Assembly: GCA_044356455.1 (NCBI GenBank)
Contig: JBIKWF010000002.1
Location: forward strand, 511 to 64,510
Direction of reading: 5' to 3'
Origin: Bdellovibrionota bacterium
GTDB taxonomy: Bacteria > Bdellovibrionota_C > UBA2361 > JBGSMV01
DNA: 64,000 nucleotides
In this document: positions 1 to 64,000 of the stretch, in pieces
Layout: every line of letters begins with the position of its first letter
Numbering within the stretch: position 1 is the stretch's first letter
Notes under the pieces: model-generated
Seen by the model: the letters and a program-made list of their open reading frames with translations, nothing else
Database searches by the model: none
Told to the model about the DNA's origin: nothing
Program-made: the position numbers and the translations under genes

Positions 1-7
1 GGGCGAT

Positions 8-1951
8 ATGCCTGAATCACGTACCCGATTAGTTACCAATCTGAGCCTGACCGTATTTGCAGCAACTTTTATTGCCTGCCTCATGCTCTTCCCCGGCGTT
101 GCCGAGGCACGCAAAGCGAAGAAGCCGAAACTTACCATAGTGAAACCAAGCGAAACTTTCTCGATGGATATCGATATCAAAGTCGGGAAAAAGCAGTTCA
201 CAGAGGCCGTCGCCTGCTACAAGAATAAGCCTGGCTCTCTCTCTCAAACCAAACGGGGATTGGCCTTTAAGAGCTACGAGGACACGCTCAAGGAGCTTGC
301 GAAGAAAGGGAAGCAAAAATCTCTTGCCTACAAGAAGGCAGAAAAGCTTAAAAAACAAGGCGCCGCAAACTGCAAAAATCCTCAGTTTCTTGCGCTTGAG
401 AAATACACCGGACCTTTTCGCGCTCAAGAGGCAAGAATTCTTTTTGAGCGCTTCGCTTTTGCAGCTTCTCCAGCCCAAATTGAGCAGGCAGTTCAACGCG
501 GACTGGATGCCACGATCGAGGATCTTACGACCTTTCGAGACAGCTTTGCGATGGACGCACAATTCGCCGACATCATGTGCGACACCTACCTCGCAAACAA
601 CCCTTGGACAAATGAGGCGGATAATAGAAATGAGACCTGCAATCCTTACAACATGAACGACTTCCGACGTGACGGAATGCGCAAGGCCCTCCTTTGGCGC
701 TTCACGTACTCTCAGAACCCCTTCTTTGACCGCTTTTGGTTTTGGATCCACGACGAGCGCCTCGCCACGAATTCTTCGGTGCTCGACGGGAATGAGTATC
801 ATGCACTAAGAACATACGTCCAAATGCTCGACTCCGCAGCACGCACGGGGGACTACAAACAATACATGCGCGCAGCGAACACCGACCACTTCCTCGCCCT
901 AGATTGGCTTGACGGCGCGCGAAACCGCGGATTTAGCCCTAACGAGAACTGGGCGCGCGAATTCTGGGAGTTAGGGACGGTCGGAGCAGCCAACCTTGAT
1001 GGCAAACCCAATTACACGTCCGGCGACATTGCAAACGCGGCGCTTGCACATAGCGGCTGGACTTTCGTAAGTGAGAAGAGAGAGATCCCTGGCGAACAGA
1101 ATGACGTCTGGTTCCGCTACGCTTCCTATACACCGTCCTTCCATTCTCCCATCGCCAAAACCATCTTCTACGGCACTCCTTACCAGGCGGTAGTTTATGA
1201 TGCCGATGATGTGCTTGAGGCGACCTTCAATCACCCAAGAACCGCAGAAAGCCTCGCCGAGGATCTCTGCCGCCAGTACCTCAGGCCAGACTGCCCTGCA
1301 GTTCTTGTAAAAAGAATTGCGGCAGAAATCCGGAAAGAGAATTACCAACTCATCCCGGTTTTCAAGAAATTAATGAAATCCCGCGCTCTTTACGATAGTG
1401 AGAATAGAAAGGCGCTTATCAAGCACCCCATTGAACTCCTGATTGGCTTTGTTCGCCAAACTGGGATGCGTCTCACGGTAGACGAACTTGACTACTGGCT
1501 TGGTCAACTTGAGCAAAGGCCGCTCGACGCCGCAACTGTGTTTGGCTGGAATGAAAGAATTCTCGCTGGCGAAAGCTACGTTCTCGCTTGGAGGAACGTG
1601 GTACTGGACATCGCCAATGGCCTAGGCAAAGAGGCTCTCCAGGAACAGAGAGGGCAAAACATGCACGATCTCTTCCTGGCAGGGAATCCTACTTCTCTTG
1701 AAACAATCGACCGAGTATCATCTATGCTCTCAGTGAACGTAAACGGGGCGCAGCGCGCTTCTCTTGATCAGTACCTCAATTTCTACCGAACGGAATGCCA
1801 GTACTGGCACGTAAATGAGCACGGCTGCACCGAGGGAGAGATGTTTCTTTTGCGAGACCCTTTTGACTCCTACCCTACGGGCGACTGGGAATCAAAGCTT
1901 CAGGGGCTTATAGCGATACTCGCGATGCAACCTGAATACAGACTTAAGTAA
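8..1951 (+). CDS. DUF1800 family secreted protein
   Basis: Signal peptide ending AEA; PNENWAREFWELGTVG matches the DUF1800 PNEN(Y/F)ARE(L)MEL(F)T(L)G motif; KHPIELLIG; paired with a DUF1501 gene. Confidence 0.85.
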   Translation: MPESRTRLVTNLSLTVFAATFIACLMLFPGVAEARKAKKPKLTIVKPSETFSMDIDIKVGKKQFTEAVACYKNKPGSLSQTKRGLAFKSYEDTLKELAKKGKQKSLAYKKAEKLKKQGAANCKNPQFLALEKYTGPFRAQEARILFERFAFAASPAQIEQAVQRGLDATIEDLTTFRDSFAMDAQFADIMCDTYLANNPWTNEADNRNETCNPYNMNDFRRDGMRKALLWRFTYSQNPFFDRFWFWIHDERLATNSSVLDGNEYHALRTYVQMLDSAARTGDYKQYMRAANTDHFLALDWLDGARNRGFSPNENWAREFWELGTVGAANLDGKPNYTSGDIANAALAHSGWTFVSEKREIPGEQNDVWFRYASYTPSFHSPIAKTIFYGTPYQAVVYDADDVLEATFNHPRTAESLAEDLCRQYLRPDCPAVLVKRIAAEIRKENYQLIPVFKKLMKSRALYDSENRKALIKHPIELLIGFVRQTGMRLTVDELDYWLGQLEQRPLDAATVFGWNERILAGESYVLAWRNVVLDIANGLGKEALQEQRGQNMHDLFLAGNPTSLETIDRVSSMLSVNVNGAQRASLDQYLNFYRTECQYWHVNEHGCTEGEMFLLRDPFDSYPTGDWESKLQGLIAILAMQPEYRLK

Positions 1952-1960
1952 GGAGGGCGT

Positions 1961-3220
1961 ATGAGCTTTTCTAAAAAGATCAGTAGACGTGGCTTTTTGA
2001 ATGGACTCTGCGCAGGGACCTGCGGCGCTGCACTTCACAGCGTGAGCTACGGAGGCAGCGGCATGATGGCTTATGGCATGCCAACCATGTTTAATGCACT
2101 GACGCCCAATCAATCAGTATTTATTCTCGTGAATTTTGCGGGTGGGTGCTCGTACAACATCGCGCCGATCTATCACGGTGCTTATCGAGATCGAAACCCG
2201 ACCATTAGCTACGGCCCAGAAAACTCCTTACCGGTAAGCATTGAGCAGGGACTACACCCACGACTCACCTACTTGAAAACCCTCTTTGATGAGGGGAGCC
2301 TCGCTCTCTTCAACGAAGTCGGAGTTCCGAATCAAAGCCGGTCGCATGACGAAGCGACCACCCAGTGGCACAGAGGCATTCCCGATGGGGGCAACAGCGA
2401 AGGGGGATGGGCGGCGCGCCTTACTTCTCAAGCGGCGAGTATTTTTGCCGGCATTTCACTTGGTGGAACCAATGAACTGATTCGCGGCGGGACGAACCCT
2501 CCTCGCTCATTTGGAGATCTCAACAATTTTGGTGAAGACCGCTTCAAATGGAGCAACGAGCGAACAGAATGGCTTCGAATCACACGCGAGAACCTCATCG
2601 CTCAATCCTCAACGGGCAGCGGCGATAGCATTGACCATGTAAGAAACTCTATGGTCAACGTGGAACGTAGCGTGAAGATAATCCAGGAGGAGACAGCTCG
2701 TCCCTTGCCCACCATCGCAAATCCCTTCGTGAATGAAGGCTTCTCGAATGCCTGCCGTGACGCCGCGAAGCTCATCGCTGCGCCCTCTCTTGGTGTGCGT
2801 TTCATCTACTTGCAAATGGGCGGTTTCGATACCCATTCAGGTGAGCTTCAGCGCCTCAGCGAATTACTTGACGATGTTAATAGTGGCCTACGATCCCTCA
2901 TACAGACGGTAAGGGCGCTTGGCCGCTGGAATGATGTCATGGTTGCCACCATGTCAGAATTCTGCCGAACCTTTGAGAACGGCTCTGCCGGGACCGATCA
3001 CGGAGAAGAGGCGCCGCTCATGCTCATGGGAGGCTCGATCAATGGTCGTGTGGTAAATCCCACGCCTACACCTGCAAAGATTCAGGCGGCGGGCTCATTC
3101 CTGTATGGCTACCAGGTTGACTTCCGTCAGATTTACAAGGAAGTCGTGGGGCAAATGGGCTTTAACGCCGACATGATTTTCCCGAACACGACGTTTTCGC
3201 CCTTAGGCTTATTCAAGTAG
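1961..3220 (+). CDS. DUF1501 family protein with Tat signal
   Basis: SRRGFL twin-arginine signal; SRSHD, GGFDTH, MSEFCRT and GTDHG motifs; AGGAGG RBS. Confidence 0.9.
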   Translation: MSFSKKISRRGFLNGLCAGTCGAALHSVSYGGSGMMAYGMPTMFNALTPNQSVFILVNFAGGCSYNIAPIYHGAYRDRNPTISYGPENSLPVSIEQGLHPRLTYLKTLFDEGSLALFNEVGVPNQSRSHDEATTQWHRGIPDGGNSEGGWAARLTSQAASIFAGISLGGTNELIRGGTNPPRSFGDLNNFGEDRFKWSNERTEWLRITRENLIAQSSTGSGDSIDHVRNSMVNVERSVKIIQEETARPLPTIANPFVNEGFSNACRDAAKLIAAPSLGVRFIYLQMGGFDTHSGELQRLSELLDDVNSGLRSLIQTVRALGRWNDVMVATMSEFCRTFENGSAGTDHGEEAPLMLMGGSINGRVVNPTPTPAKIQAAGSFLYGYQVDFRQIYKEVVGQMGFNADMIFPNTTFSPLGLFK

Positions 3221-3230
3221 CGCCCAGCGC

Positions 3231-3962
3231 TCATTCAGGAGGAACCTGCGCATCCAGAATAAGAAGAACCCTGGTCCAAAGAGGCTGCACGGGAACCTTG
3301 TCCCCGGTGATGATGAGATCCGCAGGTTCGAGTCCATAGGCACGTGCCACTTCTCGTGAGCGCTTCGCCAATTCAGATCGAGTAAGCTTGTCACATTTGG
3401 TGAGCACAATAACGTAAGGAACTCCCCGCTCGGAGGCATAGGCCTGCACCGCAAGCTCCTCATGCTCAGGATCGCGTCGCACATCGTTCAAAACACACAC
3501 GATCCGAGTTTCGTTTCGCTGCTCCAAATAAGAATCAATCAAGACACCGAGAGCCCCACGCTCCCGCTTCGAAAGTTTGGCATAACCAAACCCAGGCAAA
3601 TCAGCGAGTGTCACTGGCACCACAGGCGCCCCCTCTTTCGGCGCGGAGCGCTCAAGAGAGAGAGAGAAGAGCACCACATGCTGAGTGCGGCCTGGGGTCG
3701 AGCTCGCATGCGCAAGGTGCCGTTTATTGCAAATACGGTTAATAAAAGATGATTTTCCTACGTTCGACCTGCCGATGACGGCGACTTCGAAGGGAACATC
3801 TGAGGCAAGCTTCTCTATAGAAGGTGCGCTCATGAGAAACTCGGCATGAGCTGCACGGGGAAACGCAAGATCGCGGTCCACAGAAGCGCTCTGCGCAGGT
3901 ACTGAAGACCCTGGCTTTGAAGAGGGAGGCTTCTGCGTTTTAGGTTTCGGCTTTGGGGTCAT
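3231..3962 (-). CDS. engB: Ribosome biogenesis GTP-binding protein EngB/YihA/YsxC
   Basis: GRSNVGKSS, SSTPGRT, DLPGFGYA and TKCDK motifs. Confidence 0.95.
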   Translation of the reverse strand: MTPKPKPKTQKPPSSKPGSSVPAQSASVDRDLAFPRAAHAEFLMSAPSIEKLASDVPFEVAVIGRSNVGKSSFINRICNKRHLAHASSTPGRTQHVVLFSLSLERSAPKEGAPVVPVTLADLPGFGYAKLSKRERGALGVLIDSYLEQRNETRIVCVLNDVRRDPEHEELAVQAYASERGVPYVIVLTKCDKLTRSELAKRSREVARAYGLEPADLIITGDKVPVQPLWTRVLLILDAQVPPE

Positions 3963-4111
3963 TGCACATCTTTAGTCTGAGCTTTGCGCTCAATCTCGCG
4001 CTCAAGCGCACGAAGGCGCGCGGCAAGGGACAGTAGATAAATCACCATAACCCCCCAGAGCGCGGCGTACCCCAAGAACATCCAAGGAAAAGTATCAGGA
4101 ACCTGTTCCAT
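3959..4111 (-). CDS. ccmD: CcmD-like small membrane protein
   Basis: 50 aa (MEQVPDTFPWMFLGYAALWG...), one TM helix plus charged tail; TAATG overlap with the ccmC stop. Confidence 0.7.
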   Translation of the reverse strand: MEQVPDTFPWMFLGYAALWGVMVIYLLSLAARLRALEREIERKAQTKDVQ

Positions 4112-4845
4112 TAGCGGACCTCCATAAGACGAGCATGCATAAGCCCAATTCGGGTACGGATATAGACGAGAAAGAACTGGAGGCCGACCATTGCAAACGT
4201 ACCGACCGCCCACGCTTCAACAAAAAGTGGATCTCTGAGGCCCCGGTTCTCAATGACACGAGGATGAAGCTGCGCAAACTGCGGCAAGAGTCGAATAGAG
4301 AAAACAACGATGGGAACAGTAATTGCCCCAAGAATACCGAGAACTGCGCAGTGTTCTGGAATCTTTCCCGGTTCCCCAAAGCGGCGAAGAAGCGTGAGCG
4401 CAAGAAATATCATCCACAAAAGCAGGAAGCTTACCAAGCGCGGCTCCCAGTGGAACCAGGTATTCCATATAGGCCGAGCCCAAATCATTCCCGACAACAT
4501 GACCATCGTAGAGAACATGAGCCCGACTTCTGCACCTGCCTCGCTCATGAGGTCAAAAACTTTCCTTCGAGTACCAAGATAGGCAAGGCTCCCTATGAGC
4601 AAAGTTGCAACAGCGCAATAACAGGCAATCGCGCTTCCCACATGAAAATAGAAGATACGCTGCACCGCTCCCATCATGCGCTCATTGGGAACCATCATGA
4701 AGACAAGGTAGAGGGCATAGAAAACAAGCCCAGCCACTACCACAAGCCCAAGCGCTTCAGCCTGGGGAAGATACGAGGAGCCTCCTCGCGTAACGGATGC
4801 TGAGGAAACATTTTTCTCTAAGACGTTCTCTTGTGAAGGTTCCAT
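4111..4845 (-). CDS. ccmC: Heme exporter protein C
   Basis: RIFYFHVG and the WWD-type motif GMIWARPIWNTWFHWEPRL; start set at MEPSQ after a CAGGAG RBS. Confidence 0.93.
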   Translation of the reverse strand: MEPSQENVLEKNVSSASVTRGGSSYLPQAEALGLVVVAGLVFYALYLVFMMVPNERMMGAVQRIFYFHVGSAIACYCAVATLLIGSLAYLGTRRKVFDLMSEAGAEVGLMFSTMVMLSGMIWARPIWNTWFHWEPRLVSFLLLWMIFLALTLLRRFGEPGKIPEHCAVLGILGAITVPIVVFSIRLLPQFAQLHPRVIENRGLRDPLFVEAWAVGTFAMVGLQFFLVYIRTRIGLMHARLMEVR

Positions 4846-4865
4846 CGCTTGCTCCTGTAGATCGC

Positions 4866-5555
4866 CTAGTCGCCCACTGCGAATTCGAACAGCGTTGCGC
4901 CCAGAGCTACATACACCACCGTAAGCCCCGCGAGCAATGAAAGCCACTGAGAGGATAGCGGCACAGCGCCCTGCTCAAGAATCATAGTGGTCAGCTCTAT
5001 CGCACAAAAGAAAAGAGGGAAGAGAAGAGGAAGGAGTATGAGGGGCAGCAAGACATTCTTAAGTCTTGCGCCCGCAGTGAGAGACGCCACAATTGTCGCC
5101 AAGGAAGAATACCCCACAAGCACAAGTAAAGAGACTCCCGCAAAGACGCCTGCATAAGGGAAGAGGGTCACGCCAAGCAACATGCCAAGCACCGTGGTTC
5201 CCACCACGTGACCTAGAAGTAATATCAATAAATTAACGCAAGCTTTGGCGAAGAAAATAGCACTGGGCTGCACGCCAGCAAGCAAAAGCCCATCGAGAAC
5301 TTTGTGTTCCGACTCATACTCGAAGCTGCGTCCCAGAGAGACCGCGGCATTCACCATAAAACAAAGCCATAACAGGCCAGGAAAAAGGCGCTCCCTAATC
5401 TGCGGCTCAAGCGCAGCACTGGTGACTCCAAATCCGGTAATAACAGAAAGCATGACTGAGAGAGAGATAAGCAGCGTAAGAGCATCCCGCACCCGAAACT
5501 CAAGCAGCGCCATGAACTTAAGAAGAGAGGCGAAATGGCGTAAAGAAGCAATCAC
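4866..5555 (-). CDS. ccmB: Heme exporter protein B
   Basis: About six TM segments; FEYESEHKVLDGLLL; LLPLILLPLLFP; lies between ccmA and ccmC. Confidence 0.88.
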   Translation of the reverse strand: MIASLRHFASLLKFMALLEFRVRDALTLLISLSVMLSVITGFGVTSAALEPQIRERLFPGLLWLCFMVNAAVSLGRSFEYESEHKVLDGLLLAGVQPSAIFFAKACVNLLILLLGHVVGTTVLGMLLGVTLFPYAGVFAGVSLLVLVGYSSLATIVASLTAGARLKNVLLPLILLPLLFPLFFCAIELTTMILEQGAVPLSSQWLSLLAGLTVVYVALGATLFEFAVGD

Positions 5556-6253
5556 CGGTTGACCCCCCGATACTCATCAATGGCGCGCTGCACGCCTTCC
5601 GCTTTCCCTGAAGATGCCCCAAGACTCGCAGAGCCTGAATCACATCTCACCAGGCCCTCGGAGAGCACGAGCGCACGTGTCGCAACCGAAGAAAGGCGGG
5701 CAAGATCGTGCGTTGCAATAACTACTCCGGCGCCCTCAGAGGATTTTTGCGAAATCAAGCGGCACAACTCCTCTGTCGTTTTATCATCGAGCGCGGAGGA
5801 AGGCTCATCCAGAAGATACAAGGCACGCTTCCCCGCGAATACCCGCGCGAGAGAAACACGAGCCCCGAGCCCCTTAGAAAGGCGATTTACGGGAACATCC
5901 CGATAAGAGGAAAGGCCCCAAAGTTTTATACTCTCCTCTTGCGAGCCCAGAGTTCCTGCAACCTCAGCAAAAAGCCGCAAATTCTCGGCAACGGTCAACT
6001 CTCCGTAGAGCATGAGCTGATGTGCGTGATAGGCGAGGCCACTCGCGCGAAGCGCGGCCCCTTGAGTAACGCTCCCTCCGCCCGGGCGCTGCAGGCCAGC
6101 GAGAATTTTCAGCAGAGTCGATTTCCCCGCTCCATTCGCTCCAAGTAGAAGAATGACCTCTCCAGAATAGATATCGCACGAGCAGCCTCTAAGAACTGGC
6201 GTACCCTGAAAGGCGCGGGAAAGTTCCCTTATGGCAAGCAAGGGCTCGCTCAC
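5552..6253 (-). CDS. ccmA: Heme ABC exporter ATP-binding protein
   Basis: Walker A GANGAGKST, LSKG signature, LLDEP; ccm operon context. Confidence 0.88.
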   Translation of the reverse strand: MSEPLLAIRELSRAFQGTPVLRGCSCDIYSGEVILLLGANGAGKSTLLKILAGLQRPGGGSVTQGAALRASGLAYHAHQLMLYGELTVAENLRLFAEVAGTLGSQEESIKLWGLSSYRDVPVNRLSKGLGARVSLARVFAGKRALYLLDEPSSALDDKTTEELCRLISQKSSEGAGVVIATHDLARLSSVATRALVLSEGLVRCDSGSASLGASSGKAEGVQRAIDEYRGVNR

Positions 6254-6609
6254 TATGAAACCTCGCTACTTCCGGCCTTCTTTTCGGAATGGTTACTCGT
6301 GCGGATGCGCGCGGCTTCGTCAAGCCGTGCGAGAACCTGCCCGAGCTCTGCGCTGACTGACGCGCGCATCGAAGCGTAATCGGCAGAACTTATTTTTTCA
6401 GTTTGGTAGTCGAGCTCAAGATCGCGCAGCACCTGCATAAAGCGCTCGCGCTGATCCGAAAGGCCATCAAAATCCTCCCCTCGGCCCTGGACAATTGCAG
6501 CACCGCCCGAAGAGTCCTGCGAGAGAGCGGCAGCTTGCAGCCTTGGTGTGAGCACATACCACACCAACAGAAGGGTGTAACACGCTGTAATTACTACAAT
6601 AAATTCCAT
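6253..6609 (-). CDS. Membrane-anchored protein resembling the CcmI/CycH N-terminal region
   Basis: TM helix then LRDLELDYQTEKISSADY; GGAGG RBS before ATG at 6609. The longer ORF-track start runs into a repeat remnant. Confidence 0.6.
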   Translation of the reverse strand: MEFIVVITACYTLLLVWYVLTPRLQAAALSQDSSGGAAIVQGRGEDFDGLSDQRERFMQVLRDLELDYQTEKISSADYASMRASVSAELGQVLARLDEAARIRTSNHSEKKAGSSEVS

Positions 6610-6622
6610 CACCATCCTCCCG

Positions 6623-6688
6623 GGCTGCTCTAAAAAAAGTCCACTCAGTGCCTCTGTGGTTGATTTAAATAGTTCAAAAATCACAACG
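6623..6688. mobile_element. Degenerate remnant of element family A
   Basis: GGCTGCTCTAAAAAAAGTCCACTCAGTGCCTCTGTGGTTGATTTAAATAGTTCAAAAATCAC is colinear with the left half of the 39492 copy. Confidence 0.65.
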
Positions 6689-6723
6689 TGCAAAATGAGC
6701 CATGGAGGATCTCTAAATGCTCC

Positions 6724-8778
6724 TTAGATCCTGTTTTCCGAAGACGCAGCCAAATCCCCTGCCAGCACCTCACTTCTCGCTTCACTCTTCCTTGGAACCA
6801 AAAGGACAAGCGTCCCACCCACCATAATCATCGTTCCAATCCAGAGCCAGATTTGAAGCGGGTTAACATAAACCTTCAATGAAGCACGTGCCCCTGTCTC
6901 ATCAAGACCGGATACTATGATATAAAGGTCATCCCGCCAGCTACTAAGAAGCGCAACCTCTGTTGTTGTTTCCTGGTTACGGAAATAAGAGCGAAGCTCA
7001 GGCTCTAACACCCCAAGCAGAGGCCCCGCGGGGCTCACTCCGTCGGCACCCACTCCCCCATTCGCCGGTCGCACACTCACTACCGCATGAAGCGCTTGGT
7101 AGTTCGGAGTCTGGCGCCCATCTATTGAGTCAAGCGTCAGCGAATACCTGCGCACGGTAATGCTCTCCCCTTTATTTAGGGTGAATTCCTTCTCATACTT
7201 GTGGGCCATTGAAGCAGTAATCGCGATGGTAACGACCACTACGCCAAGATGAACAAGATAGCCCCCGTAGCGCGAGCGATGCCGGGTCACGAGGCGAGAA
7301 ACTCCCTCGACCACGCCCTTATCCTCGGCTAGCCGCTGAGCGCGAAGAGCCCGGTACATCTCGCCCATGATGGTCATAAACACAAACCAACACAGCCCGT
7401 ATGAAACTACTGGATAAAACTGGTCGACCCCGGTCCACACAAGCAGTCCAGAAACAAACAGTGCCGTAATAAAGGGACTCAAGAAGGTCTTTCGCAGGCT
7501 TGAAAGCGTAGCCTTCTTCCACGCAATCATGGGACCAACTCCCATGAGGAGCAGCAAGAAGAGAAACAAGGGCACATTCACCGCATTAAAGAAGGGAATT
7601 CCTACTGCCTGCTTTTGTCCCGTAACCGCCTCAGAGAGCACAGGGAACATCACGCCCCACAGGGTGGCGAAGCAGATGCTAAGAAGCACTAAATTATTAA
7701 GAAGGAAAAACGCCTCGCGCGACCAGAAACTCTCAATTTTCCGGTCCGAAATAAGAATTTTGCGGCGATATATCGAAAGGCCAAGCGCTACGACAAACAT
7801 CACCGAAAGATAGAGCAGGAACATCCAGCCGATATCAGTTGAGGCGAAGGCATGCACACTCTGGACAATTCCCGAACGCGTCAAGAACGTTCCAAAAACC
7901 GTCAGAAGATACGTCGTGACCATAAGCCACACGCTCCACAAACGGAGCATATTCTTACGCTCAAGTACCATCACTGAGTGCAAATACGCAGTCGACGTCA
8001 ACCACGGCAGAAATGAAGAATTCTCGACGGGGTCCCAGGCCCAAAAACCGCCCCAACCAAGTTCAACATAAGCCCAAAAACCGCCCATCACGATCCCGGC
8101 AGTGAGAAACATCCAGGCAAAGAGCGCCCAGCGCCGAGTAAGCCGCACCCATTCATTCGAGAGCTGCCCCGAGGCAAGTGCCGCAAGACAGAAAGCAAAA
8201 GGCACCACGTGCGCAGTGAAGCCCACATAGAGAGTTGGGGGATGAATCGCCATGAAGGGATTTTGAAGTAACGGGTTTAAGCCATTACCGTCCGGCGGAA
8301 TGAAAGAAGCCTTGATGTAACGAAACGGATTGGTGAAAAAGAAAACTACCGTCAGGAAGAAAAGGGCCGAAGAGTTAATACCGACAAGCACCCAAGGCAC
8401 AAGAAGCCTGGGGTAACGATCCGAACGCAGGGCAACCATGCCGCCACAGATCGCAACAAAGACGGCCCACAAAAGCATCGAGCCATCCATTCCTCCCCAT
8501 ATCGCGGACACCTTATAGATGCTCGCCATATCTTTATTCGAGTACTGCCAGACGTATTGATTCGAGTAGTCGTCATAGTGGAACAGGTAGCCAAGGGTAA
8601 GGAGGGAGAGAACCCCACTGAACGCCCCGGCGATGGTGGTGTTGCGGGTAACAGCCACCCACGAGGCGTTTCCTGGTTTTCCGAGATTGCCGCGCACGCC
8701 GGAATAGAGCCCGACACACACCGCAAAGAGCGCCGAGGCCCACGCAAGAAAGAGGGCATAGTGACCAAATTCATTCAT
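6724..8778 (-). CDS. ccmF: Cytochrome c heme lyase CcmF
   Basis: GLNPLLQNP, IHPP, WAYVELGWGGFWAWDPVEN and SVHAF motifs. Confidence 0.97.
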   Translation of the reverse strand: MNEFGHYALFLAWASALFAVCVGLYSGVRGNLGKPGNASWVAVTRNTTIAGAFSGVLSLLTLGYLFHYDDYSNQYVWQYSNKDMASIYKVSAIWGGMDGSMLLWAVFVAICGGMVALRSDRYPRLLVPWVLVGINSSALFFLTVVFFFTNPFRYIKASFIPPDGNGLNPLLQNPFMAIHPPTLYVGFTAHVVPFAFCLAALASGQLSNEWVRLTRRWALFAWMFLTAGIVMGGFWAYVELGWGGFWAWDPVENSSFLPWLTSTAYLHSVMVLERKNMLRLWSVWLMVTTYLLTVFGTFLTRSGIVQSVHAFASTDIGWMFLLYLSVMFVVALGLSIYRRKILISDRKIESFWSREAFFLLNNLVLLSICFATLWGVMFPVLSEAVTGQKQAVGIPFFNAVNVPLFLFLLLLMGVGPMIAWKKATLSSLRKTFLSPFITALFVSGLLVWTGVDQFYPVVSYGLCWFVFMTIMGEMYRALRAQRLAEDKGVVEGVSRLVTRHRSRYGGYLVHLGVVVVTIAITASMAHKYEKEFTLNKGESITVRRYSLTLDSIDGRQTPNYQALHAVVSVRPANGGVGADGVSPAGPLLGVLEPELRSYFRNQETTTEVALLSSWRDDLYIIVSGLDETGARASLKVYVNPLQIWLWIGTMIMVGGTLVLLVPRKSEARSEVLAGDLAASSENRI

Positions 8779-8796
8779 ACGAATTTTCCTTTAGAT

Positions 8797-8869
8797 CTCG
8801 TGGTAGCCGTGGTGCTCTTCGTGCTCCTTGCGGTGAGGGAAACAGAGGACAACCACTAAGAACACTAAG
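8797..8869. repeat. Degenerate free 9-bp-periodic palindromic repeat
   Basis: CTTCGTGCT CCTTGCGGT ... AACCACTAAG AACACTAAG. Confidence 0.6.
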
Positions 8870-8898
8870 GAGGTGAAAAGAGAGGCACGTTACCCTAA

Positions 8899-9027
8899 GG
8901 AACCTCTGAAAAACCTCGATATTTTATTTTTTCTCTCTGTGATCTCTGTGTCCTCTGTGGTTTTTCAACAATTTAAATCAACCACAGAGGGCACAGAGTT
9001 CACAGAGTGGATTTTTTCAAAGGCTCC
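8899..9027. mobile_element. MITE-like element family A (CACAGAG hairpin cargo)
   Basis: GGAACCTCTGAAAAA...TTTTTCAAAGGCTCC terminal inverted repeats; CTAA on both sides (8895-8898, 9028-9031); 129 bp. Confidence 0.85.
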
Positions 9028-9549
9028 CTAATAAACCTGCTCGTTATTCACCCCATACTTCTTCTCAGGAGAGGGAGCTTCATATTTTGACGGACACTGC
9101 GTAAGCAGCGAACTCGCTACGACCGTCCCGTTCTCAAGGGAGCCGTCAATAATAACATCCCTTCCCGCAGTAAACATGTCAGGACGAAGCCCTCGATATA
9201 CCACAGGGACAGGTTTGCCAACTTCTGCCGCCGCGGCTACCGAAGCATCAACTACGGGAGAGGCGTTCTCGGTAGTTACCTTAGGATCGGACCCGTCTGC
9301 TGCCTTTTTCGGCGGTGGATCCACAATCGCAAAACGAAGCTCAATATGAGGCTCTGTTTGGTAAAAGATCTCTGCGGCGCCAGATACCCGGCCCACAACC
9401 CGAAGGCGCGGCAACGAGGCGCCGACAGGCTGGGCCGCGATCTCGGTCGGAGAATACACATGCGAAGTGCCTGACTGGGTCGCTTGGACCATTAGCCCAA
9501 TCGCGACAAAGGCCATAATCAGCACAAGAATGACAAACTTTTTCCCCAT
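9028..9549 (-). CDS. ccmE: Heme chaperone CcmE (CxxxY type)
   Basis: N-terminal TM anchor; VYRGLRPDMFTAGRDVIIDG; LLTQCPSKY. Confidence 0.9.
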   Translation of the reverse strand: MGKKFVILVLIMAFVAIGLMVQATQSGTSHVYSPTEIAAQPVGASLPRLRVVGRVSGAAEIFYQTEPHIELRFAIVDPPPKKAADGSDPKVTTENASPVVDASVAAAAEVGKPVPVVYRGLRPDMFTAGRDVIIDGSLENGTVVASSLLTQCPSKYEAPSPEKKYGVNNEQVY

Positions 9550-9603
9550 ACCCAAACTCGCACCTGAAAGAGAAACGCGTAAGCGATCCGTTGTGTTTAA
9601 ATT

Positions 9604-11133
9604 CTATTCCCCAATGGGACGCAGCACCACCATTCCGAGCGCTCGCTTTACGTCGTTCACTTTAGACGTCAAATGGTCGGCAAACCACCTATCCTCCCAC
9701 CATTCCTCTGGTGCTACGGGGACGCCATGCACCCGAACCTCGAAATAAAGCCTGGGGGCCCTCGCGAGTCCGGTGGACCCGGCGCGAGCGATACGTTGAC
9801 CTCGTTTAACCGTCTCGCCCTTCGCCACAAAGGCTTGGTCGAGACTCCCGTAAAGCGTAGTAAGACCAAGGCCATGATCGACGGCCAATGTGCGGCCGTA
9901 TACGCCAAGCCCCTCAGAGAATGAAACAACACCGTCTGCCGCGGCATAGACATCCGATCCGCCCTTAGGGACCGGGATCTCATACCCCGACATAAGAGCG
10001 GAACCAAGCGGAGTTCCCTCGAACTCGAAGTTTGCGCGGTCACCGAAGGCGAGAGATGCGCCCCCCAGTGGCCGAGAAAGTGGCCCATCCCATTGCCTCT
10101 CAAACCTTGGGCCAGCCAGCAGCTTTTGAATAGCCTCCTCATCAAGCTTGCGAAGCTTCTCGTTTACGAGCTTGAACTGTTCGACAAGCCTTTCGGGAGA
10201 GCCGCGCTGAGATGAAAAGAGAAGCGCTTTTCCTGAAGCGCGCGCATCAGCTTCTAGTCGCCCAAGATTTTGCTCGACAATTCCCGCTACTGTTTGGCGC
10301 AGGAACTCTTCCCCTACACGCACAGGCACCGAGCGCGAGGCGCGCTCTCCGATCCGATAATAGAAAGTAGTGGATACCGTGTTGCCGACTGAGTCTTCCG
10401 CATAAAGGTGGAGCGGCGGGGTCTCGTCAGCCTTCATATCTATCGCGAAAAGTGCGGCAAAAAGCGCCGGATCTTCGAATTCGCGGTCGAGTCCACGTGC
10501 AGGAAATCCCATGTACAGTTGGTCTCCTACCCGCACCCCGGAAATGGCGAGGTCTTCATCGATGGCACGGTAGAGCACGAGCTGAGAACCTCCACGACGT
10601 GCATTATGCTGGGTAGTGAGCACCTCTAGACGAGGCTTTCGGAAATCCACTTTAAGGCTCACCGACTGGGTAGCCCCGTTGTTCCAGAAGCTTCTGTCAA
10701 AAGCCTTAACCTCTAACTCAACAGCACCTTCCTCGAGATCGCTCTTATCGCCGGGGAAATCGATTGCTACTCGGGTTGCTTTCTTTCCACCAAGCCCCTG
10801 CCGCAAAATTTCACGCGAGCGGCCTCGCTGCTTTGCCCGCACCACGACCTCGTCTAGCCCTGCGCCATAATCACGCAGATCCATCTTGAGAGTAACAGGG
10901 GCGAGACCAATTCCACGCGGTATCTCTACCGGAATGATTTCAGGAGGATTAGGCTCGAACTTGCTGGTATAGAGCTGAGTCCAGCCGAAGAAGGCAAAAA
11001 GCGAAATAACGGCGACAACGGTCACGATGCTCAACGAAACCCAGAGCCCACGCCGACTGCGTTTCGCCCCCTCGGTTCGACGAACGACCTCAGGCGGAAC
11101 CTCTTGTTCGACGGTCTCATCGATTTTCCTCAC
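9604..11133 (-). CDS. Membrane-anchored M23/LytM-domain protein, zinc ligands degenerate
   Basis: VYAAADGVV, YGRTLAVDHGLGLTTLYGSL, GSTGLARAPRLYFEVRVHG; start uncertain (GTG at 11133 chosen). Confidence 0.85.
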   Translation of the reverse strand: MRKIDETVEQEVPPEVVRRTEGAKRSRRGLWVSLSIVTVVAVISLFAFFGWTQLYTSKFEPNPPEIIPVEIPRGIGLAPVTLKMDLRDYGAGLDEVVVRAKQRGRSREILRQGLGGKKATRVAIDFPGDKSDLEEGAVELEVKAFDRSFWNNGATQSVSLKVDFRKPRLEVLTTQHNARRGGSQLVLYRAIDEDLAISGVRVGDQLYMGFPARGLDREFEDPALFAALFAIDMKADETPPLHLYAEDSVGNTVSTTFYYRIGERASRSVPVRVGEEFLRQTVAGIVEQNLGRLEADARASGKALLFSSQRGSPERLVEQFKLVNEKLRKLDEEAIQKLLAGPRFERQWDGPLSRPLGGASLAFGDRANFEFEGTPLGSALMSGYEIPVPKGGSDVYAAADGVVSFSEGLGVYGRTLAVDHGLGLTTLYGSLDQAFVAKGETVKRGQRIARAGSTGLARAPRLYFEVRVHGVPVAPEEWWEDRWFADHLTSKVNDVKRALGMVVLRPIGE

Positions 11134-11182
11134 ACCAAGCTCCCTCTTATCTTCCCGCCAACAGCCGCTTCGAGCGTCGCTG

Positions 11183-12424
11183 TCACAATTCAAGAGACTC
11201 AAGCGCACTTCCAAGCTGCTCTTCTAAGAACGTCTTCAGCTTCTCGCGCAATCGATTCTCAATCTGCCTCACTCGCTCGCGGCTCACGCCCACTTTTTCA
11301 GAAATTTCCTGCAGCGTTGCTTTCTCTTCCCCAAGCATTCGCTCGTTAAAGATGATTCGCTCCTTATCTTTCAGTGTTGCAGCAAAGTCCTCAAGGCCCT
11401 GTTTTAAGAGCGCCTGAGAACGGCGCTTATCAATGAGATCCTCGGCCGAAGACTCAGGTGAGGGCAACACGCCCAAGAGGGTAGCATCTGACTCAGCCCC
11501 TTGCAGGGGGGCATCCACGCTTACATCGGAAGAGCCAAGGCGCTGCTGCATTTCAACAACTTCGCTCTCCTTTACATTGAGCTTCTCAGCCAAAAGCTTC
11601 GGCGCGGCCACAAACCCTTCTCGCTCCAGGCGGTCTTTCTCCTTCTTCAAGTTAAAAAAGAGCTTTCTTTGGGCTTGGGTAGTACCAATCTTAACCATGC
11701 GCCAGTTCGCAATCAGATAGCGAACCATATAGGCTTTAATCCACCACACGGCGTAGGAGGGAAACCGGACACCGCGATAGGGGTCAAAATTCTTTACGGC
11801 CTCCATCAAACCGATATTCCCTTCCTGCACCAGATCAAGCAGCCCACGTGCGGCTTTTTCGTAGTCACGGGCAATTTTCACGACCAGCCACAAATTACTA
11901 GTAACAAGTCGGTACGCGGCCTCAACATCCTTGTCGCGCAAGTAGCGCACCCCTAATTCATGCTCTTCCTCTCTCGAAAGGGGAGGATAGGCGCGAATCT
12001 CTCGCAGATAGGCGGTCAAGGGATCGAACTGAGTAGGGGCCAGAGACTCCTGGCTGTCTGCGCCCTTAGCTCTTGCCCCTCGCGCCTTAAGCCCCGCTGC
12101 GGGTTCGTGCGTTGGCTCTGCCTCATCAGCGTCGAGGACCAGCTCAGCCCCACCCCCCTCTTCCTCGATGAGGTCGCCGGTATCTATATCGGTGGTCTCT
12201 ATATCTGTGGTCTCAAGAGGGGCAACTTCGATGACCTCCCCAAGGGCGTCTTCTGGAGTAACGGCCTCCTCGAGGCCTGGCTCGTCAGCAACAAGCTCCG
12301 CCTCCACGACTTCAGGCTGGGCGCTCTCAGGGTCTTTGCCCGCTCCCTTTGCGGCGCTCCGCCTTGGCGCATCCCGGCGTCCGCCCTCCGATTTAACCTG
12401 CTGCAATGACTTGTCTTTTTTCAT
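11183..12424 (-). CDS. rpoH: RNA polymerase sigma-32 (RpoH) family factor with acidic N-terminal extension
   Basis: DLVQEGNIGLM, YAVWWIKA, RpoH box QRKLFFNLK, VSRERVRQIE; start set at MKKDK. Confidence 0.9.
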   Translation of the reverse strand: MKKDKSLQQVKSEGGRRDAPRRSAAKGAGKDPESAQPEVVEAELVADEPGLEEAVTPEDALGEVIEVAPLETTDIETTDIDTGDLIEEEGGGAELVLDADEAEPTHEPAAGLKARGARAKGADSQESLAPTQFDPLTAYLREIRAYPPLSREEEHELGVRYLRDKDVEAAYRLVTSNLWLVVKIARDYEKAARGLLDLVQEGNIGLMEAVKNFDPYRGVRFPSYAVWWIKAYMVRYLIANWRMVKIGTTQAQRKLFFNLKKEKDRLEREGFVAAPKLLAEKLNVKESEVVEMQQRLGSSDVSVDAPLQGAESDATLLGVLPSPESSAEDLIDKRRSQALLKQGLEDFAATLKDKERIIFNERMLGEEKATLQEISEKVGVSRERVRQIENRLREKLKTFLEEQLGSALESLEL

Positions 12425-12522
12425 TTGCTCTTCAATGAGGCACTGCCGGCTCTGCGTGTGACAAAACTTCGTTAGTGCCAATCGCACCAATCTTTCAAGT
12501 TCTTACGCTGCTAGGCCGAATA

Positions 12523-12549
12523 TTGGCACTGGGAGCTAATTTTTGCCAC
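12523..12549. promoter_or_regulatory. Possible degenerate CIRCE (HrcA operator) upstream of rpoH
   Basis: TTGGCACTG-N9-TTTTGCCAC versus consensus TTAGCACTC-N9-GAGTGCTAA; spacing exact but right arm poor. Confidence 0.3.
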
Positions 12550-12640
12550 CTCAGCGGGTCCTATCAACCTCGGCCGTTTCAGGCTCCGAGGATAGGCCTA
12601 TCTCGGGCGGCACTACTTAAAAGACGGGACGGGCGCGCGC

Positions 12641-14332
12641 ATGTCATCACGCATCGGAGAACTACTGGTTCGCACCGGACTTATTACGCCCGAGCAGCTG
12701 AACCACGCCAGCGAGGGACAAAAGGCTAATGGCGGGTTTCTGGGCTCCCATATCGTCAAACTTGGCTTCATGTCCGAGGAAGACCTGCTCCAGACCATAA
12801 GCCAGCAATACGGCGTCCCCATTATCGAGCTCAGCAATTGCCAATTCGAGCCCTCGATATTGCAGCTCGTTCCCCAGCCACTTGCGAGCAAGCACAACCT
12901 CGTCCCCGTCGTGCAAAAGGATCGCACGCTCACCATCGCGATGGCGGATCCCACCAATATCGTCGCCCTCAATGATGTGAAATTCATTACCGGGCTCGAC
13001 ATCCAGGTTGTTATTGCGCCTGAGCGCGAGGTCAAGGCCGCGCAAGAACGCGCCTATGAAGTGGGGGTCTCCTACGAAAACATTATTAGTGAGGTTGAGG
13101 AGGACGTTGAAGTCGTTGACACCTCGGACACCGTTGACGTAGCCGAGCTCGAACGCGCGACTGAAGATGCGCCGGTTGTAAAGCTGGTGAATGCCATTCT
13201 CACGGACGCAATTAAGAAAAATGCTTCAGATATTCATATCGAGCCCTACGAAAAGGCGTTTCGAGTGCGCTTTCGTATTGACGGTGTGCTTTATGAAATC
13301 ATGAAGCCGCCGCCTAAACTTAAGAATGCCATAACTTCGCGTATCAAGATCATGTCCGACATGGACATCGCCGAGCGCCGACTTCCCCAAGACGGCCGTA
13401 TCAAATTAAAGCTCGGACAGAGCCGAGAAATGGACTACCGCGTCAACGTTTTGCCTACGCTCTTTGGCGAAAAGGTGGTGCTTCGTCTCCTCGACAAGTC
13501 GAACTTGCAACTCGACATGACAAAACTTGGGTTTGAGGAAGGTCAGCTCAAAGATTTCAAAGAGGCAATCGCTAAGCCTCACGGCATGGTACTGGTGACG
13601 GGGCCCACAGGTTCCGGAAAGACCACGACTTTGTATTCCGCGCTCGCAGAACTCAACAAGAACACTACTAACATTAGCACTGCCGAGGACCCCGTCGAGT
13701 TTAACCTCGCCGGAATTAACCAAGCGCAAATGCACGATGAGATCGGCTTTAACTTCGCGGCTGCCCTGCGCGCCTTTTTGCGACAAGACCCCGATGTCAT
13801 CATGGTGGGTGAAATTCGAGACTACGAGACGGCTGAAATTGGAATTAAAGCCTCCCTTACGGGACACTTAGTACTCTCAACGCTCCACACCAACGACGCC
13901 CCCGCGACCATCAATCGCTTGCTCAACATGGGCGTAGAACCATTCCTCGTCGCTTCTTCGATTAACTTAATCATTGCCCAGAGACTTGCGCGGCGCGTAT
14001 GCAAAGAATGCGCCCAAGATGTTGAAGTTAACCCTGAGATCTTGGTGAACATCGGCATACCCGCCGCCGAGGCCCGTCACCTCAAACTCAAACAAGGCAA
14101 GGGCTGCGGTCGCTGCGCGAACACGGGCTACAAGGGCCGAATTGCGCTTTACGAGGTGATGCCGCTCAAAGAGGAAATTCGAGACTTCATTCTCAACGGC
14201 GCCTCAACTGCTGAAATCAAACGTGAATCCATTCGATTAGGAATGATGACTCTGCGCGCATCGGGACTTTTGCGCCTGAAAGAAGGTGTGACGACCGTTG
14301 AGGAGGTTCTTCGCGTAACCGCAGCTGATTAA
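12641..14332 (+). CDS. pilB: Type IV pilus assembly ATPase PilB
   Basis: MshEN-like N-terminus RIGELLVRTGLITPEQL; ASDIHIEP; GPTGSGKTT; LRQDPDVIMVGEIRD; CxxC...CxxC. Confidence 0.97.
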   Translation: MSSRIGELLVRTGLITPEQLNHASEGQKANGGFLGSHIVKLGFMSEEDLLQTISQQYGVPIIELSNCQFEPSILQLVPQPLASKHNLVPVVQKDRTLTIAMADPTNIVALNDVKFITGLDIQVVIAPEREVKAAQERAYEVGVSYENIISEVEEDVEVVDTSDTVDVAELERATEDAPVVKLVNAILTDAIKKNASDIHIEPYEKAFRVRFRIDGVLYEIMKPPPKLKNAITSRIKIMSDMDIAERRLPQDGRIKLKLGQSREMDYRVNVLPTLFGEKVVLRLLDKSNLQLDMTKLGFEEGQLKDFKEAIAKPHGMVLVTGPTGSGKTTTLYSALAELNKNTTNISTAEDPVEFNLAGINQAQMHDEIGFNFAAALRAFLRQDPDVIMVGEIRDYETAEIGIKASLTGHLVLSTLHTNDAPATINRLLNMGVEPFLVASSINLIIAQRLARRVCKECAQDVEVNPEILVNIGIPAAEARHLKLKQGKGCGRCANTGYKGRIALYEVMPLKEEIRDFILNGASTAEIKRESIRLGMMTLRASGLLRLKEGVTTVEEVLRVTAAD

Positions 14333-14397
14333 TGCAGCGAGAGAGGAAACTCCGGAGAGGATATCTACGATAAGAGAAACTTTAAACGAGGCCACAT

Positions 14398-15618
14398 ATG
14401 CCAGTTTTTGTTTGGGAAGGCACGAACAGCAAAGGGAAGAAGGTCCAAGGCGAACTAGAGGCCAAGGACATTCAATCTGTCTTTAATGTCTTAAAATCCC
14501 AGCGCGTGATTCCTAACGCCAAGACCATTCGCGAGAAAGGCAAAGGTCTTGAGATGGAGATCAAGATCCCAGGCTTTGGGCACTCCGTTAAAGGCCGCGA
14601 CATTGTAATTTTCACCAGACAATTCGCGACGATGATTGACGCGGGACTTCCCCTCGTACAAGCCTTCGATATTCTCGCCAAGCAGCATGAGAATCCTGCG
14701 TTCCGCAAAGTACTTCTTGGAATTAAGGAAGCCGTTGAGACGGGAGGCACACTCTCTGAGGGCATGGCAAAATTCCCCAAAGCCTTCGATGACCTCTACG
14801 TGAACATGGTGAACGCCGGTGAAAACGGCGGTATCCTCGACGTGATTCTCGACAGACTCGCGGTGCACCAAGAAAAAGCCATGAAGCTCAAGCGCGAAAT
14901 CAAGACGGCAATGATCTACCCTGCCGTAGTTATTTCAGCGGCTTTTATTGTTACTTCCGTGCTACTTATCTTCGTAATTCCGACTTTCGCAGAACTTTTC
15001 GCCGACTTCGGCGCGGCTCTGCCCCTACCAACGCAGCTTGTTATTAATCTTTCAAACTTTGTAGTTGGAAATGCGATTTTGATCTTTGGTTCAATATTTG
15101 GGTCACTCTTCGCATTATTCCGCTTCGCAAAAACTCCCCGAGGAAAGGAGGTACTCCACCCCATTTTCCTTAAGCTCCCCATTTTTGGCGACATTATTCG
15201 AAAAGTAGCAGTTGCTCGCTTTACTCGAACTTTGGGCACCATGCTCAGTTCTGGCGTGCCCATCCTTGATGCTCTCAACATCTGCGCCCGCACGGCAGGC
15301 AACAAAGTTGTTGAACGCGACGTGCAGCGCGCTCGTGTTGCCATTTCTGAGGGTAAATCAATGGTAGAACCCCTCTCAGAATCTTCAGTGTTCCCCGCGA
15401 TGGTGATTCAAATGATTGGCGTGGGAGAATCTACGGGTGCACTGGATGCCATGCTTCAAAAGATCGCAGATTTTTATGAAGAAGAAGTGGACAACGCCGT
15501 TGGCGCAATGAAGCAATTAATTGAGCCTCTCATGATTCTCGTCCTAGGTACGATTGTCGGAGCGCTTGTTATTGCCATGTACCTTCCCATTTTCAAAATG
15601 GGCTCGGTCGTCGGCTAA
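14398..15618 (+). CDS. pilC: Type IV pilus platform protein PilC (GspF family)
   Basis: [38 protein letters not shown]. Confidence 0.97.
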
Positions 15619-15637
15619 GAAGAGAGAGAGGAGCTGC

Positions 15638-17698
15638 GTGATTCGATCAGGGGCACAGAGCGCGTCAACAACTTCGGGAGCGAAGCTAACCTGGCTTCTC
15701 AGCGCCCGACTTGGCGTACTTCTTTTGGCCATGGTCTCCGTGCTTGGCTCCCTCGCCCTGATCGAGAGAGAGCACTACTCTGCGGCTCTGGGGCTCTTTT
15801 ATCCGCTTGGCTTCTTTCTCGCTGTCGGAGTGGGAAGCTGGTGGTGGCTCAAGACCCATCGGGCCTCGGAGAGATTTACCGCGACCCAGATTGGGCTCGA
15901 CATCGTGCTGGTCACAGGCATCGTCTACGTCACGGGGGGGCCAATTAGTCCCTTCCTCTTCTTGTATCTCCCCCTAGTAATGGCAGCGTCTCTGCTTCTT
16001 TCTCGAGGAGCAGCTCTCACTGCCGCCGCGGTAAGCTCTGTATCATACACTTTTCTTGCCACCGCGATGAAGACGGGATGGATTGGAACCTACACAGGGA
16101 CTGATGCCGTGCAGGTGCCCTCGGGAGGACTCCTTCTGCAGTCTATTGGCCTTTGTTCGGCAATGGTTCTTATTGCGGTGGCGACAAGTTATCTGGTGCA
16201 AACGATCTCAAAACGAGACGCCACCGTTGAGGAGTCCAAGCGCGACCTCGAACGCGGACTCTCGCGCCAAAAGCAGCTTATTCAGAGCATTCCTGAAGCA
16301 ATCTGCGTCGTTGATAAGAGCGGCAAAGTTTCGAGCGCGAACGCAACGGCCCTGCAACTGCTTGATAAGCCAGAGGACCAACTCGTCGGTAAGTCTCTTA
16401 TTACTGTTTTACAGAGTCTGGATTCTGACTTTTCTTTCGAGCAAAATTCTGATGACTTTTACGGAGAGCTTTCCTTTGAGCGGGAAGGCGCCGCCGAGCC
16501 CACCCGCATTCGTGTACACGGGCGACCGCTTCCTATTTCTTCTCACGAGAACGGCGAAACAGGCCACCTCGTAGTCTTGAACGACATTACCAAGCTGCGC
16601 TCGATTGAAGAGCAGCTTGAGCTTCAGGACCGCATGGCGCGCCTGCTGTCGAACACGAACGAGCCGCCGCCGTCGCTGCCACGCCGCTTGGGCGATTTCA
16701 TTGGCGAAAGCGTGGTGATGCAGAAGGTGTTTGGGCTAATTCAACGCGTCGCCCGCTCTGATGCGACCGTACTTGTGAACGGCGAATCCGGTACCGGTAA
16801 GGAACTCGTAGCCCGGGCCATTCATCAAGAGAGCCTCCGCGCCCGTGGGCCATTTGTCGCCGTCAACTGCGGAGCAATCCCCGAAACCTTGCTCGAAAGT
16901 GAATTCTTCGGCCACAAGAAAGGATCCTTTACGGGCGCCCAGGCGGATCATCCAGGACTTTTCCAGCGCGCGTCAGGAGGCACGCTCTTTCTTGATGAAA
17001 TTGGAGAGCTGCCAGTACTCATGCAGGCAAAGCTTCTCCGTGCGATTCAAGAACGATCCATTCGGCCGGTAGGAGGAGAGCGCGACCTTCCCATGGACGT
17101 ACGAATTGTGGCTGCCACGAATAGAAACTTACGCCGCGAAATTGAGTCAGGAAATTTCAGAGAAGACCTTTACTACCGCCTTAATGTTATCAGCATTAGC
17201 CTGCCGCCTCTTAAGGAACGCAAAGAGGACATACCCCTTCTTGTAAATGCAATCCTGCAGAGACTTCTCAAGCAATCGAGCAATGGGGAGGAAACGCCCA
17301 CTGCGGTAATTCCACCTCAAACCATGCAATTTTTGGTGAGCTACTCGTACCCAGGCAACGTTCGAGAACTCGAGAATATAATCGAACGAGCCTTCGTGCT
17401 TGGCGGCTCGGTGATTCTTCCTGAACATCTCCCTGAGGCAGTAAGAAACTCCCCTTCCGAACTTGAGCCAGTCGGTGAAAAGAGAGCACGCGGAGACACC
17501 CAAATAATCATAGATGAATCGATACAATTTCCCGTTGACCTTGATACGGTACTGGGAGTGATTGAAAGAAGATACCTCGAGGGAGCACTCTCTCAAACGG
17601 GCGGAGCAAAGAAAAAAGCTGCTGAGCTACTTGGCATCAACTTTCGTTCCTTTCGCTATCGCCTCCAGAAGTTTGGGCTTTCGGATGCTGAGGGCTGA
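15638..17698 (+). CDS. PilS(TM+PAS)-PilR(sigma54 AAA+ and HTH) fusion regulator
   Basis: PilS-like TM region ([27 protein letters not shown]), PAS, then [41 protein letters not shown] and a Fis-type HTH; no HisKA, HATPase or REC; GTG start after GAGGAG. Confidence 0.9.
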
Positions 17699-18065
17699 GG
17701 CCTTCTCAGTTCGCGCAATTTCATCAAGCATAGGCAATTCTCGTAGCATCGGCATCTTGCAGCGTTTGAGCGGCGCCGCGAGGATGCACCGCCCTACCTC
17801 GGGCCCGGCAGGGAGCCGCGTCCTCGCGCTTGTTTTTAAGCCCCTTGGGTGCCGTCTCCCGGCAGCCTTCCGCTTCGCTGGAGGCGCTGAGTTGCGCCAT
17901 TTTTCAAGACAGTTCTTGCACTTAGTGAATTCTCGCATTGCGGGCATCTTGCGGCATGTGAGCGGCGCCCTACCGGACCCGTGCCAGGGCGCCACATCTT
18001 CGCGGTGCCGAACAATCCCCGACAGGGCCACCACTTCCCAAAACTGAGCCGTTTTTCGTCCCAAA

Positions 18066-18127
18066 TGACAAAATTTGCGCCCTGTGCCGCACATTGTCAC
18101 CGCAAAACTGCATCTAACCCCTTGAAT
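18066..18127. promoter_or_regulatory. Candidate enhancer (TGACAA...TTGTCA) and IHF-like site upstream of the pilA promoter
   Basis: Inverted TGACAA (18066-18071) and TTGTCA (18094-18099); TAACCCCTTGAAT (18115-18127) is one mismatch from WATCAANNNNTTR on the minus strand. Confidence 0.4.
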
Positions 18128-18163
18128 TACATCTTTCCGAAAAAACTCTAAACCTTTTTTGGC

Positions 18164-18179
18164 TGGCATCCGACTTGCT
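18164..18179 (+). promoter_or_regulatory. Sigma54 (-24/-12) promoter of pilA
   Basis: TGGCATCCGACTTGCT fits TGGCAC-N5-TTGC with exact GG-N10-GC spacing. Confidence 0.85.
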
Positions 18180-18368
18180 CAGTACAGACAGACGGGAACG
18201 CTGCGGTAGCCTGCGCTCGGTTTAGAGCAGATGGCCCCCAACGCGTTTCGCCGGGAACACCGGGAAACTGGGGCCGGACGGGTAAGCGAAGCAACCTATT
18301 GAGAGGCTGCCAAGTCGTACCAAAAGGTTTTCGGTTCTTAACGTAATAGTAGGTAGGAGAAATTAATC

Positions 18369-18785
18369 ATGAAGAGAATGACGAAAGACGCTGGTTTTAC
18401 CCTCATTGAGTTGCTCGTAGTTGTTGCCATCATCGGCATCTTGGCTGCGATTGCTATTCCTCAGTTCGCTGAATATCGTGCTCGTGGATTTGACTCTCGT
18501 GCGCTTAGCGATCTCCGAAATGCAGCTACCGCCGAAGAGGCTTATTTCGCTGATAACGAAGTGTACAGGACCTGTGCGAACGCTACTGACTGTGCGACCG
18601 ACCTTCCTGGCTTCACCGCCTCCCTTGGCGTAGTAGTTGCCATGGCAGCTGTTGCTCCTAGCGGAACCACTCCTGCTAGCTTCACTGGTCAGTCTTCACA
18701 TCCTCAGGGCTCTGTGAATGGTACTGATGCCTGCTACAACTGGGACAACTCAGCTGGTGGTCTTGAAGCATCACGCGCTTGCTAA
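18369..18785 (+). CDS. pilA: Type IVa major pilin
   Basis: G|[22 protein letters not shown] prepilin motif; AGGAG RBS; four Cys; own promoter and terminator. Confidence 0.95.
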
Positions 18786-18812
18786 TCTGATAGGCTAGCA
18801 AGATAGAACACG

Positions 18813-18842
18813 AAAGAGCGGGCTTCGGCCCGCTCTTTTTTT
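18813..18842 (+). terminator. Intrinsic terminator after pilA
   Basis: AAAGAGCGGGC-TTCG-GCCCGCTC followed by a T-run. Confidence 0.9.
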
Positions 18843-18884
18843 GCTTAAAAATGAAACGGCATTGGCGGGTTGGTGTAGTAAAAC

Positions 18885-18911
18885 AACCACTAAGAACACA
18901 GAGACCACTAA
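18885..18911. repeat. ACCACTAAG-type repeat arm abutting element A
   Basis: AACCACTAAGAACACAGAGACCACTAA is identical to part of the right arm of the 55637 hairpin. Confidence 0.8.
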
Positions 18912-19033
18912 GGAGCCTCTGAAAAAGTCCTCCTTCGTGCTCTTCGCGACCTTCGCGTTAAACCCAAACTTTGCGGCTGCGCGATATATTGAGAGATAAC
19001 ACGAAGGGGAAAAAGAAGCTTTTCAGAGGCTCC
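18912..19033. mobile_element. MITE-like element family A (CTTCG(T/C)G hairpin cargo)
   Basis: GGAGCCTCTGAAAA...TTTTCAGAGGCTCC; internal CTTCGTGCTCTTCGCGACCTTCGCGTTA...TAACACGAAG; related to the 41096 copy in reverse. Confidence 0.8.
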
Positions 19034-19130
19034 CAAAGGGGAAGACTGAATTGTCTCACTGCCACGAATTTGCAAATGCGGATAGCCCCTCCCGCCCTCT
19101 CCTGCTAAAACATCCCCAAGCGATTTTATC

Positions 19131-20069
19131 ATGCTCCGAGCGTTTACCATACTTGGGCTTTCGGCCGGCTTTCTCTTCCTTTGCTTACTCTCGGCATCAC
19201 GCCTCGAGAGCGCCCATGCGCGTCATTCTCAAGACGAGCAGCAGCTCGCAGAGTCTCTGTACTTGCCGCAAGCGGGCGCCGTTGCCGCTGCCAGCTTTGG
19301 CTACAAAAACGCACTTGCTCACCTACTCTGGTTTAAAACGATTAGTTATTTCGGGAAGGAATATCGGGGCTCTAAAAACTACCGCTGGCTTAGCCACATG
19401 TGCGAACTGGTAGTCGGCCTTTCTCCGCGTTCGGAGCATGTCTATCGCTTCTGCGGAACCATGCTGGCGTGGGAAGGAAATCAACCTGAGCTAAGCATTA
19501 GAATTCTGGACAAAGCAGTGAACCAGTTTCCCGAGAACTGGTACTTTCTCTATCTTCGGGGCTTTACCTTCATTTACTTTTTGCAGAATGAAGAAAGAGG
19601 GAACGCGGATATTATCGCTGCTGCCCAAAAGCCTGGAGCGCATCCTATTGTAATGAGACTTGCGGCGAAGAAACTTTCCGCGAGTCACAGCCCGGAAGCG
19701 GCAATTTCCTTCCTCCAAGGCGCGATAAGAATGACGGAGGACAGAGCAGCGCGGTCTGCCCTGCAAAGCAGGCTTACTGAAGCCTATTACGAACTGGGAT
19801 TTGAACTGATAGAAAGAGCGATCCAAAAGTTCCGCGCCTCTGAGGGCATACTCCCTCGCTCCCTAGAGGAGCTTGAGGGGAAGGGGCTAATTCCCCAAGA
19901 ATTGTCCCGAGAACACTATAAAGATCCCTTTGGTGGCAGGTATCAGCTCGACCCCTTAACTGGCACGGTGACAAGTTCAAGCGGAAAACCCCGAAATAGC
20001 GTGTCGTGGAATAAGCCTCACGCACCGGCGGGGAAGGCTCCCTCGTCCCCTGCTCCAGCGGAGAACTAA
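19131..20069 (+). CDS. Pilin-associated protein (Myxococcus PilG / Geobacter Xap-like position)
   Basis: N-terminal TM; helical TPR-like middle; C-terminal LPRSLEEL...DPFGGRY; lies between the pilin and an ABC transporter. Confidence 0.6.
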   Translation: MLRAFTILGLSAGFLFLCLLSASRLESAHARHSQDEQQLAESLYLPQAGAVAAASFGYKNALAHLLWFKTISYFGKEYRGSKNYRWLSHMCELVVGLSPRSEHVYRFCGTMLAWEGNQPELSIRILDKAVNQFPENWYFLYLRGFTFIYFLQNEERGNADIIAAAQKPGAHPIVMRLAAKKLSASHSPEAAISFLQGAIRMTEDRAARSALQSRLTEAYYELGFELIERAIQKFRASEGILPRSLEELEGKGLIPQELSREHYKDPFGGRYQLDPLTGTVTSSSGKPRNSVSWNKPHAPAGKAPSSPAPAEN

Positions 20070-20195
20070 GGTATCTCTGTAAAGTCCGCTCAGTGAACTC
20101 TGTGCCCTCTGTGGTTTTTACACAATTTAAATCAACCACAGAGGGCACAGAGTTCACTGAGAAAAAACAATATGGCGATGTTTCTCAGAGGTTCC
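20070..20195. mobile_element. MITE-like element family A, loop-inverted subtype
   Basis: GGTATCTCTGTAAA...TTTCTCAGAGGTTCC; begins directly after the CTAA that contains the upstream stop codon. Confidence 0.8.
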
Positions 20196-20324
20196 ATAAG
20201 AGCCCCCTGGATTGATCCACAAAATGACTTCTTCTCTCATCTTTAATCGTAATATCATTCGCCCCATGAAGCACCCACTCTCTGTGCCACAGTGGATTTC
20301 TATTCAGTGGAGTTCTATTGACAC

Positions 20325-21326
20325 ATGACCGAGTCCTTAGCTCTTGAAATTAGCTCGCTCTCCTACACCTACACCGAGGAGTGGACCCGTAAGACGCGTC
20401 AGGCCCTAAAGGAGGTGACTCTGGAGGTGAGGGAGGGAGAAGCGTTTGGCTTTCTTGGACACAACGGCGCAGGTAAAACGACTGCAATCAAGGCTATTTT
20501 AAACCTGATTGCGCCGCAGAAAGGCAGCATTAAGATCTTTGGCGAGTCCTCAAAGTCGCCGCGCGCCAGAAGGCAGATAGGCTACTTACCTGAGCAGCCC
20601 TATTTCTATGACTATCTGAGCGTACAGGAAACCGTAGAGCTCTACGCCTGCCTTGCTGAGGTGCCGCGCGACGTGCGCTCCCGCACCGTAGCTCAAACTC
20701 TTGAGAGAGTGGGTCTCGCCGAACGTGGGAAAGTGCGAATGCGCACGCTCTCCAAAGGCCTGACCCAGCGCGTCGCACTGGCCCAAGCCATAGTAGCAAA
20801 ACCAAAGCTTCTCATTCTTGATGAGCCTTTCTCTGGCCTTGACCCACTGGGGAGAAGGGAGTTTCGAACTATTCTCTCCGAACTCAAGTCGGGGGGCGCC
20901 ACCATTTTTATGTCGTCCCACATTCTAAGCGACGTAGAGTTCTTATGTGACCGCGCCTCAATTATGGTAAACGGCGCGCTTCGAGGGGTATTCGATCTCC
21001 ATGAGCGCCCCGCTGCTCTTTCAGGAACCGAGTTCGAACTCACCATCCAATCTTCTAAGGACGCCTCATCCATCGCGGGAGACGCGAACAGCCGCTATGA
21101 ACGCTCTGGCACGCTTCAGCGTTTCCGCTTTTCTGACCGCACTGGCGCAGAGCGCGCCTTGCACGCGGCTTTAACGCAAGGACTTGCCATCGAGTCTTAT
21201 GAAAGAAGGCAAATTTCGCTCGAAGAACTCTTCATGCAAATAGTCTCAGATTCAGGGGGTACCGCGGCAACTCAATCGAAACTAGAATCACCTACCGGAA
21301 CAGCTCATAGCGCTCCACGCTCATAA
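20325..21326 (+). CDS. ABC transporter ATP-binding protein (PilH-like)
   Basis: GHNGAGKTT, LSKG, LILDEPFSGLDP, SSHILSD. Confidence 0.9.
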   Translation: MTESLALEISSLSYTYTEEWTRKTRQALKEVTLEVREGEAFGFLGHNGAGKTTAIKAILNLIAPQKGSIKIFGESSKSPRARRQIGYLPEQPYFYDYLSVQETVELYACLAEVPRDVRSRTVAQTLERVGLAERGKVRMRTLSKGLTQRVALAQAIVAKPKLLILDEPFSGLDPLGRREFRTILSELKSGGATIFMSSHILSDVEFLCDRASIMVNGALRGVFDLHERPAALSGTEFELTIQSSKDASSIAGDANSRYERSGTLQRFRFSDRTGAERALHAALTQGLAIESYERRQISLEELFMQIVSDSGGTAATQSKLESPTGTAHSAPRS

Positions 21327-21342
21327 CTCCCTTGCCGACGCC

Positions 21343-22116
21343 ATGGAAAAGGTCTTTGCAATCACTCTCACTACCTACCGGGAACTTGTAAGAAGCAAGG
21401 TGCTCTATGCGGTCTTCTTCTTTGTCGCGGCACTGACACTCGTCGCTTCTGCGTTTGGATCGGTAACCATCGGAGATCAAATACTCGTCATTAAAGATTT
21501 CGGGCTCTTCAGCATCTCGCTTTGCAGTATCTCCTTTTCGACGATTGCAGGTGCGACCCTCCTCAAAAAAGAGCTCGAGAGGAAAACGATCTATAACATC
21601 CTCGCTAAGCCCGTTGAGCGCTGGCAGTTTGTACTCGGAAAGTTCTCTGGAATGACTCTCACCATTGGACTTACCATGCTGCTTATGATGGCCGGGCTTG
21701 AGACCTATCTTTTTTTGTTTCAGGGTCAGTTCGACGGGAGCCTCTGGCTAGCCCTCTATTTTTATTTTCTTGAAGTCCTGATTATCTGCGCGGCGAGCAT
21801 CTTCTTCTCTAGCATCGTGGTGACCCCCCTTCTGAGTGGTCTTTTCACCTTTGGCCTCTTTTTAGCGGGCAGATCGGTAGAGTATCTACTTTATTTTATT
21901 CAGGAAGGAACTCTTTCGGGGGTTGCTGCATCAATTTGTAAGGGGGCGTATGCCCTGCTGCCACACCTCTCGAAGCTACAAGTCGGAAACGAGATTGTGT
22001 TTGGTCAGCTCCCACCCCTCGCTTACGCGGGGTGGTGTGGTCTCTATGCAACTTCGTATGCGGGGATATTGCTTCTTCTCTCCGTGTTCTTTTTCCGGCG
22101 CAAGGAGTTTAACTAA
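21343..22116 (+). CDS. ABC-2 type permease (PilI-like)
   Basis: Multi-TM; KELERKTIYNILAKPVERWQFVLGKF; ends FRRKEF. Confidence 0.85.
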   Translation: MEKVFAITLTTYRELVRSKVLYAVFFFVAALTLVASAFGSVTIGDQILVIKDFGLFSISLCSISFSTIAGATLLKKELERKTIYNILAKPVERWQFVLGKFSGMTLTIGLTMLLMMAGLETYLFLFQGQFDGSLWLALYFYFLEVLIICAASIFFSSIVVTPLLSGLFTFGLFLAGRSVEYLLYFIQEGTLSGVAASICKGAYALLPHLSKLQVGNEIVFGQLPPLAYAGWCGLYATSYAGILLLLSVFFFRRKEFN

Positions 22117-23181
22117 ATGAATCCTGAATCCAAAAAATTTCTCTACGAGCTTCTTGAAACCCCCTCACCCACTGGGTTTGAGCAGCGCATACAGCGTGTC
22201 GTTCGTGCCCACATGAAAAAGTACGCCGATACCATCGAGACCGATCTCCACGGCAATGTGATTGTTGGCATTAACACCAAAGCCTCTCGCAAAGTCATGT
22301 TGGCTGGACACTGCGACCAGATCGGCATGATGGTGAAACACATCTCAAAAGAGGGCTTTCTCTACCTTGGGGCTCTTGGCGGAATCGATGCGGGAGTTCT
22401 CCACGGCGCCCACGTTTCTATTCACTCCGAATCAGGGCAGGTGAATGGAGTGTTCGGACGAAAACCAATTCATATGCAAACCAGCGATGAGCGCGATCGC
22501 TTAAAGCTAGACCTCGACAAAATGTGGGTCGATATCGGAGCTACGTCTCAGAAAGACGCCGAGAAGCGCGTGAAGATCGGCGACCCCGCAACTTTTAAAC
22601 TTGGGGTGACGGAGCTCTCCTCTGACCTTATCTGTTCCCCAGGCCTCGATGACAAAGTTGGTTTATTTATTGCCATGGAAGCCCTCAAGCTCTGCGTAAA
22701 ATCAAAGCTCAACGTTGCGCTCTACGCAGTCAGTACCGTGCAAGAGGAAGTAGGCCTGCGCGGCGCTCGCACCGCTGCCTATGCAATAGATCCTGAAGTC
22801 GGAATTGCGATTGATGTCACCTTTGCGTCAGACAATCCAGGCAATGACAACCCACGCGCCGTGCCCTGCAAACTAGGCGGAGGGCCCTGCATTTCTCGTG
22901 GACCAAACGTCAACCCAATCGTAGAAAAGATGCTCCTCGCGAGCGCCAAGAAGGCAAAAATTCCGGCGCAAGCGGCCCCCTCTGCAAAGCTTTTGGGTAA
23001 CGATGCGAACGCTATTCAAGTCTCCAAACGTGGCGTAGCGGCAGGCAGCATTGGAATTCCGAATCGCTACATGCATACCCAAGTTGAGGTTTGCCACCTA
23101 AAAGATCTCGAGAACTCAGCGAAACTTCTCGCGCAGTTCACCAAAGACATTACGCCAAAGACTGATTTTAGGCCGATGTAA
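22117..23181 (+). CDS. M42 family aminopeptidase
   Basis: AGHCDQIG, LDDKVG, VQEEVGLRGA, AIDVT, RYMHT. Confidence 0.93.
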   Translation: MNPESKKFLYELLETPSPTGFEQRIQRVVRAHMKKYADTIETDLHGNVIVGINTKASRKVMLAGHCDQIGMMVKHISKEGFLYLGALGGIDAGVLHGAHVSIHSESGQVNGVFGRKPIHMQTSDERDRLKLDLDKMWVDIGATSQKDAEKRVKIGDPATFKLGVTELSSDLICSPGLDDKVGLFIAMEALKLCVKSKLNVALYAVSTVQEEVGLRGARTAAYAIDPEVGIAIDVTFASDNPGNDNPRAVPCKLGGGPCISRGPNVNPIVEKMLLASAKKAKIPAQAAPSAKLLGNDANAIQVSKRGVAAGSIGIPNRYMHTQVEVCHLKDLENSAKLLAQFTKDITPKTDFRPM

Positions 23182-23273
23182 GAAGCCTGGAAGGACGCCG
23201 TGTCCTCACGGCGCTCCTTACCATCGAATTTTGAGGCAATGCTCGTTGTCAACTTTCACGCACGCTTTGTTGG

Positions 23274-23401
23274 GGAATCTCTGAAAAACCTCGATATTTT
23301 ATTTTTCTCTCTGTGAGCTCTGTGTCCTCTGTGGTTTGTCAATAATTTAAATCAACCACAGAGGGCGCAGAGTTCACAGAGTGGGCTTTTTCAGAAGCTC
23401 C
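23274..23401. mobile_element. MITE-like element family A
   Basis: GGAATCTCTGAAAAA...TTTTTCAGAAGCTCC; colinear with the 8899 copy; target duplication degenerate. Confidence 0.8.
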
Positions 23402-23516
23402 CGAGGAAGAGCAGCGCCCTGCCCCCCCCCCTCCCTCAGTTGAACCATCAGCCCCTGTTCCCAAATCTTTCCGCATGGGAAACTGACTCCCCAGTGCAAG
23501 ATTCACAGGATCTACT

Positions 23517-24680
23517 ATGAGAGGAATGTTAAAGCGTTTCATGGCTACAGAATCTTCTAGTGGCATTTTACTTCTCATCGTAACGGCGCTCGCCCTAGTT
23601 GCCGAAAACAGCGCGCTTCGAGAAGCCTATCACCACTTCCTTCACCTCCCGCTTGGAATAAGCGCCGGCTCCTTCACTCTCCAGAAAGGCCTGAGCCACT
23701 GGATCAATGATGGTTTGATGGTGATCTTCTTTTTTCTAGTCGGGATGGAGATTAAGCGAGAAATTCTGCAAGGGCACCTCTCAACCAGAGAACAACTGCT
23801 TCTCCCCCTTATAGCTGCCGTCGGCGGAATGGTAGTGCCTGCGTTTATCTTCTTTCTATTCGATCACACGAGCGACTATGCGCTCAAGGGCTGGGCCATT
23901 CCTTCAGCGACCGATATTGCCTTCGCGATTGGGGTACTCAGCCTGCTTGGAAAGAGGGTTCCAACCTCCCTTAAGGTTTTCCTTACCGCGCTTGCAGTCA
24001 TAGACGACATGGGCGCGGTTCTGATCATTGCGCTATTCTACAGCGAAGGGATTTCCTTGCCCCTCCTGCTCGGCGCTGCGGCAGTTCTTGTCGCACTTTA
24101 CTTCCTTAATAAGCGAGGGGTGCGAGCGCTTATTCCCTACCTCTTGCTCGGGGTGGTGCTTTGGCTTTTCACTCTAGGCTCAGGAATCCACGCCACTATC
24201 GCAGGAGTTTTGCTTGCACTCACCATCCCTCTTAGAACACCCGCTTCCGCCGGGACGCCCCCGCTACTGAAGTTAGAGCACGCGATTCACCCCTACGTTG
24301 CCTTTGGCATCATGCCTCTTTTTGCGTTTGCAAACGCGGGGCTGCCACTAGAGGGCCTCTCCTTTGCTCGGCTCCTAGAGCCAGTTCCGGCAGGAATCGC
24401 CGCGGGTCTTTTCTTCGGAAAACAGATTGGTGTGTATCTCTCCGCGCTCTGCGCGATAAAGTTAAAGCTCGGGAAAATGCCCGCGGGCGCCACGTGGGCC
24501 CAGCTTTATGGAGTTTCCATTCTTGCAGGAATTGGCTTTACCATGAGTCTCTTTATTGGTTCGCTCGCCTACAAGGAGGAGAGCTACCTGATTGCAACAC
24601 GTCTGGGCGTCTTGAGCGGCTCTCTGCTCTCCGCAGTTTTTGGCCTCCTTGTCCTGCGTTTGGTGAGTAGGAGCAAGTAG
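23517..24680 (+). CDS. nhaA: Na+/H+ antiporter NhaA
   Basis: WINDGLM, GWAIPSATDIAFA, LAVIDD, GIGFTMSLFI. Confidence 0.97.
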   Translation: MRGMLKRFMATESSSGILLLIVTALALVAENSALREAYHHFLHLPLGISAGSFTLQKGLSHWINDGLMVIFFFLVGMEIKREILQGHLSTREQLLLPLIAAVGGMVVPAFIFFLFDHTSDYALKGWAIPSATDIAFAIGVLSLLGKRVPTSLKVFLTALAVIDDMGAVLIIALFYSEGISLPLLLGAAAVLVALYFLNKRGVRALIPYLLLGVVLWLFTLGSGIHATIAGVLLALTIPLRTPASAGTPPLLKLEHAIHPYVAFGIMPLFAFANAGLPLEGLSFARLLEPVPAGIAAGLFFGKQIGVYLSALCAIKLKLGKMPAGATWAQLYGVSILAGIGFTMSLFIGSLAYKEESYLIATRLGVLSGSLLSAVFGLLVLRLVSRSK

Positions 24681-24704
24681 TCTCTTGGAGGATAGGTAAC
24701 CTAG

Positions 24705-24831
24705 GGAACCTCTGAATAAGTCCTCTCTGTGAACTCTGTGCCCTCTGTGGTTTTTCAACAATTTAAATCAACCACAGAGGGCACGGAGTTCACAGAGAGA
24801 AAATAAAATAGCGATATTTTTCAGAGATTCC
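24705..24831. mobile_element. MITE-like element family A, loop-inverted subtype
   Basis: GGAACCTCTGAATAA...TTTTTCAGAGATTCC with CTAG on both sides (24701-24704, 24832-24835). Confidence 0.88.
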
Positions 24832-24835
24832 CTAG

Positions 24836-24944
24836 GAGTCTGCCCCGTAGAAAATTCTCACCACTACATGTTGAGGTGGCAACGGGACAACCTACCTACG
24901 GATTGTGTCCAAATTGAAGTTCTATGTTTCTACGGGACACGCTC
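24836..24944. mobile_element. MITE-like element family B (109 bp)
   Basis: GAGTCTGCCCCGTAGAAA...TTTCTACGGGACACGCTC with CTAG on both sides; shares one CTAG with the adjacent family A copy. Confidence 0.88.
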
Positions 24945-25802
24945 CTAGCTACGCTTCTCTGCCTGAAGGGCAAGGAGCGCGTTCTTTTGCTCATCCGTAA
25001 GAGCCGGACCAATTGCTTCAAACAAGGCCTTATCGGACTCAGTTTTTATCTCTGTGTTGAGCTGCTTGATAGCTTCATATTGCTGCTTAAGCTGTTCTTT
25101 CGCTTCGTCGCCACCCATGTGATTCGCCATCGCTTCGCGCATCACCACACGCACCTGTGCGCTCTTTGGTCGAATCGAAAGCTCTATCTGCGCAAGCGCT
25201 TCGCGGACCTGCACTTCTTGTTCGGGAGAAAGCGAAAGCTTGCGGGCAAGGACAATTGCCTGAGAGTTGATGCGCTCAGTTCGCTCACGCTCTTCGGCCT
25301 GCACTTGCTTCTCACGGTACACGCGGGCGACCTCAGCACCTAAAACTTTCTCCATAAGTCCCATGCGAGCGTCGTCACTAGTCCCCACTGTCGTCCCTAA
25401 CTCGCTCTTATAGGCCTGAGACAGCGCCTCCTTTTGCTCGGGGGTGAGCGCAAGATCCTCCTCTACCTCCTCAACAAACTGCTGGGCGCGCCAAAGAGCA
25501 GAGCGCTCCGCTCTTTCTTCGGGGGCTCTCTGCCCGCCCAAAGGCGCCGCAGGCATCAATGCCTGAGCAACACTGGCTCCCCCAGTGGAAGCTAAAGACA
25601 ACTCCGACTTGGATTCTAGGCTTTTGGTCAGACTCCTGTGGCTATCCTGCAAATTTTTTAGCTGCTCACGAGCCGTGGCAAGCTCGCTTTCAAGCCCCGC
25701 AATCACATTTTCTTGGTGTTTGAGACCCGAATACATCTGCGCGTATAGCGCGAGGACAAGGACCAAGAATCCGGCAAGACCAATTACAAAAGGACGTTTC
25801 AT
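24945..25802 (-). CDS. Membrane-anchored coiled-coil protein with LTxxQ-like motifs (Spy/CpxP-like)
   Basis: N-terminal TM; LALTPEQ, LSLSPEQ, ALTDEQ. Confidence 0.55.
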   Translation of the reverse strand: MKRPFVIGLAGFLVLVLALYAQMYSGLKHQENVIAGLESELATAREQLKNLQDSHRSLTKSLESKSELSLASTGGASVAQALMPAAPLGGQRAPEERAERSALWRAQQFVEEVEEDLALTPEQKEALSQAYKSELGTTVGTSDDARMGLMEKVLGAEVARVYREKQVQAEERERTERINSQAIVLARKLSLSPEQEVQVREALAQIELSIRPKSAQVRVVMREAMANHMGGDEAKEQLKQQYEAIKQLNTEIKTESDKALFEAIGPALTDEQKNALLALQAEKRS

Positions 25803-25877
25803 GGACCTAGTATCTCCTAGGAGAGATTCCCTTTAAAGAGTTCTCTTTCACCCTCTCCCTCTGCTACAAGAATCCTT

Positions 25878-26543
25878 ATGACTCTTCCAAATCCAGAGTA
25901 TTTCTTCACCGATGGCACCACCCTCCCCATGGGTGCACTTTTCTGCATTGGCCGCAATTACCGCGAACATGCGGCCGAAATGAACGCCGAGGTCCCAAAA
26001 GAGCCTCTCGTTTTTCTTAAACCAAATTCGGCATATCTTCCTTCAGGCTCTGTGCTCGCACTGCCGTCCTTCTCCGCGCTCGTCCATCATGAAGTAGAGC
26101 TCGTCATCGTGATTGGGGAAGAGGCGGTCGACATCCCTGAATCTTCTGCATTTCGCCACATAGCGGGAGTCGCCGTGGGGCTAGATCTCACCTTGAGAGA
26201 CCTACAGGACACCGCAAAGAAAAAGGGCGAGCCCTGGGCCGTCGCAAAGGGCTTTCGGGGGTCCGCACCTCTCTCAAAAGTCGTGCCCTTCCGCGAAGTA
26301 CATGACCTTTCCAGCCTGACTGTTGCACTTACTCAAAATGGGACACTTCGCCAGCGCGGCGCTGTTTCTGAAATGGAGAGGTCCATTCCGAATCTTATTT
26401 GTTATCTGAGCAAAGTCTTCGGATTGCGGCGTGGGGACTGTATTTTCACAGGCACGCCCAAAGGCGTCGGGCCAGTTCGATCCGGAGATACTCTTCGCGC
26501 CGAAATTGAAGGCTTAGTCTCCCTCGATATTCAGGTCGCCTAA
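25878..26543 (+). CDS. Fumarylacetoacetate hydrolase family protein
   Basis: CIGRNYREHAAE, HHEVEL, DLTLRDLQ, TGTPKGVG. Confidence 0.93.
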   Translation: MTLPNPEYFFTDGTTLPMGALFCIGRNYREHAAEMNAEVPKEPLVFLKPNSAYLPSGSVLALPSFSALVHHEVELVIVIGEEAVDIPESSAFRHIAGVAVGLDLTLRDLQDTAKKKGEPWAVAKGFRGSAPLSKVVPFREVHDLSSLTVALTQNGTLRQRGAVSEMERSIPNLICYLSKVFGLRRGDCIFTGTPKGVGPVRSGDTLRAEIEGLVSLDIQVA

Positions 26544-26645
26544 ACGTGCAAGCGACTTCCCTCGCTCCATGAAAAGGATATATTCTCGCGGCAAATAAGC
26601 GCACTCTCAGCCACAACACGCAGAATCCCTCTGGAGACATGTCTC

Positions 26646-27263
26646 ATGAAGCACACCTTTACCGCCCACCCCTGGCACGGCGTATCACTTGGCAACAAGG
26701 CACCAGACGAGGTAACTGCATTTATCGAGATTGTTCCCACCGACGTGGTGAAATACGAGATAGAGAAAGAAAGTGGCCTGATGAAGGTCGATAGGCCCAA
26801 TAAGTTCTCAAGTCAGTGCCCCATGCTCTACGGCTTTCTTCCGCAGACCTATTGCGGAACGCACATTGGCAATTACTGCTCCGCGAAGACGGGCAGAAGC
26901 GGTATCAGCGGGGACGGAGATCCTTTGGACATTTGCGTGCTCGCTGAGCGTCCCATTCAGCACGGTGGGGTTCTTATCACCGCGGTCCCGATTGGAGGAT
27001 TACGCCTCATCGATCGTGATCAAGCAGATGACAAAATAATTGCCGTGCTGCATCAAGACGGTGTCTACGGCACCTGGTCCGACATCGGCGCCTGCCCTTC
27101 GAATCTGCTCGATCGTCTTCAGCACTACTTTTTAACCTACAAAGAAATGCCAGGGGGCGGGGCGCGCAAAGTCGAAATTGCCGCCATATACGGGGCAGCC
27201 GAGGCACGCCAAGTAATCCTTGAGAGTATTCGCGATTACAAAGAGAGCTTTGGAAAGCCCTAA
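26646..27263 (+). CDS. ppa: Family I inorganic pyrophosphatase
   Basis: AHPWHG, KYE, YGFLPQT, DGDPLD, DDKIIAV. Confidence 0.93.
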   Translation: MKHTFTAHPWHGVSLGNKAPDEVTAFIEIVPTDVVKYEIEKESGLMKVDRPNKFSSQCPMLYGFLPQTYCGTHIGNYCSAKTGRSGISGDGDPLDICVLAERPIQHGGVLITAVPIGGLRLIDRDQADDKIIAVLHQDGVYGTWSDIGACPSNLLDRLQHYFLTYKEMPGGGARKVEIAAIYGAAEARQVILESIRDYKESFGKP

Positions 27264-27282
27264 GATCGAATCTCTATGACCC

Positions 27283-27368
27283 CCTCCTCCCTTCGTGTTC
27301 TCTGTGGTCTTAGTGGTTGTCTCCATAAAGAACCACTAAGACCACAGAGAACACAAAAAGGGGGGAGG
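27283..27368. repeat. Free 9-bp-periodic palindrome (REP/REPIN-like hairpin)
   Basis: CTTCGTGTT CTCTGTGGT CTTAGTGGTT ... AACCACTAAG ACCACAGAG AACACAAAA; no terminal-repeat shell. Confidence 0.85.
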
Positions 27369-27414
27369 CTCACGGAGCTTTGAGCTCTCACGCGGAACAT
27401 GATTTACTCCCCCC

Positions 27415-28536
27415 ATGCGCAAGCTCCTCATTCCCGTTCTCATTTCTCTAGGCAGCATGCTCCTTGCACTCGGCGTGGGCGAGATCGCAGTTCGAGCATT
27501 GAGCTCCACTCAGAAAGAGACAAAGAACCCGTATCTCAAGGAGCGGCCTCGACTATTTGTGATGCCAAAGCATGCGCTCTCCACACAAGAGAAAGGCTCC
27601 CTACAGGATAGAGGCTATGACGCGCAGAAACCTGCCGGGGTATTTAGGATCGCAGTTGTCGGAGATTCGTTTTCGTTTGCGCCGCAAATGCAATACGACG
27701 ACAGCTTCTCTAAACGCCTCGAACGTCTATTAAACGCGAACGCTACAGATTCGCCCAAGAATGCTCGAGCTGAAGTTATCAATCTTGGAGTTCCAGGCTA
27801 TTCAACTTTCAACGAGGTGAGAACAGTAGAGGAAGCCTTGCGGCTCTCACCTGACTTACTGCTTCTACAAATTACCTTGAATGACGCCCAGCTTCGCCCG
27901 TTCAATATGGAGCCTGTTGAGTTCCAACGAAAATTTGGCAAGGTGCCCTTAGATTATGAAGGCTCGTGGATTCTTCGCCACTCGCGTCTTGCCCGTGTCA
28001 TCGCCGAACGACTTCACAACCAGCAATCAGTTCAAGCCTACATTCAGTACCACTACGATCTTTTCTCAAACCCAGAGTCCGGAGAGAGCTTCAGGTCCGC
28101 TCTCGACAAAATTAAAGCGCGCGTCTCTGGGAACTCCGAACAGAGAAAGGGGCCCCGCCTGGTTGCCGTGATATTCCCGCTCTTTGATTTTCCACTCAAC
28201 GACTCGTATCCATTTCTCGAATTACACAAGTCGATTGGATCGCTTCTTAAGGAACGAGGCATTCCGTATCTCGACCTCTTTTCACGCTTCAAAGGGCTTC
28301 CCGTAGAGAGACTTCAACTTATCCCGGGAAGGGATAGTCATCCGAATGAAATCGCTCACAGGATCGCCTCTGAGCAACTGCTCACGTGGCTCGTAAGGAG
28401 GAAACTAATTCCCTCCGAGCTTGTGCCGGAGCGGGTGTATCTAAGGCGAGACCACATCAAGGAACCGGTGGCGGTCCTACCTTTTGAAGCCAAGAAGAAG
28501 AAGAAGAAGAAGACTCGCAACGAGTCTGTTCCTTAG
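27415..28536 (+). CDS. SGNH/GDSL hydrolase family protein
   Basis: RIAVVGDSFSF, INLGVPGY, LND, DSHPN; N-terminal TM. Confidence 0.88.
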   Translation: MRKLLIPVLISLGSMLLALGVGEIAVRALSSTQKETKNPYLKERPRLFVMPKHALSTQEKGSLQDRGYDAQKPAGVFRIAVVGDSFSFAPQMQYDDSFSKRLERLLNANATDSPKNARAEVINLGVPGYSTFNEVRTVEEALRLSPDLLLLQITLNDAQLRPFNMEPVEFQRKFGKVPLDYEGSWILRHSRLARVIAERLHNQQSVQAYIQYHYDLFSNPESGESFRSALDKIKARVSGNSEQRKGPRLVAVIFPLFDFPLNDSYPFLELHKSIGSLLKERGIPYLDLFSRFKGLPVERLQLIPGRDSHPNEIAHRIASEQLLTWLVRRKLIPSELVPERVYLRRDHIKEPVAVLPFEAKKKKKKKTRNESVP

Positions 28537-28576
28537 AAGATACCCCCAACTTTCTACGCGGTCACTTTCTACGCGG

Positions 28577-28879
28577 TCACTTTCTCCGCCGCGCATCGAT
28601 CTCACTCATAATTTTGCGAGCAGAAGGAGTGTCAATTTTACGAAGTGCGTATGCCGCAGCGCTCTGCACCCCAGTGTTCTCGTCATAGAGAAGCTCTGAA
28701 AGCCTCTGCACTGCCGGCTCAGCCTTACTACCACACCGGGCAAGCTGCCAGGCTGCAGTGCTGCGCTCCTTTGCGTTCGAGCTATATAGATCGGGAGTGA
28801 GGGTTGCGACTTCCTCACTACCGCAGCAGCCAGAAGCAATAAGGAGCGCCAAGAGAATGAAGAGAGGCTTACTTGCCAT
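28577..28879 (-). CDS. HEAT-repeat lipoprotein
   Basis: Lipobox-like IASGC; ERSTAAWQLA and VQSAAAYALRKI repeats; start set at MASKP. Confidence 0.75.
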   Translation of the reverse strand: MASKPLFILLALLIASGCCGSEEVATLTPDLYSSNAKERSTAAWQLARCGSKAEPAVQRLSELLYDENTGVQSAAAYALRKIDTPSARKIMSEIDARRRK

Positions 28880-29055
28880 AGCGGTTACCCTTGTAGTCCG
28901 ACTTTCGCCGTCATCCCTCACATGATGTCCGCATCAAGAACAGGCTAAGGGTGCCTTCGGACAGCGCGAAGCCAAGAAGAAGAGGCAAAATTCTATCTTG
29001 GCTCTGCTTCCTTAATTGCGACGTGCGCCATAGCTTACTACACTCAGTCACAGTT

Positions 29056-30966
29056 ATGTCAGAAGCCTCCTTATCTCAACCCCCTGGTGGACATCGTCCC
29101 GACCGTAAGCTTTCGGCTGGCCTTACCATGGCCGCTTTGGGCATCGTTTTTGGTGACATTGGAACAAGTCCCCTCTACGCACTTCGCGAGTGCTTCTCGC
29201 CTCCCCATGGCGTGAGCCTTACAGAAGCGAACATTCTTGGCGTATTGTCGCTCGTGTTTTGGTCGCTGACTCTGGTTGTTTCCATAAAATACCTTCTTTA
29301 TGTCATGCGAGCAGACAATCGTGGAGAAGGCGGCGTCCTTGCACTCATGGCATTGGCACAGCCTCATCACGCCCTCATCTCAGGCACAGCGAAGCAATCA
29401 CTTGTATTTATTGGCATTTTTGGGGCTGCGCTGCTTTTTGGTGACGGCGTTATCACGCCAGCTATCTCTGTGCTCAGTGCGATGGAAGGTCTCAACGTGG
29501 CAACCCCACTCTTTGAGCCCTATGTCATTCCAGCCACAGTTGCGGTCCTAATCGGGCTATTCATGATTCAGAGCAAGGGAACGGGGAAGATTGGCTCTTT
29601 CTTTGGGCCAATCATCTTGCTTTGGTTCCTCGCACTTGGGCTTCTTGGTGTCCGCGCCCTGGCTCAAGCTCCCGAGGTACTTGGCGCGATTAGCCCGCTC
29701 CACGCGCTTTCGTTTTTCCAAACCAATTCGTGGCATGGATTCCTCGTGCTGGGATCGGTCTTTCTTGTCGTGACGGGAGGAGAAGCGCTTTATGCTGACA
29801 TGGGCCACTTCGGATCGCGCCCGATCCGCGTAGCATGGTTCACTATCGTGCTTCCTGGGCTGCTGCTTAATTACTTCGGGCAAGGGGCTCTCCTGCTCAA
29901 GGACCCCTCGGCGATTAGCAACCCCTTCTATCGCCTGTGCCCGGAAGGACTGCTCTATCCCATGATTGCACTTGCGACCATGGCTACCGTGATTGCCTCA
30001 CAGGCGCTTATCTCGGGCGCCTTTTCTCTTACGAGCCAGGCGATAAAGTTAGGGCTTCTTCCACGCATGATGATTAAACACACATCTCGCGAGGAAATCG
30101 GGCAAATCTACGTATCGCGTATCAACTGGGCTCTTCTGCTTTGCACCCTCTGGCTCGTGCTTGAATTTAGAACTTCGAGCAACCTCGCCTCAGCTTACGG
30201 AATGGCAGTTTCTACGACCATGGTGATTACCACGGTGCTAATCTATTTCGTTACTCAAAAACTTTGGAAGTGGAACAAACTCGTCTCACTTACCATCACC
30301 GGCTTTTTCCTCATCATCGAGCTCGCGTTTCTTGGAGCCAACGCGGTTAAGATCCTAGACGGAGGATGGGTTCCTCTGGTAATGGCGGGCTTCGTATTTA
30401 CGCTCATGGCCACGTGGAGAAGAGGCAGGCAGATCCTTGCTGAGCGTCTCAGAGAAAAACTACCGCCATTCGACGTTTTTATCCACGAGATTCCTGAGAT
30501 GACTCCCCTGCGCGTACCTGGAGTCGCCGTTTACATGAACTCACACCGCGACATCACACCTCCTGCGCTCCTTTACAACCTTAAGCACAACAAAGTTGTG
30601 CACGAACTCATTATCGTGGCGATTGTCGTGGTTGAAGAAGTTCCGTACGTGTCCCCAGTGCGGCGGCTTGAAGTAGAGTCCCTAGGAAGAGAAATTTATC
30701 GCGTAACTATCCATTACGGATTTATGGATTCTCAGGATATTCCAAGGGCGCTCGCGCTCTGCAAAGCTCACGAACTCGATGTTGATCTCTCGAACGCGAC
30801 CTATTTCTTCGGAAGAGAATCGCTGCTCGCAACTCCAAGACCAGGTATGGCGATTTGGCGTGAGAACCTTTTCTCAACCATGTCCCAAAATGCCCAAAAA
30901 GCTTCACGCTTCTTTAAAATCCGAGCAGACCAAGTAATTGAAATTGGCTTCGAAGTCGAACTCTAA
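29056..30966 (+). CDS. kup: Potassium transporter Kup
   Basis: GIVFGDIGTSPLY, ADNRGEGG, GDGVITPAISVLSA, GEALYADMGHFG; start set at MSEAS. Confidence 0.97.
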   Translation: MSEASLSQPPGGHRPDRKLSAGLTMAALGIVFGDIGTSPLYALRECFSPPHGVSLTEANILGVLSLVFWSLTLVVSIKYLLYVMRADNRGEGGVLALMALAQPHHALISGTAKQSLVFIGIFGAALLFGDGVITPAISVLSAMEGLNVATPLFEPYVIPATVAVLIGLFMIQSKGTGKIGSFFGPIILLWFLALGLLGVRALAQAPEVLGAISPLHALSFFQTNSWHGFLVLGSVFLVVTGGEALYADMGHFGSRPIRVAWFTIVLPGLLLNYFGQGALLLKDPSAISNPFYRLCPEGLLYPMIALATMATVIASQALISGAFSLTSQAIKLGLLPRMMIKHTSREEIGQIYVSRINWALLLCTLWLVLEFRTSSNLASAYGMAVSTTMVITTVLIYFVTQKLWKWNKLVSLTITGFFLIIELAFLGANAVKILDGGWVPLVMAGFVFTLMATWRRGRQILAERLREKLPPFDVFIHEIPEMTPLRVPGVAVYMNSHRDITPPALLYNLKHNKVVHELIIVAIVVVEEVPYVSPVRRLEVESLGREIYRVTIHYGFMDSQDIPRALALCKAHELDVDLSNATYFFGRESLLATPRPGMAIWRENLFSTMSQNAQKASRFFKIRADQVIEIGFEVEL

Positions 30967-31168
30967 CTGCATGGGCTCACTTTTCTGTAATACGGCATCC
31001 CTTCAGGCACACGAGAAAAGGCCGCTCTCATAGCTCCAATAATTTCAGTCGGTTACACGAAGAAAAAGGGGTCTGGCACTCCTCGAATTCCGTCGCTGGG
31101 GCTCCGCCTCAATAGCCAAACTTAGCCTCTCATGATATCCACGCAAGGTAGTTGTTTGGAGCGCGCAG

Positions 31169-32668
31169 TTGAATAATTTACCAGGTCCAAGTCTCCCCCC
31201 TGAGGACCGCCCTCCCGATCTCAACAGATCCCCCCAAGCAAATTCGCTCGAACGCCTAAGCCAGGCCGTATCTCAGGCGGTGCGGCATCCTACGCGTAGG
31301 CTTACCCCTGTAACTGACGTCCACGATCTCGGAACGATCCACACTGCCATCGACGAAAAACTGGGGCTCGATTCACGGGACTCCTCGCGTCAGCTTTCAT
31401 CCATCCTTCTCAGCGCAGCAGTCACCACAGAGACTAAGAAAGGCTACGCCTTTGTGCGTATTGCTGACCCCCAAACAGGTCAGGCGATGTACCCCACCTC
31501 AAGAGTCGGAGGATTTCGCCCCCTCCCACCTGGTCAAGAATGTGCGGTCGTGTTTCCCATCTCATTTCTAGATGAAGAAAGCTCTCCGCCGAACGACGGA
31601 CCAGCATCCCTGCTCATGGATCCATTCACTTTTGAGCAGCAATTCGCGGCCATGATAGCGGGTGATTACGAGGGGCCACTCGCTGAGGATATTCAGCATC
31701 GCGCGCACGCCAGCTTAGGGTCTGGTCCGCGCAAACCAGAGCTTGTCTCAATCGAACGTGTGTTTCCGCCTTGTGGGCACCCAGGAGACTATAGCTTTCT
31801 CGCCACAACTTCCCACGGCGAGCGATTCTTTGGGCGACTCTCCGAAAGTAGCATGACACACGTGTGGATGATTCGAGAGTTCGTACATTATCAATTCGGC
31901 ATATACGGCCACAAGGCCGGGTTCTCGGGAGCAGAGGGCATAGATCACGGTCTCGTCAAGGGAACTGCGAGGCACTTTGAGAGCGACGGGTTCGAATCAA
32001 CCATATTGGAAGAGGACTCAATTGTCCGAGATTATCTAGGGCAAGTGCAGCGAAACTTTGAGAACTCTACCCAAGGCAGCTTTGCCTCTAAGGGGTGGAG
32101 CATATCAGGAAAACTCCTCGGTTTTGATAAAACGCAACAAGCCCCAATGTGGTTGTTGTTATGCAGTATCAGCGATAAGGAGGGCCGCTACCTACTGCCC
32201 TCGACAACGAGTTGCCGAGTGCTGCGTAGCCAAGAATTCGCCGGTTTTGTTGTTTCGATCTACCCCAACAGCACTCGCCACCATCCTGGCGGAACACGTG
32301 AGTTTCTTGAACTTCGAGCTTTTATACTTCCCGAAGAGACTACGGAGCTTGCAATCACCGAACTTGCGCTTAGACCTAAGGAAGCACTTCTTTCGGAACC
32401 ACTGCGGCGGCGCGTCGTTCGCGACTTGCTCGATCGTCAATTGCTCTCAAAGAAAAAGTCCCGCAAGTTTGAGTTAGATAAAATTGGGACTGCTTTCTGC
32501 GGCAGTGACGGATCGGACGATTTTTATGCCGTCTGCTGCAAACATCGCCTCGGTGAAACCATCCTCGTTTTGAGGCGGAAGCTGTCGAGCGGGGGAATTC
32601 TGCACGGGGATGATTATACGATTTGGGGCTTTGCACCCAAGAGAAATTGCAGCGTCCCCCAGTGGTAG
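31169..32668 (+). CDS. Hypothetical protein (Pro-rich N-terminus, possible internal duplication)
   Basis: 499-codon ORF filling the gap; no family motif recognised. Confidence 0.6.
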   Translation: MNNLPGPSLPPEDRPPDLNRSPQANSLERLSQAVSQAVRHPTRRLTPVTDVHDLGTIHTAIDEKLGLDSRDSSRQLSSILLSAAVTTETKKGYAFVRIADPQTGQAMYPTSRVGGFRPLPPGQECAVVFPISFLDEESSPPNDGPASLLMDPFTFEQQFAAMIAGDYEGPLAEDIQHRAHASLGSGPRKPELVSIERVFPPCGHPGDYSFLATTSHGERFFGRLSESSMTHVWMIREFVHYQFGIYGHKAGFSGAEGIDHGLVKGTARHFESDGFESTILEEDSIVRDYLGQVQRNFENSTQGSFASKGWSISGKLLGFDKTQQAPMWLLLCSISDKEGRYLLPSTTSCRVLRSQEFAGFVVSIYPNSTRHHPGGTREFLELRAFILPEETTELAITELALRPKEALLSEPLRRRVVRDLLDRQLLSKKKSRKFELDKIGTAFCGSDGSDDFYAVCCKHRLGETILVLRRKLSSGGILHGDDYTIWGFAPKRNCSVPQW

Positions 32669-32689
32669 AAAGAGCCGTGCTGCCAACGG

Positions 32690-34276
32690 CTAATTTTCCG
32701 GGAGCAGATTCGTAAACGGCTGTAGGGAAGAAAGGTTGCCAGTACAATAGGATTCAACCATAGGACCAAGTTCTGAATCGACATAATCCTGCATTGCTCC
32801 ATAGTAGGAATTCTGCAGCGCCGCGGACTCAGCTCCCCAAATCGCTACATGCTGAGCACCAAGCATCATCGGATAAATGAGTTGCAGAAATAGCTCTGGT
32901 TTCCTAACCAACGTATAACGCTCCGAGGGGTCTGCGGAGTTATGATATCTTGGCCAGGCATACGCCATTACGGGCTTGCCCCCCGCGAGCGTAGCGAGTC
33001 GCTGCGCCTCTGTTATGTTTTCATAAACATACTGACGATTACGCTCGAACCATTGAATTCCATTGGGAGGCGCACCACCACCAGGAGGCATAGCGAGAGG
33101 GTTCCCCAACTCGTCCACCGCGCTACTGTAGAACTGATAAATGCTCGCAACCACCATGCCGGCTTCTTGGTGTAGTTGGAGAATTCTATCATTTATCGCC
33201 CTATGGGCTGGGCCATATGAGGAAGCGTAGCCATCCCAGTAGTGCCTCATGACCACATCATAAAAGCCGACTTTCGCACGTGGCCGAACTTGTTGAATCA
33301 CGCGTTGCGTCTCTAGATAAAACTCGAGGCCTTTCTCCTCCCACTGCAGTCGTGCCTCGGCTAACGCCTCATCATCGCTCAGTTCGGGGTGCATGAGCTT
33401 CACGTCCGCTACGGCTCTGTCGCGATACAAGCTGCTATTGAGTTCCCACTGCGCCCACCAGATCTCCCAATCGGGAACGAGATAACCGTCAAAGTTTGGG
33501 TCTGGAATAAAATTCTGAATGTCGCGGGCTAAATTGCTTTTGTGAAGTTCTAGATTACCGTTAATCGGAGTTCCGCCATTGACGATGAGCTTCTCCCCCT
33601 CATCGACATAGGGAATTTGTAGCCAGTCTAATTTTGAGCGTTGCTGCTGCGTATCATTCACTATCTGAGGAAGGGCGCCATTCCACCCAAGGTTAACTAC
33701 ATGAGCACGGTTTTCTCTGAGGTGAGACGCCGCGGTTAGGGAAAGCGCTGGCATATCTTGACTCGTGTACACCTGCCACAAAAGCTTGTCGCCGGCGCAG
33801 TTCTCTATAGGAGTAGGCGTCGGGGTAGGAGTCGGGGTAGGAGTCGGGGTAGGAGTAGAAGTTGGCGTCGCGGTAAAGGTGGGCGTTGGAGACGAAATCG
33901 GGGCTTGGGGCGGAGTGGCTTCTGGAGTCGGTGTGGCGGCAGGCTGCCCTTGGCACTGCTGAACCACAATCTTTGCAGCGGCGAGCGCACGTTTTTGAGA
34001 GCGGCTCGCGCTCTTCATTGCCTCGTTAATTTTTTTTATTACGCGTCGCCGCGCGGTGGGTTTAAAGTTTTTTCCCTGCCTGAGGTGAAGTCCCTTTTCG
34101 CCAAGCGCGCAGTAAAGCCGTCCGCCAACAAGACGTTCAACTCGGGCTCCAATCTCGAGACGAGTGGGACTAATGAGGGATGGAGAGGCAAAGGCCCGGC
34201 GCGTCTCGCCGCCCCAGAAAACTGTCGCCAGGACAATAAAAAATGAGATTAGCTTCGATGAATTCACAGAAAACAT
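32690..34276 (-). CDS. Secreted glycoside hydrolase family 56 (hyaluronidase-like) with Pro/Thr linker
   Basis: NGGTP..GNL..H, IPDPNFDGYLVPDWEIW, RPRAKVGFY, ASIY and IWG follow venom/vertebrate hyaluronidase motifs; signal peptide; (PT)n linker. Confidence 0.85.
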   Translation of the reverse strand: MFSVNSSKLISFFIVLATVFWGGETRRAFASPSLISPTRLEIGARVERLVGGRLYCALGEKGLHLRQGKNFKPTARRRVIKKINEAMKSASRSQKRALAAAKIVVQQCQGQPAATPTPEATPPQAPISSPTPTFTATPTSTPTPTPTPTPTPTPTPIENCAGDKLLWQVYTSQDMPALSLTAASHLRENRAHVVNLGWNGALPQIVNDTQQQRSKLDWLQIPYVDEGEKLIVNGGTPINGNLELHKSNLARDIQNFIPDPNFDGYLVPDWEIWWAQWELNSSLYRDRAVADVKLMHPELSDDEALAEARLQWEEKGLEFYLETQRVIQQVRPRAKVGFYDVVMRHYWDGYASSYGPAHRAINDRILQLHQEAGMVVASIYQFYSSAVDELGNPLAMPPGGGAPPNGIQWFERNRQYVYENITEAQRLATLAGGKPVMAYAWPRYHNSADPSERYTLVRKPELFLQLIYPMMLGAQHVAIWGAESAALQNSYYGAMQDYVDSELGPMVESYCTGNLSSLQPFTNLLPEN

Positions 34277-34638
34277 GTCCCCCGGCCTTAACGTTCCCGT
34301 GCGTCTATCCAAGCGCGGAGAGAAATATTTCTCCTAAGAAAAACTTGGATCTGGTGACCAAACTGTTGAAATCACGCGAGCACGGGGGCGTCTTTCCTCT
34401 TAGACCTGTGCATGTGCACGATTCATGCCGCGAAAAAGCTTGCCAATTTGAAGGCGCGTTACCAGGGAAAGGGGGGACGCAACTCCTTGTAATTCTTTAT
34501 CTCTAGGGCAGCCTAGATTTCCCAGAGAATTCAAAATGGAGGCGCGCAGGAATTGCACCTGGCTTAAGCAGCGCGCGCAGAACAATCCACACATCAATCA
34601 ATAAGCTGTGGCGAGCGTCTCGCCTTAAGGATTGTGCC

Positions 34639-35760
34639 ATGCCAGGTTCTGCAGAATTCAACCCACTCAACACCAATAGAAACGGCAGACCGATTCCTGT
34701 GGAGCGCCAAACCTCCCCTGAAGCTCGGGAGACAAGAGACCCGCTCGGGCGCTTAGGCGGCGTTAGCCGAGAGGCTGGTGGACCGGCACCGAAGCAAGAC
34801 AGCATCATAGACCGCCTTTCGAGATCCATCGGGCTCGGCGCTACTCCCTTGGGATCAACGCCTCCCATTGCTCCCCCACTTAAAACGTCACGCGACCAAC
34901 CTGCGACGCTCGCGGATCGAGTGCTCGGCGGTACGCCTCCCATTGCGCCTTCGCCAAGCGAGAGAGTGAACTCATCTACCATCATCGCCGACCAGCTCGG
35001 ACGAATCACTGACGAAGCACTGATTCAGGGAGCCTCTCTCGCCTGCAGCTTGATTGGCTTCGACCGGCTCCCGAAGGGGCTACGAGACTACGTCCCCGTC
35101 TACCGCACCGCCCACGCAAAACACGAAGGGCAAAACGATCAGCTTGGGATGCAGCACTGGTCAATCAACAAAAGATCAACCTCTGACGGCATCCTGAACG
35201 GACGCACTGACGGCTCCGAGGATTCAGTACTGCAGAGATCTACGGTCGGCCAACTTGACCGAGCAGCAAAACGCGCAGGCGGAGAAATAGAATTCATCAA
35301 CGAAAAGTATGAGACTCGAGATCCGGATGAGCTTCTCTTCCGTTCGGCTAAAACCCCAGAAGGAAAGGTGGACAAGCAATTTAGACTTGAGCCGGAAAAG
35401 GACTACACAGTCTTACGAAGAGTCCCTGCTCGCGGGGGAAATGTTGAGGAAGAGACCACTCATGCGGCACCTGAAAAAGTCCCTACGGCGGAACACCCTA
35501 GCCCGAGGCCACACGAAGCTGAACGAACGAACCGCAACGGTAAAATATTAGAGCGCGTGCTTCGAGAAATTGCTGGAGAAGACACAGACCTGAGTGGCGA
35601 AAAGCCATATGACCCTCCGCCACCGCCCAGACACGCCCCTCCCGTAAGGAAGCTTCCCGAGTACACGGGCACACCCGAACAGGACAGGCAGGATGAAGTT
35701 AGAGCGAGGGAAAGGGAGCATAATCCTCCGGCCTATCGCGCGCCCCGGCGCAGTAGGTAG
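34639..35760 (+). CDS. Hypothetical Pro/Arg-rich, largely disordered protein
   Basis: 373-codon ORF; repeated DR-x-LG-x-TPPIAP segment; AAGGA RBS. Confidence 0.6.
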   Translation: MPGSAEFNPLNTNRNGRPIPVERQTSPEARETRDPLGRLGGVSREAGGPAPKQDSIIDRLSRSIGLGATPLGSTPPIAPPLKTSRDQPATLADRVLGGTPPIAPSPSERVNSSTIIADQLGRITDEALIQGASLACSLIGFDRLPKGLRDYVPVYRTAHAKHEGQNDQLGMQHWSINKRSTSDGILNGRTDGSEDSVLQRSTVGQLDRAAKRAGGEIEFINEKYETRDPDELLFRSAKTPEGKVDKQFRLEPEKDYTVLRRVPARGGNVEEETTHAAPEKVPTAEHPSPRPHEAERTNRNGKILERVLREIAGEDTDLSGEKPYDPPPPPRHAPPVRKLPEYTGTPEQDRQDEVRAREREHNPPAYRAPRRSR

Positions 35761-35902
35761 CGCGCCTCTGACCCCGAGGTCCGTCTCGTAGAATTGAAAT
35801 ACACAGCAGCAATCAATGCGGCCAGGGGATTACCGGCAAAGACCGATCAATGTCTGCCTTGAGTCTTCGCGATCATTTCCACGAGCCCCTTACGTTCGGC
35901 AC

Positions 35903-36934
35903 TCACACCTGAAACCGAAGCTTAAAGGCGAGCATGGCACTCGCGTAAAGAACCATCGCCGATAAGACAAGGTGCAGCGTTAGCGCAATCGGATCGAGAA
36001 GAGACCAAATCATAATCGCGCCTACGAGACTCTGGGCGAGCAGCCCAACACACAAAAGAATCGCCGAAGCGCGCACGCGAGAAGAAGAGAACTCCCTCGA
36101 TTGAAGAACTCGGGCTCCTAGAACAAGACCAGCCCCCAACAGAAGAAGAGTACCAATACGATGACAGAGCTGAAGAACCATTTGCCCCACTGACGCCGGC
36201 TCTAGCCCAAGGTCTGCGCGGAGCTGCGTAATTTGCAAGATCCTTTTCTCGGTAAGAAGCGGGAACATTCCACCGCCCGTGGTGGGAAAGTCCGGGATAG
36301 CGAGCCCTGCGTCGGTGATGCGAATAAAAGTTCCCGATAATAGCTGCAGCGCGGACAGCCCAAGAACAAAGACGGCGGGGCCAAAGAGAGCGGAAGGAAC
36401 TATCGAAACAACCGAGTTAAGTCGCGCAAGCAATTCACGTGAATGCGCATAAGAGAGAAGACCTAAGGAACAAAGCAGCACTTGAGCATTCAAAGGATGC
36501 AGAAAAGAGAACCCAATTCCCTCGAACTCCTCCAAGAAAGGTGCGCGTCCCGCCACTTGAAGTAGCACAAAGACCAATACCAGAAGACCCAAGCGCCTTA
36601 CCCAGGGGCGGGAATCCAATACCACCGTAAGGCCTCCCGAGAGCGCGGCAAGCAGAGCGCCCAGAATTCCGACCACAAAGTGCATGCTCACTATTCCGTA
36701 ACCGTCAGAACTACCCGAAGTGCCATCCACGGCGAGAGCATGCGGACTAAAGACTGGGTCACGCCCTGAAACAACTAAGGTTCCTAGGATGAACGCAAGA
36801 GAAACAAAAACGAGAGCGATTTGGCTTGTTGCTCGTAGCAAAGGCCGATCAGGATATGGCATGGCTCGATCTTCAGCATCCGGCGAGCCATCGTCGTCTT
36901 GGTTCCCTATGGGGGTGAATGCGAGATTCGACAT
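35903..36934 (-). CDS. COX15/CtaA (heme A synthase)-like membrane protein
   Basis: About eight TMs; AGLAIPDFP, QLCHRIG, TLHL; four TM histidines; start set at MSNLAF. Confidence 0.7.
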   Translation of the reverse strand: MSNLAFTPIGNQDDDGSPDAEDRAMPYPDRPLLRATSQIALVFVSLAFILGTLVVSGRDPVFSPHALAVDGTSGSSDGYGIVSMHFVVGILGALLAALSGGLTVVLDSRPWVRRLGLLVLVFVLLQVAGRAPFLEEFEGIGFSFLHPLNAQVLLCSLGLLSYAHSRELLARLNSVVSIVPSALFGPAVFVLGLSALQLLSGTFIRITDAGLAIPDFPTTGGGMFPLLTEKRILQITQLRADLGLEPASVGQMVLQLCHRIGTLLLLGAGLVLGARVLQSREFSSSRVRASAILLCVGLLAQSLVGAIMIWSLLDPIALTLHLVLSAMVLYASAMLAFKLRFQV

Positions 36935-36940
36935 AGATAG

Positions 36941-37049
36941 GAGTCTGTCCCGTAGAAAATTTCTACCACTACATGTTGTGGTGGCAGCGGGACAGCCCAC
37001 CTACGGATTGTGTCCAAAATGAAGATTTATATTTCTACGGGACACACTC
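36941..37049. mobile_element. MITE-like element family B (109 bp)
   Basis: GAGTCTGTCCCGTAGAAA...TTTCTACGGGACACACTC; ATAG left, CTAG right. Confidence 0.88.
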
Positions 37050-37150
37050 CTAGCCCGCTCGGCTGGTGAGGCATGTGCCATTTTGCAAACGCTAGTTCGG
37101 AGCCCTCTCTTAGTCAAACGGAATCGGCCCCCGGTAGCGAGTAGGGAACC

Positions 37151-37177
37151 ACCACTAAGACCACGGAGACCACTAAG
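37151..37177. repeat. Single ACCACTAAG-type repeat arm
   Basis: ACCACTAAG ACCACGGAG ACCACTAAG. Confidence 0.75.
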
Positions 37178-37225
37178 AGGAATTTCTATTCGGGAGTAAT
37201 TTGACAGATATCTCAGATTACCTAG

Positions 37226-37354
37226 GGGACCTGTGGAAAGCCCGGATATTTTATGTTTTCTCTCCCTGTCCTCTGTGCCCTCTGTGGTTTTTCAACAATT
37301 TAAATCAACCACAGAGGGCACAGAGTTCACAGAGCAGGCTCTTTCAGAGCTTTC
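37226..37354. mobile_element. MITE-like element family A
   Basis: CTAG|GGGACCTGTGGAAAG...CTTTCAGAGCTTTC|TTAG; 129 bp; same hairpin and loop as the 8899 copy. Confidence 0.8.
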
Positions 37355-37406
37355 TTAGAAACCAAGGAGTTCCAATATATACCAGGCTGGGCCATAATTC
37401 AGAGCT

Positions 37407-39491
37407 GTGATAAACGCAGCTCCCCACGGCGAAATGCCGCAATCTCCCTTAGGTACGCGTGCTCAGCTCCCAACCTTTGCGCACGTGGCACTTCTCGCGC
37501 TTTGCCTCTTTGCCCTCTGGCTGCGCGCGCCGCGGATTGGCGAAGGACTCCCCTTCTTCTACCGCGAGGATGAGGCACACCACTTCAATCGTCTCGCGGA
37601 GATGGTGAAATCCGGGTCTCTGGATCCCGTCTACTTTCACAAGCCTTCGCTTCACTTTTATTTACGCATGCCAGTCTTTGGCGCCTCATTTTTTTGGAAT
37701 GTAAAAAAGGGGGCAATTCGTTCGATTCAAGAGGTAAACACCAGAGACGAATACGGAGTTGGCGATTATTCCTTTAGCGCCTCTCATCCTGGCATCGTGA
37801 AGTGGAGCCGCGCCGCTACGGTAGCGCTCGGCCTGGCACTCATCCCCCTCAGCTTTTTTATTGCCTTTCGCCTAAGCAGCTCTGTCGCCGCAGCCTTTCT
37901 CGCTTCTGCCGCGGTTGCCGTCTCGCCGCCACTGATTGAAGAGGGTGCGGTCATCGGCGTTGATATTCTCATGGCAACTATGTGCACGCTCTCTGTGCTG
38001 CTTGCTCTTAGGCTGTACGAACGATTCTCCCTAAGCGGTCTTTGGATATGCGCGCTTACGTGTGGTCTCGCCATTTCGAGCAAGTACAATGCCGCGCCTA
38101 TCGCTCTTGTTCCACTTGCAACCTGCCTTCTTGCAAAAAAACACTCCTGGCCAGTGCTCACCGCAGCCCTTGGCGGGCCTGTTTTAGGTTTTCTTGCCGC
38201 TACTCCCTACCTTCTTGTGCATATCCCTTTGTTTCTTGACCAAGTCGCTTACGAGGTCTGGCACTATGGAGTAGCAGGGCACGTCGGGCACATGACGGAG
38301 CCGGGCTGGCCTCAGTTTCTATTCTACCTTCGATGGCTAAATTTCGAGGCTCTTGGTCCCGCGTATACCGCGCTCGGGCTTCTCGGTGTGGTCTTTCTTT
38401 GGAACGCGAAGCAGCCACACAAAGCGGTGGTGTTTCTCCTCTTTCCGCTGCTATTTGGAGCACTCATGATTTCGCAGAAGACCAACTTCACGCGAAACAT
38501 GCTTGTTATCATCCCCTTTATTTCGGTTATTGCAGGCGTCGCCTTTGTCCGAAGTCTTGAGGCGCTAAGACTTGAGGGCAAAGGAAGATTAGTCGCGCTC
38601 GCCGCACTCGTGCTCCTTGGACTTGGCTACCCATTAAGAGAGTCTCTCTTAGGCCGAGCTGAGGCACTTAGCTTCGTCGACAATCGCAGCATCATCGGAA
38701 CCGATCTGATGGAAGCTCTTTCAAGCCAGCGCCCAGGGGAAAAAGAACAAGTGGCGCTTTCAGGACAGCTCCAGTTTCCGATTGGCATGTTTCGCAGCGG
38801 CTCCTTTGCTCGCTTTGACCAAACCCGAAAATCGCTGCTTGCCTTATATTCGCGAGGCTTTTCAAAAATAGTAGCGGCTCCCGCTTGGGGGATCTCCTCA
38901 CAAGACAGTTCGCTTTTTCAGTCCACCCAAACGCTGCCTGGAGAAAAGGAACAACAACGAATTGTTCAGAACCCCAGCATTCAGGTCTTCACAACCACGC
39001 CGTCCCCCGAACTTACGGGAGCTCTTACCGGACTATCAAAATCAGATCCGGAACTTCAAATTGATGTTCAGCTGGCACCGGCCTCTGACTCAGTCAAGGC
39101 GTGTTCCGTCGCAGGCGGTCTTAGTCCTGCGAGCGCGACAGAAACCTACTGCTGGACCCAAGGACGAGTTGTCTTCTTAAAGTTTCTCGACCTCGAACGC
39201 GCCCTCAAGGCTTCGGCGGACTCATCAAAGATCACCCTTTATTTTGACGCCATGACTCCCTGGGCCGAGAACCCGATTCGGTTCTTTGTGGGAGACTGGA
39301 GCCAATCTCTCTCAAGCGCCGCAGGAGCTTGGACCTCATTCAGCGTCCAACCCCCGCTTTCCGCAATTAAATCTGCGGGAGGATTGTTTGTTGAAGTTCA
39401 GAAGGTGAAGTCACCAAAACTTCAAGGTCTCAGCGCCGACGACCGGAATTTGGGAGTTGCGCTTAGAAATATCCGGCTGAATGGCCAATAG
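37407..39491 (+). CDS. GT-C fold glycosyltransferase (PMT/ArnT, GT39-like)
   Basis: EDE motif after TM1; GLAISSKYNA; many TMs; periplasmic C-terminal domain ending DDRNLGV. Confidence 0.8.
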   Translation: MINAAPHGEMPQSPLGTRAQLPTFAHVALLALCLFALWLRAPRIGEGLPFFYREDEAHHFNRLAEMVKSGSLDPVYFHKPSLHFYLRMPVFGASFFWNVKKGAIRSIQEVNTRDEYGVGDYSFSASHPGIVKWSRAATVALGLALIPLSFFIAFRLSSSVAAAFLASAAVAVSPPLIEEGAVIGVDILMATMCTLSVLLALRLYERFSLSGLWICALTCGLAISSKYNAAPIALVPLATCLLAKKHSWPVLTAALGGPVLGFLAATPYLLVHIPLFLDQVAYEVWHYGVAGHVGHMTEPGWPQFLFYLRWLNFEALGPAYTALGLLGVVFLWNAKQPHKAVVFLLFPLLFGALMISQKTNFTRNMLVIIPFISVIAGVAFVRSLEALRLEGKGRLVALAALVLLGLGYPLRESLLGRAEALSFVDNRSIIGTDLMEALSSQRPGEKEQVALSGQLQFPIGMFRSGSFARFDQTRKSLLALYSRGFSKIVAAPAWGISSQDSSLFQSTQTLPGEKEQQRIVQNPSIQVFTTTPSPELTGALTGLSKSDPELQIDVQLAPASDSVKACSVAGGLSPASATETYCWTQGRVVFLKFLDLERALKASADSSKITLYFDAMTPWAENPIRFFVGDWSQSLSSAAGAWTSFSVQPPLSAIKSAGGLFVEVQKVKSPKLQGLSADDRNLGVALRNIRLNGQ

Positions 39492-39623
39492 GGATGCTCC
39501 GAAGAAGTCCTCTCTGTGAACTCTGTGCCCTCTGTGGTTGGTTTAAATTGCTCAAAAACCACAGAGGACACAGAGTTCACAGAGAGAGAAAAAAATAAAA
39601 TATCGAGGCTTTTCAGAGGTTCC
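39492..39623. mobile_element. MITE-like element family A (reverse of the 8899 type)
   Basis: GGATGCTCCGAAGAA...CTTTTCAGAGGTTCC, immediately after the TAG stop of the upstream gene. Confidence 0.85.
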
Positions 39624-39650
39624 TTGGCGGTCTCCGTGTTCTTAGTGGTT
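39624..39650. repeat. ACCACTAAG-type arm abutting element A
   Basis: TTGGCGGTCTCCGTGTTCTTAGTGGTT is the reverse complement of AACCACTAAGAACACGGAGACCGCCAA. Confidence 0.7.
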
Positions 39651-39745
39651 GTTTTCTCCTAAACGGCAACATCGAATTTGATTCTAACCTCGCCTCAACC
39701 TACTCTATACGGGGAATTATATAGTGAGCTACTGAGGAGCCTCTC

Positions 39746-40705
39746 ATGTACATCGTTACCGGCGGCGCTGGGTTTATTGGAAGTGCCTTCATCTCCTTTC
39801 TTAACCAACAGGGAATCCGCGACATTGTGGTCGTGGATGTACTTGAGCACTCGGGTCGCTGGAAGAATCTGCGCGGCAAAGAATTCGCGCACTATTACCA
39901 CCGCGATGAGTTTCTTTCGCTCATAGAGCGCGACGCCCTGCCCTTTACGACCACCGCGGTCGTGCACATGGGTGCGTGCTCCTCTACCACGGAAACCGAC
40001 GCGGATTTCTTGATGCGAAACAACTATCGCTTCTCTGCCTCTGTGGCCGAGTTTTGCTCAAGGCACCATACGCGCCTTGTCTACGCGAGCAGCGCTGCAA
40101 CGTATGGTGCTGGAGAAAACGGCTACAACGACGCCTGCGACCTAAAACTGCTTTATCCCCTTAATGCCTACGGCTTTTCTAAACACGCTTTCGACTTACT
40201 CATGGAGCGCGGGAACTTCTCCCCGCGTGCGGTGGGCCTTAAATTCTTCAACGTCTTTGGTCCCGGGGAATACTTTAAGGGAGACATGTCGAGCGTCGTC
40301 TACAAGTCATGGCAACAGATCAAGGCCGGGAGCGGAGTGAAGCTTTTCAAATCCTACCGCCCAGACTTTGGAGACGGAGAGCAAAAGCGCGACTTTGTGT
40401 ACGTTAAGGACTGCTGCAGGGTCATGTGGTGGCTTCTTCAAAATCCTGGAGTCACCGGACTTTTCAATGTCGGCTCAGGCCGAGCGAGGTCCTGGAAGGA
40501 TCTCGTAACAGCGGTCTACTCAGCATTGGGACTCCCTCCGCGGATCGAATTTATCGACATGCCCGAGAGCCTACGAAAACAGTACCAGTACTTTACGGAA
40601 GCCTCGCTTATAAAACTTCGTTCGGCTGGGTATTCGGCCCCGTTTTCCTCCCTAGAGGACGCTGTTCGCGACTATGTTACGGAGCACCTTGAAAGAGGCG
40701 AGTGA
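39746..40705 (+). CDS. hldD: ADP-L-glycero-D-manno-heptose 6-epimerase
   Basis: IVTGGAGFIGS, HMGACSSTTE, YASSAATYG, PLNAYGFSK, QYQYFTEA. Confidence 0.95.
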   Translation: MYIVTGGAGFIGSAFISFLNQQGIRDIVVVDVLEHSGRWKNLRGKEFAHYYHRDEFLSLIERDALPFTTTAVVHMGACSSTTETDADFLMRNNYRFSASVAEFCSRHHTRLVYASSAATYGAGENGYNDACDLKLLYPLNAYGFSKHAFDLLMERGNFSPRAVGLKFFNVFGPGEYFKGDMSSVVYKSWQQIKAGSGVKLFKSYRPDFGDGEQKRDFVYVKDCCRVMWWLLQNPGVTGLFNVGSGRARSWKDLVTAVYSALGLPPRIEFIDMPESLRKQYQYFTEASLIKLRSAGYSAPFSSLEDAVRDYVTEHLERGE

Positions 40706-40769
40706 TAGACAACAAATCAATATCTTTCAGGCACTTAGAAGAGTGGCCTGATTTGGCGATTCGCCTGCC

Positions 40770-40778
40770 TGTGGATAA
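40770..40778 (-). promoter_or_regulatory. Perfect DnaA box upstream of rpmH
   Basis: TGTGGATAA is the reverse complement of TTATCCACA. Confidence 0.55.
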
Positions 40779-40862
40779 CTCTAGCTAACCCCGCCCAGCT
40801 ATTTGCTTTATACCGATGGTCCCTTTATAAACGGGGCTCGAAATTTCAGTTGGAAAAGCGCC

Positions 40863-41030
40863 ATGAAAAGAACATATCAACCCAGCAAGAAGTCCCGCCA
40901 CTCTACCCACGGGTTTCGTAAGCGCATGCAGAAGAAGGGCGGCCAGAAGGTCCTTAATGCTCGCCGCCGCAAAGGCAGGCATAAGATTTCCGTAAGCTCG
41001 CCTCGTAAGGGCCACTACAGGAATAAGTAG
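40863..41030 (+). CDS. rpmH: 50S ribosomal protein L34
   Basis: MKRTYQPS...HGFRKRM...[13 protein letters not shown]. Confidence 0.97.
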
Positions 41031-41095
41031 GAAACCGTACCGAATGCCTCAAAGAGGTAGTAGTCGTGTTCGTAAACTCTGCAGTTCGAAGCTAG

Positions 41096-41234
41096 GGAAC
41101 CTCTAAGAGCTTCGTTTCCCCCTTCGCGTCCTCGGCGTCCTTCGCGTTATTTTCCAATATACCGCACACCCGCAATGGTTGGGTTTAACGCGAAGGACAC
41201 GAAGAGCACGAAGGAGGACCTTTTCTGAGGCTCC
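41096..41234. mobile_element. MITE-like element family A (CGCGAAG/CACGAAG hairpin cargo)
   Basis: CTAG|GGAACCTCTAAGAG...TTTTCTGAGGCTCC|CTAG; arms CTTCGCGTCCTCGGCGTCCTTCGCGTTA and TAACGCGAAGGACACGAAGAGCACGAAG. Confidence 0.85.
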
Positions 41235-41381
41235 CTAGATTCCCAACACTTTCTGCCAGGCTTAGGCGAGAAGGCGTTGGGTTTTTTGCGCCTCGCCTCT
41301 GATGGTTTGCCGAAACGGGGAGTACCTGCTTGCGGGCCCTTTGCCGTAGGGCATTAATCGAATCCTTCGTGAGCGAAACTG

Positions 41382-41813
41382 GTGAACAAGAAGCCCTTAG
41401 GCCCAGAACCCCGCGGAAATCCTTCCGCAGCTACCTCACTTACCACCGAGGCACCCAAGGTACTGCGTACTTTTGGCCCACACCTCCGTATCCGCCACAA
41501 GCGCGACTTCGAGAGACTCCAGCGCCAAGGTAGAAAGCTTTACGCCACCCATTTCTTAATAGTCCTCGATAAGGCAGAGACCCCTCATAGCAGAATCGCA
41601 CTCGCCGTAACCAAAAAAGTCGAGCCAAGGGCAGTAATAAGAAACAAGCTGCGCCGCAGGCTCAAAGAAATATTCCGCCTTACTCACACCAAGCTTACCG
41701 GGAATTTTGACATCCTGATTATCGCGCGCAAAGATGCGCAGGAGTGTGAATTTGCTCAGGTTAAGCGCGAGGTGCTGGGAGCCCTGCACCACGCTGGCCT
41801 GCTGCGACAGTAA
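41382..41813 (+). CDS. rnpA: Ribonuclease P protein component
   Basis: RNR-like motif [16 protein letters not shown]; position after rpmH; start uncertain. Confidence 0.93.
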
Positions 41814-41858
41814 TTTCTGCGGCAGTAACATTTGCGATAGTAACATTTGCGACAGTAG
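41799..41858 (+). repeat. Four 15-bp tandem copies of the rnpA stop region
   Basis: CTGCTGCGACAGTAA TTTCTGCGGCAGTAA CATTTGCGATAGTAA CATTTGCGACAGTAG. Confidence 0.85.
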
Positions 41859-41869
41859 CCTTACTTTTC

Positions 41870-42235
41870 ATGTTCGATTCTTACTTCAGCCATTCCTGCG
41901 TATCACATTCGTGCATCAGATCCGCATGGCCTCAAAGCGCAACCCAACGTTATGCGCAAAATTTCTCCCGCCCCGCTTCTTGGTTAGCGAGCGCACTTCG
42001 GTTCCCCCGTAACGCGGCTCTGGCACTCATTCGAATCCTCCACCGGATCTACAAACTTCTGCTCTCCCCTCTTATCGGAAACCAATGCAGATTTTTTCCG
42101 ACGTGCAGCGATTACGCACTTGAGGCATTTGAGCGGCATGGAATTGCGCGGGGCGGACTGCTCGCAGCAAAAAGGCTCGTGCGCTGCTCCCCACTCCACG
42201 AAGGGGGGCTAGATCCCGTTCCGCCGCCTCGATAA
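41870..42235 (+). CDS. yidD: Membrane protein insertion efficiency factor YidD
   Basis: [30 protein letters not shown]; start uncertain. Confidence 0.93.
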
Positions 42236-42321
42236 GGAGCGAAGCCTCAAACAACCCGCATTTTGATTCAAGATTTAAACTAACCACCAGAAAGAACTAG
42301 AAACGGACAAGGAACAAGAGC

Positions 42322-44061
42322 ATGGAAGATCGACGTACCGCCATCGCAATTCTTCTCATCATCATGACGGTCATGATGTACTCAGAGCTCGTGCTCGCGC
42401 CGACCATGAGACCGCCCTCCACTGCCGCGACCGCACGAACATCTTCCCAGCTCGCGGCGTCAACCCAAACTTCTCCATCTGGAAATACTGGCGCTCAATT
42501 AAAGTCAGCTGCCGCAGTTCTCCCCGGCGCGAGTGGCGTCGTCTCTCCTGAGCAAGCTCCCTCCCCCGCCGAGTTAAAAGAGGCCCCCTCTCTCACGGTA
42601 GAGACCCCCTTCTTTATTGCGAAATTGTCGTCCCTTGGCGGAAGACTTCTGAGCTTCAAGCTCAAGGCACACCGCGACCAACTAAAGGAGGACGGCCTGC
42701 TCGATCTCGTTAGCAGCCCAGAAAACACACCGCTTCCCTTGGGAATTTACTCAGGAACTCGATCGGACCTTAGAACGAACTACACCATTTCGAGCATTCA
42801 CCCCCCACAGCCTGAAGGCGCGAACACCTTTTCGGTAACTCCAGGACAAACGCTTTCCATTTCATTCAAAGGAGCGCTTGCAGACGGGTCCTCAATCTCA
42901 AAAAATTTCTCTTTCCAGGGAGATTCCTACCTCTTCAATGTGGTGGCATCGCTCGATCAGCCGGCACCAGACGGCACAAGTCTCTGGCTCGAGTGGGCGA
43001 GATTCTTACCAGAAGCTATCTTGAGTGACTCGATTGACCCGTGGACCTTCACCTCGCTAAGCGACGCAAGCAAAGTACAACACATCCAGCTCCCCTCTCT
43101 CACCCTCGACGGCCTGAGCCAGCCCTTCGCGGCTCAGTGGCTAGGACTCGCGGATAAGTATTTCACCGCGACTCTCCTTACCGATCAGGGAGGATTTAAT
43201 GCACGCTACGGAAGGTCAGGACCGTTGTTTCTACACCGCATGGCTGGCACTCCTACCGAAGGACGATTCTCTCTCTTTGTCGGACCAAAGGACTACCGCG
43301 TACTTCAGCAACTAGGTAACCAACTCGAGCGCAGTATCGATCTCGGATTTTTCTCTTTCCTCGCGTACCCCCTACTTATCCTTATCCGATTATTCCATTC
43401 CGTGTTTAACAACTACGGTCTCGCGATTGTTGGGGTGACCCTTCTTATCAAGGGCCTCTTCTTCCCGCTCACCAAAGCAAGCCTCAAGTCCATGAAGGCC
43501 ATGCAGAGCTTACAGCCTGAGATGCAAGCACTGAGGGAGCGAGTGAAAGATCCCACTCAGCTCAACCAAGAAATGCTTCAGCTCTATAAGCGCCGAGGGG
43601 TAAACCCAATGGGAGGCTGCCTCCCCATCCTGCTCCAGATCCCGGTTTTCTTCGGACTCTACAGCGCACTGCTTCACTCCATTGAGCTCCGTCACGCCGC
43701 GTTTGGGCTCTGGATTCAAGACCTCTCTGTTCCTGAGCGTCTCGAGTTTTTTGGCGTCAACTTTCCCATCATGATTTTAGTCATGGGCGGCGCTATGTTC
43801 TATCAGCAATGGGTCACCCCCATGCCGACAATAGATCCTGCCCAAAGACGCATGATGCTGATAATATCCGCCGTGTTCCCTGTCAGCTTCTTGATATTCC
43901 CGTTCCCTTCGGGACTCGCGCTCTACATGCTGACTAACACCCTGGTATCATTGATACAGCAGGCTTATCTTCGAAACGACTCACATCAGAGCCCAGGGCG
44001 CGCAACTACCCTGGCCAGCCTTGGCATTTTCGCCATCGCATATGTGCTATCATTGCTGTAA
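42322..44061 (+). CDS. yidC: Membrane protein insertase YidC
   Basis: FVGPK, NYGLAI, GVNPMGGCLPILLQIPVF, WIQDLS. Confidence 0.97.
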   Translation: MEDRRTAIAILLIIMTVMMYSELVLAPTMRPPSTAATARTSSQLAASTQTSPSGNTGAQLKSAAAVLPGASGVVSPEQAPSPAELKEAPSLTVETPFFIAKLSSLGGRLLSFKLKAHRDQLKEDGLLDLVSSPENTPLPLGIYSGTRSDLRTNYTISSIHPPQPEGANTFSVTPGQTLSISFKGALADGSSISKNFSFQGDSYLFNVVASLDQPAPDGTSLWLEWARFLPEAILSDSIDPWTFTSLSDASKVQHIQLPSLTLDGLSQPFAAQWLGLADKYFTATLLTDQGGFNARYGRSGPLFLHRMAGTPTEGRFSLFVGPKDYRVLQQLGNQLERSIDLGFFSFLAYPLLILIRLFHSVFNNYGLAIVGVTLLIKGLFFPLTKASLKSMKAMQSLQPEMQALRERVKDPTQLNQEMLQLYKRRGVNPMGGCLPILLQIPVFFGLYSALLHSIELRHAAFGLWIQDLSVPERLEFFGVNFPIMILVMGGAMFYQQWVTPMPTIDPAQRRMMLIISAVFPVSFLIFPFPSGLALYMLTNTLVSLIQQAYLRNDSHQSPGRATTLASLGIFAIAYVLSLL

Positions 44062-44108
44062 GCCACTCGAAGAGAGGCACATGCGAAGAGTAAGGGGGCT
44101 GCTCTAAG

Positions 44109-45509
44109 ATGACCGTGAGAGCGGAGCGTGGAGAAGCTACTACAATTGCCGCTCTTGCTACGGCGCCGTATCCGTCTGGCTTAGCGGTCATTCGTATCAG
44201 TGGCCCTCGAACCAGAACTGCTCTTCTTGCAATTTTTCAGTCCAAGAAGGATCCCGTAAAGCTACCGCGCACTCTGGTATTCGGCGATCTTACTGACTAC
44301 CGAAGTGGGCAAGTAATCGACAATGCGCTGGCGGTATTCATGCCGGGCCCTCACAGCTTTACGGGCGAAGACGTCGCTGAATTCCAGTTTCATGGAAGCC
44401 CCCTGCTCGTTCAGAAAATACTACGCTCACTTTTTGCCTTCGGCGTGACGCCAGCAGAGCCTGGGGAGTTTACGCTACGAGCCTTTCTCAATGGCAAGAT
44501 GGATCTCGTGCAAGCAGAGGCCGTAAGCGAGCTCATTAATGCGACAAGCGACCAGGCGCTAAAAATTGCGGGGGATCATCTCAAAGGACGCTTCAGCAGC
44601 GCGCTCGATGAACTCGGCGAGCCTCTGCGCAACACACTCGCGGAATTAGAAGCCAGCATCGATTTCCCAGAGGAAGAAATTAAACCAGAAAGCCGCGCTT
44701 CTCTCCGCAACTCACTTCTTTTAGTAAAAGATGCCGCTCAAGAGATCTTACGCACGTACGCATACGGACATGTCGTTCGCGATGGCTTTAAGGTGCTACT
44801 CTGCGGCAGGCCAAACGTCGGAAAATCGAGCCTCCTTAACCTTCTCCTCAAGAAAGAACGTGCCATAGTCTCCCCCATTTCTGGAACCACACGCGACATC
44901 ATAGAGGAGCAGGCAATCCTTGGTGGGCATCGCTTTGTTTTCTGTGATTCGGCGGGAATTCGAGAAACCAGTGATGAAATCGAAAAGATGGGCGTCGAGC
45001 TTGCGCGAGAACGCGTCGAGTGGGCCGACCTGATTCTCATGGTGGTCGACGCCACTGATCCTGCAAGCAATTGGCAAGCCCTCGCAGACGAACTTCGCGA
45101 AAAGGGTGCGCGCATCTGGATGGTGGTAAATAAGATAGACGCAAACCCGGCGGCGATTGGAGCACTCTTCTGTGACTCGGCCGTCTGCGCCCAGAACTTC
45201 TATATTTCGGTAAAAACTTCGTCTGGCGTGGATGCTCTCGTTGCCGCACTCGTAGACGAAGTGGCGTCAAGCTTACCAGACAGTGCCCACGCCAGTAACG
45301 TCCTCACTAACGAACGCCAGTTTAGCTGCCTTGAGCGCGCAGAACAGGCCGTATCCCGCGCCATCCAAGGATTAGAAAACAAAAACCCGCTCGAAATTAT
45401 CAGTGATGACGTACGTCAAGGACTCACCGCCCTGGAAGAGATGGTAGGAAAGACCTATACCGAAGATATTCTTGGTCGCATATTCTCCAAATTTTGCATT
45501 GGCAAATGA
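44109..45509 (+). CDS. mnmE: tRNA modification GTPase MnmE
   Basis: SFTGEDVAE, AEPGEFTLRAFLNGKMDL, GRPNVGKSS, C-terminal FSKFCIGK. Confidence 0.97.
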   Translation: MTVRAERGEATTIAALATAPYPSGLAVIRISGPRTRTALLAIFQSKKDPVKLPRTLVFGDLTDYRSGQVIDNALAVFMPGPHSFTGEDVAEFQFHGSPLLVQKILRSLFAFGVTPAEPGEFTLRAFLNGKMDLVQAEAVSELINATSDQALKIAGDHLKGRFSSALDELGEPLRNTLAELEASIDFPEEEIKPESRASLRNSLLLVKDAAQEILRTYAYGHVVRDGFKVLLCGRPNVGKSSLLNLLLKKERAIVSPISGTTRDIIEEQAILGGHRFVFCDSAGIRETSDEIEKMGVELARERVEWADLILMVVDATDPASNWQALADELREKGARIWMVVNKIDANPAAIGALFCDSAVCAQNFYISVKTSSGVDALVAALVDEVASSLPDSAHASNVLTNERQFSCLERAEQAVSRAIQGLENKNPLEIISDDVRQGLTALEEMVGKTYTEDILGRIFSKFCIGK

Positions 45510-46774
45510 CAGACCCTCTGAAGTACCCAAAACTTCGCTGGCCCCTTGATGTTCGCCTTGAGCGACTCGAAAACGAACAAGCTCTCATTATTAATTGCCC
45601 GATAGGAGTAGCTGCTAAGCCGCTATTAATTAAGCCCGCGTTTGCACCGCTCATCGCTCAATTTGAAGGCAGGCTTTCGGTTGACGATATCGCAGCCCAC
45701 TTTAGCGGCATTGGAGCAGAACGTGACCTTGTGCTGCGCCTCGCTAAACTTCTAGATGAATACCTCTTTCTCGATACGCCCCGCTTTCATGCGGCTCATC
45801 AAGAGTTTCGGGATACCTATGCGGCGAGCCTTGTTCGTCCGGCCGCGCTTGCGGGACTAAGCTATAGCGCGTCACGTGAGGAACTCGCGCGCAGCATAGA
45901 TACCTACCTCGCGGAGGGAACTTCGGGGCTAATAGTAAAAGAAGAGCCGCCTCCCGCTGGCTCACCACTCATGGGACTAATTTCGCCGCACATCGATTAC
46001 CGGAGAGGCGGCACCTGCTACGGCCGCACCTACTCAAAACTACGGGGCGCGCAGCATGACCTCTATCTCCTTCTCGGAACGGCGCACCAATACAGTCCGC
46101 ACCTTTTTCACCTCACGAAAAAGGATTTTCAAAGCCCACTCGGTACGTTGGCCTGCGACCGCGAATTTTGCCAAAAGCTATCTGATCGTTATGGAACGAA
46201 ACGCAGCTTTGCCGACGAAATCTTGCACAGGAAAGAGCACTCTCTCGAACTCCAGCTCCCCTTTCTGCAGCGCACCACAAATCCACCGCTCATAGTTCCG
46301 ATTCTGATTGGCAGTTTTCATAAGTACGTGGCGGCCCAGCGCCGTCCCGAACACTACGACGAATACGAAGCTTTCGTCGCAGGCCTCGCAGAAACGTATC
46401 AGGCCGCAGCTTCTTCGGGGACTTCAATCTGCATTATTGCAGGAGTCGACATGGCGCATGTGGGCCAGAACTTTGGAGACAAAGAGCGATTGTCTGCAGA
46501 AGGGATGAAGCAGATAGAATTTCGCGACCGGCAGTACCTCGACGCGATTTCGAACCAAGACAAAGAAGCTCTCTTTTCGCATATCGCAGAGGACTCAGAC
46601 CAAAGAAGGATGTGCGGGTTCCCCACTCTCTACACGACCATCGATCTCTTCAGCCGCCTCGGTCTAAAATACCAAGCAGAGCTGATTGATTATCAGCAGG
46701 CCGTGGACTTTGAAACAGACTGTGCCGTCACCTTTGCGGGGATGGCGCTGCGTACCGTACCACGGACGTCCTAG
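45506..46774 (+). CDS. amrB: AmmeMemoRadiSam system protein B (MEMO1 family) with N-terminal extension
   Basis: RPAALAGLSY, ISPHIDY, EHSLELQLPFLQ, GVDMAHVG, MCG; ATGA overlap with mnmE. Confidence 0.85.
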   Translation: MTDPLKYPKLRWPLDVRLERLENEQALIINCPIGVAAKPLLIKPAFAPLIAQFEGRLSVDDIAAHFSGIGAERDLVLRLAKLLDEYLFLDTPRFHAAHQEFRDTYAASLVRPAALAGLSYSASREELARSIDTYLAEGTSGLIVKEEPPPAGSPLMGLISPHIDYRRGGTCYGRTYSKLRGAQHDLYLLLGTAHQYSPHLFHLTKKDFQSPLGTLACDREFCQKLSDRYGTKRSFADEILHRKEHSLELQLPFLQRTTNPPLIVPILIGSFHKYVAAQRRPEHYDEYEAFVAGLAETYQAAASSGTSICIIAGVDMAHVGQNFGDKERLSAEGMKQIEFRDRQYLDAISNQDKEALFSHIAEDSDQRRMCGFPTLYTTIDLFSRLGLKYQAELIDYQQAVDFETDCAVTFAGMALRTVPRTS

Positions 46775-46856
46775 GGAGCCTCTGAAATAGTCCTCCTTGC
46801 TGCTCTCCGAGTCCCCTTCTCCCAAATAACGAGGGGGGAGATTTTCTTGGGTTCGC
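46775..46856. mobile_element. Partial/degenerate family A element
   Basis: CTAG|GGAGCCTCTGAAATAGTCCTCCTTGC... resembles the start of the 18912 copy; right end degraded. Confidence 0.6.
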
Positions 46857-46883
46857 AATGTCTAGTTTGGTAACCTTAGTCCC

Positions 46884-47480
46884 ATGTTTAGCTTTAGGCT
46901 GCGCTCACTCTCTCACCCTAGCTTCGCCATCTCAAAGGAAGGAAGCAGGGTCGCAGCCCTCATAGCCGAACTGCGAAAGAATCCCGAATCGTTCTCACTG
47001 ATAAGTCAAAGTAGGTTACCAATGGGAGAAAGAGACCCCATCTTTGCCCTTCGCTCCAAGCCCTGGGGAATTGAACTTCTCGCCACGTTTGGTTACGGGC
47101 TGCACTCTCTTTTCGAAATAAGACTCCCTCTCGCAACCACGGACAGAAAGAGTCTCCCTTGCATCGGTGACAAGCTTACCTCGGCCTCAACCGGCTATCT
47201 GATTTCATTTGAAGCTCCCGTATCGGAGCTTTCTCCAAAATCGCTTATCCTGACAGCACGAGTATCAAAATTTGGAACAGACAGTCCCCCTTCTAGAATT
47301 GAATCATTCGAAATCCATCTAACCTCTCAGGGCTTGTGGGAAGGGAGAACCTCTCTGGTTGGCGTTGCAGAGCCGGAAGGACTCCTAATATATGACGAAC
47401 AGGTAAATCTCCCCCCTGCTCCTCCTTCGTCCACATCAGACAGTGAGGATTCTGACCTTCCTTTAGGGAACTCGGCCTAG
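46884..47480 (+). CDS. Hypothetical protein
   Basis: 198-codon ORF between two mobile elements; no motif recognised. Confidence 0.45.
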   Translation: MFSFRLRSLSHPSFAISKEGSRVAALIAELRKNPESFSLISQSRLPMGERDPIFALRSKPWGIELLATFGYGLHSLFEIRLPLATTDRKSLPCIGDKLTSASTGYLISFEAPVSELSPKSLILTARVSKFGTDSPPSRIESFEIHLTSQGLWEGRTSLVGVAEPEGLLIYDEQVNLPPAPPSSTSDSEDSDLPLGNSA

Positions 47481-47589
47481 GAGTGTGTCCCGTAGAAACA
47501 AAAATCTTGGATTTGTACAGAAACCGTAGGTAGGCTGCCACGTTGCCACCACAATATGTAGTGGTAGAATTTTTCTACAGGACAGATTC
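47481..47589. mobile_element. MITE-like element family B (109 bp, reverse orientation)
   Basis: CTAG|GAGTGTGTCCCGTAGAAA...TTTCTACAGGACAGATTC|CTAG. Confidence 0.88.
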
Positions 47590-47651
47590 CTAGCCCGGCA
47601 GCCTTCGCGCACCAGAGAGCGACCCCGTGCGCGCTCGAATTGAGGGGGATG

Positions 47652-48158
47652 TTAACCAGTCGCAAGAATCGCCTCGATATCCCACCGATCAACTTCACGG
47701 CCTAACAGCTTCTTATATGCGACCAGGTCGTCACGTGGCATGACCAAGATCTCAATGCCTTCGAATATCATTCTTTCAGATTTTGAAAAATCGATAGTCT
47801 GCTCAACCCACTTCTTCGAGGTTGTATCAAATATCTTGGCGCCAGGCGAAAGCCCGAACTCGATCTTCTGACCTCTGAACTTGATCTGAAAATACTCGAT
47901 ATCCCAAACGTCCTCGACATAGTGCTTAAGCGGCTTAGTAAGGTAATCCTGCATCTCAGAAGCTAATCGAGCACCACAGGAGGCGGGAATATACATATCT
48001 ATGTCGGCTATTGGTCTCTTCGCTCCAAACACTCTGGCCGCGAGACCGCCAACAACCTGATACGGAATACTTAGATTCTCTAATTTCTCCACCACCCACT
48101 CAAGGGCCGCGGACGTCTTCCGATTAGCTTTGATCATATTCATCTTCAAACTAGCCAA
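47652..48158 (-). CDS. Small nucleotidyltransferase (Pol beta superfamily) protein
   Basis: YQVVGGLAA...RPIADIDMY (hGG...DxD); LVAYKKLLGREVD. Confidence 0.75.
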   Translation of the reverse strand: MASLKMNMIKANRKTSAALEWVVEKLENLSIPYQVVGGLAARVFGAKRPIADIDMYIPASCGARLASEMQDYLTKPLKHYVEDVWDIEYFQIKFRGQKIEFGLSPGAKIFDTTSKKWVEQTIDFSKSERMIFEGIEILVMPRDDLVAYKKLLGREVDRWDIEAILATG

Positions 48159-48397
48159 TCGGAGTGGACAAGGAGTTGCCGTGCCGCACCTCCCACGTTA
48201 CTCAACATGCAATTGGTCGCATGAGGATTATACCAGATTTGTGGCACGCGATGAGGTAGCGTCGCTCCCCAAAGAATCAGTAAAGAATTCAGAGGAGAAT
48301 CCTACCATCTTCTGCCCGACCAGATTTCCATTGATGGACTATTGCTCGACAATCGGAATCGGTTCTGTGAAGATCTACCGCATCGGAGGTGATTCTC

Positions 48398-49555
48398 ATG
48401 TCGGCGCCGCAGCGAATTGTCGTCAAACTTGGAACACAGGTTGTCGTAGATCAGTCAAATGGCACAATGGCGCTACCAAGAGTTTGTGCTGTCGTAGATG
48501 ACATCGCGGAACTCAGGCGTCAGGGTAACGAGGTAATCCTCGTATCGTCCGGGGCGGTCGGTTTAGGACGACAGGCGCTCAAGCTTTCAGGGACACTTCA
48601 GCTCCATGAGAAGCAGGCCTGCGCAGCTGTTGGTCAAGCTCGCCTCATGGATCTCTACAGCAAGCTGTTCGATGTGTATTCACTAACTGTCGCTCAGATA
48701 CTTGTGACCGCACATGACTTTACTGATCGGACCCGCTACCTAAACCTTCGAAATACCTTTGAACGACTGCTCGAGTTCGGAGCCATCCCGGTCGTGAATG
48801 AAAATGACGTTGTTTCAATCGCTGGCATCGTCGATCGTGACCAGCGTAAGAGCTTTGACGATAACGACAAGCTCTCCGCCCTGGTAGCTGGGAAGCTTGA
48901 AGCTGATACGCTCATCATCCTGACAAATGTCGATGGAGTCTTCACCAGCAATCCGGAACAGGTTGATCGCTCAAGTAAAGAACCTCCCCCTGAACTCATA
49001 CGGGAGATTCGCTCGGTGAGCGAACTGGGAGCTGTCGATAGCCGTGGGCAATCCTCCCTTGGACGCGGTGGGATGACCTCGAAGCTCGAAGCCGCCAAGG
49101 CAGCCTCTCTTTGCGGAGTGAAGACGATTATATCCTCAGGATTTGCCTCAACTCCCGTGCGCCGAGCTCTCGATGGCCAGGCCGGAACATCGGTTCATGC
49201 ACATGGCATCCTCCGGGGCCGTAAGCGTTGGATCGGAACCTCTTCTGGGTATTCCGGAATCGTCACCGTCGACGATGGAGCAAAGCAGAGACTTCTTGAG
49301 CAGCGCTGTAGCCTCCTTCCCGTCGGAGTACTCCGCGTGGGAGGAAATTTTGAGGCTGGTGACGTGGTAAGCGTCGAAGATTCCCAAGGGCGCGAGTTCG
49401 GGCGCGGGCTGGCAGGGCAATCCTCTGCCACGCTCCGAAAGATCGTGGGTAGCAACTCCAGCACCGCGCGCGCGTTTCTTTCGGCCGAGGAAAAGGAAGA
49501 AACAATTCACCGCGACAACTTAGTTCTGTTTGAGGAGGCTCCTCTTGATTCGTGA
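48398..49555 (+). CDS. proB: Glutamate 5-kinase
   Basis: VVKLGT, VSSGAV, PVVNEND, DNDKLSA, GGMTSK, PUA domain, IHRDNLV. Confidence 0.96.
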   Translation: MSAPQRIVVKLGTQVVVDQSNGTMALPRVCAVVDDIAELRRQGNEVILVSSGAVGLGRQALKLSGTLQLHEKQACAAVGQARLMDLYSKLFDVYSLTVAQILVTAHDFTDRTRYLNLRNTFERLLEFGAIPVVNENDVVSIAGIVDRDQRKSFDDNDKLSALVAGKLEADTLIILTNVDGVFTSNPEQVDRSSKEPPPELIREIRSVSELGAVDSRGQSSLGRGGMTSKLEAAKAASLCGVKTIISSGFASTPVRRALDGQAGTSVHAHGILRGRKRWIGTSSGYSGIVTVDDGAKQRLLEQRCSLLPVGVLRVGGNFEAGDVVSVEDSQGREFGRGLAGQSSATLRKIVGSNSSTARAFLSAEEKEETIHRDNLVLFEEAPLDS

Positions 49556-50846
49556 GAAGATTTTAGAACTTAAACAGGCCTCTAGACAGCTAGCCGTCAG
49601 TCCAGCTGTCCTTCGCGATGAGTTGCTTATCAAGCTTGCGGACGCACTTACCGCACATGAAGCTACAATTATAGCCGCGAACGCGCGTGACCTCTCCGAG
49701 AACGAGGGCACATTGGCACCAGCGCTCTTTGAACGACTTAAACTCACCTCGAGCAAAATGAAGAGCGTCGTCCATGGCATTCGTTCATTGGCGGCAATGC
49801 CCGATCCCCTTGGAGCAATTGCACTTCGTACGCAGCTGGACGAAGGCCTTTTGCTTGAGCGCATCGGGGTTCCCCTTGGCGTAGTTGCGGTGTTTTTTGA
49901 GTCCCGCCCTGATGTTCTTCCGCAGGTAGTCGCGCTCGCGCTTCGAACGGGCAACGGGTTGATTCTCAAGGGAGGAGTTGAGGCTACCCACACCAATAGA
50001 GCTATGATTAAGGTGATTCAAGAGCTCTTTGAACGCGACGGACGGGCCTCTCCTAAGTGGGTGCTCCTACTTGAGGGACGCGAGGCTGCGCAAGAGATCC
50101 TGCATTACGATGATCTGATTGACCTTGTTATTCCACGCGGGAGCTCAAGCTTCGTAAGGTATATTCAGAACAACAGCAGTATTCCCGTGCTCGGTCACGC
50201 TGCAGGCGTGTGTCATCTGTACCTGCATTGCTCCGCGGATATTGATCAGGCTATTCAAGTCGTGATTGATGCCAAAACTCAGTATCCCTCCGCATGTAAC
50301 GCCGTAGAAACTATTTTGGTGGATCAGGCCTGCGCTGCGAAAGCTATTCCTCGGCTTGCCGCGGCACTTCGCTCAGCACAGGTTCGAATCCGCTGCTGCG
50401 CTCAAAGTGCCGCACTACTACCAGACGCCGAAGTCGTCTCAGATTCGGAGTGGTCAACGGAGTATGGCGACCTCACGGTAGCGGTGCGAATCGTTACAAC
50501 CATCGACGAGGCAATTGAGCACATTAATCGATATGGCTCACATCACACCGATGGAATTCTTGCTAATGATCGAAATGCCGAGGACCAATTCTTGCGCGAA
50601 GTCGACTCTGGGTCCGTGCTCACTAATTGTTCGACCCGATTCGCAGATGGATTTCGTTATGGTTTTGGAGCTGAGGTTGGTATCAGCACTGGACGCATTC
50701 ACGCCCGCGGCCCCGTCGGGCTTGAGGGGCTGCTCACCTACAAATACCTCCTTCGGGGCAATGGCCATCTTGTTGGGTCATACGTCGGACCACAGGCACG
50801 CCCTTTTCAGCATCAAAAACTAGGCGTGCGTCCCGTGGAAAGATAA
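49545..50846 (+). CDS. proA: Gamma-glutamyl phosphate reductase
   Basis: VPLGVV..FESRP, SACNAVET, STRFADGFRYGFGAEVGIST, HARGPVGL; TTG start after GAGGAGG. Confidence 0.96.
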   Translation: MIREKILELKQASRQLAVSPAVLRDELLIKLADALTAHEATIIAANARDLSENEGTLAPALFERLKLTSSKMKSVVHGIRSLAAMPDPLGAIALRTQLDEGLLLERIGVPLGVVAVFFESRPDVLPQVVALALRTGNGLILKGGVEATHTNRAMIKVIQELFERDGRASPKWVLLLEGREAAQEILHYDDLIDLVIPRGSSSFVRYIQNNSSIPVLGHAAGVCHLYLHCSADIDQAIQVVIDAKTQYPSACNAVETILVDQACAAKAIPRLAAALRSAQVRIRCCAQSAALLPDAEVVSDSEWSTEYGDLTVAVRIVTTIDEAIEHINRYGSHHTDGILANDRNAEDQFLREVDSGSVLTNCSTRFADGFRYGFGAEVGISTGRIHARGPVGLEGLLTYKYLLRGNGHLVGSYVGPQARPFQHQKLGVRPVER

Positions 50847-51123
50847 TTCTTCATTTGTGACCACGTGGGGGCTCTCAACTTTGGGAGGTGCTTCGCCCAT
50901 CGGCTACGACGCGCCTCGTCTGCGGGCCTTAGGCGTAACGTAATCAGCGCGGAGACGGGACGGCGTTAGCTAGAGAAGGCAGAAGCCTATCTGTAGTTTC
51001 AGTCGCTTAGTCGGGGCGTGGATTACTTATACTTGGCGAGGGGGCATGCCTACTATACCCCCTCCGCATTAAGCAGTTTCGCAAGGTTCACGGCCCCTTC
51101 TGCGCTACAATCAAGAAGCTTCA

Positions 51124-51221
51124 TTTTCCACACCCCAGGATGCGCGGCAATCTTAATAAAAACAAATGGTTACCCAGGTTATCCACGCTCTTCTTTGGCG
51201 CTGTTGAAAACTTGTGTAGAA
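51124..51221. promoter_or_regulatory. Cluster of DnaA-box-like 9-mers with an IHF-like site
   Basis: TTTTCCACA 51124, TTATCCACG 51179, TGTTGAAAA 51202, TGTGTAGAA 51213; AAACAAATGGTTA 51160-51172. Confidence 0.4.
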
Positions 51222-51302
51222 GCAACTCTGGCCCTTCGCCGGAATAGTATCTAAACACTTTGTGACCCAGCGGCTTGGGCACGTTAGATTTAGTTTAAGA
51301 GG

Positions 51303-51638
51303 ATGGTCATGGACAATAATAGCTCTGGCAACGACGCAAACTTCTTCGAGAAATTTGGTCTTGAGGTCGCCTCGGGCGAGGTTGAGATAGGGCAGACCTA
51401 CCCAATCTACGGCATGATCACCAAGGTTCTTGATGATACCCCAGGTCAGGTCATCGTTGAGCTTAACTTCTCAATCAGGGCCACCATGGCTATCCCCGAC
51501 AAGGACAAGATTGAACTCCTCAAACAACGCGCCTTTGAACCTGGTATCTTTGTTTCGACGGTGGTCAACAAGGAAGATGGCATCAAAGTAGACTGCAGCA
51601 CGGTCGTTTTTGGTCGCCGCCAGCAATATAACGCATAA
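51303..51638 (+). CDS. Hypothetical small beta-rich protein
   Basis: AGAGG RBS; downstream hairpin; protein-like composition. Confidence 0.75.
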   Translation: MVMDNNSSGNDANFFEKFGLEVASGEVEIGQTYPIYGMITKVLDDTPGQVIVELNFSIRATMAIPDKDKIELLKQRAFEPGIFVSTVVNKEDGIKVDCSTVVFGRRQQYNA

Positions 51639-51710
51639 GGCCTTAAATATACCGACGACTTGCTTGCCCTAAAAGCTTGCCTTTTAGTCCAGGAGTCCTT
51701 GAAGATAGAG

Positions 51711-51750
51711 AGAGGAGTTCGGCGAGCATACTCGACGAGCTCCTCTTTTA
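51711..51750 (+). terminator. Terminator-like hairpin
   Basis: AGAGGAGTTCG...CGAGCTCCTCT followed by TTTA. Confidence 0.55.
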
Positions 51751-51918
51751 GTTCTTAACGTAAAACAGCCCACTTCCGAACCCGCGCTAAGCAGCGCCAA
51801 GATGGATAACTAGTAGTTCGGCAGAGAGGAGATCGGTTGTTCTTAAAGTAGGGAAGCGTTAACTCTAGGGGTCTCGCATTTTTGCACATGGCCTTGCCGC
51901 CAAAGAGCACTGTCACTT

Positions 51919-52677
51919 ATGAGTACTGAGCAGCCTGATACAAATGTTACCGCCCCCCTATCCGCAGGTGTCGCAACCCCCTCCGATGTAACTTCTGCTA
52001 GTACACCCTCCGTGGGCTCAACTCCGATTCAATCAGCCACCACGAGCGCTTCACTTAATGGCTCTGCCCCTGGAGAGGAAGCCTCTCCCGTCAACCCAAG
52101 CGCAGCTCAAGAAGTTATCTCCTTCTTTAAAACACTCGCTATCTTTTTAGTGATTGCTTTCTTATTACGGGCATCAGTTGTCGAGGCTTTCAAAATTCCC
52201 TCCGGCTCGATGATTCCCACTCTTAGAATTGGGGACCATATCCTCGTCAGCAAGCTTTCCTATGGGATTAGGCTCCCTTTTGTTACTCACTTCGTTTACC
52301 AATTCGCAGAGCCCCAGCGAGGGGATATTGTAGTTTTCACACGGCCGGATGAGCCTGACACCAACATCATTAAGCGCGTCATAGGAGTCCCGGGGGACCT
52401 TATCGAGGTACGTCAAACCAAGCTCTTCGTGAATAACCAGCTTCAATACGAACCCTACGCGCGCTATGAGCTAAATGGGATAAAGAACTTTGGACCCGAA
52501 CGCGTTCCAGTTGGCCACATATTCATGATGGGGGACAACCGCGATCATTCCCGCGACAGTCGTTTCTGGGAAGAAACACCCTGGCTAGAGATTCAGCGCG
52601 TCAAAGGCCGAGCTTTGATTATCTATTGGTCTTGGGATCCTTCGTGGCGAGATAGGCTTGGGAAGTTAGTGAGATGA
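51919..52677 (+). CDS. lepB: Signal peptidase I
   Basis: IPSGSMIPTL, RGDIVVF, IKRVIG, MMGDNRDHSRDSR. Confidence 0.95.
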   Translation: MSTEQPDTNVTAPLSAGVATPSDVTSASTPSVGSTPIQSATTSASLNGSAPGEEASPVNPSAAQEVISFFKTLAIFLVIAFLLRASVVEAFKIPSGSMIPTLRIGDHILVSKLSYGIRLPFVTHFVYQFAEPQRGDIVVFTRPDEPDTNIIKRVIGVPGDLIEVRQTKLFVNNQLQYEPYARYELNGIKNFGPERVPVGHIFMMGDNRDHSRDSRFWEETPWLEIQRVKGRALIIYWSWDPSWRDRLGKLVR

Positions 52678-52686
52678 GGCCTCGCC

Positions 52687-52732
52687 CTTAGTGGTTTTTA
52701 ATACCAACCACTAAGACCACAGAGACCACTAA
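52687..52732. repeat. ACCACTAAG-type hairpin interrupted by element A
   Basis: CTTAGTGGTT...AACCACTAAGACCACAGAGACCACTAA, then the element A terminal repeat. Confidence 0.8.
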
Positions 52733-52864
52733 GGAACCTCTGAAAAACTCCCCCTCCGCGTACTCCGCGTTATGCAATACTTTTAAAGTAACGCGGAGGA
52801 CGCTGAGTACGCGGAGGAAAAACAGGACAGTGGAAGGTCGATTTTTAGTTTTTTCAGAGGTTCC
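52733..52864. mobile_element. MITE-like element family A (CGCGGAG hairpin cargo)
   Basis: CTAA|GGAACCTCTGAAAAA...TTTTTCAGAGGTTCC|CTAA, perfect 15-bp TIR; arms CTCCGCGTACTCCGCGTTA and TAACGCGGAGGACGCTGAGTACGCGGAG. Confidence 0.9.
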
Positions 52865-52943
52865 CTAAGGGGGAAATCTTTTAAAGGCTCCTTGTGAGTA
52901 TCTCTAAGGCCCCCGAACCGATAAGGCCAGCGGAAGTTTAAAA

Positions 52944-53855
52944 ATGAAATCACAACCTCTCTCTTTTTTTTCAATACCGACCGCTCTTACCTTTCGCGTC
53001 GAAGGCAAAGACGCCCCGCGCTACCTCAATGCTCGTCTCTCAAATGACATAAAATCGCTCATTCCAGGGTCGACCTGCCGTGCAGCCATGCTCACCGCTC
53101 AAGGACGAACGCAGGGGCTCTTTCGAGTACTCGCCCTCCCAGGCGGCGCGTACCTTCTTATTTGCGACGGAGGAGACCAGGGCCAAGTACTTGCGGCTTT
53201 TAAAAAATTCATCGTAGCCGACCGAGTCACTGTGAGCGACCTCTCGGGTGAGCTTGCGATATTGCATATCGCAGGAGAGCTACCCGAGTCCCCGGAATAC
53301 AGCGCTCTCACACCTAAGTCTCCCTCCCATGTTGCCCTGGAGGGGGAGAGTTATTCAGTTATCTCTGAGCGTGGAGGCGCGGGCGGCCTCGATTGGCTAA
53401 TGCCCGTGACGAAAGCGAAGGAAGCTACGACGTCTCTACTTGCGTCCGGCGCGAAGGAGCTGTCCTTAGAGGAGGCAGAACTGCTGCGCCTCACCTCAGG
53501 GATCCCAAGCTTCCCCCAAGAACTTAACGAGGAAAGCCTTTTTTCTGAATCAGGGATCAAGGATGCACTCTCCTTTAGAAAAGGCTGCTACGTTGGCCAA
53601 GAAGTAATTGAAAAAGTCGATGCAGTCGGGAAGCTCTCGCGTAAGCTTGTTCATCTTTGCTTCCAAGGAGATACGCCTCCAACTATTGGCGAATCCATAA
53701 CCTACGCCGATGCCGTCGTGGGGAAGCTCGTCTCAATTGCCCTAGACCGTGCAGCTCATCGTAGTTTTGGCTTTGGCACGCTCAAGAACCTGAGTGACCT
53801 CACCCCCGGAAGTCGGGTAGACTGCGCTGGAATCAAAGGAGAGCTTCTCACATGA
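52944..53855 (+). CDS. ygfZ: Folate-binding protein YgfZ
   Basis: SFRKGCYVGQE signature. Confidence 0.9.
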   Translation: MKSQPLSFFSIPTALTFRVEGKDAPRYLNARLSNDIKSLIPGSTCRAAMLTAQGRTQGLFRVLALPGGAYLLICDGGDQGQVLAAFKKFIVADRVTVSDLSGELAILHIAGELPESPEYSALTPKSPSHVALEGESYSVISERGGAGGLDWLMPVTKAKEATTSLLASGAKELSLEEAELLRLTSGIPSFPQELNEESLFSESGIKDALSFRKGCYVGQEVIEKVDAVGKLSRKLVHLCFQGDTPPTIGESITYADAVVGKLVSIALDRAAHRSFGFGTLKNLSDLTPGSRVDCAGIKGELLT

Positions 53856-54331
53856 AAGTTACTGCGTGGTTTGCCTCATTTGCCATTATCGCCGCGACTC
53901 TTCTGGCAACTCCCCTCTATGTAACGGCCGAGCCACTCGCGCCTGCGAAGGAGGCGATTGCGAAAGAGATATTTTTTGAGGTTGTAAGTCCCTTTTGTCC
54001 TGGTCGCTCACTGAACGACTGCCCTTCAAGCTCGGCTGTCGAACTTAAAAACGAAATCCGTGGCATGGTTGAAAAAGGGATTGCCCGCGAGGAAATAATC
54101 AATTCTCTCGCGGGACGCTACGGAGAAAACATCAGGGCCGTTCCCGCGAAAACTGGGTTCCAGTCCCTTGCATGGGCAGCACCAGTGGTTTTCTTAGTAC
54201 TAGGCGGAGTTATTTTCACGATTTGGCTTTCTAGCCGCGCTACGCAGAGCGACTCAGCATCACCAGCCACGCCCGCTACTCCACTCGACCCAGAAATGCA
54301 AAAGAGAATCGACCAAGAACTTCATAAATAG
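53852..54331 (+). CDS. ccmH: Cytochrome c biogenesis protein CcmH-like
   Basis: SPFCPGRSLNDCPS, RYGENIRAVP, WAAP followed by a TM; ATGA overlap with ygfZ. Confidence 0.75.
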   Translation: MKVTAWFASFAIIAATLLATPLYVTAEPLAPAKEAIAKEIFFEVVSPFCPGRSLNDCPSSSAVELKNEIRGMVEKGIAREEIINSLAGRYGENIRAVPAKTGFQSLAWAAPVVFLVLGGVIFTIWLSSRATQSDSASPATPATPLDPEMQKRIDQELHK

Positions 54332-54362
54332 AGATATCATTTCTCGCCTGAGGATTGAACAT

Positions 54363-55646
54363 ATGAGCATAGGGCGCCCTCATGTCATAACGACCTGTTG
54401 GGTGCTCGCCATTTTCATCGTCGGCATACCTCTTTATCTTTTTGAACCAAGCCGCGCCGTGCTTGGCGATTTCTCTGTTTATTTTGAAGCTGCGCAAAGA
54501 GTCCGAAACTTAGAGAATCTTTACGACCATAGCTATTCGATTCGTGTCGCAGACGGACGCATCTTCACCCTCTTCTATTTTTACCCTCCGTTTCTTGCAC
54601 ACTGGCTAAGCTTCTGGGGGAACCTCTCTTTTGAGAATGCCAAGCTGCTGTGGGTGTCCTTAAGCTTTGCCAGCCTTATTGCTTCGAGCTGGTGCCTGTC
54701 GGATATCTTTCAGAGACTAAGACCCGGTGCGCTGAAGTCTGAAACTTCGCTGTGCCTATTTTTGTCGCTCGTACTTTGTTTTGAGCCCACGTATTGGGGA
54801 ATCAAAGAAGGACAAGTAAATGCAATCATTTTGGCCCTGATTACTGGCCACATATGTCTCTTTCTACGGCATAAAGATGGGCCTGCGGGAGCAGTTCTCG
54901 CAATTGCCGCTCTGCTAAAAATGAGCCCCTTTCTTCTCATCCTCCTTCCTCTTCGGCTTGGTCGATGGAGGGTGATACGATCTTTTGCAGCAACTGGACT
55001 CCTCGCCGCCCTCTTTCTTCTCGCGACGACACCGCTCTCGGTCTATCAAGATTTCCTCATCCCCTTTGGCCCACTTCTCTCAGGGACTCTTGAGCGGCAT
55101 TACTTTTTTAATTTTGCCTTCGACAAAGCAGTCCTGCAGCTCTTCAGCGCAGATCAAAGCACGGCACTACGCTTCACCATAAAGCTCCTCTTGGGCACGC
55201 TCCCCCTCGTAGTTGCAGCTCTGCCGCTCACGAAAGGCAAAGAGGCTCAAGACACTCTCATTCGTTACGGCATGCTGACCACTTCCATGATACTGCTGGC
55301 ACCTACACTCTGGGGACACCATCTGGTGTGGGCGCTTGTACCTCTTTGTATTCTTGCAGGCCGAAGCTTTCCCACCAAAGACCTACAGCTCCGTCACCTC
55401 ACGTTTACCCTTGGGCTGTTTGTTTTATTTTCCCAAGTGCTGCTCATACAACTTCAGAGCTGCCGAGCGGTATTCCCAGGGCAATGTAATCCTAATCAAC
55501 GAGGCTCTGAGATAGTATCTTTCGTAGGCGCAGGAGCTCCTGAAATCCTTTTGCATCTCACGTCAGCACTTCCAGGAGCGCTCCTACTGGCGCTAATCGC
55601 CCTGCTATGGAAGTGGAGGAAAGAGGAGGGGAAAAGCTCTCCTTAG
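54363..55646 (+). CDS. Glycosyltransferase family 87 (DUF2029) membrane protein
   Basis: GDFSVYFEAA, YFYPP, EGQVN, LLKMSP, WGHH. Confidence 0.85.
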   Translation: MSIGRPHVITTCWVLAIFIVGIPLYLFEPSRAVLGDFSVYFEAAQRVRNLENLYDHSYSIRVADGRIFTLFYFYPPFLAHWLSFWGNLSFENAKLLWVSLSFASLIASSWCLSDIFQRLRPGALKSETSLCLFLSLVLCFEPTYWGIKEGQVNAIILALITGHICLFLRHKDGPAGAVLAIAALLKMSPFLLILLPLRLGRWRVIRSFAATGLLAALFLLATTPLSVYQDFLIPFGPLLSGTLERHYFFNFAFDKAVLQLFSADQSTALRFTIKLLLGTLPLVVAALPLTKGKEAQDTLIRYGMLTTSMILLAPTLWGHHLVWALVPLCILAGRSFPTKDLQLRHLTFTLGLFVLFSQVLLIQLQSCRAVFPGQCNPNQRGSEIVSFVGAGAPEILLHLTSALPGALLLALIALLWKWRKEEGKSSP

Positions 55647-55711
55647 TGGTCTCTGTGTTCTTAGTGGTTGTTTTAATAAACCACTAAGAACACAGAGACC
55701 ACTAAGGAGAG
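55637..55711. repeat. Perfect 33-bp-stem free palindrome between convergent genes
   Basis: CTCTCCTTAGTGGTCTCTGTGTTCTTAGTGGTT-GTTTTAATA-AACCACTAAGAACACAGAGACCACTAAGGAGAG; contains the TAG stop of the GT87 gene. Confidence 0.92.
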
Positions 55712-55720
55712 GGGTGATTT

Positions 55721-56590
55721 TCATCCGAAGAACTGCACATCGGCGACGATAAGGAAAAAGAGCAGCGGCAAGTACACCACCGTAGTCCTTAGCAGCCGCC
55801 TGGCATCCTCTATCGATTTAGAGCGCCGAAACATCATGGCGACCGCAAGGGAAGTAACCCCAAGAACTATTGCGCCAAAAGCGTATAGCCAACTTGCGGT
55901 CCCCGTAAGAATTGGAAGCATTGAAACAGGTATGAGAACTATCGAATAAAGAAGAATTTGCCGGAAGGTTCGAGTTCCTTCAGGGGTATCAATCGCAGGT
56001 AGCATCTTAAAGCCAGCCTGCCGGTAATCATCTCGGTAGATCCACGCAATGGAATAGAAGTGCGGGTGCTGCCAAACAAAGAGAATGAGAAAAAGAACCC
56101 AGGCCCCAACACCAAGCTCCCCCGTCGCAGCAGCCCAGCCGCCCATCGGAGGAAGAGCCCCAGGAATTGCGCCCACGAGCGTGTTCATCCAGGTAATGCG
56201 CTTGAGAGGAGTATAGATAACCACATAGAGAAAGCAGGTAAGTAGCGCGAGGAAAGCAGTAAGCAAGTTCACCTTAACGGCAAGAAGACTGACGCCGCCG
56301 AGAACCATCAGCACTCCATAGGTAAGCGCCTGACTTGGGCTGAGAAAACCAGTAGGGAGTGGGCGATCGCACGTGCGAGCCATGCGCGCATCAACGTCGC
56401 GCTCCACAAGACAATTGAGAGCCGCAGCTCCAGCGCAGCTCATGAAGGTTCCAAGCAAGGTAATACCCAGAAGCGGCCAGGAGACAATTCCATTTCCGCC
56501 CATAAAGAACCCAAGGGCGGTGGTCACCATAATGAGGGAGCCAATTCTTGGCTTAGAAAGCGAGAGGAAAGCGTCTAAGGTTTTATTCAT
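55721..56590 (-). CDS. cyoE: Heme O synthase (protoheme IX farnesyltransferase)
   Basis: LSKPRI, ERDVDARMARTCDRPLP, YTPLKR, WQHPHF, DYRQAGFKMLP; start set at MNKTL. Confidence 0.95.
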   Translation of the reverse strand: MNKTLDAFLSLSKPRIGSLIMVTTALGFFMGGNGIVSWPLLGITLLGTFMSCAGAAALNCLVERDVDARMARTCDRPLPTGFLSPSQALTYGVLMVLGGVSLLAVKVNLLTAFLALLTCFLYVVIYTPLKRITWMNTLVGAIPGALPPMGGWAAATGELGVGAWVLFLILFVWQHPHFYSIAWIYRDDYRQAGFKMLPAIDTPEGTRTFRQILLYSIVLIPVSMLPILTGTASWLYAFGAIVLGVTSLAVAMMFRRSKSIEDARRLLRTTVVYLPLLFFLIVADVQFFG

Positions 56591-56779
56591 AACTACTGCC
56601 CTTGTAGCGCACCTTTGCCCTACTTGCCAAAGGGTCGGCTCAAGAAAGACAGGAGGTAACCTCGCAATATTGCGATGTTTTTCTTTAGAAGCACGCCGTC
56701 CGTGCCCATTGAAATCATGGGAGCTAGGACGCGAGGTTGCTCGGCGTACCACACAAAAATTTACCTAAGACACTATCCG

Positions 56780-56868
56780 ACCACAAAGGACGCTAAGGAC
56801 GCAAAGAAAGCTCGATAAAAACTAGCAATTTCAACTTGTTCCTTTGTGTCCCTTGCGTCCTTTGCGGT
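56780..56868. repeat. 9-bp-periodic palindrome with arms in the opposite order
   Basis: ACCACAAAG GACGCTAAG GACGCAAAG ... CTTTGTGTC CCTTGCGTC CTTTGCGGT. Confidence 0.8.
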
Positions 56869-56959
56869 GAAAACATTCCGATGCCCTACATGACAGATGA
56901 CACTTCGTTACCACCTGAGATACAACACCGCCTAAATCTCGCTCTCAAATGGAGTTTCT

Positions 56960-58663
56960 ATGATGAGCTTGCCTCCTAGTACCCCTTCCCCTACTTCCGC
57001 GACTGCAAGCGCCTCTTCTACCATCTCCCCTCAGGCCTTCACCTTTACAGAGCCGAAAGAGACCCTGGCACAAATCGCCGATCTCGCCGCGGCGAATCTC
57101 ACCTCTGCGGTAAGCATCGATTCTCAAAGCGATGAAACTGCACAGGGCAAAATCCCCAGCACCCCTGGCCAGATCGCGATGGGAGAAGCCCTTAAGAAAT
57201 TTTTTTCAGGGCTAGGCCTTAGCGCCGTTAACGACGCCAGGATGAGTGTTATCGTAACGATTCCCTCAAACATCTCAGGAGCTCAGCCGCCGCCAACTGC
57301 ACTCATGGTGCACATGGACACCTCAAAGGGAACCTCTCCCTTGTCTCGCCTGCACGAACTCCCAAACTGGGATGGCAAATCGATTTCGTATTCTGAGGTC
57401 CCAGAACTTGAAGTTAACGCGAGTCGCTACCCCCATATTGCTCCGCTCGTCGGACAAACCCTTCTCCATGGCGGCGGAAAATTTCCCTTTGGACTCGACG
57501 ACAAAAACGGCATGGCTGAGCTCATGACCATGGCCCAGCTCCTTGTCTCCAATCCATCCATTCCCCACGGAGAGATCATTCTCGGCTTTCGCTGCGACGA
57601 GGAAATTGGAAGCCACGCCGCGGTGACGAGTCTCGCCGATCTCCTTGCAGCACGAGGAGTAACATTCGGCTGGACGGTTGATGGCACTACACCTTTTGAA
57701 ATCAATACTTCGAATTTTAACGCAAGCCGCGCTGACATTCTCCTTGAGACTAAGGCTCTCGAAATCCCGAACTACTCAGAGTTCAAAGAAGTTTCGGTTG
57801 ATATCACCGGAGTGGACACGCACGGCGCCACGGCAAAAGAGGAAGGCTATCTCAACGCCGCCATCGTATTTGCTCGCCTAGTTAAGCGACTCGAGAATCA
57901 GGAACAAGTGCTTCCCGTTGCTTTCGACAGAACCGGAGGAAAGGAGACCTTTGGGACACTAAAGGTTCTTATTTGCGGGTCTGATGCTCAAGACATTGAA
58001 AAGAATCGCCTCGTATTTACAGACGCACTTGAGGCGGAGATTTCCCCGCACCGCTGGAAAGGCGCAGACTTTAAGGTAACTGCCGAACCAGCTGTTACCC
58101 CAGAAACTGAATCCTATAATGATGGCGCTCTCCGCGTAGCTGGCCATCTCCTCAAATTTTTGGCGGAAAGCAAATCTTCCCCCCTGCTCTCTGAGGAAAG
58201 CTCAGGAGACCAGGGTTACACCAACCCACACTACGTCGCCGCGACTGAAAAGGGCTATGTCGTTCGCTATCGAATTAGGGATTTCTCCGTTGATGGCCTC
58301 AAGAATCGCGAAGAGGATCTTTCGCGAATTTGCCAGGAAAGTGGACTTGGAACAGCTACCATTACACAACAATATGTAGACATGGGACCAAGCCTTCAAG
58401 GTGCTCCCCAACTCACTGCGCTCCCTAGAGCTGCGTTTGAGCCGCTGCGGCCCCTGACAAACTTTGCGGTTCTCGAAACACCTATCCGGGGCGGAACTGG
58501 TGTTGACGAGTTCACCAAGCGCGGCGTTTACGTCGGGAACCTTGGAGCTGGATACTTTTTCCTCGAAAGTGGAAAGGAACTCACCACACGAGAGCTTCTC
58601 GCGCTACATACAAGATGGCTCCTTAATCTTGTTCAGGCGGTTGGTAGTTTGCAGAGGCAATAG
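56960..58663 (+). CDS. Divergent, enlarged peptidase T (M20B)-like protein
   Basis: IPSTPGQ, HMDTS, GLDDKNG, DEEIG, TVDG, NFNA, RIRDF, PIRGGT. Confidence 0.8.
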   Translation: MMSLPPSTPSPTSATASASSTISPQAFTFTEPKETLAQIADLAAANLTSAVSIDSQSDETAQGKIPSTPGQIAMGEALKKFFSGLGLSAVNDARMSVIVTIPSNISGAQPPPTALMVHMDTSKGTSPLSRLHELPNWDGKSISYSEVPELEVNASRYPHIAPLVGQTLLHGGGKFPFGLDDKNGMAELMTMAQLLVSNPSIPHGEIILGFRCDEEIGSHAAVTSLADLLAARGVTFGWTVDGTTPFEINTSNFNASRADILLETKALEIPNYSEFKEVSVDITGVDTHGATAKEEGYLNAAIVFARLVKRLENQEQVLPVAFDRTGGKETFGTLKVLICGSDAQDIEKNRLVFTDALEAEISPHRWKGADFKVTAEPAVTPETESYNDGALRVAGHLLKFLAESKSSPLLSEESSGDQGYTNPHYVAATEKGYVVRYRIRDFSVDGLKNREEDLSRICQESGLGTATITQQYVDMGPSLQGAPQLTALPRAAFEPLRPLTNFAVLETPIRGGTGVDEFTKRGVYVGNLGAGYFFLESGKELTTRELLALHTRWLLNLVQAVGSLQRQ

Positions 58664-58722
58664 CAAACTCTGGGCAGGAACAACGCTAGGCAGCTCATTG
58701 TCAGTGTCGCAAACTTACGCCC

Positions 58723-58758
58723 CTTCGTGTCCATCGCGCCCTGCGCGCTAAATCAACC
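58723..58758. repeat. Degenerate half repeat of the 9-bp-periodic family
   Basis: CTTCGTGTC CATCGCGCC CTGCGCGCT AAATCAACC. Confidence 0.45.
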
Positions 58759-58850
58759 TAACGTGCTCTTTCACTCTATAGTGCCTTTGGGTTACACCGC
58801 CTACTGAGGAGCTTCTCCAACTAAGCTACGTTCGCCCCCCCCTTCCACCT

Positions 58851-59006
58851 ATGTCGCAACATCCCTTACCCACGAAAACCTGCCCGATTTGTCAGAGGCC
58901 CTTTCGCTGGCGAAAGAAGTGGCGTCTCAACTGGGATCGGGTCGTTTATTGTAGCGATGCGTGCAGGAAGGGCACACCTCGGGGAAAGGCTCACATTCTC
59001 AAATAG
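58851..59006 (+). CDS. DUF2256 family small Cys-rich protein (absent from ORF track)
   Basis: Hand translation MSQHPLPTKTCPICQRPFRWRKKWRLNWDRVVYCSDACRKG... fits the DUF2256 pattern LPxKxCxxCxRPFxWRKKW...YCSxxCR. Confidence 0.88.
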   Translation: MSQHPLPTKTCPICQRPFRWRKKWRLNWDRVVYCSDACRKGTPRGKAHILK

Positions 59007-59169
59007 ATTCGATAGTTATGCAGAGCGAGAACAAGAATCCTAAAAGCTGGATTTGGATAACACTCGCTGATATCGTTCAAAAATTCGCATAGAGCACGCG
59101 GAACTTTGCTTCAAAATATGAGAGGCTCGCGGCGACGAACTGAAAGTTAATTTTTAGCGGTATGAAGTT

Positions 59170-60648
59170 GTGACCGCAGTTGGCATCACAAATAGCCTTG
59201 CTGCCTTACGTGAAAGGCTTGCTGCACTTAACAAGGGAGTAATCCCGGAGAATGCAGTTGAAGCAATCGGAGCTTCGATTGAAGATCTCCGAATGCTCAC
59301 CACTCAAATTGGAAGCCAAGATCGAGATCTAACTCCGGTGGAACTCTCACGTATTGGGAGCGCCGTGAGCGAACTTCTAAAATTTATTGAGCGAGACATC
59401 AGAAAGGTTGGGATTCTAGAGTCGCCCCTCCAGGTCCCCCCAGATTTATTAAGTCTCTTCCCGCTCGAAGGTTCGCGCGTTCCTCCAATAGAACCAAAGA
59501 GGCTTCCCGAGAAGTTTGATCCGATGGCACTTGCTGCTGCTCGTCTGCAAATTCGACAGGCTAAAGCGAGGCTCCCAGAACGCTGCGAAGTATTTCGTGA
59601 TAAGAACACTGGCGCATTAGCAGTTCTTGTCGTGGACGATAGCTCTTTGGGGACAACCACAGGCGGGGCTCAGCTACGTGGCGATTTTCACGATGCAGAA
59701 GGAGGTGGCCAGGATTGGGAAGATCGCCTCATCGACAAAGTTAAAGGATTCGCACGTTGCGGAACCTGGAAGTGCGCCCTTGGGACCCTTCCTCTAGGTG
59801 GGGGAAAGCTCGTGATATCAGCGCCTCCCGCACTTCTCTCCGCCGCTCTCACCGTTCCTGATGCACGTAGGGAAGTTAAAGAATTAGTGAAGCGAGTAGG
59901 AGAACGATTTCAGGACTGCAACTACCATGCTCGTCCCGATATGGGCATGTCTAACGAGCTTTTTGATGCCTATGCCGAAGGGGGAGGAAAGATTAATCAA
60001 AGCTACCCCTTCGAGAATGCCGCAGAAAGAACTGCCCTGAGTGTCGTGGGAGGGATTACCGCCGCCTTGCGCTACCGCTCCGGTGCAACTCTGAACGGAT
60101 CTTCCATTCTCGTCGAAGGAGCGGGGGGAAGAATTGGACAACAGATTGTACGCATACTGGTAGAATCCGGCGCGGCAGTCACCATCAGCAATCGAGATCC
60201 AATTACTCCACAGCTCGTGGAAAGTTATGGCGTTGCAACTCTTTCACCTGAAGATCTTCTAGAACGCCGAGCAGATGCTCTTTGCTGGGCGGGCCCCCCA
60301 GCTACCGTGGGCATTCATCAACTTACAAAAATTAGAGCCCCAATCGTGACTGGATGCGCCAATGATTTGCTAGTCCACCCCGAGTTCTATCGATTACGCG
60401 GAGATCTATTAATTATTCCTGCGGCAGTCGTAACTTCTGCCTCCATGGTAGTCCCCACCATAAAGGCTCTTGAGCGACCGGACTTACGACCGGAATCAGG
60501 AAATATTACCAACCGCGTGCTTGCTGAATATGACGAATGGCACGGAATGCTTACTCCATTCGAGGCCATGATTTTGTCTGCAGAAAAAGCGCGGCTACGA
60601 TCGCGTTCGCACCTCGCAGAAGGGCCACATTTTTTTGCAGGTAAATAA
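59170..60648 (+). CDS. Divergent Leu/Phe/Val dehydrogenase (ELFV)-like protein with N-terminal helical extension
   Basis: TGALAVLVVDDSSLGTTTGG, TWK...LGGGK, PDMG, EGAGGRIG, IVTGCAND. Confidence 0.75.
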   Translation: MTAVGITNSLAALRERLAALNKGVIPENAVEAIGASIEDLRMLTTQIGSQDRDLTPVELSRIGSAVSELLKFIERDIRKVGILESPLQVPPDLLSLFPLEGSRVPPIEPKRLPEKFDPMALAAARLQIRQAKARLPERCEVFRDKNTGALAVLVVDDSSLGTTTGGAQLRGDFHDAEGGGQDWEDRLIDKVKGFARCGTWKCALGTLPLGGGKLVISAPPALLSAALTVPDARREVKELVKRVGERFQDCNYHARPDMGMSNELFDAYAEGGGKINQSYPFENAAERTALSVVGGITAALRYRSGATLNGSSILVEGAGGRIGQQIVRILVESGAAVTISNRDPITPQLVESYGVATLSPEDLLERRADALCWAGPPATVGIHQLTKIRAPIVTGCANDLLVHPEFYRLRGDLLIIPAAVVTSASMVVPTIKALERPDLRPESGNITNRVLAEYDEWHGMLTPFEAMILSAEKARLRSRSHLAEGPHFFAGK

Positions 60649-60793
60649 ACTTAAATATCAGGATGTTATCTATTCGGGAAAGATTTTGTTTAATTTGATA
60701 CGCACTATATACTGATTCGGTTGGGGCGCCCCAACTCAATAGCAAATCACGAGCCCCTAAATTAAATTCAGAATTGTTGGAAAGACATTTTTC

Positions 60794-62071
60794 ATGGCAA
60801 GTCGCGGAGCACAACCGAGGAGGGGTCGAGGAGAAGATACTCCGACCGCATCCCTAGCGCAGCTAGCCGACAGCCTATCGCCCCAAGCACGTGTGACTAT
60901 GCCCTCAGTGACCATGCCCTCAGTGACCATGCCCTCAGTGACCATGCCTTCCGCAACACTGATCGCTCAAGCAATTTCGCGCCCTCCAGCACACTCCTTT
61001 AGTTACCGCTTCAAGGTCACGGGCGGCTTTGCGCGCGCTCAATTGGTTCTTGACTCTGATTCTTACTCGCAGTTTCTAGGTGGACTCCAAATTCGCTCAG
61101 CCTCTGACAAATGGGTGAATACGCCAACCAAACTGCAAGAGTTCGCTGAATCGGCGGCGCGCTACGCGAGCTGGAAAGCATGGCTCAGACAAGTACCCGT
61201 TTCTGGCGGCAAGCTCGTGGTTACCCTACCCGACGCACTCTACAAGAGCCAAGACGCGAAGGCGGCGAACGAACGCAGAGATATAATCCGCAAGCTTGCG
61301 AGTGCTATATCCAAAGATGGCCACGATTATTGGGCAAGACGTGACACTGGGCTGAGCAAGGATCTGCTAGATGCTTTTGTGCAGGGCGGTGGAAAGATGG
61401 CAACCTATAGCCTACAGCCAGATGCCTCCCGCTACACCGCAGAAAGCGTCATCGAAGGTCTCGCGTGGGCTCTTAGAAATCGCTTTAGCATTCCAAGCCT
61501 CGACGGGGCTCGAGTGCTTGTAGACTACTCCGGCGGTAAAGTGGGAATGGAGCTTGCTCGAGTCTTTAGCAGCCGCGGAGCCACTCTTTCAGTTGTCGAT
61601 CGAGATGAGCCTTCCCGGCAAATCGCTGCGGAAGTTTCTGCGGCTCTTGTTCCAGCAAGCGTGGCCTACGACAGTCCCGTGGATGTCTTCTGCTACGCAG
61701 GGCAGCCGAGGCAGTTTACCGCAGAGGACGTTCTCCGGTTTAAGGCGAAGGTTGTCGGTGGGCCCGCGGATGATCTGCTCGCAGACTCTGAATTGTACCG
61801 GAACCGCCTCCCCCAGGAGTGCCTTATTCTCCCTGGCGCCGTACTTACTGCAGGATCGCTAGAATTGCCTAAGTCAGCGCCGGAATCAGAAGAACTTGTC
61901 CGTATCGCTTCCCGCGAAGTGGTGGGCAATGTGCTTGCTGAGCTTGAAAATCCCCTCTGCTCGCCATTCGAAGCCATGGTGATTGTAGCCAACAGAGCTA
62001 AAACGAGAATAGAAACCTTCCATACCGTATCCTCGGCAGCCCAGGAGGAGAGCGGCCGCGGGGGCAAATAG
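60794..62071 (+). CDS. Second, more degenerate ELFV dehydrogenase-like paralogue
   Basis: FLGGLQIR, SWK...VSGGK, RDTG, YTAESVIEG, VVGGPADD; C-terminal SPFEAM shared with the upstream gene (TPFEAM). Confidence 0.7.
   Translation: MASRGAQPRRGRGEDTPTASLAQLADSLSPQARVTMPSVTMPSVTMPSVTMPSATLIAQAISRPPAHSFSYRFKVTGGFARAQLVLDSDSYSQFLGGLQIRSASDKWVNTPTKLQEFAESAARYASWKAWLRQVPVSGGKLVVTLPDALYKSQDAKAANERRDIIRKLASAISKDGHDYWARRDTGLSKDLLDAFVQGGGKMATYSLQPDASRYTAESVIEGLAWALRNRFSIPSLDGARVLVDYSGGKVGMELARVFSSRGATLSVVDRDEPSRQIAAEVSAALVPASVAYDSPVDVFCYAGQPRQFTAEDVLRFKAKVVGGPADDLLADSELYRNRLPQECLILPGAVLTAGSLELPKSAPESEELVRIASREVVGNVLAELENPLCSPFEAMVIVANRAKTRIETFHTVSSAAQEESGRGGK
60893..60952 (+). repeat. 15-bp coding tandem repeat (VTMPS)x4
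   Basis: GTGACTATGCCCTCA, two GTGACCATGCCCTCA, then GTGACCATGCCTTCC. Confidence 0.9.
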
Positions 62072-62143
62072 GAAGGTCCTAGAGATGCTTCTATTGGTTA
62101 CCTTACTAATGCACATCTGGTGCACATCTAGTAAGCCTATCGT

Positions 62144-62917
62144 TCATCCACTTTCAGAGCTCCGGGGCTGATAGAGTCCCAGCTCTGTTATATATTGCCT
62201 GACACGCGAACTAAGGTTCTTTGGCTCAACTCCGCCTGCCAGCTGCTGGCGCACTTCGGTAGATGAGATTTCAAGAGGAGGGTTATCTAGGACAGATCCT
62301 CGAATCTGCTCGAGCGCCTGCAGCCCAAGCCGAGCCCCGATTCTATCCCAAGTTTCCTGAGCTATCGCCCCTCGGCTCACTACAATCAGGCGCACTGAAT
62401 CAAGTAGAAGCTCGGCCATTTTCCAATCCGGAAGTCGGCCTAATGTATCGGAGCCCATAATAAAGAAAAGCTGCGCATCTTTTGCTATCTGCTCTCGCAC
62501 GTCTCGCAAAAAAAGGGCGGTTGGTTGCTGACGCTCTCTACGCAATTCCTCCGCACTCACCATCCACGTGGGGTGGTCATCAATGGCAAGGCGAGTCATC
62601 ATAAGCCGCTGGTCAGGGCTGGCTCCGGGGCGATGCGCCTTAAGAGGATTGTAAGGGGTCGGAACAAAGACCACCGAATCGAGACGAGGGAGACTGAGCT
62701 CCGCACACCCGCGCTCCGCTACTTCGGCACAGAACGTATGGCCAAGGGTTATCGGATCAAGAGACGCTCCAAGGATTCCAATGGCTCCCCGAAGCCCACA
62801 AAAACTCTTTAACTCGGAATCTCGGAGGCCAATAGAGGGGGGAACGACGAGTGAATCTTTCGGATCACCATTCCCGGGGGATCTCGCGGGAAATGCCGCA
62901 TCATTAGGCAACAACAT
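62144..62917 (-). CDS. nadD: Nicotinate-nucleotide adenylyltransferase (NadD)-like
   Basis: IGILGASLDPITLGH, NPLK, FIMGSD...W, ISSTEVR, VRQYITELGLY. Confidence 0.85.
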   Translation of the reverse strand: MLLPNDAAFPARSPGNGDPKDSLVVPPSIGLRDSELKSFCGLRGAIGILGASLDPITLGHTFCAEVAERGCAELSLPRLDSVVFVPTPYNPLKAHRPGASPDQRLMMTRLAIDDHPTWMVSAEELRRERQQPTALFLRDVREQIAKDAQLFFIMGSDTLGRLPDWKMAELLLDSVRLIVVSRGAIAQETWDRIGARLGLQALEQIRGSVLDNPPLEISSTEVRQQLAGGVEPKNLSSRVRQYITELGLYQPRSSESG

Positions 62918-63420
62918 GGGGGAGAAGCTATTCCCATCCCCTCAAAAATGCGAGAGGTAATTTACTACCAGGTGCCCGGCTTCTCCCCAAAATCATGCGG
63001 AGTAATCCGAATCGCATCAGCCGAAAATCCCGGCGCCGTAAGAGCCTCAATAGCCCAATCATCCCCCCGCTCTCCGCTGCATGGTTCGACACTCACCCTT
63101 CCATAACTTACCGAAACTCTCGTGCAATCTCGGTAGAGAGTCTCTGGGTCCCCTGCGGGCACAAGATGCGAGCGAATTCTCAGGTTCGATTGCTACAAGA
63201 TAGTCAAGATAATCAGAAATCCGGGCGCAGGCCTCAAGATGATTCGGACCATCAGAAAAGAGAATGGTCTATTCAAAGCATCCCAATCGAGAAGCTTTGG
63301 CCCTATCCCATAAGTTGTTGATATGAGTAATTGATTTTATTGTCGAGTGGTCCCTTTCTTATCATGGAAATAGATCCCCCTCCTTTGATTACCCAAGAGT
63401 TCTCGAGTAAATGAAGGAGC

Positions 63421-64000
63421 ATGTCCCACACCACCCTCTCTCGCATCACCACTGCCTCGCGCCGCGATACAGCTTTTAAGCCCATAATTGCAGTTGCCCC
63501 TCATATCGCTGGCCGTCCTGCAAACTCAAAAGAAGGCCTCGTAGTCTTTAGAACTCCGCCGCGAGAACAAGTTCCGCCCCGCATCGCGTTAATCGGAGAT
63601 AGAGAAGTATCGAATTTTTCCGCGATTCTTGAACACGCAGCACTTTTCCCACACGCGTTTTCACCCGTAGGCTTGATTGTTCCCGGGATAGATATCGATA
63701 CGAGAGTGATAGAGCTCCTCAATCGGTATTTTGAGCCCACTGCTCAAATGAGCATGCACGCGGTGGACGTTCCTGGCACAGAACAAGGGAGTCATGATGG
63801 GTTCGTCACCAGCGAGCGCCATGACTTCTCGTTTATGCACTGCCCGTATGACGCCGAGGCGCTTAAGAAGGATCCGAGCTATCGCTCCCGTTTTGGCGCT
63901 GCCCTGGCCGAGCGCATTCAATCAATGTCTCCTGAGCTCGTACTTCTCTCCAATTTTAAAGTGGTGCTCCCCGCAGAACTACTTGAGCTACCTGATATCC
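63421..64000 (+). CDS. Partial ORF, divergent formyltransferase (PurN-like) fold; runs off the window
   Basis: AAGGAG RBS; hand translation ...PRIALIGDREVSNFSAILE...FGAALAERIQSMSPELVLLSNFKVVLPAELL resembles PurN RIAVL.SG.GSNLQA...PDLVVLAGFMRIL. Confidence 0.5.
   Translation, partial: MSHTTLSRITTASRRDTAFKPIIAVAPHIAGRPANSKEGLVVFRTPPREQVPPRIALIGDREVSNFSAILEHAALFPHAFSPVGLIVPGIDIDTRVIELLNRYFEPTAQMSMHAVDVPGTEQGSHDGFVTSERHDFSFMHCPYDAEALKKDPSYRSRFGAALAERIQSMSPELVLLSNFKVVLPAELLELPDI

Follow-up and report, generated by a model that had tools for sequence, protein, structure and literature searches.

The cores of MITEs are usually regarded as meaningless filler. Elhai and colleagues are said to have described in 2008 small dispersed repeats of cyanobacteria that are nested in MITEs, and such very small palindromic repeats inside other small mobile elements resemble the case described here, although they come from another phylum and have other sequences, and the repeat nested here is 65-75 bp long and has a unit grammar. 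Type II MITEs, according to the accessible part of the source, resemble an IS in their terminal repeats only (PMC10969869). REPs are characterised, in the available portion of the text, as imperfect palindromes of 20-40 bp, one end of which bears a conserved tetranucleotide tag, GTAG or CGTC (PMC3733652), and the REP/REPIN elements and BIME mosaics known from enterobacteria and Pseudomonas appear in the available excerpts as intergenic palindromic doublets with covarying arms and no target duplication, the BIME mosaics also as clusters of alternating orientation with conserved linkers (PMC3116915, PMC3184786). A further dispersed hairpin repeat, SRM/NTS, is described together with the Ssn nucleases, which are of the GIY-YIG type, in the excerpt at hand (PMC11893778). 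A literature search brought up neither IS5 MITEs that have REP-like cores nor, in Bdellovibrionota, the repeats treated below.

The elements in question were found in a Bdellovibrionota MAG (216 contigs, 93% complete), and their shell is a non-autonomous IS5-group transposon, i.e. a type II MITE. For the window, which is the whole analysed stretch of 64,000 nucleotides, about 11 intergenic elements had been noted, and nine elements of 122-139 bp and two remnants are indeed present. The end motif GGRRCCTCTGAAAA occurs there 17 times with at most two mismatches, a number that none of 100 shuffled sequences reaches (mean 2.37, maximum 6). Six of the nine have CACAGAG-type hairpin cores and form family A, at 8899..9027 (129 bp), 20070..20195 (left end degenerate with 3 mismatches, loop turned in the less common direction relative to the linkers), 23274..23401 (128 bp), 24705..24831 (127 bp, folding as single-stranded DNA at -41.5 kcal/mol, z -12.0), 37226..37354 (both ends degenerate, with 2 and 3 mismatches) and 39492..39623 (left end degenerate, right end exact). 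The two with CRCGAAG-type cores belong to family C, one of them at 18912..19033 (122 bp), inserted beside the right arm (18888-18912) of a CACTAAG-type hairpin, and the other at 41096..41234 (139 bp), and the only one with a CGCGGAG-type core is the family-B element at 52733..52864 (132 bp). Of the remnants, that at 46775..46855 has kept a left end with one mismatch while its interior and right end are eroded, and that at 6621..6700 consists of a degenerate family-A end, one arm and the loop. Exact 4-bp duplications flank four copies, with CTAA at 8899 and 52733 and CTAG at 24705 and 41096. The elements are located at gene ends, and no Rfam family matches the window at gathering score.

The likeness of the shell to IS5, which had been proposed from its ends and target sites, is borne out by comparison with complete ISs. 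The terminal inverted repeats of 15-19 bp, beginning with GGAACCTCTGAAAAA, and the 4-bp YTAR duplication are those of IS5-group ISs encoding NF033581 / DUF772+DDE_Tnp_1. Complete ISs of 1150-1232 bp with the exact 15-mer at their ends were found in Hahella, Vreelandella, Cellvibrio, an Olavius symbiont and a cyanobacterium (six copies that represent five distinct elements, two of the copies being from Hahella), and three of these ISs carry TTAG, TTAA or CTAG duplications. One ORF from each of the five distinct elements was compared, and all five match NF033581 (E 8e-94 to 8e-104) and the Pfam pair DUF772+DDE_Tnp_1. An element that PGAP names ISPsy2-family starts with GGAAACTCTGAAAAA after a CTAA, and its end is one mismatch away from the 15-mer. 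The elements are also small, non-coding and multi-copy, as MITEs are.

As had been noted, no transposase is encoded within the window, and an intact transposase with these ends was not found in the assembly either. The genome does contain a remnant, in which a decayed transposase C-terminus is followed by the right end (contig C113, 42716-43185). The single match to PF01609, a 440-aa ORF on contig C213, is unrelated and lacks these ends, and profile searches of the genome with PF13586 and PF13546 gave no matches. Wider end pairs, 44 of them spaced 340-2652 bp, enclose ordinary genes and have no long repeat in common, and thus are not autonomous ISs, and the IS5_4-type ISs of the order (7 loci) have different ends and no arms of the kind described below.

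Genome-wide, 486 forward and 505 reverse ends were counted, which form 287 pairs spaced 100-240 bp, 262 of them at 110-149 bp. Identical 4-bp flanks are found in 139 of the 287 pairs, namely CTAG in 60, CTAA in 37, TTAG in 36, TTAA in 4 and others in 2, so that 137 of the 139 are YTAR, and the flank composition follows Y-T-A-R on both sides. No two copies are identical, and median identity between copies is 0.72-0.83. Exact duplications occur in four families (79/150 in family A, 33/59 in E, 19/38 in B and 4/8 in C), which suggests that the composites have moved as whole units. A target site is also visible within the genome itself, as a CACTAAG-type hairpin carries the element at 52733 in the CTAA of its outermost unit, this CTAA being duplicated, and intact copies of this repeated hairpin elsewhere constitute a paralogous empty site. 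An exact empty site in a relative was not found: the closest genome that was compared, the same-genus genome G001, is only about 67% identical in genes, and therefore only synteny can be read from it and not exact sites; its syntenic region is devoid of the MITEs. Contigs of four lake-metagenome runs that cover 8000-27999 end at every MITE, and the joints listed there are cross-matches between copies. These elements fragment assemblies of the lineage.

It had been envisaged that a single shell carries interchangeable cargoes. The ends are indeed common to all elements, but only the terminal 15-19 bp are, both among the families and between them and the ISs, as in type II MITEs, and there are at least five families with linkers and loops of their own. 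The core is a hairpin in every family, each arm of which is made of three 9-bp units (CTYNGYG plus 2 bases). The families also have one plan in common: a short linker is followed by three units, then by an A+T-rich loop that starts with GG-TT and ends with AA-CC, by three further units, and by a longer linker that starts with CCTC. The orientation of the loop is nearly fixed (136:1 in family A, 46:6 in E and 28:2 in B), and this rules out a frequent flipping of loops inside the shell. IS5-group MITEs as such are a known kind, and what is added here is the independent hairpin family. The cores show no visible derivation from the IS, and so differ from IS deletion products; they are a hairpin repeat of the host lineage, which is identifiable and independently dispersed, and the literature search gave no parallel to this for IS5 MITEs. 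The presence of at least five families in one genome, with an autonomous partner found as a remnant only, is a further difference from known IS5-group MITEs.

The hairpin is a separate, class-wide repeat family. That it exists apart from the shell had been noticed in the window, and the same is true of the rest of the genome and of many relatives. Within the window, shell-less triple-unit hairpins of the same grammar lie at 27283..27366 (CACTAAG/CACAGAG units, without IS5 ends and without target duplication), at 55636..55712 (a perfect stem of 33 bp, z -14.6) and at 56776..56872, where the arm pair is "inside-out", with the CRCNRAG arm first and the CTYNGYG arm second. The shell-less hairpins of the window fold well beyond shuffled sequences (z -4.9 to -14.6), and all three are absent at the syntenic places of G001. 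In the whole genome, 333 hairpins of this grammar were detected versus one in the reversed genome, and 57 of the 333 have no end within 80 bp. Searches of 91 genomes from the order, with reversed-pattern controls near zero, gave the unit pattern in 31, in most cases without such ends, and it is present also in 5-6 of 23 genomes from other orders of the class. Six relatives (G067, G009, G004, G083, G013 and G012) have 17-100 unit patterns per strand, and the end motif is absent from five of them and has one stray match on each strand in G009. In the relative G019, MITEs of 180 bp have the same ends and an unrelated core (6/6 fetched), and its CACAGAG hairpins are shell-less (3/3 viewed); these are about 80% identical to the family-A hairpin including its loop (E 2e-12). 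Elsewhere the arms occur in still other contexts, bounding an 85-bp core in G012 and lying within a different, larger repeat in G004.

These observations argue that the elements are IS5-group MITEs whose cores stem from an independent, class-wide hairpin repeat, and that the hairpin is probably a passenger of IS5-type transposition. An IS5-group DDE transposase supplied in trans would bind the ends and would cut and paste the whole unit, and hitch-hiking in this way may have raised the copy number of the hairpin in this genome about ten-fold. The hairpin may have entered by nesting at the centre of a MITE palindrome, or there may have been one old capture followed by divergence. The heptamer types differ only by transitions and are mixed within arms (CTCTGTG and CTCTGCG in family E, CTTAGTG and CTCTGTG in shell-less hairpins), and hence both a repeated capture and one old capture with divergence are possible. 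Composites of IS5 ends and triple-unit hairpins are found also in G001 (5/6 loci) and G031, and as all families here have kept the hairpin, ends and hairpin may be together because of an old or a functional link and not by accident.

Repeated capture would not be needed if a single ancestral composite MITE, with IS5 ends and one hairpin, had diversified, while slippage and hairpin repair kept the arms uniform in each lineage. The one plan of all families, the transitions between the mixing heptamers, the age of the association suggested by G001 and G031, and the varying number of units, which reaches 8 at C105:12620 and can be ascribed to slippage, all speak for such a history. However, families A, B, C and E have loops and linkers that cannot be aligned with each other, the family-A hairpin resembles shell-less hairpins of G019 together with its loop, G019 combines the same ends with an unrelated core, and the hairpins are frequent in genomes that lack these ends, so that diversification from a single composite deserves consideration but is on balance doubtful.

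A more far-reaching reading, which goes beyond the passenger role and is unlikely, sees in the triple-9-mer palindromes an undescribed, class-wide mobile or recombinogenic module of Bdellovibrionota that has its own machinery, different from both RAYT and Ssn. Such a module would prefer the centres of palindromic elements, namely of the IS5 MITEs in this genome, G001 and G031, of another shell found in G004 and of a second mosaic element of the present genome, and it would itself be the target of a third, GC-rich insert. As to Ssn, the likeness consists in a dispersed hairpin repeat and in a small stand-alone GIY-YIG gene of the present genome (a 95-aa ORF, C146:10577-10789), but no triple units are found in its 3.2-kb locus, the hairpin that lies near this gene occurs only twice, and the Ssn/SRM system, as far as it is described in the available excerpt, differs in this; the gene was rejected as a partner.

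It is quite improbable that the triple-unit arms are instead working parts of the MITE, which would raise transposition by offering additional binding sites to a host factor or to the IS5-type transposase. By reading, the end core CCTCTG resembles and recurs in the family-A unit CCTCTGTG, and thus the arms may have a role in transposition; moreover, arms of one grammar have been kept in all five families, and in the shells found in G001 and G031, although the loops are unrelated. Against this, G019 (46+38 ends) has thriving IS5 MITEs that share the ends but have no arms, in other phyla the units are missing from 31 of 32 end pairs of MITE size, the IS5_4-type loci of the order show no arms, and arms are abundant where such ends are absent.

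The weakest reading is that of the original prediction, in which REP/REPIN-like hairpins are spread by a RAYT (HUH Y1) enzyme and are also carried in DDE-mobilised shells. Shell-less copies do resemble the REP/REPIN and BIME elements, so far as the available excerpts describe these: direct repeats are not enriched at any offset among 53 copies, and thus no target duplication is seen, they are intergenic inverted doublets, their arms covary (complementarity at variable positions exceeds the shuffled-partner expectation), clusters of alternating orientation with conserved linkers exist in G012, G113 and the solo arrays of the present genome, and hairpin positions differ between same-genus genomes. 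A RAYT origin is nevertheless very improbable, since each arm of 25-27 bp is made of three iterated 9-bp units and not of one tagged palindrome of 20-40 bp, a terminal GTAG or CGTC tag was not seen on inspection of the 53 listed copies, no RAYT gene flanked by the 9-mers was found among 15 Y1_Tnp loci (no units within 2.5 kb of the three Y1_Tnp-like genes of this genome, and none at the 12 loci of relatives), and Y1_Tnp is present in 84 of 91 genomes of the order with or without hairpins but the hairpins in only 31 of 91, i.e. the two do not track each other.

In these MITEs the supposed filler can be identified as a repeat family, which has a grammar of its own and is distributed in its own way over a bacterial class. 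The present genome has about 650 arms versus at most 200 in any relative searched, which agrees with a roughly ten-fold gain of a passenger in an IS5 vehicle; one selfish repeat thus appears to owe its multiplication to transport inside another. Were the hairpins in addition a module with its own machinery, this would amount to three-tier nested selfish DNA, the innermost parasite of which multiplies via the transposase of the outer element. The elements offer a system for studying the spread of small palindromic repeats that have no known enzyme and the way in which type II MITEs acquire their cores, and for asking whether hairpins help transposition or merely accompany it.

The nine elements of 122-139 bp that the original prediction had placed in the window were confirmed by reading the sequence (8899-9027, 18912-19033, 20070-20195, 23274-23401, 24705-24831, 37226-37354, 39492-39623, 41096-41234 and 52733-52864), as were their interior types, with arms of three 9-bp units of the CACAGAG (six), CRCGAAG (two) or CGCGGAG (one) kind, and the four exact duplications of the CTAA/CTAG class at 8899, 24705, 41096 and 52733 (CTAA in the last). 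Remnants lie near 6621 and 46775. The end motif GGRRCCTCTGAAAA has 17 matches with up to two mismatches in the window, where shuffles average 2.37 and none of 100 reaches 17. Also the hairpins of the same unit grammar that lack such ends were found at about 27283, 55637 and 56780, and they fold much more strongly than shuffles (z -4.9 to -14.6); Rfam families gave no match in the window. The MITEs at 37226 and 39492-39623 each have a solo triple-unit arm immediately beyond them (37153-37177 and 39623-39647), perhaps half of a hairpin that an insertion disrupted or landed beside.

For a 694-aa protein of the window, the closest relatives are from Bdellovibrionota MAGs (32-57% identity). At up to two mismatches, the draft genome (4.70 Mb, 216 contigs) has 486 ends in forward and 505 in reverse orientation, forming 341 pairs within 3 kb, of which 262 span 110-149 bp. 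The proposed genome-wide extraction of end pairs and sorting of their interiors left 287 pairs of 100-240 bp once duplicate right ends were dropped, in several loop families. The flanks read Y-T-A-R at both sides, and in 139 of the 287 pairs they are identical over 4 bp (CTAG 60, CTAA 37, TTAG 36, TTAA 4, other 2), with in-register identity over 3 bp in three cases only and over 5 bp in one. The copies are not young: median pairwise identities are 0.83 for family A, 0.72 for E, 0.72 for B and 0.76 for C, with a maximum of 0.98.

The shell is of IS5 type, as had been predicted, since it combines the ends of IS5-group ISs with YTAR duplication. When the exact 15-mer was sought in one genome per species, at least 120 stretches matched, and among those listed the same ends bound at least six complete IS copies of 1150-1232 bp: two in Hahella and one each in Vreelandella (TTAG duplication), an Olavius symbiont (TTAA), Cellvibrio (CTAG) and an uncultured cyanobacterium (at a contig start). 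All five ORFs tested match the IS5 family transposase NF033581 of NCBIfam (E 8e-94 to 8e-104) and carry Pfam DUF772 and DDE_Tnp_1. Of the named elements in plasmid records that align from base one, the nearest are annotated as "IS5-like element ISPsy2 family", and one such copy starts GGAAACTCTGAAAAA immediately after CTAA. MITE-size pairs with these ends and unrelated interiors occur, among the matches listed, in Nitrosomonas europaea, Pseudomonas, Cellvibrionaceae and others. The autonomous IS that the prediction called for exists complete in other bacteria, but an intact partner transposase was not found in the own genome (216 contigs, 93% complete, with breaks at repeats), where NF033581 hit only a decayed C-terminal fragment (C113:42716-43011) with a right end next at 43172-43185. 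A search with PF01609 gave one unrelated 440-aa ORF, and PF13586 and PF13546 gave zero matches there. As far as the portion of PMC10969869 consulted defines them, the elements are IS5-group type II MITEs. They would be mobilised by an IS5-group DDE transposase supplied in trans, and the hairpin would be a passenger amplified by hitch-hiking.

The same-genus relative G001 is syntenic with window 17000-25800 at about 67% gene identity and is free of these MITEs; two genes that overlap there lie 255 bp apart here, and the gap holds the element at 20070. A CACTAAG-type hairpin hosts the element at 52733 in the CTAA of its outermost unit; CTAA is duplicated there, and other, uninterrupted copies of that hairpin provide a paralogous empty site. 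Shells abut hairpin arms in 9 of 287 cases versus 45 of 5000 random positions, and this excess fits the presence of a YTAR within the CACTAAG unit. Public contigs from four lake-metagenome runs stop at every MITE and bridge none.

By loop signature, the 287 shells fall into family A (CACAGAG-type core; 150 shells, 79 with exact 4-bp duplications), E (59, 33), B (CGCGGAG-type; 38, 19), C (CRCGAAG-type; 8, 4) and D1 (3, 0), one nested A+E shell without duplication, and 28 others (4 duplications), many of which appear by eye to be divergent E or C copies. The prediction of one shell with interchangeable cargo goes too far: the terminal 15-19 bp alone are common to all families, the ten bases past position 14 are specific to family and side, and loops cannot be aligned between families. 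The heptamers (C-R-C-N-R-A-G) are not discrete types; they differ by transitions and are mixed within arms. The number of arm units varies by slippage, up to eight. In two family-A MITEs (C105:12620-12791 and C113:9764-9917) one arm has grown to about 6-8 tandem 10-bp units, and these expansions demonstrate within-arm slippage. Some shells, 44-70 bp long, are empty or minimal.

Further repeats occur in the own genome. A third nesting tier is formed by a GC-rich insert, about 70-85 bp long, with 32 copies (e.g. C10:10757-10967, C36:2292-2506, C87:48532-48742, C32:1766-1975), 27 of which directly follow the loop-proximal unit of a family-B or -C hairpin, always in the same orientation relative to that unit; it is found in 14 of the 38 family-B shells and is absent from the window, with one diverged copy on the window's contig C154 about 12.7 kb beyond the window end. 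Three CTCCGYG units form a solo array of 24 bp that occurs about 38 times, often at the end of a contig and never in the window (e.g. C127:45702-45853, C130:153-302, C138:29611-30030). It links repeated modules in varying combinations, with four kinds to one side and two or three to the other, is also seen in inverted pairs spaced 119 or about 390 bp, and with its modules looks like a second mosaic element on the same unit grammar. Another MITE-like family, recognised by reading only, has the ends GGAGTGTGTCCCGTAGAAA and CTAG/CTAA-like sites; it was met in flanks (e.g. C12:3337, C116:23466, C127:45854) and within the mosaic element.

The hairpin family is demonstrably independent of the shell. 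A scan for inverted pairs with at least two units per arm found 333 hairpins in the own genome and one in the reversed genome; within 80 bp, 191 have both ends, 85 one and 57 none. Shell-less copies mostly belong to a CACTAAG-type family of about 65 bp with a boundary about 27 bp from the loop, and their arms are complementary above shuffled-partner expectation at variable positions (0.72 vs 0.44 at position 9, for example); flanking direct repeats were not enriched in 53 copies. The three shell-less hairpins of the window are missing at the syntenic places of G001. Of the 91 order genomes, 31 have the three-unit arm pattern, and reversed-pattern controls give zero or nearly zero matches; elsewhere in the class the pattern is present in 5-6 of 23 genomes from other orders. 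Arm counts per strand are 335+314 in the own genome (G000), 97+100 in G067, 42+40 in G009, 36+32 in G004, 31+36 in G083, 27+20 in G013 and 17+17 in G012. Among the order genomes, many copies of the end motif are present only in G000 (137+114) and G019 (46+38), with few in G001 and G031. MITE-size end pairs from other phyla lack the units in 31 of 32 cases, the exception being a G019-type element that matches weakly with two units. The arms of G012 enclose a core of 85 bp, in some cases in tandem, those of G004 lie centrally in another repeat that is 231 bp or longer, and "inside-out" arm pairs occur in G004, G045, G015, G018 and G013.

The hairpins possibly entered by repeated nesting or capture. 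Shell-less counterparts exist, hairpins sit in different shells in other genomes, and chimeric shells occur (C98:1390, A/E; C112:2913, E/B; C32:1766, B and C arms). In G019 the same ends enclose MITEs of 180 bp that have YTAR duplications and a unit-free core (6 of 6 fetched), and its CACAGAG hairpins, about 80% identical to the family-A core, are shell-less (3 of 3 viewed). Another possibility is a single old capture with later divergence within the unit grammar, to which the architecture common to the families, the interconvertibility of heptamers by transitions and the composites of G001 (5 of 6 loci) and G031 point. The shell-hairpin association is recurrent or old, because these two genomes also carry shells around triple-unit hairpins.

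The core resembles REP/BIME elements in behaviour, as the parts of PMC3116915 and PMC3184786 consulted describe them, but it fails the REP-RAYT tests. The predicted mobilisation by RAYT found no support: the three weak Y1_Tnp genes of the own genome have no units within 2.5 kb, none of 12 Y1_Tnp loci of relatives has any, and Y1_Tnp is found in 84 of 91 order genomes, with or without hairpins. G017, a genome of the same order that lacks triple-unit hairpins, has at least six near-identical copies (on contigs C1, C2, C3 and C5) of a 332-350-aa gene that matches Y1_Tnp in part and may be an unrelated mobile gene. An Ssn-type GIY-YIG mover, considered by comparison with the part of PMC11893778 consulted, was not supported, as the locus of the one 95-aa GIY-YIG gene (C146:10577-10789) holds no units and the hairpin neighbouring the gene occurs only twice. 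In C146:10577-11200, two to three incomplete tandem repeats of the 5' end of this stand-alone gene precede it, and two of them bear a GC-rich hairpin.

On the whole, the predicted observation stands and its interpretation does so in part. Literature searches, confined to main articles, turned up no description of IS5 MITEs that have cores of this kind, nor of the present repeats in Bdellovibrionota. Among cyanobacterial small dispersed repeats, very small repeats are nested in MITEs, comparable to the present nesting. The IS5 MITE part is ordinary; what merits follow-up is the class-wide family of triple-unit hairpins and its recurrent link to MITE shells.

Follow-up and report, generated by a model that had tools for sequence, protein, structure and literature searches.

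A PilS sensor joined to a PilR sigma-54 activator without phosphorylation domains, encoded between pilC and pilA in a Bdellovibrionota genome

The open reading frame at positions 15638 to 17698 of the window (the whole 64,000-nucleotide stretch of DNA that was analyzed) was confirmed to encode one membrane protein, in which a PilS sensor half is joined to a PilR sigma-54 activator half without phosphorylation domains. The fusion is not confined to the source genome, that of an uncultured bacterium from lake water, and its architecture is family-wide. With a probability of about 0.6, the gene is read here as a membrane-integral one-component form of PilS-PilR that would activate pilA without phosphorylation, with pilin as the likeliest signal. 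Computation established the architecture and how widely it is conserved, where each half came from, the place of the gene in the cluster, that the genome has rpoN, and that the promoter and palindromes are conserved. The features of the gene, its protein and its neighbors are as follows.

12641 to 14332, + strand: pilB, T4P extension ATPase, which opens the pilB-pilC-fusion run (Pfam T2SSE, 5.6e-144, and MshEN; syntenic in relatives)
14398 to 15618, + strand: pilC, T4P platform protein (Pfam T2SSF, 2e-70)
15629 to 15633, + strand: Shine-Dalgarno AGGAG, 4 nt 5' of the GTG start at 15638 (read from the sequence)
15638 to 17698, + strand: fused pilS-pilR gene, 686 aa, GTG start
15668 to 16207, + strand: six-helix PilS-type transmembrane (TM) domain, residues 11-190 (Pfam 6TM_PilS; AlphaFold2 helices)
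16271 to 16585, + strand: PAS domain, residues 212-316 (Pfam PAS/PAS_7; AlphaFold2 strands 221-316)
16589 to 16648, + strand: signaling helix, residues 318-337 (AlphaFold2 helix; alignment with 40 PilS kinases)
16649 to 16696, + strand: junction linker, residues 338-353, 16 residues, Pro-rich in the window protein (nt 16649-16690)
16697 to 17464, + strand: sigma-54 AAA+ domain and lid, residues 354-609 (Pfam Sigma54_activat, AAA_lid_14)
16781 to 16804, + strand: Walker A, GESGTGKE, residues 382-389
16922 to 16939, + strand: GSFTGA, residues 429-434, a GAFTGA-type loop contacting sigma-54
16985 to 16999, + strand: Walker B, LFLDE, residues 450-454
17558 to 17674, + strand: Fis-type HTH DNA-binding domain, residues 641-679 (Pfam HTH_8)
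18369 to 18785, + strand: pilA, type IVa major pilin and presumed target (Pfam N_methyl)
18812 to 18839, + strand: terminator-like hairpin, 3' of pilA

The frame is uninterrupted on the + strand (15554/15638 to 17698), with the GTG at 15638 placed 3' of the pilC stop codon, and a database cluster that is 100% identical to the protein is likewise 686 aa long. Using Pfam, it was found that the 686-aa form matches 6TM_PilS at residues 16-193, PAS at 212-300 and PAS_7 up to residue 324, followed by Sigma54_activat at 355-520 (PF00158, 1.8e-72), AAA_lid_14 at 526-609 and HTH_8 at 641-679 (1.2e-11), with no match to HisKA, HATPase_c or Response_reg at an E value of 0.01 or less. As the interval between the PAS and AAA+ domains consists of residues 317-353, merely 37 residues, there is no room for a hidden HisKA, HATPase_c or REC domain. 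The helices of the AlphaFold2 model in the N-terminal half lie at residues 11-41, 44-73, 78-99, 105-120, 123-146 and 162-217; from the charge distribution, the TM domain is predicted to be N-in/C-in with very short periplasmic loops, and linker residues 339-348 (pLDDT of <50) are predicted to be disordered. A Foldseek search of the PDB with the whole model returned AAA+ activator domains alone (ZraR, FlrC, FleQ and NtrC1), with no match for the TM/PAS half. The earlier note, made from the letters of the DNA, had described PilS-like TM helices, a PAS domain, a helix leading into a short Pro-rich linker, and intact AAA+ and HTH domains in the absence of HisKA, HATPase and REC; this description was confirmed, with the helix and the Pro-rich stretch at the places given for them.

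The same note had named reads or relatives with separate pilS and pilR genes, or detection of a REC or HisKA domain, as grounds for refutation, and none of these checks told against the fusion. Contigs from two of four independent metagenome runs (X3 and X5) span the junction with 0 differences, which argues against an assembly artefact. Retention of the architecture in two phyla with invariant catalytic motifs speaks in the same way against a private deletion or a decaying pseudogene, readings to which one relative (G021; loci L111/L234), with the gene broken into two frames inside the PAS domain, lends some color. Given the bridging contigs, the synteny of relatives, the loci from other orders and the wider family, these readings were dropped as scarcely credible. 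Across 37 pilC loci from 36 relatives, the same gene occupied the slot between pilC and pilA in 28, comprising 19 full-length fusions, six short forms, one split gene and two genes truncated by contig ends, and a separate kinase-regulator pair in the pilC-adjacent slot was found at none of the 37. The pilC orthologs immediately upstream of the fusion in relatives are 65 to 88% identical. All eight loci sampled from other orders carry the fusion 3' of pilC, the N-terminal half is matched in 66 of 124 genomes of the phylum (E value of ≤1e-6), a sister clade of the fusion is present in Candidatus Binatia, and the family amounts to at least 33 clusters at 50% identity in two phyla.

Among 20 full-length members, Pfam detected Sigma54_activat and HTH_8 in every one, PAS in 18 and 6TM_PilS in 15, with HisKA, HATPase_c and Response_reg in none; Response_reg was also not detected in any of 34 activator-type sequences (33 cluster representatives and the window protein). 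An alignment of the 20 members revealed that the catalytic and sigma-54-contact motifs are invariant, while the strongest conservation outside the AAA+ domain lies in a TM3-TM4 hairpin motif that is common to PilS kinases too. The family consensus at the signaling helix is DVTxLRxxEEQLExQERMARLLA. Linker columns are variable, and the Pro-rich character described in the earlier note is confined to the window protein and its congener, linker length alone being roughly kept across the family. The six short forms (516 to 594 aa) showed no detectable PAS domain in five cases and a weak one in the sixth, and 6TM_PilS was recognized in a single one (L099), where the helix that comes next leads straight into the AAA+ domain. 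Some lineages can therefore do without the PAS step.

As a whole-protein search gave AAA+ matches only (PilRs), the N-terminal half was queried separately. All 40 chosen matches of 528 to 602 aa were kinases with 6TM_PilS and HisKA, of which 39 also had HATPase_c, and their alignment with the window protein extends to residue 335-336, the phospho-histidine lying approximately 8 residues beyond. These alignments support homology of the N-terminal half to PilS kinases up to the start of their DHp helix, and by the same evidence the signaling helix at 318-337 is a remnant of the PilS PAS-to-DHp helix. The gammaproteobacterial kinase on which the analogy of pilin sensing draws is 28% identical to the fusion, over part of the TM/PAS region only. 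The C-terminal half shares 50% identity with Azomonas PilR, which also has the GSFTGA variant, in an alignment that starts from PilR residue 133, and a PilS-like kinase is encoded immediately upstream in 66 of its best 80 genomic matches. In trees, the fusions were placed with PilRs and away from the paralogs of the source genome (support of 98, and 96 for one fusion clade); the single-origin tree was built with FastTree and an earlier one with a quick IQ-TREE run, and both have long paralog branches. Sequence comparison thus supports a grouping of the C-terminal half with pilC-linked PilR regulators. No REC was found in the fusion protein with a REC profile that does detect REC in six paralogs of the same genome, nor does the source genome contain a second full TM+PAS PilS-like frame. 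At 80 pilC loci of other lineages, a PilS kinase directly follows pilC in 62, and a REC-AAA+ regulator comes next in 37 of those 62; a single 686-aa frame holds this slot in the window, and the earlier assignment of the gene as a PilS-PilR fusion without phosphotransfer domains in the pilS-pilR position was borne out.

Downstream of the fusion, the best NCBIfam match of pilA is the Myxococcus PilA model, with a score below the model cutoff, and an Rfam scan of positions 17600 to 18900 returned nothing but subthreshold matches at the pilA terminator. Two regulatory features precede pilA.

18164 to 18179, + strand: sigma-54 promoter with -24 GG and -12 GC, TGGCATCCGACTTGCT, with the -24/-12 element TGGCATCCGACTTGC at 18164-18178, 205 nt upstream of the pilA ATG
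18066 to 18099, no strand assigned: putative enhancer (UAS) of two 15-nt sites, TGACAAAATTTGCGC (18066-18080) and TGCCGCACATTGTCA (18085-18099), variants of TGACA-N5-TGTCA

The promoter had previously been called clear from the window, where one such match in 64 kb, considered by itself, does not exceed chance (4.1 expected at one mismatch); it is deemed real because 17 of 18 pilA upstream regions retain it. The source genome also has rpoN. The putative UAS sites lie 65 to 98 nt upstream of the -24 element. A search of 17 loci over the 200 nt preceding the promoter gave 25 palindromes at two or fewer mismatches, versus 1.5 expected. The two palindromes of the window itself are degenerate, with two and three mismatches, and two promoter-bearing loci have no palindrome at two or fewer mismatches, one of them having a short-form regulator. 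The genome contains 21 strict sigma-54 promoter strings; a palindrome-like site (two mismatches each) stands in the 250 nt before four of them, and the paired arrangement of the family was found at pilA alone. A 47-nt direct repeat (17731-17777 and 17923-17969) was also considered as an enhancer; the congener lacks it and the genome has no further copy, and the conserved palindromes were preferred.

PilS-PilR is the textbook circuit that matches pilin synthesis to the membrane pilin pool. [quoted passage not shown] Compared with PilS, it has the six-helix TM domain followed by PAS but neither the HisKA box nor HATPase_c; compared with PilR, it has the orthologous pil-linked AAA+/HTH module but no receiver domain with a phospho-acceptor aspartate. 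Several features of a bEBP are present, namely Sigma54_activat with Walker A and B, a GAFTGA-type loop, and rpoN together with a -24/-12 promoter at pilA, and the palindromes are candidate enhancers from which ATP-dependent activation would proceed. Unlike in PilS-PilR, phosphotransfer is impossible, as HisKA, HATPase_c and REC are lacking, and, with sensor and activator in one polypeptide, the activator itself spans the membrane.

ToxR and CadC are membrane one-component activators with a sensor, a membrane span and a DNA-binding domain in one chain. The fusion has the same single-chain layout, and in both cases contact between protein and promoter DNA has to take place at the membrane; however, ToxR and CadC have one TM helix, an OmpR-type winged helix, sigma-70 promoters and no ATPase ring, whereas the fusion has six TM helices, HTH_8 and a sigma-54 AAA+ motor. 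It may therefore work like ToxR and CadC but falls outside that group. PspF is a soluble bEBP that is inactive when held at the membrane by its partner PspA. RedR2 is described as a soluble sigma-54 activator that is inactive while BtdS, a membrane protein, holds it (PMC10084136). In these systems a sigma-54 activator is under the control of the membrane state, as it would be in the fusion, which differs in carrying its membrane domain within the activator itself. The literature searches turned up no account of a fused PilS-PilR or of a bEBP that is integral to the membrane, and a bEBP review (PMC7175178) uses the word "membrane" once, in another sense. No characterized precedent was found for a DNA-acting bEBP ring of six-TM subunits at the membrane, so that the protein may need to be released first.

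The proposed history begins with an adjacent ancestral pilS-pilR pair, in which an in-frame deletion, starting at the phospho-histidine box of PilS and reaching to the end of the PilR receiver domain, would have left the PilS sensor module (six TM helices, PAS and the first DHp turns) and the PilR output module connected by a short flexible linker. The protein would be expressed from the pilB-pilC transcription unit, would bind the tandem TGACA-N5-TGTCA palindromes approximately 70 to 140 nt 5' of the sigma-54 promoter of pilA and, by hydrolyzing ATP, would open that promoter. A conformational signal from the TM and PAS domains would pass through the helical stub to the AAA+ modules and shift them between inactive dimers and an active ring. 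In NtrC1, DctD and NtrC4 (PDB 1ny5, 1ny6 and 3dzd), a helix preceding the AAA+ domain keeps the protein as inactive dimers until a signal arrives. The fusion shares with these the AAA+ fold and a helical element plus linker before it, and its helix is proposed to follow the same logic, but this helix appears to be a kinase DHp stub fed by the TM and PAS domains of a membrane-embedded protein, with no receiver domain. The likeliest signal would be the amount of inner-membrane pilin, as for PilS of P. aeruginosa, whose six TM segments interact with PilA and where deletion of pilA leads to hyperactive PilR, according to the portion of PMC6058289 available. By analogy, we infer that the TM domain would sense pilin, act allosterically on AAA+ assembly and hold the enhancer at the membrane, as the earlier note had proposed, with the protein acting while membrane bound. 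A complex prediction for the TM domain (residues 1-215) with mature PilA (residues 10-138) scored 0.00 and returned no answer, which speaks neither for nor against binding; the N-terminal helix of PilA is invariant over 15 orthologs, with no bearing either way.

A tentative extension, which we regard as possible but rather doubtful, is that six-helix pilin-sensor subunits come together as the active ring within the inner-membrane plane, drawing the pilA enhancer and promoter to the membrane, possibly at the piliated pole, and that free pilin breaks the ring and turns the gene off without phosphorylation. If this is true, transcription, translation and membrane insertion of pilin would occur beside the sensor that counts it. 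A bEBP motor embedded in the membrane would then be a first, and two phyla would have long retained a return from two-component to one-component control.

Other explanations of how the protein works concern the signal, the active form and the target. The TM domain could serve as an anchor or localization device only, with the cytoplasmic PAS domain sensing a metabolite, redox state or partner protein and pilin having no role. PAS is present in 18 of the 20 full-length members, many clusters consist of PAS-AAA+-HTH activators that have no membrane domain, and the title of Ethier and Boyd 2000 reportedly holds the TM domain responsible for polar targeting of PilS. A clear PAS domain is nevertheless missing in six relatives, L099 retains 6TM_PilS and the helix directly on AAA+, and the TM3-TM4 hairpin shared with PilS kinases is conserved more than an anchor requires, which makes a PAS-only signal unlikely. 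Less likely still, the membrane form may be an inactive stored precursor from which regulated proteolysis in the linker frees a soluble AAA+-HTH activator, cytoplasmic like an ordinary bEBP. The linker is indeed variable and predicted to be disordered, and membrane retention is known to keep a bEBP inactive, as with RedR2 sequestered by BtdS (available text of PMC10084136), but the family alignment shows no cleavage motif kept in the linker, relatives and other-order loci share no protease gene in the cluster, and a constitutively released fragment would forfeit the reversibility of the sensor.

It is very improbable that the fusion controls genes other than or besides pilA and that its adjacency to pilA is merely historical. 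PilR of P. aeruginosa does control further genes, as stated in the accessible part of PMC6058289, and the palindromes of the window are degenerate; set against this are the confinement of the paired arrangement to pilA among the strict promoter strings and the conservation of promoter and palindromes upstream of pilA across families.

On the preferred reading, a membrane-integral one-component PilS-PilR, entire lineages have dispensed with the circuit's kinase, phosphatase and receiver and wired the sensor directly to the ATPase. One such lineage is the phylum whose named records are Bdellovibrionota, and predation by Bdellovibrio requires type IV pili (available text of PMC4237445). The family offers a natural minimal system for asking how a six-helix membrane sensor transmits its signal, how assembly of a bEBP ring is gated without phosphorylation, and whether a membrane-embedded sigma-54 activator can work, and, with that, at which site in the cell pilin transcription takes place. 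As a compact sensor-to-promoter module free of a kinase, it could also be tested in E. coli, which has sigma-54.

The ORF that occupies the pilS-pilR position lies between pilC and pilA in a block of type IV pilus genes:

12641-14332, + strand, pilB
14398-15618, + strand, pilC
15638-17698, + strand, fusion ORF
18369-18785, + strand, pilA, with a terminator-like hairpin behind it

Two starts are possible for the fusion ORF, TTG at 15554 and GTG at 15638; the latter was adopted because it has an AGGAG 4 nt ahead, lies past the pilC stop, and agrees with the identical database cluster of 686 aa. No pilT is present between pilB and pilC (14332-14398); a PilT-like gene was found at this position in locus L134 and ahead of pilC in a Binatia contig (L153). 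Divergently upstream of pilB, a sigma-70 family gene (11183-12490, - strand), its product extended N-terminally by a long acidic segment, has the same position in most relatives. The region 3' of pilA (19131-22116) carries a 312-aa ORF with no Pfam match, then an ABC ATPase and a multi-helix permease. All three are kept in relatives, and the first two follow pilA in the same order in several orders of bacteria. Assigned from position only, they recall Myxococcus PilGHI, which are thought to be ABC-transport proteins according to PMC6060248.

Pfam assigned the following domains to the 686-aa product:

residues 16-193, 6TM_PilS
residues 212-300, PAS (PAS_7 to 324)
residues 355-520, Sigma54_activat
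residues 526-609, AAA_lid_14
residues 641-679, HTH_8

The earlier note had described a PilS-like sensor joined to a PilR-like output half through a Pro-rich linker, lacking HisKA, HATPase, and REC. Pfam, AlphaFold2, and motif inspection showed this description to be accurate, including the Pro-rich stretch at 16649-16690, and the Pfam scan (E ≤ 0.01) found no HisKA, HATPase_c, or Response_reg domain. The interval between PAS and the AAA+ domain, at just 37 residues, is too short to conceal any of the three. In the AlphaFold2 model (20-sequence alignment, mean pLDDT 79.9, pTM 0.41) six membrane helices are predicted, the last extending into the cytoplasm to residue 217, followed by a PAS fold (221-316), a helix (318-337), a low-confidence stretch (339-348), and the AAA+ domain. 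The charged residues place both ends of the TM domain on the cytoplasmic side, with tiny periplasmic loops. The protein has Walker A, Walker B, and GSFTGA motifs, which are invariant in all 20 family members compared, and Foldseek matched the model solely to AAA+ domains of sigma-54 activators (ZraR, FlrC, FleQ, and NtrC1, the last in both inactive and active states). By domain content the protein is neither a histidine kinase, having no HisKA or HATPase, nor a response regulator, having no REC; it has the sequence features that define a sigma-54 enhancer-binding activator (bEBP).

The junction stretch was found in many lake-water metagenome runs. An assembly artefact was checked for in four independent runs: contigs from two of them (X3, covering 16490-17405, and X5, covering 16424-16893) span the helix-linker-AAA+ junction with 0 differences, and in the remaining two the contig breaks at the junction. 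Conservation was examined by classifying the gene 3' of pilC at 37 pilC loci, drawn from 36 relatives within the order. A full-length fusion (657 to 705 aa) was present at 19 loci and a shorter form (516 to 594 aa) at six; one fusion was split into two frames, two loci held an N-terminal piece cut by the contig end, six had no regulator, and three contigs were too short to hold one. Separate pilS and pilR, for which these relatives were checked, followed pilC at none of the 37 loci, and the architecture and synteny are kept. Among 20 full-length fusions Pfam recognized Sigma54_activat and HTH_8 in all, PAS in 18, and 6TM_PilS in 15, with no HisKA, HATPase_c, or Response_reg in any.

Of the short forms (L099, L102, L110, L113, L116, and L118), L099 (4721-6445) has a recognized 6TM_PilS domain and an EEQL..Q.MARLL helix joined to AAA+, with PAS missing; the others have partly hydrophobic N termini not recognized by Pfam. 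The split fusion (L111:4725-6796, the same locus as L234) comprises frames of 286 and 404 aa with the break inside PAS; it could stem from a frameshift or a sequencing error, or the gene could be genuinely split. Loci with no regulator include L120 and L126 in family f2 and L121, L123, and L125 in family f7. Across the phylum, 66 of 124 genomes match the N-half of the fusion (E ≤ 1e-6), mostly in frames of 660 to 790 aa, and all eight loci sampled from other orders have pilB-pilC-fusion (670 to 720 aa), with pilA next in five. The large family f8 gave just three weak N-half matches in 36 genomes; the scanned C-half-matched loci of five f8 genomes held no TM fusion, with REC-type or short activators instead. 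Family members in public sources are named 'Bdellovibrionales bacterium', and the protein's own Atlas cluster is for the most part Bdellovibrionota.

To trace the two halves, the N-half (349 aa) was searched against 1.84 billion representatives, giving 447 hits at E ≤ 1e-10. When the window protein and the 35 longest and near-longest of the best 150 hits were Pfam scanned, 34 of these 36 proteins proved to be sigma-54 activators with HTH_8 and two were kinases; the fusion family therefore comprises at least 33 clusters at 50% identity. A further 40 selected hits of 528 to 602 aa are PilS-type kinases, as judged from their content of 6TM_PilS and HisKA (40/40) and HATPase_c (39/40). Their match to the window protein reaches residue 335-336, stopping about 8 residues ahead of the phospho-histidine, and their consensus FQDLTE....E.E.R...RLAA.GELAAG.AHEIRNPL aligns over the helix and junction of the fusion, which thus retains the PAS-to-DHp helix along with the initial turns of DHp itself. 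Fusions and PilS kinases also share the TM3-TM4 motif TGGxxSPFLFLY. The C-half shares 50% identity (E 1e-100) with Azomonas macrocytogenes PilR from PilR residue 133, directly behind the receiver domain, and 66 of the fusion protein's top 80 genomic matches are immediately preceded by a PilS-like kinase. One 1,007-aa frame in a Lysobacteraceae MAG (L027), with its AAA+ match from residue 674, may be a full-length PilS-PilR read-through fusion retaining kinase and receiver, or an overextended frame.

The window's own genome has nine further activator-like frames, at most 46% identical to the fusion, which a quick IQ-TREE analysis placed apart from fusions and PilRs (support 98). No other frame in this genome gave a full TM-plus-PAS PilS-like match; its other 6TM_PilS proteins are kinases of 421 to 443 aa without PAS:

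C204:16411-17673, PAS-less 6TM_PilS-type kinase
C209:13016-14320, PAS-less 6TM_PilS-type kinase
C202:12662-13990, PAS-less 6TM_PilS-type kinase

The two whose surroundings were examined (loci L002 and L003) adjoin REC-plus-Fis-HTH regulators of 172 to 175 aa, a RegB/RegA-like arrangement.

In species-representative genomes, the gene 3' of pilC was also scanned at the loci of the 80 top PilC matches, using profiles built from the kinase, fusion, and regulator sets. A PilS kinase followed by a REC-AAA+ regulator was found at 37 loci, a PilS kinase with no regulator seen on the same strand within the locus at 25, a fusion at six, a split fusion at one, a regulator only at one, and nothing at 10 (five with less than 1.4 kb of room). 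The fusion therefore sits exactly where pilS-pilR does. At canonical loci the sensor part extends to about residue 316-345 and the AAA+ part of the regulator starts near residue 142, and in fusions the two parts are 15 to 20 residues apart; one in-frame deletion of roughly 1.1 kb would be the simplest history. For four of the six fusions the source record is titled Deltaproteobacteria, Proteobacteria, or Candidatus Binatia, and PilC is only 55 to 58% identical to that of the window. A further Binatia contig, L153, has a 6TM_PilS-PAS-Sigma54 frame after pilC, and a 68-member Atlas cluster with the fusion architecture is for the most part Candidatus Binatota. FastTree, run on 83 rows of the AAA+/HTH part, put every one of the 36 fusion rows to the same side of a branch (support 96); the Binatia-like fusions were sister to those of Bdellovibrionota, and the nearest neighbors were pilC-linked canonical PilRs. 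This fast tree fits a single old origin.

The genome contains rpoN, and upstream of pilA positions 18164-18179 (TGGCATCCGACTTGCT) form a good -24/-12 element, a single such match in the window being no more than chance. Of 18 pilA upstream regions examined, 17 have a sigma-54 site that agrees with the consensus at 9 or more of 11 positions, mostly TGGCAYCCGAYTTGCT. When 450 nt upstream of these promoters was read for conserved sites, a palindrome, TGACA-N5-TGTCA, was identified, usually in two copies 17 to 39 nt apart (start to start) and beginning 69 to 140 nt ahead of the -24 element. Within 200 nt upstream at 17 loci, 25 palindromes with at most 2 mismatches were observed against 1.5 expected from shuffles, and 15 loci had at least one. 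The window has two such sites:

18066-18080, TGACAAAATTTGCGC, palindrome-like site 1, 3 mismatches
18085-18099, TGCCGCACATTGTCA, palindrome-like site 2, 2 mismatches

The congener, a relative from the same genus, likewise has a half-degenerate pair. L126, in which pilA directly follows pilC, keeps the promoter with neither adjacent regulator nor palindrome, so another activator must serve there. A CTAAA box (window 18148-18152) lies exactly 16 nt ahead of the promoter TGGCA at 11 of 17 loci, with CTCAA at two more; it could act as an additional promoter element or as another factor's site. The long fusion-pilA spacer also holds a 47-nt direct repeat (17731-17777 and 17923-17969; 77% identical, 192 nt apart), with no other copy in the genome and none seen in the spacer of the congener.

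By computation, an intact, conserved protein joins a PilS sensor module to a PilR output module without phosphotransfer parts; its gene lies between pilC and pilA, and pilA has a conserved sigma-54 promoter with palindromes at enhancer distance. The fusion very probably descends from PilS-PilR and activates pilA through sigma-54 with no phosphorylation step. Its HTH would bind the palindromes and its AAA+ ring would open the pilA promoter. Pilin is a tentative candidate for the signal, at slightly under even odds: the membrane pilin pool would be sensed and pilin would switch the fusion off, by analogy with P. aeruginosa, in which, according to PMC6058289, PilS interacts with PilA through six TM segments and pilA loss makes PilR hyperactive. 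The TM6-PAS-helix path would end in a helical stub corresponding to a dimeric coiled coil in kinases. In NtrC1-type activators, a helix ahead of the AAA+ domain keeps inactive dimers until the signal comes; the stub could be the same gate, and the short flexible linker behind it would let three dimers close into a ring. With six TM helices in the protein, the control region of pilA would have to reach the membrane, except where the output half is first severed. The explanation as a whole is given a probability of 0.6.

Sensing of a cytoplasmic signal by PAS, with the TM domain a mere anchor, is unlikely, given that PAS-less forms exist and the TM motif is conserved. Less probable still is that proteolysis within the disordered linker frees the output half: membrane sequestration is known to silence a bEBP, as described for RedR2-BtdS (PMC10084136), but neither a conserved site nor a protease was seen. 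It is very improbable that the fusion serves a different regulon; the genome has 21 strict sigma-54 promoter strings, of which four are preceded at no more than 250 nt by a palindrome-like site (2 mismatches), and the paired arrangement occurs at pilA alone. An artefact or pseudogene is refuted by the junction-spanning contigs and by conservation in relatives, and its probability is negligible.

In its working, the phosphorylation-free activator proposed here resembles both PilS-PilR and membrane one-component regulators. No such fusion or membrane-integral bEBP was described in the full texts searched, and none is among the regulatory-domain types listed in passages of a 2020 bEBP review (PMC7175178). 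In papers on Bdellovibrio pili, the pilS and pilR of strain HD100 are treated as two distinct genes (PMC4237445, PMC13147790). Databases carry the family under automatic names such as 'sigma 54-interacting transcriptional regulator' or 'response regulator PilR'. With the fusion, a two-component system has gone back to a one-component design and kept it for a long time, in a motor protein that must oligomerize, at the pilin gene.
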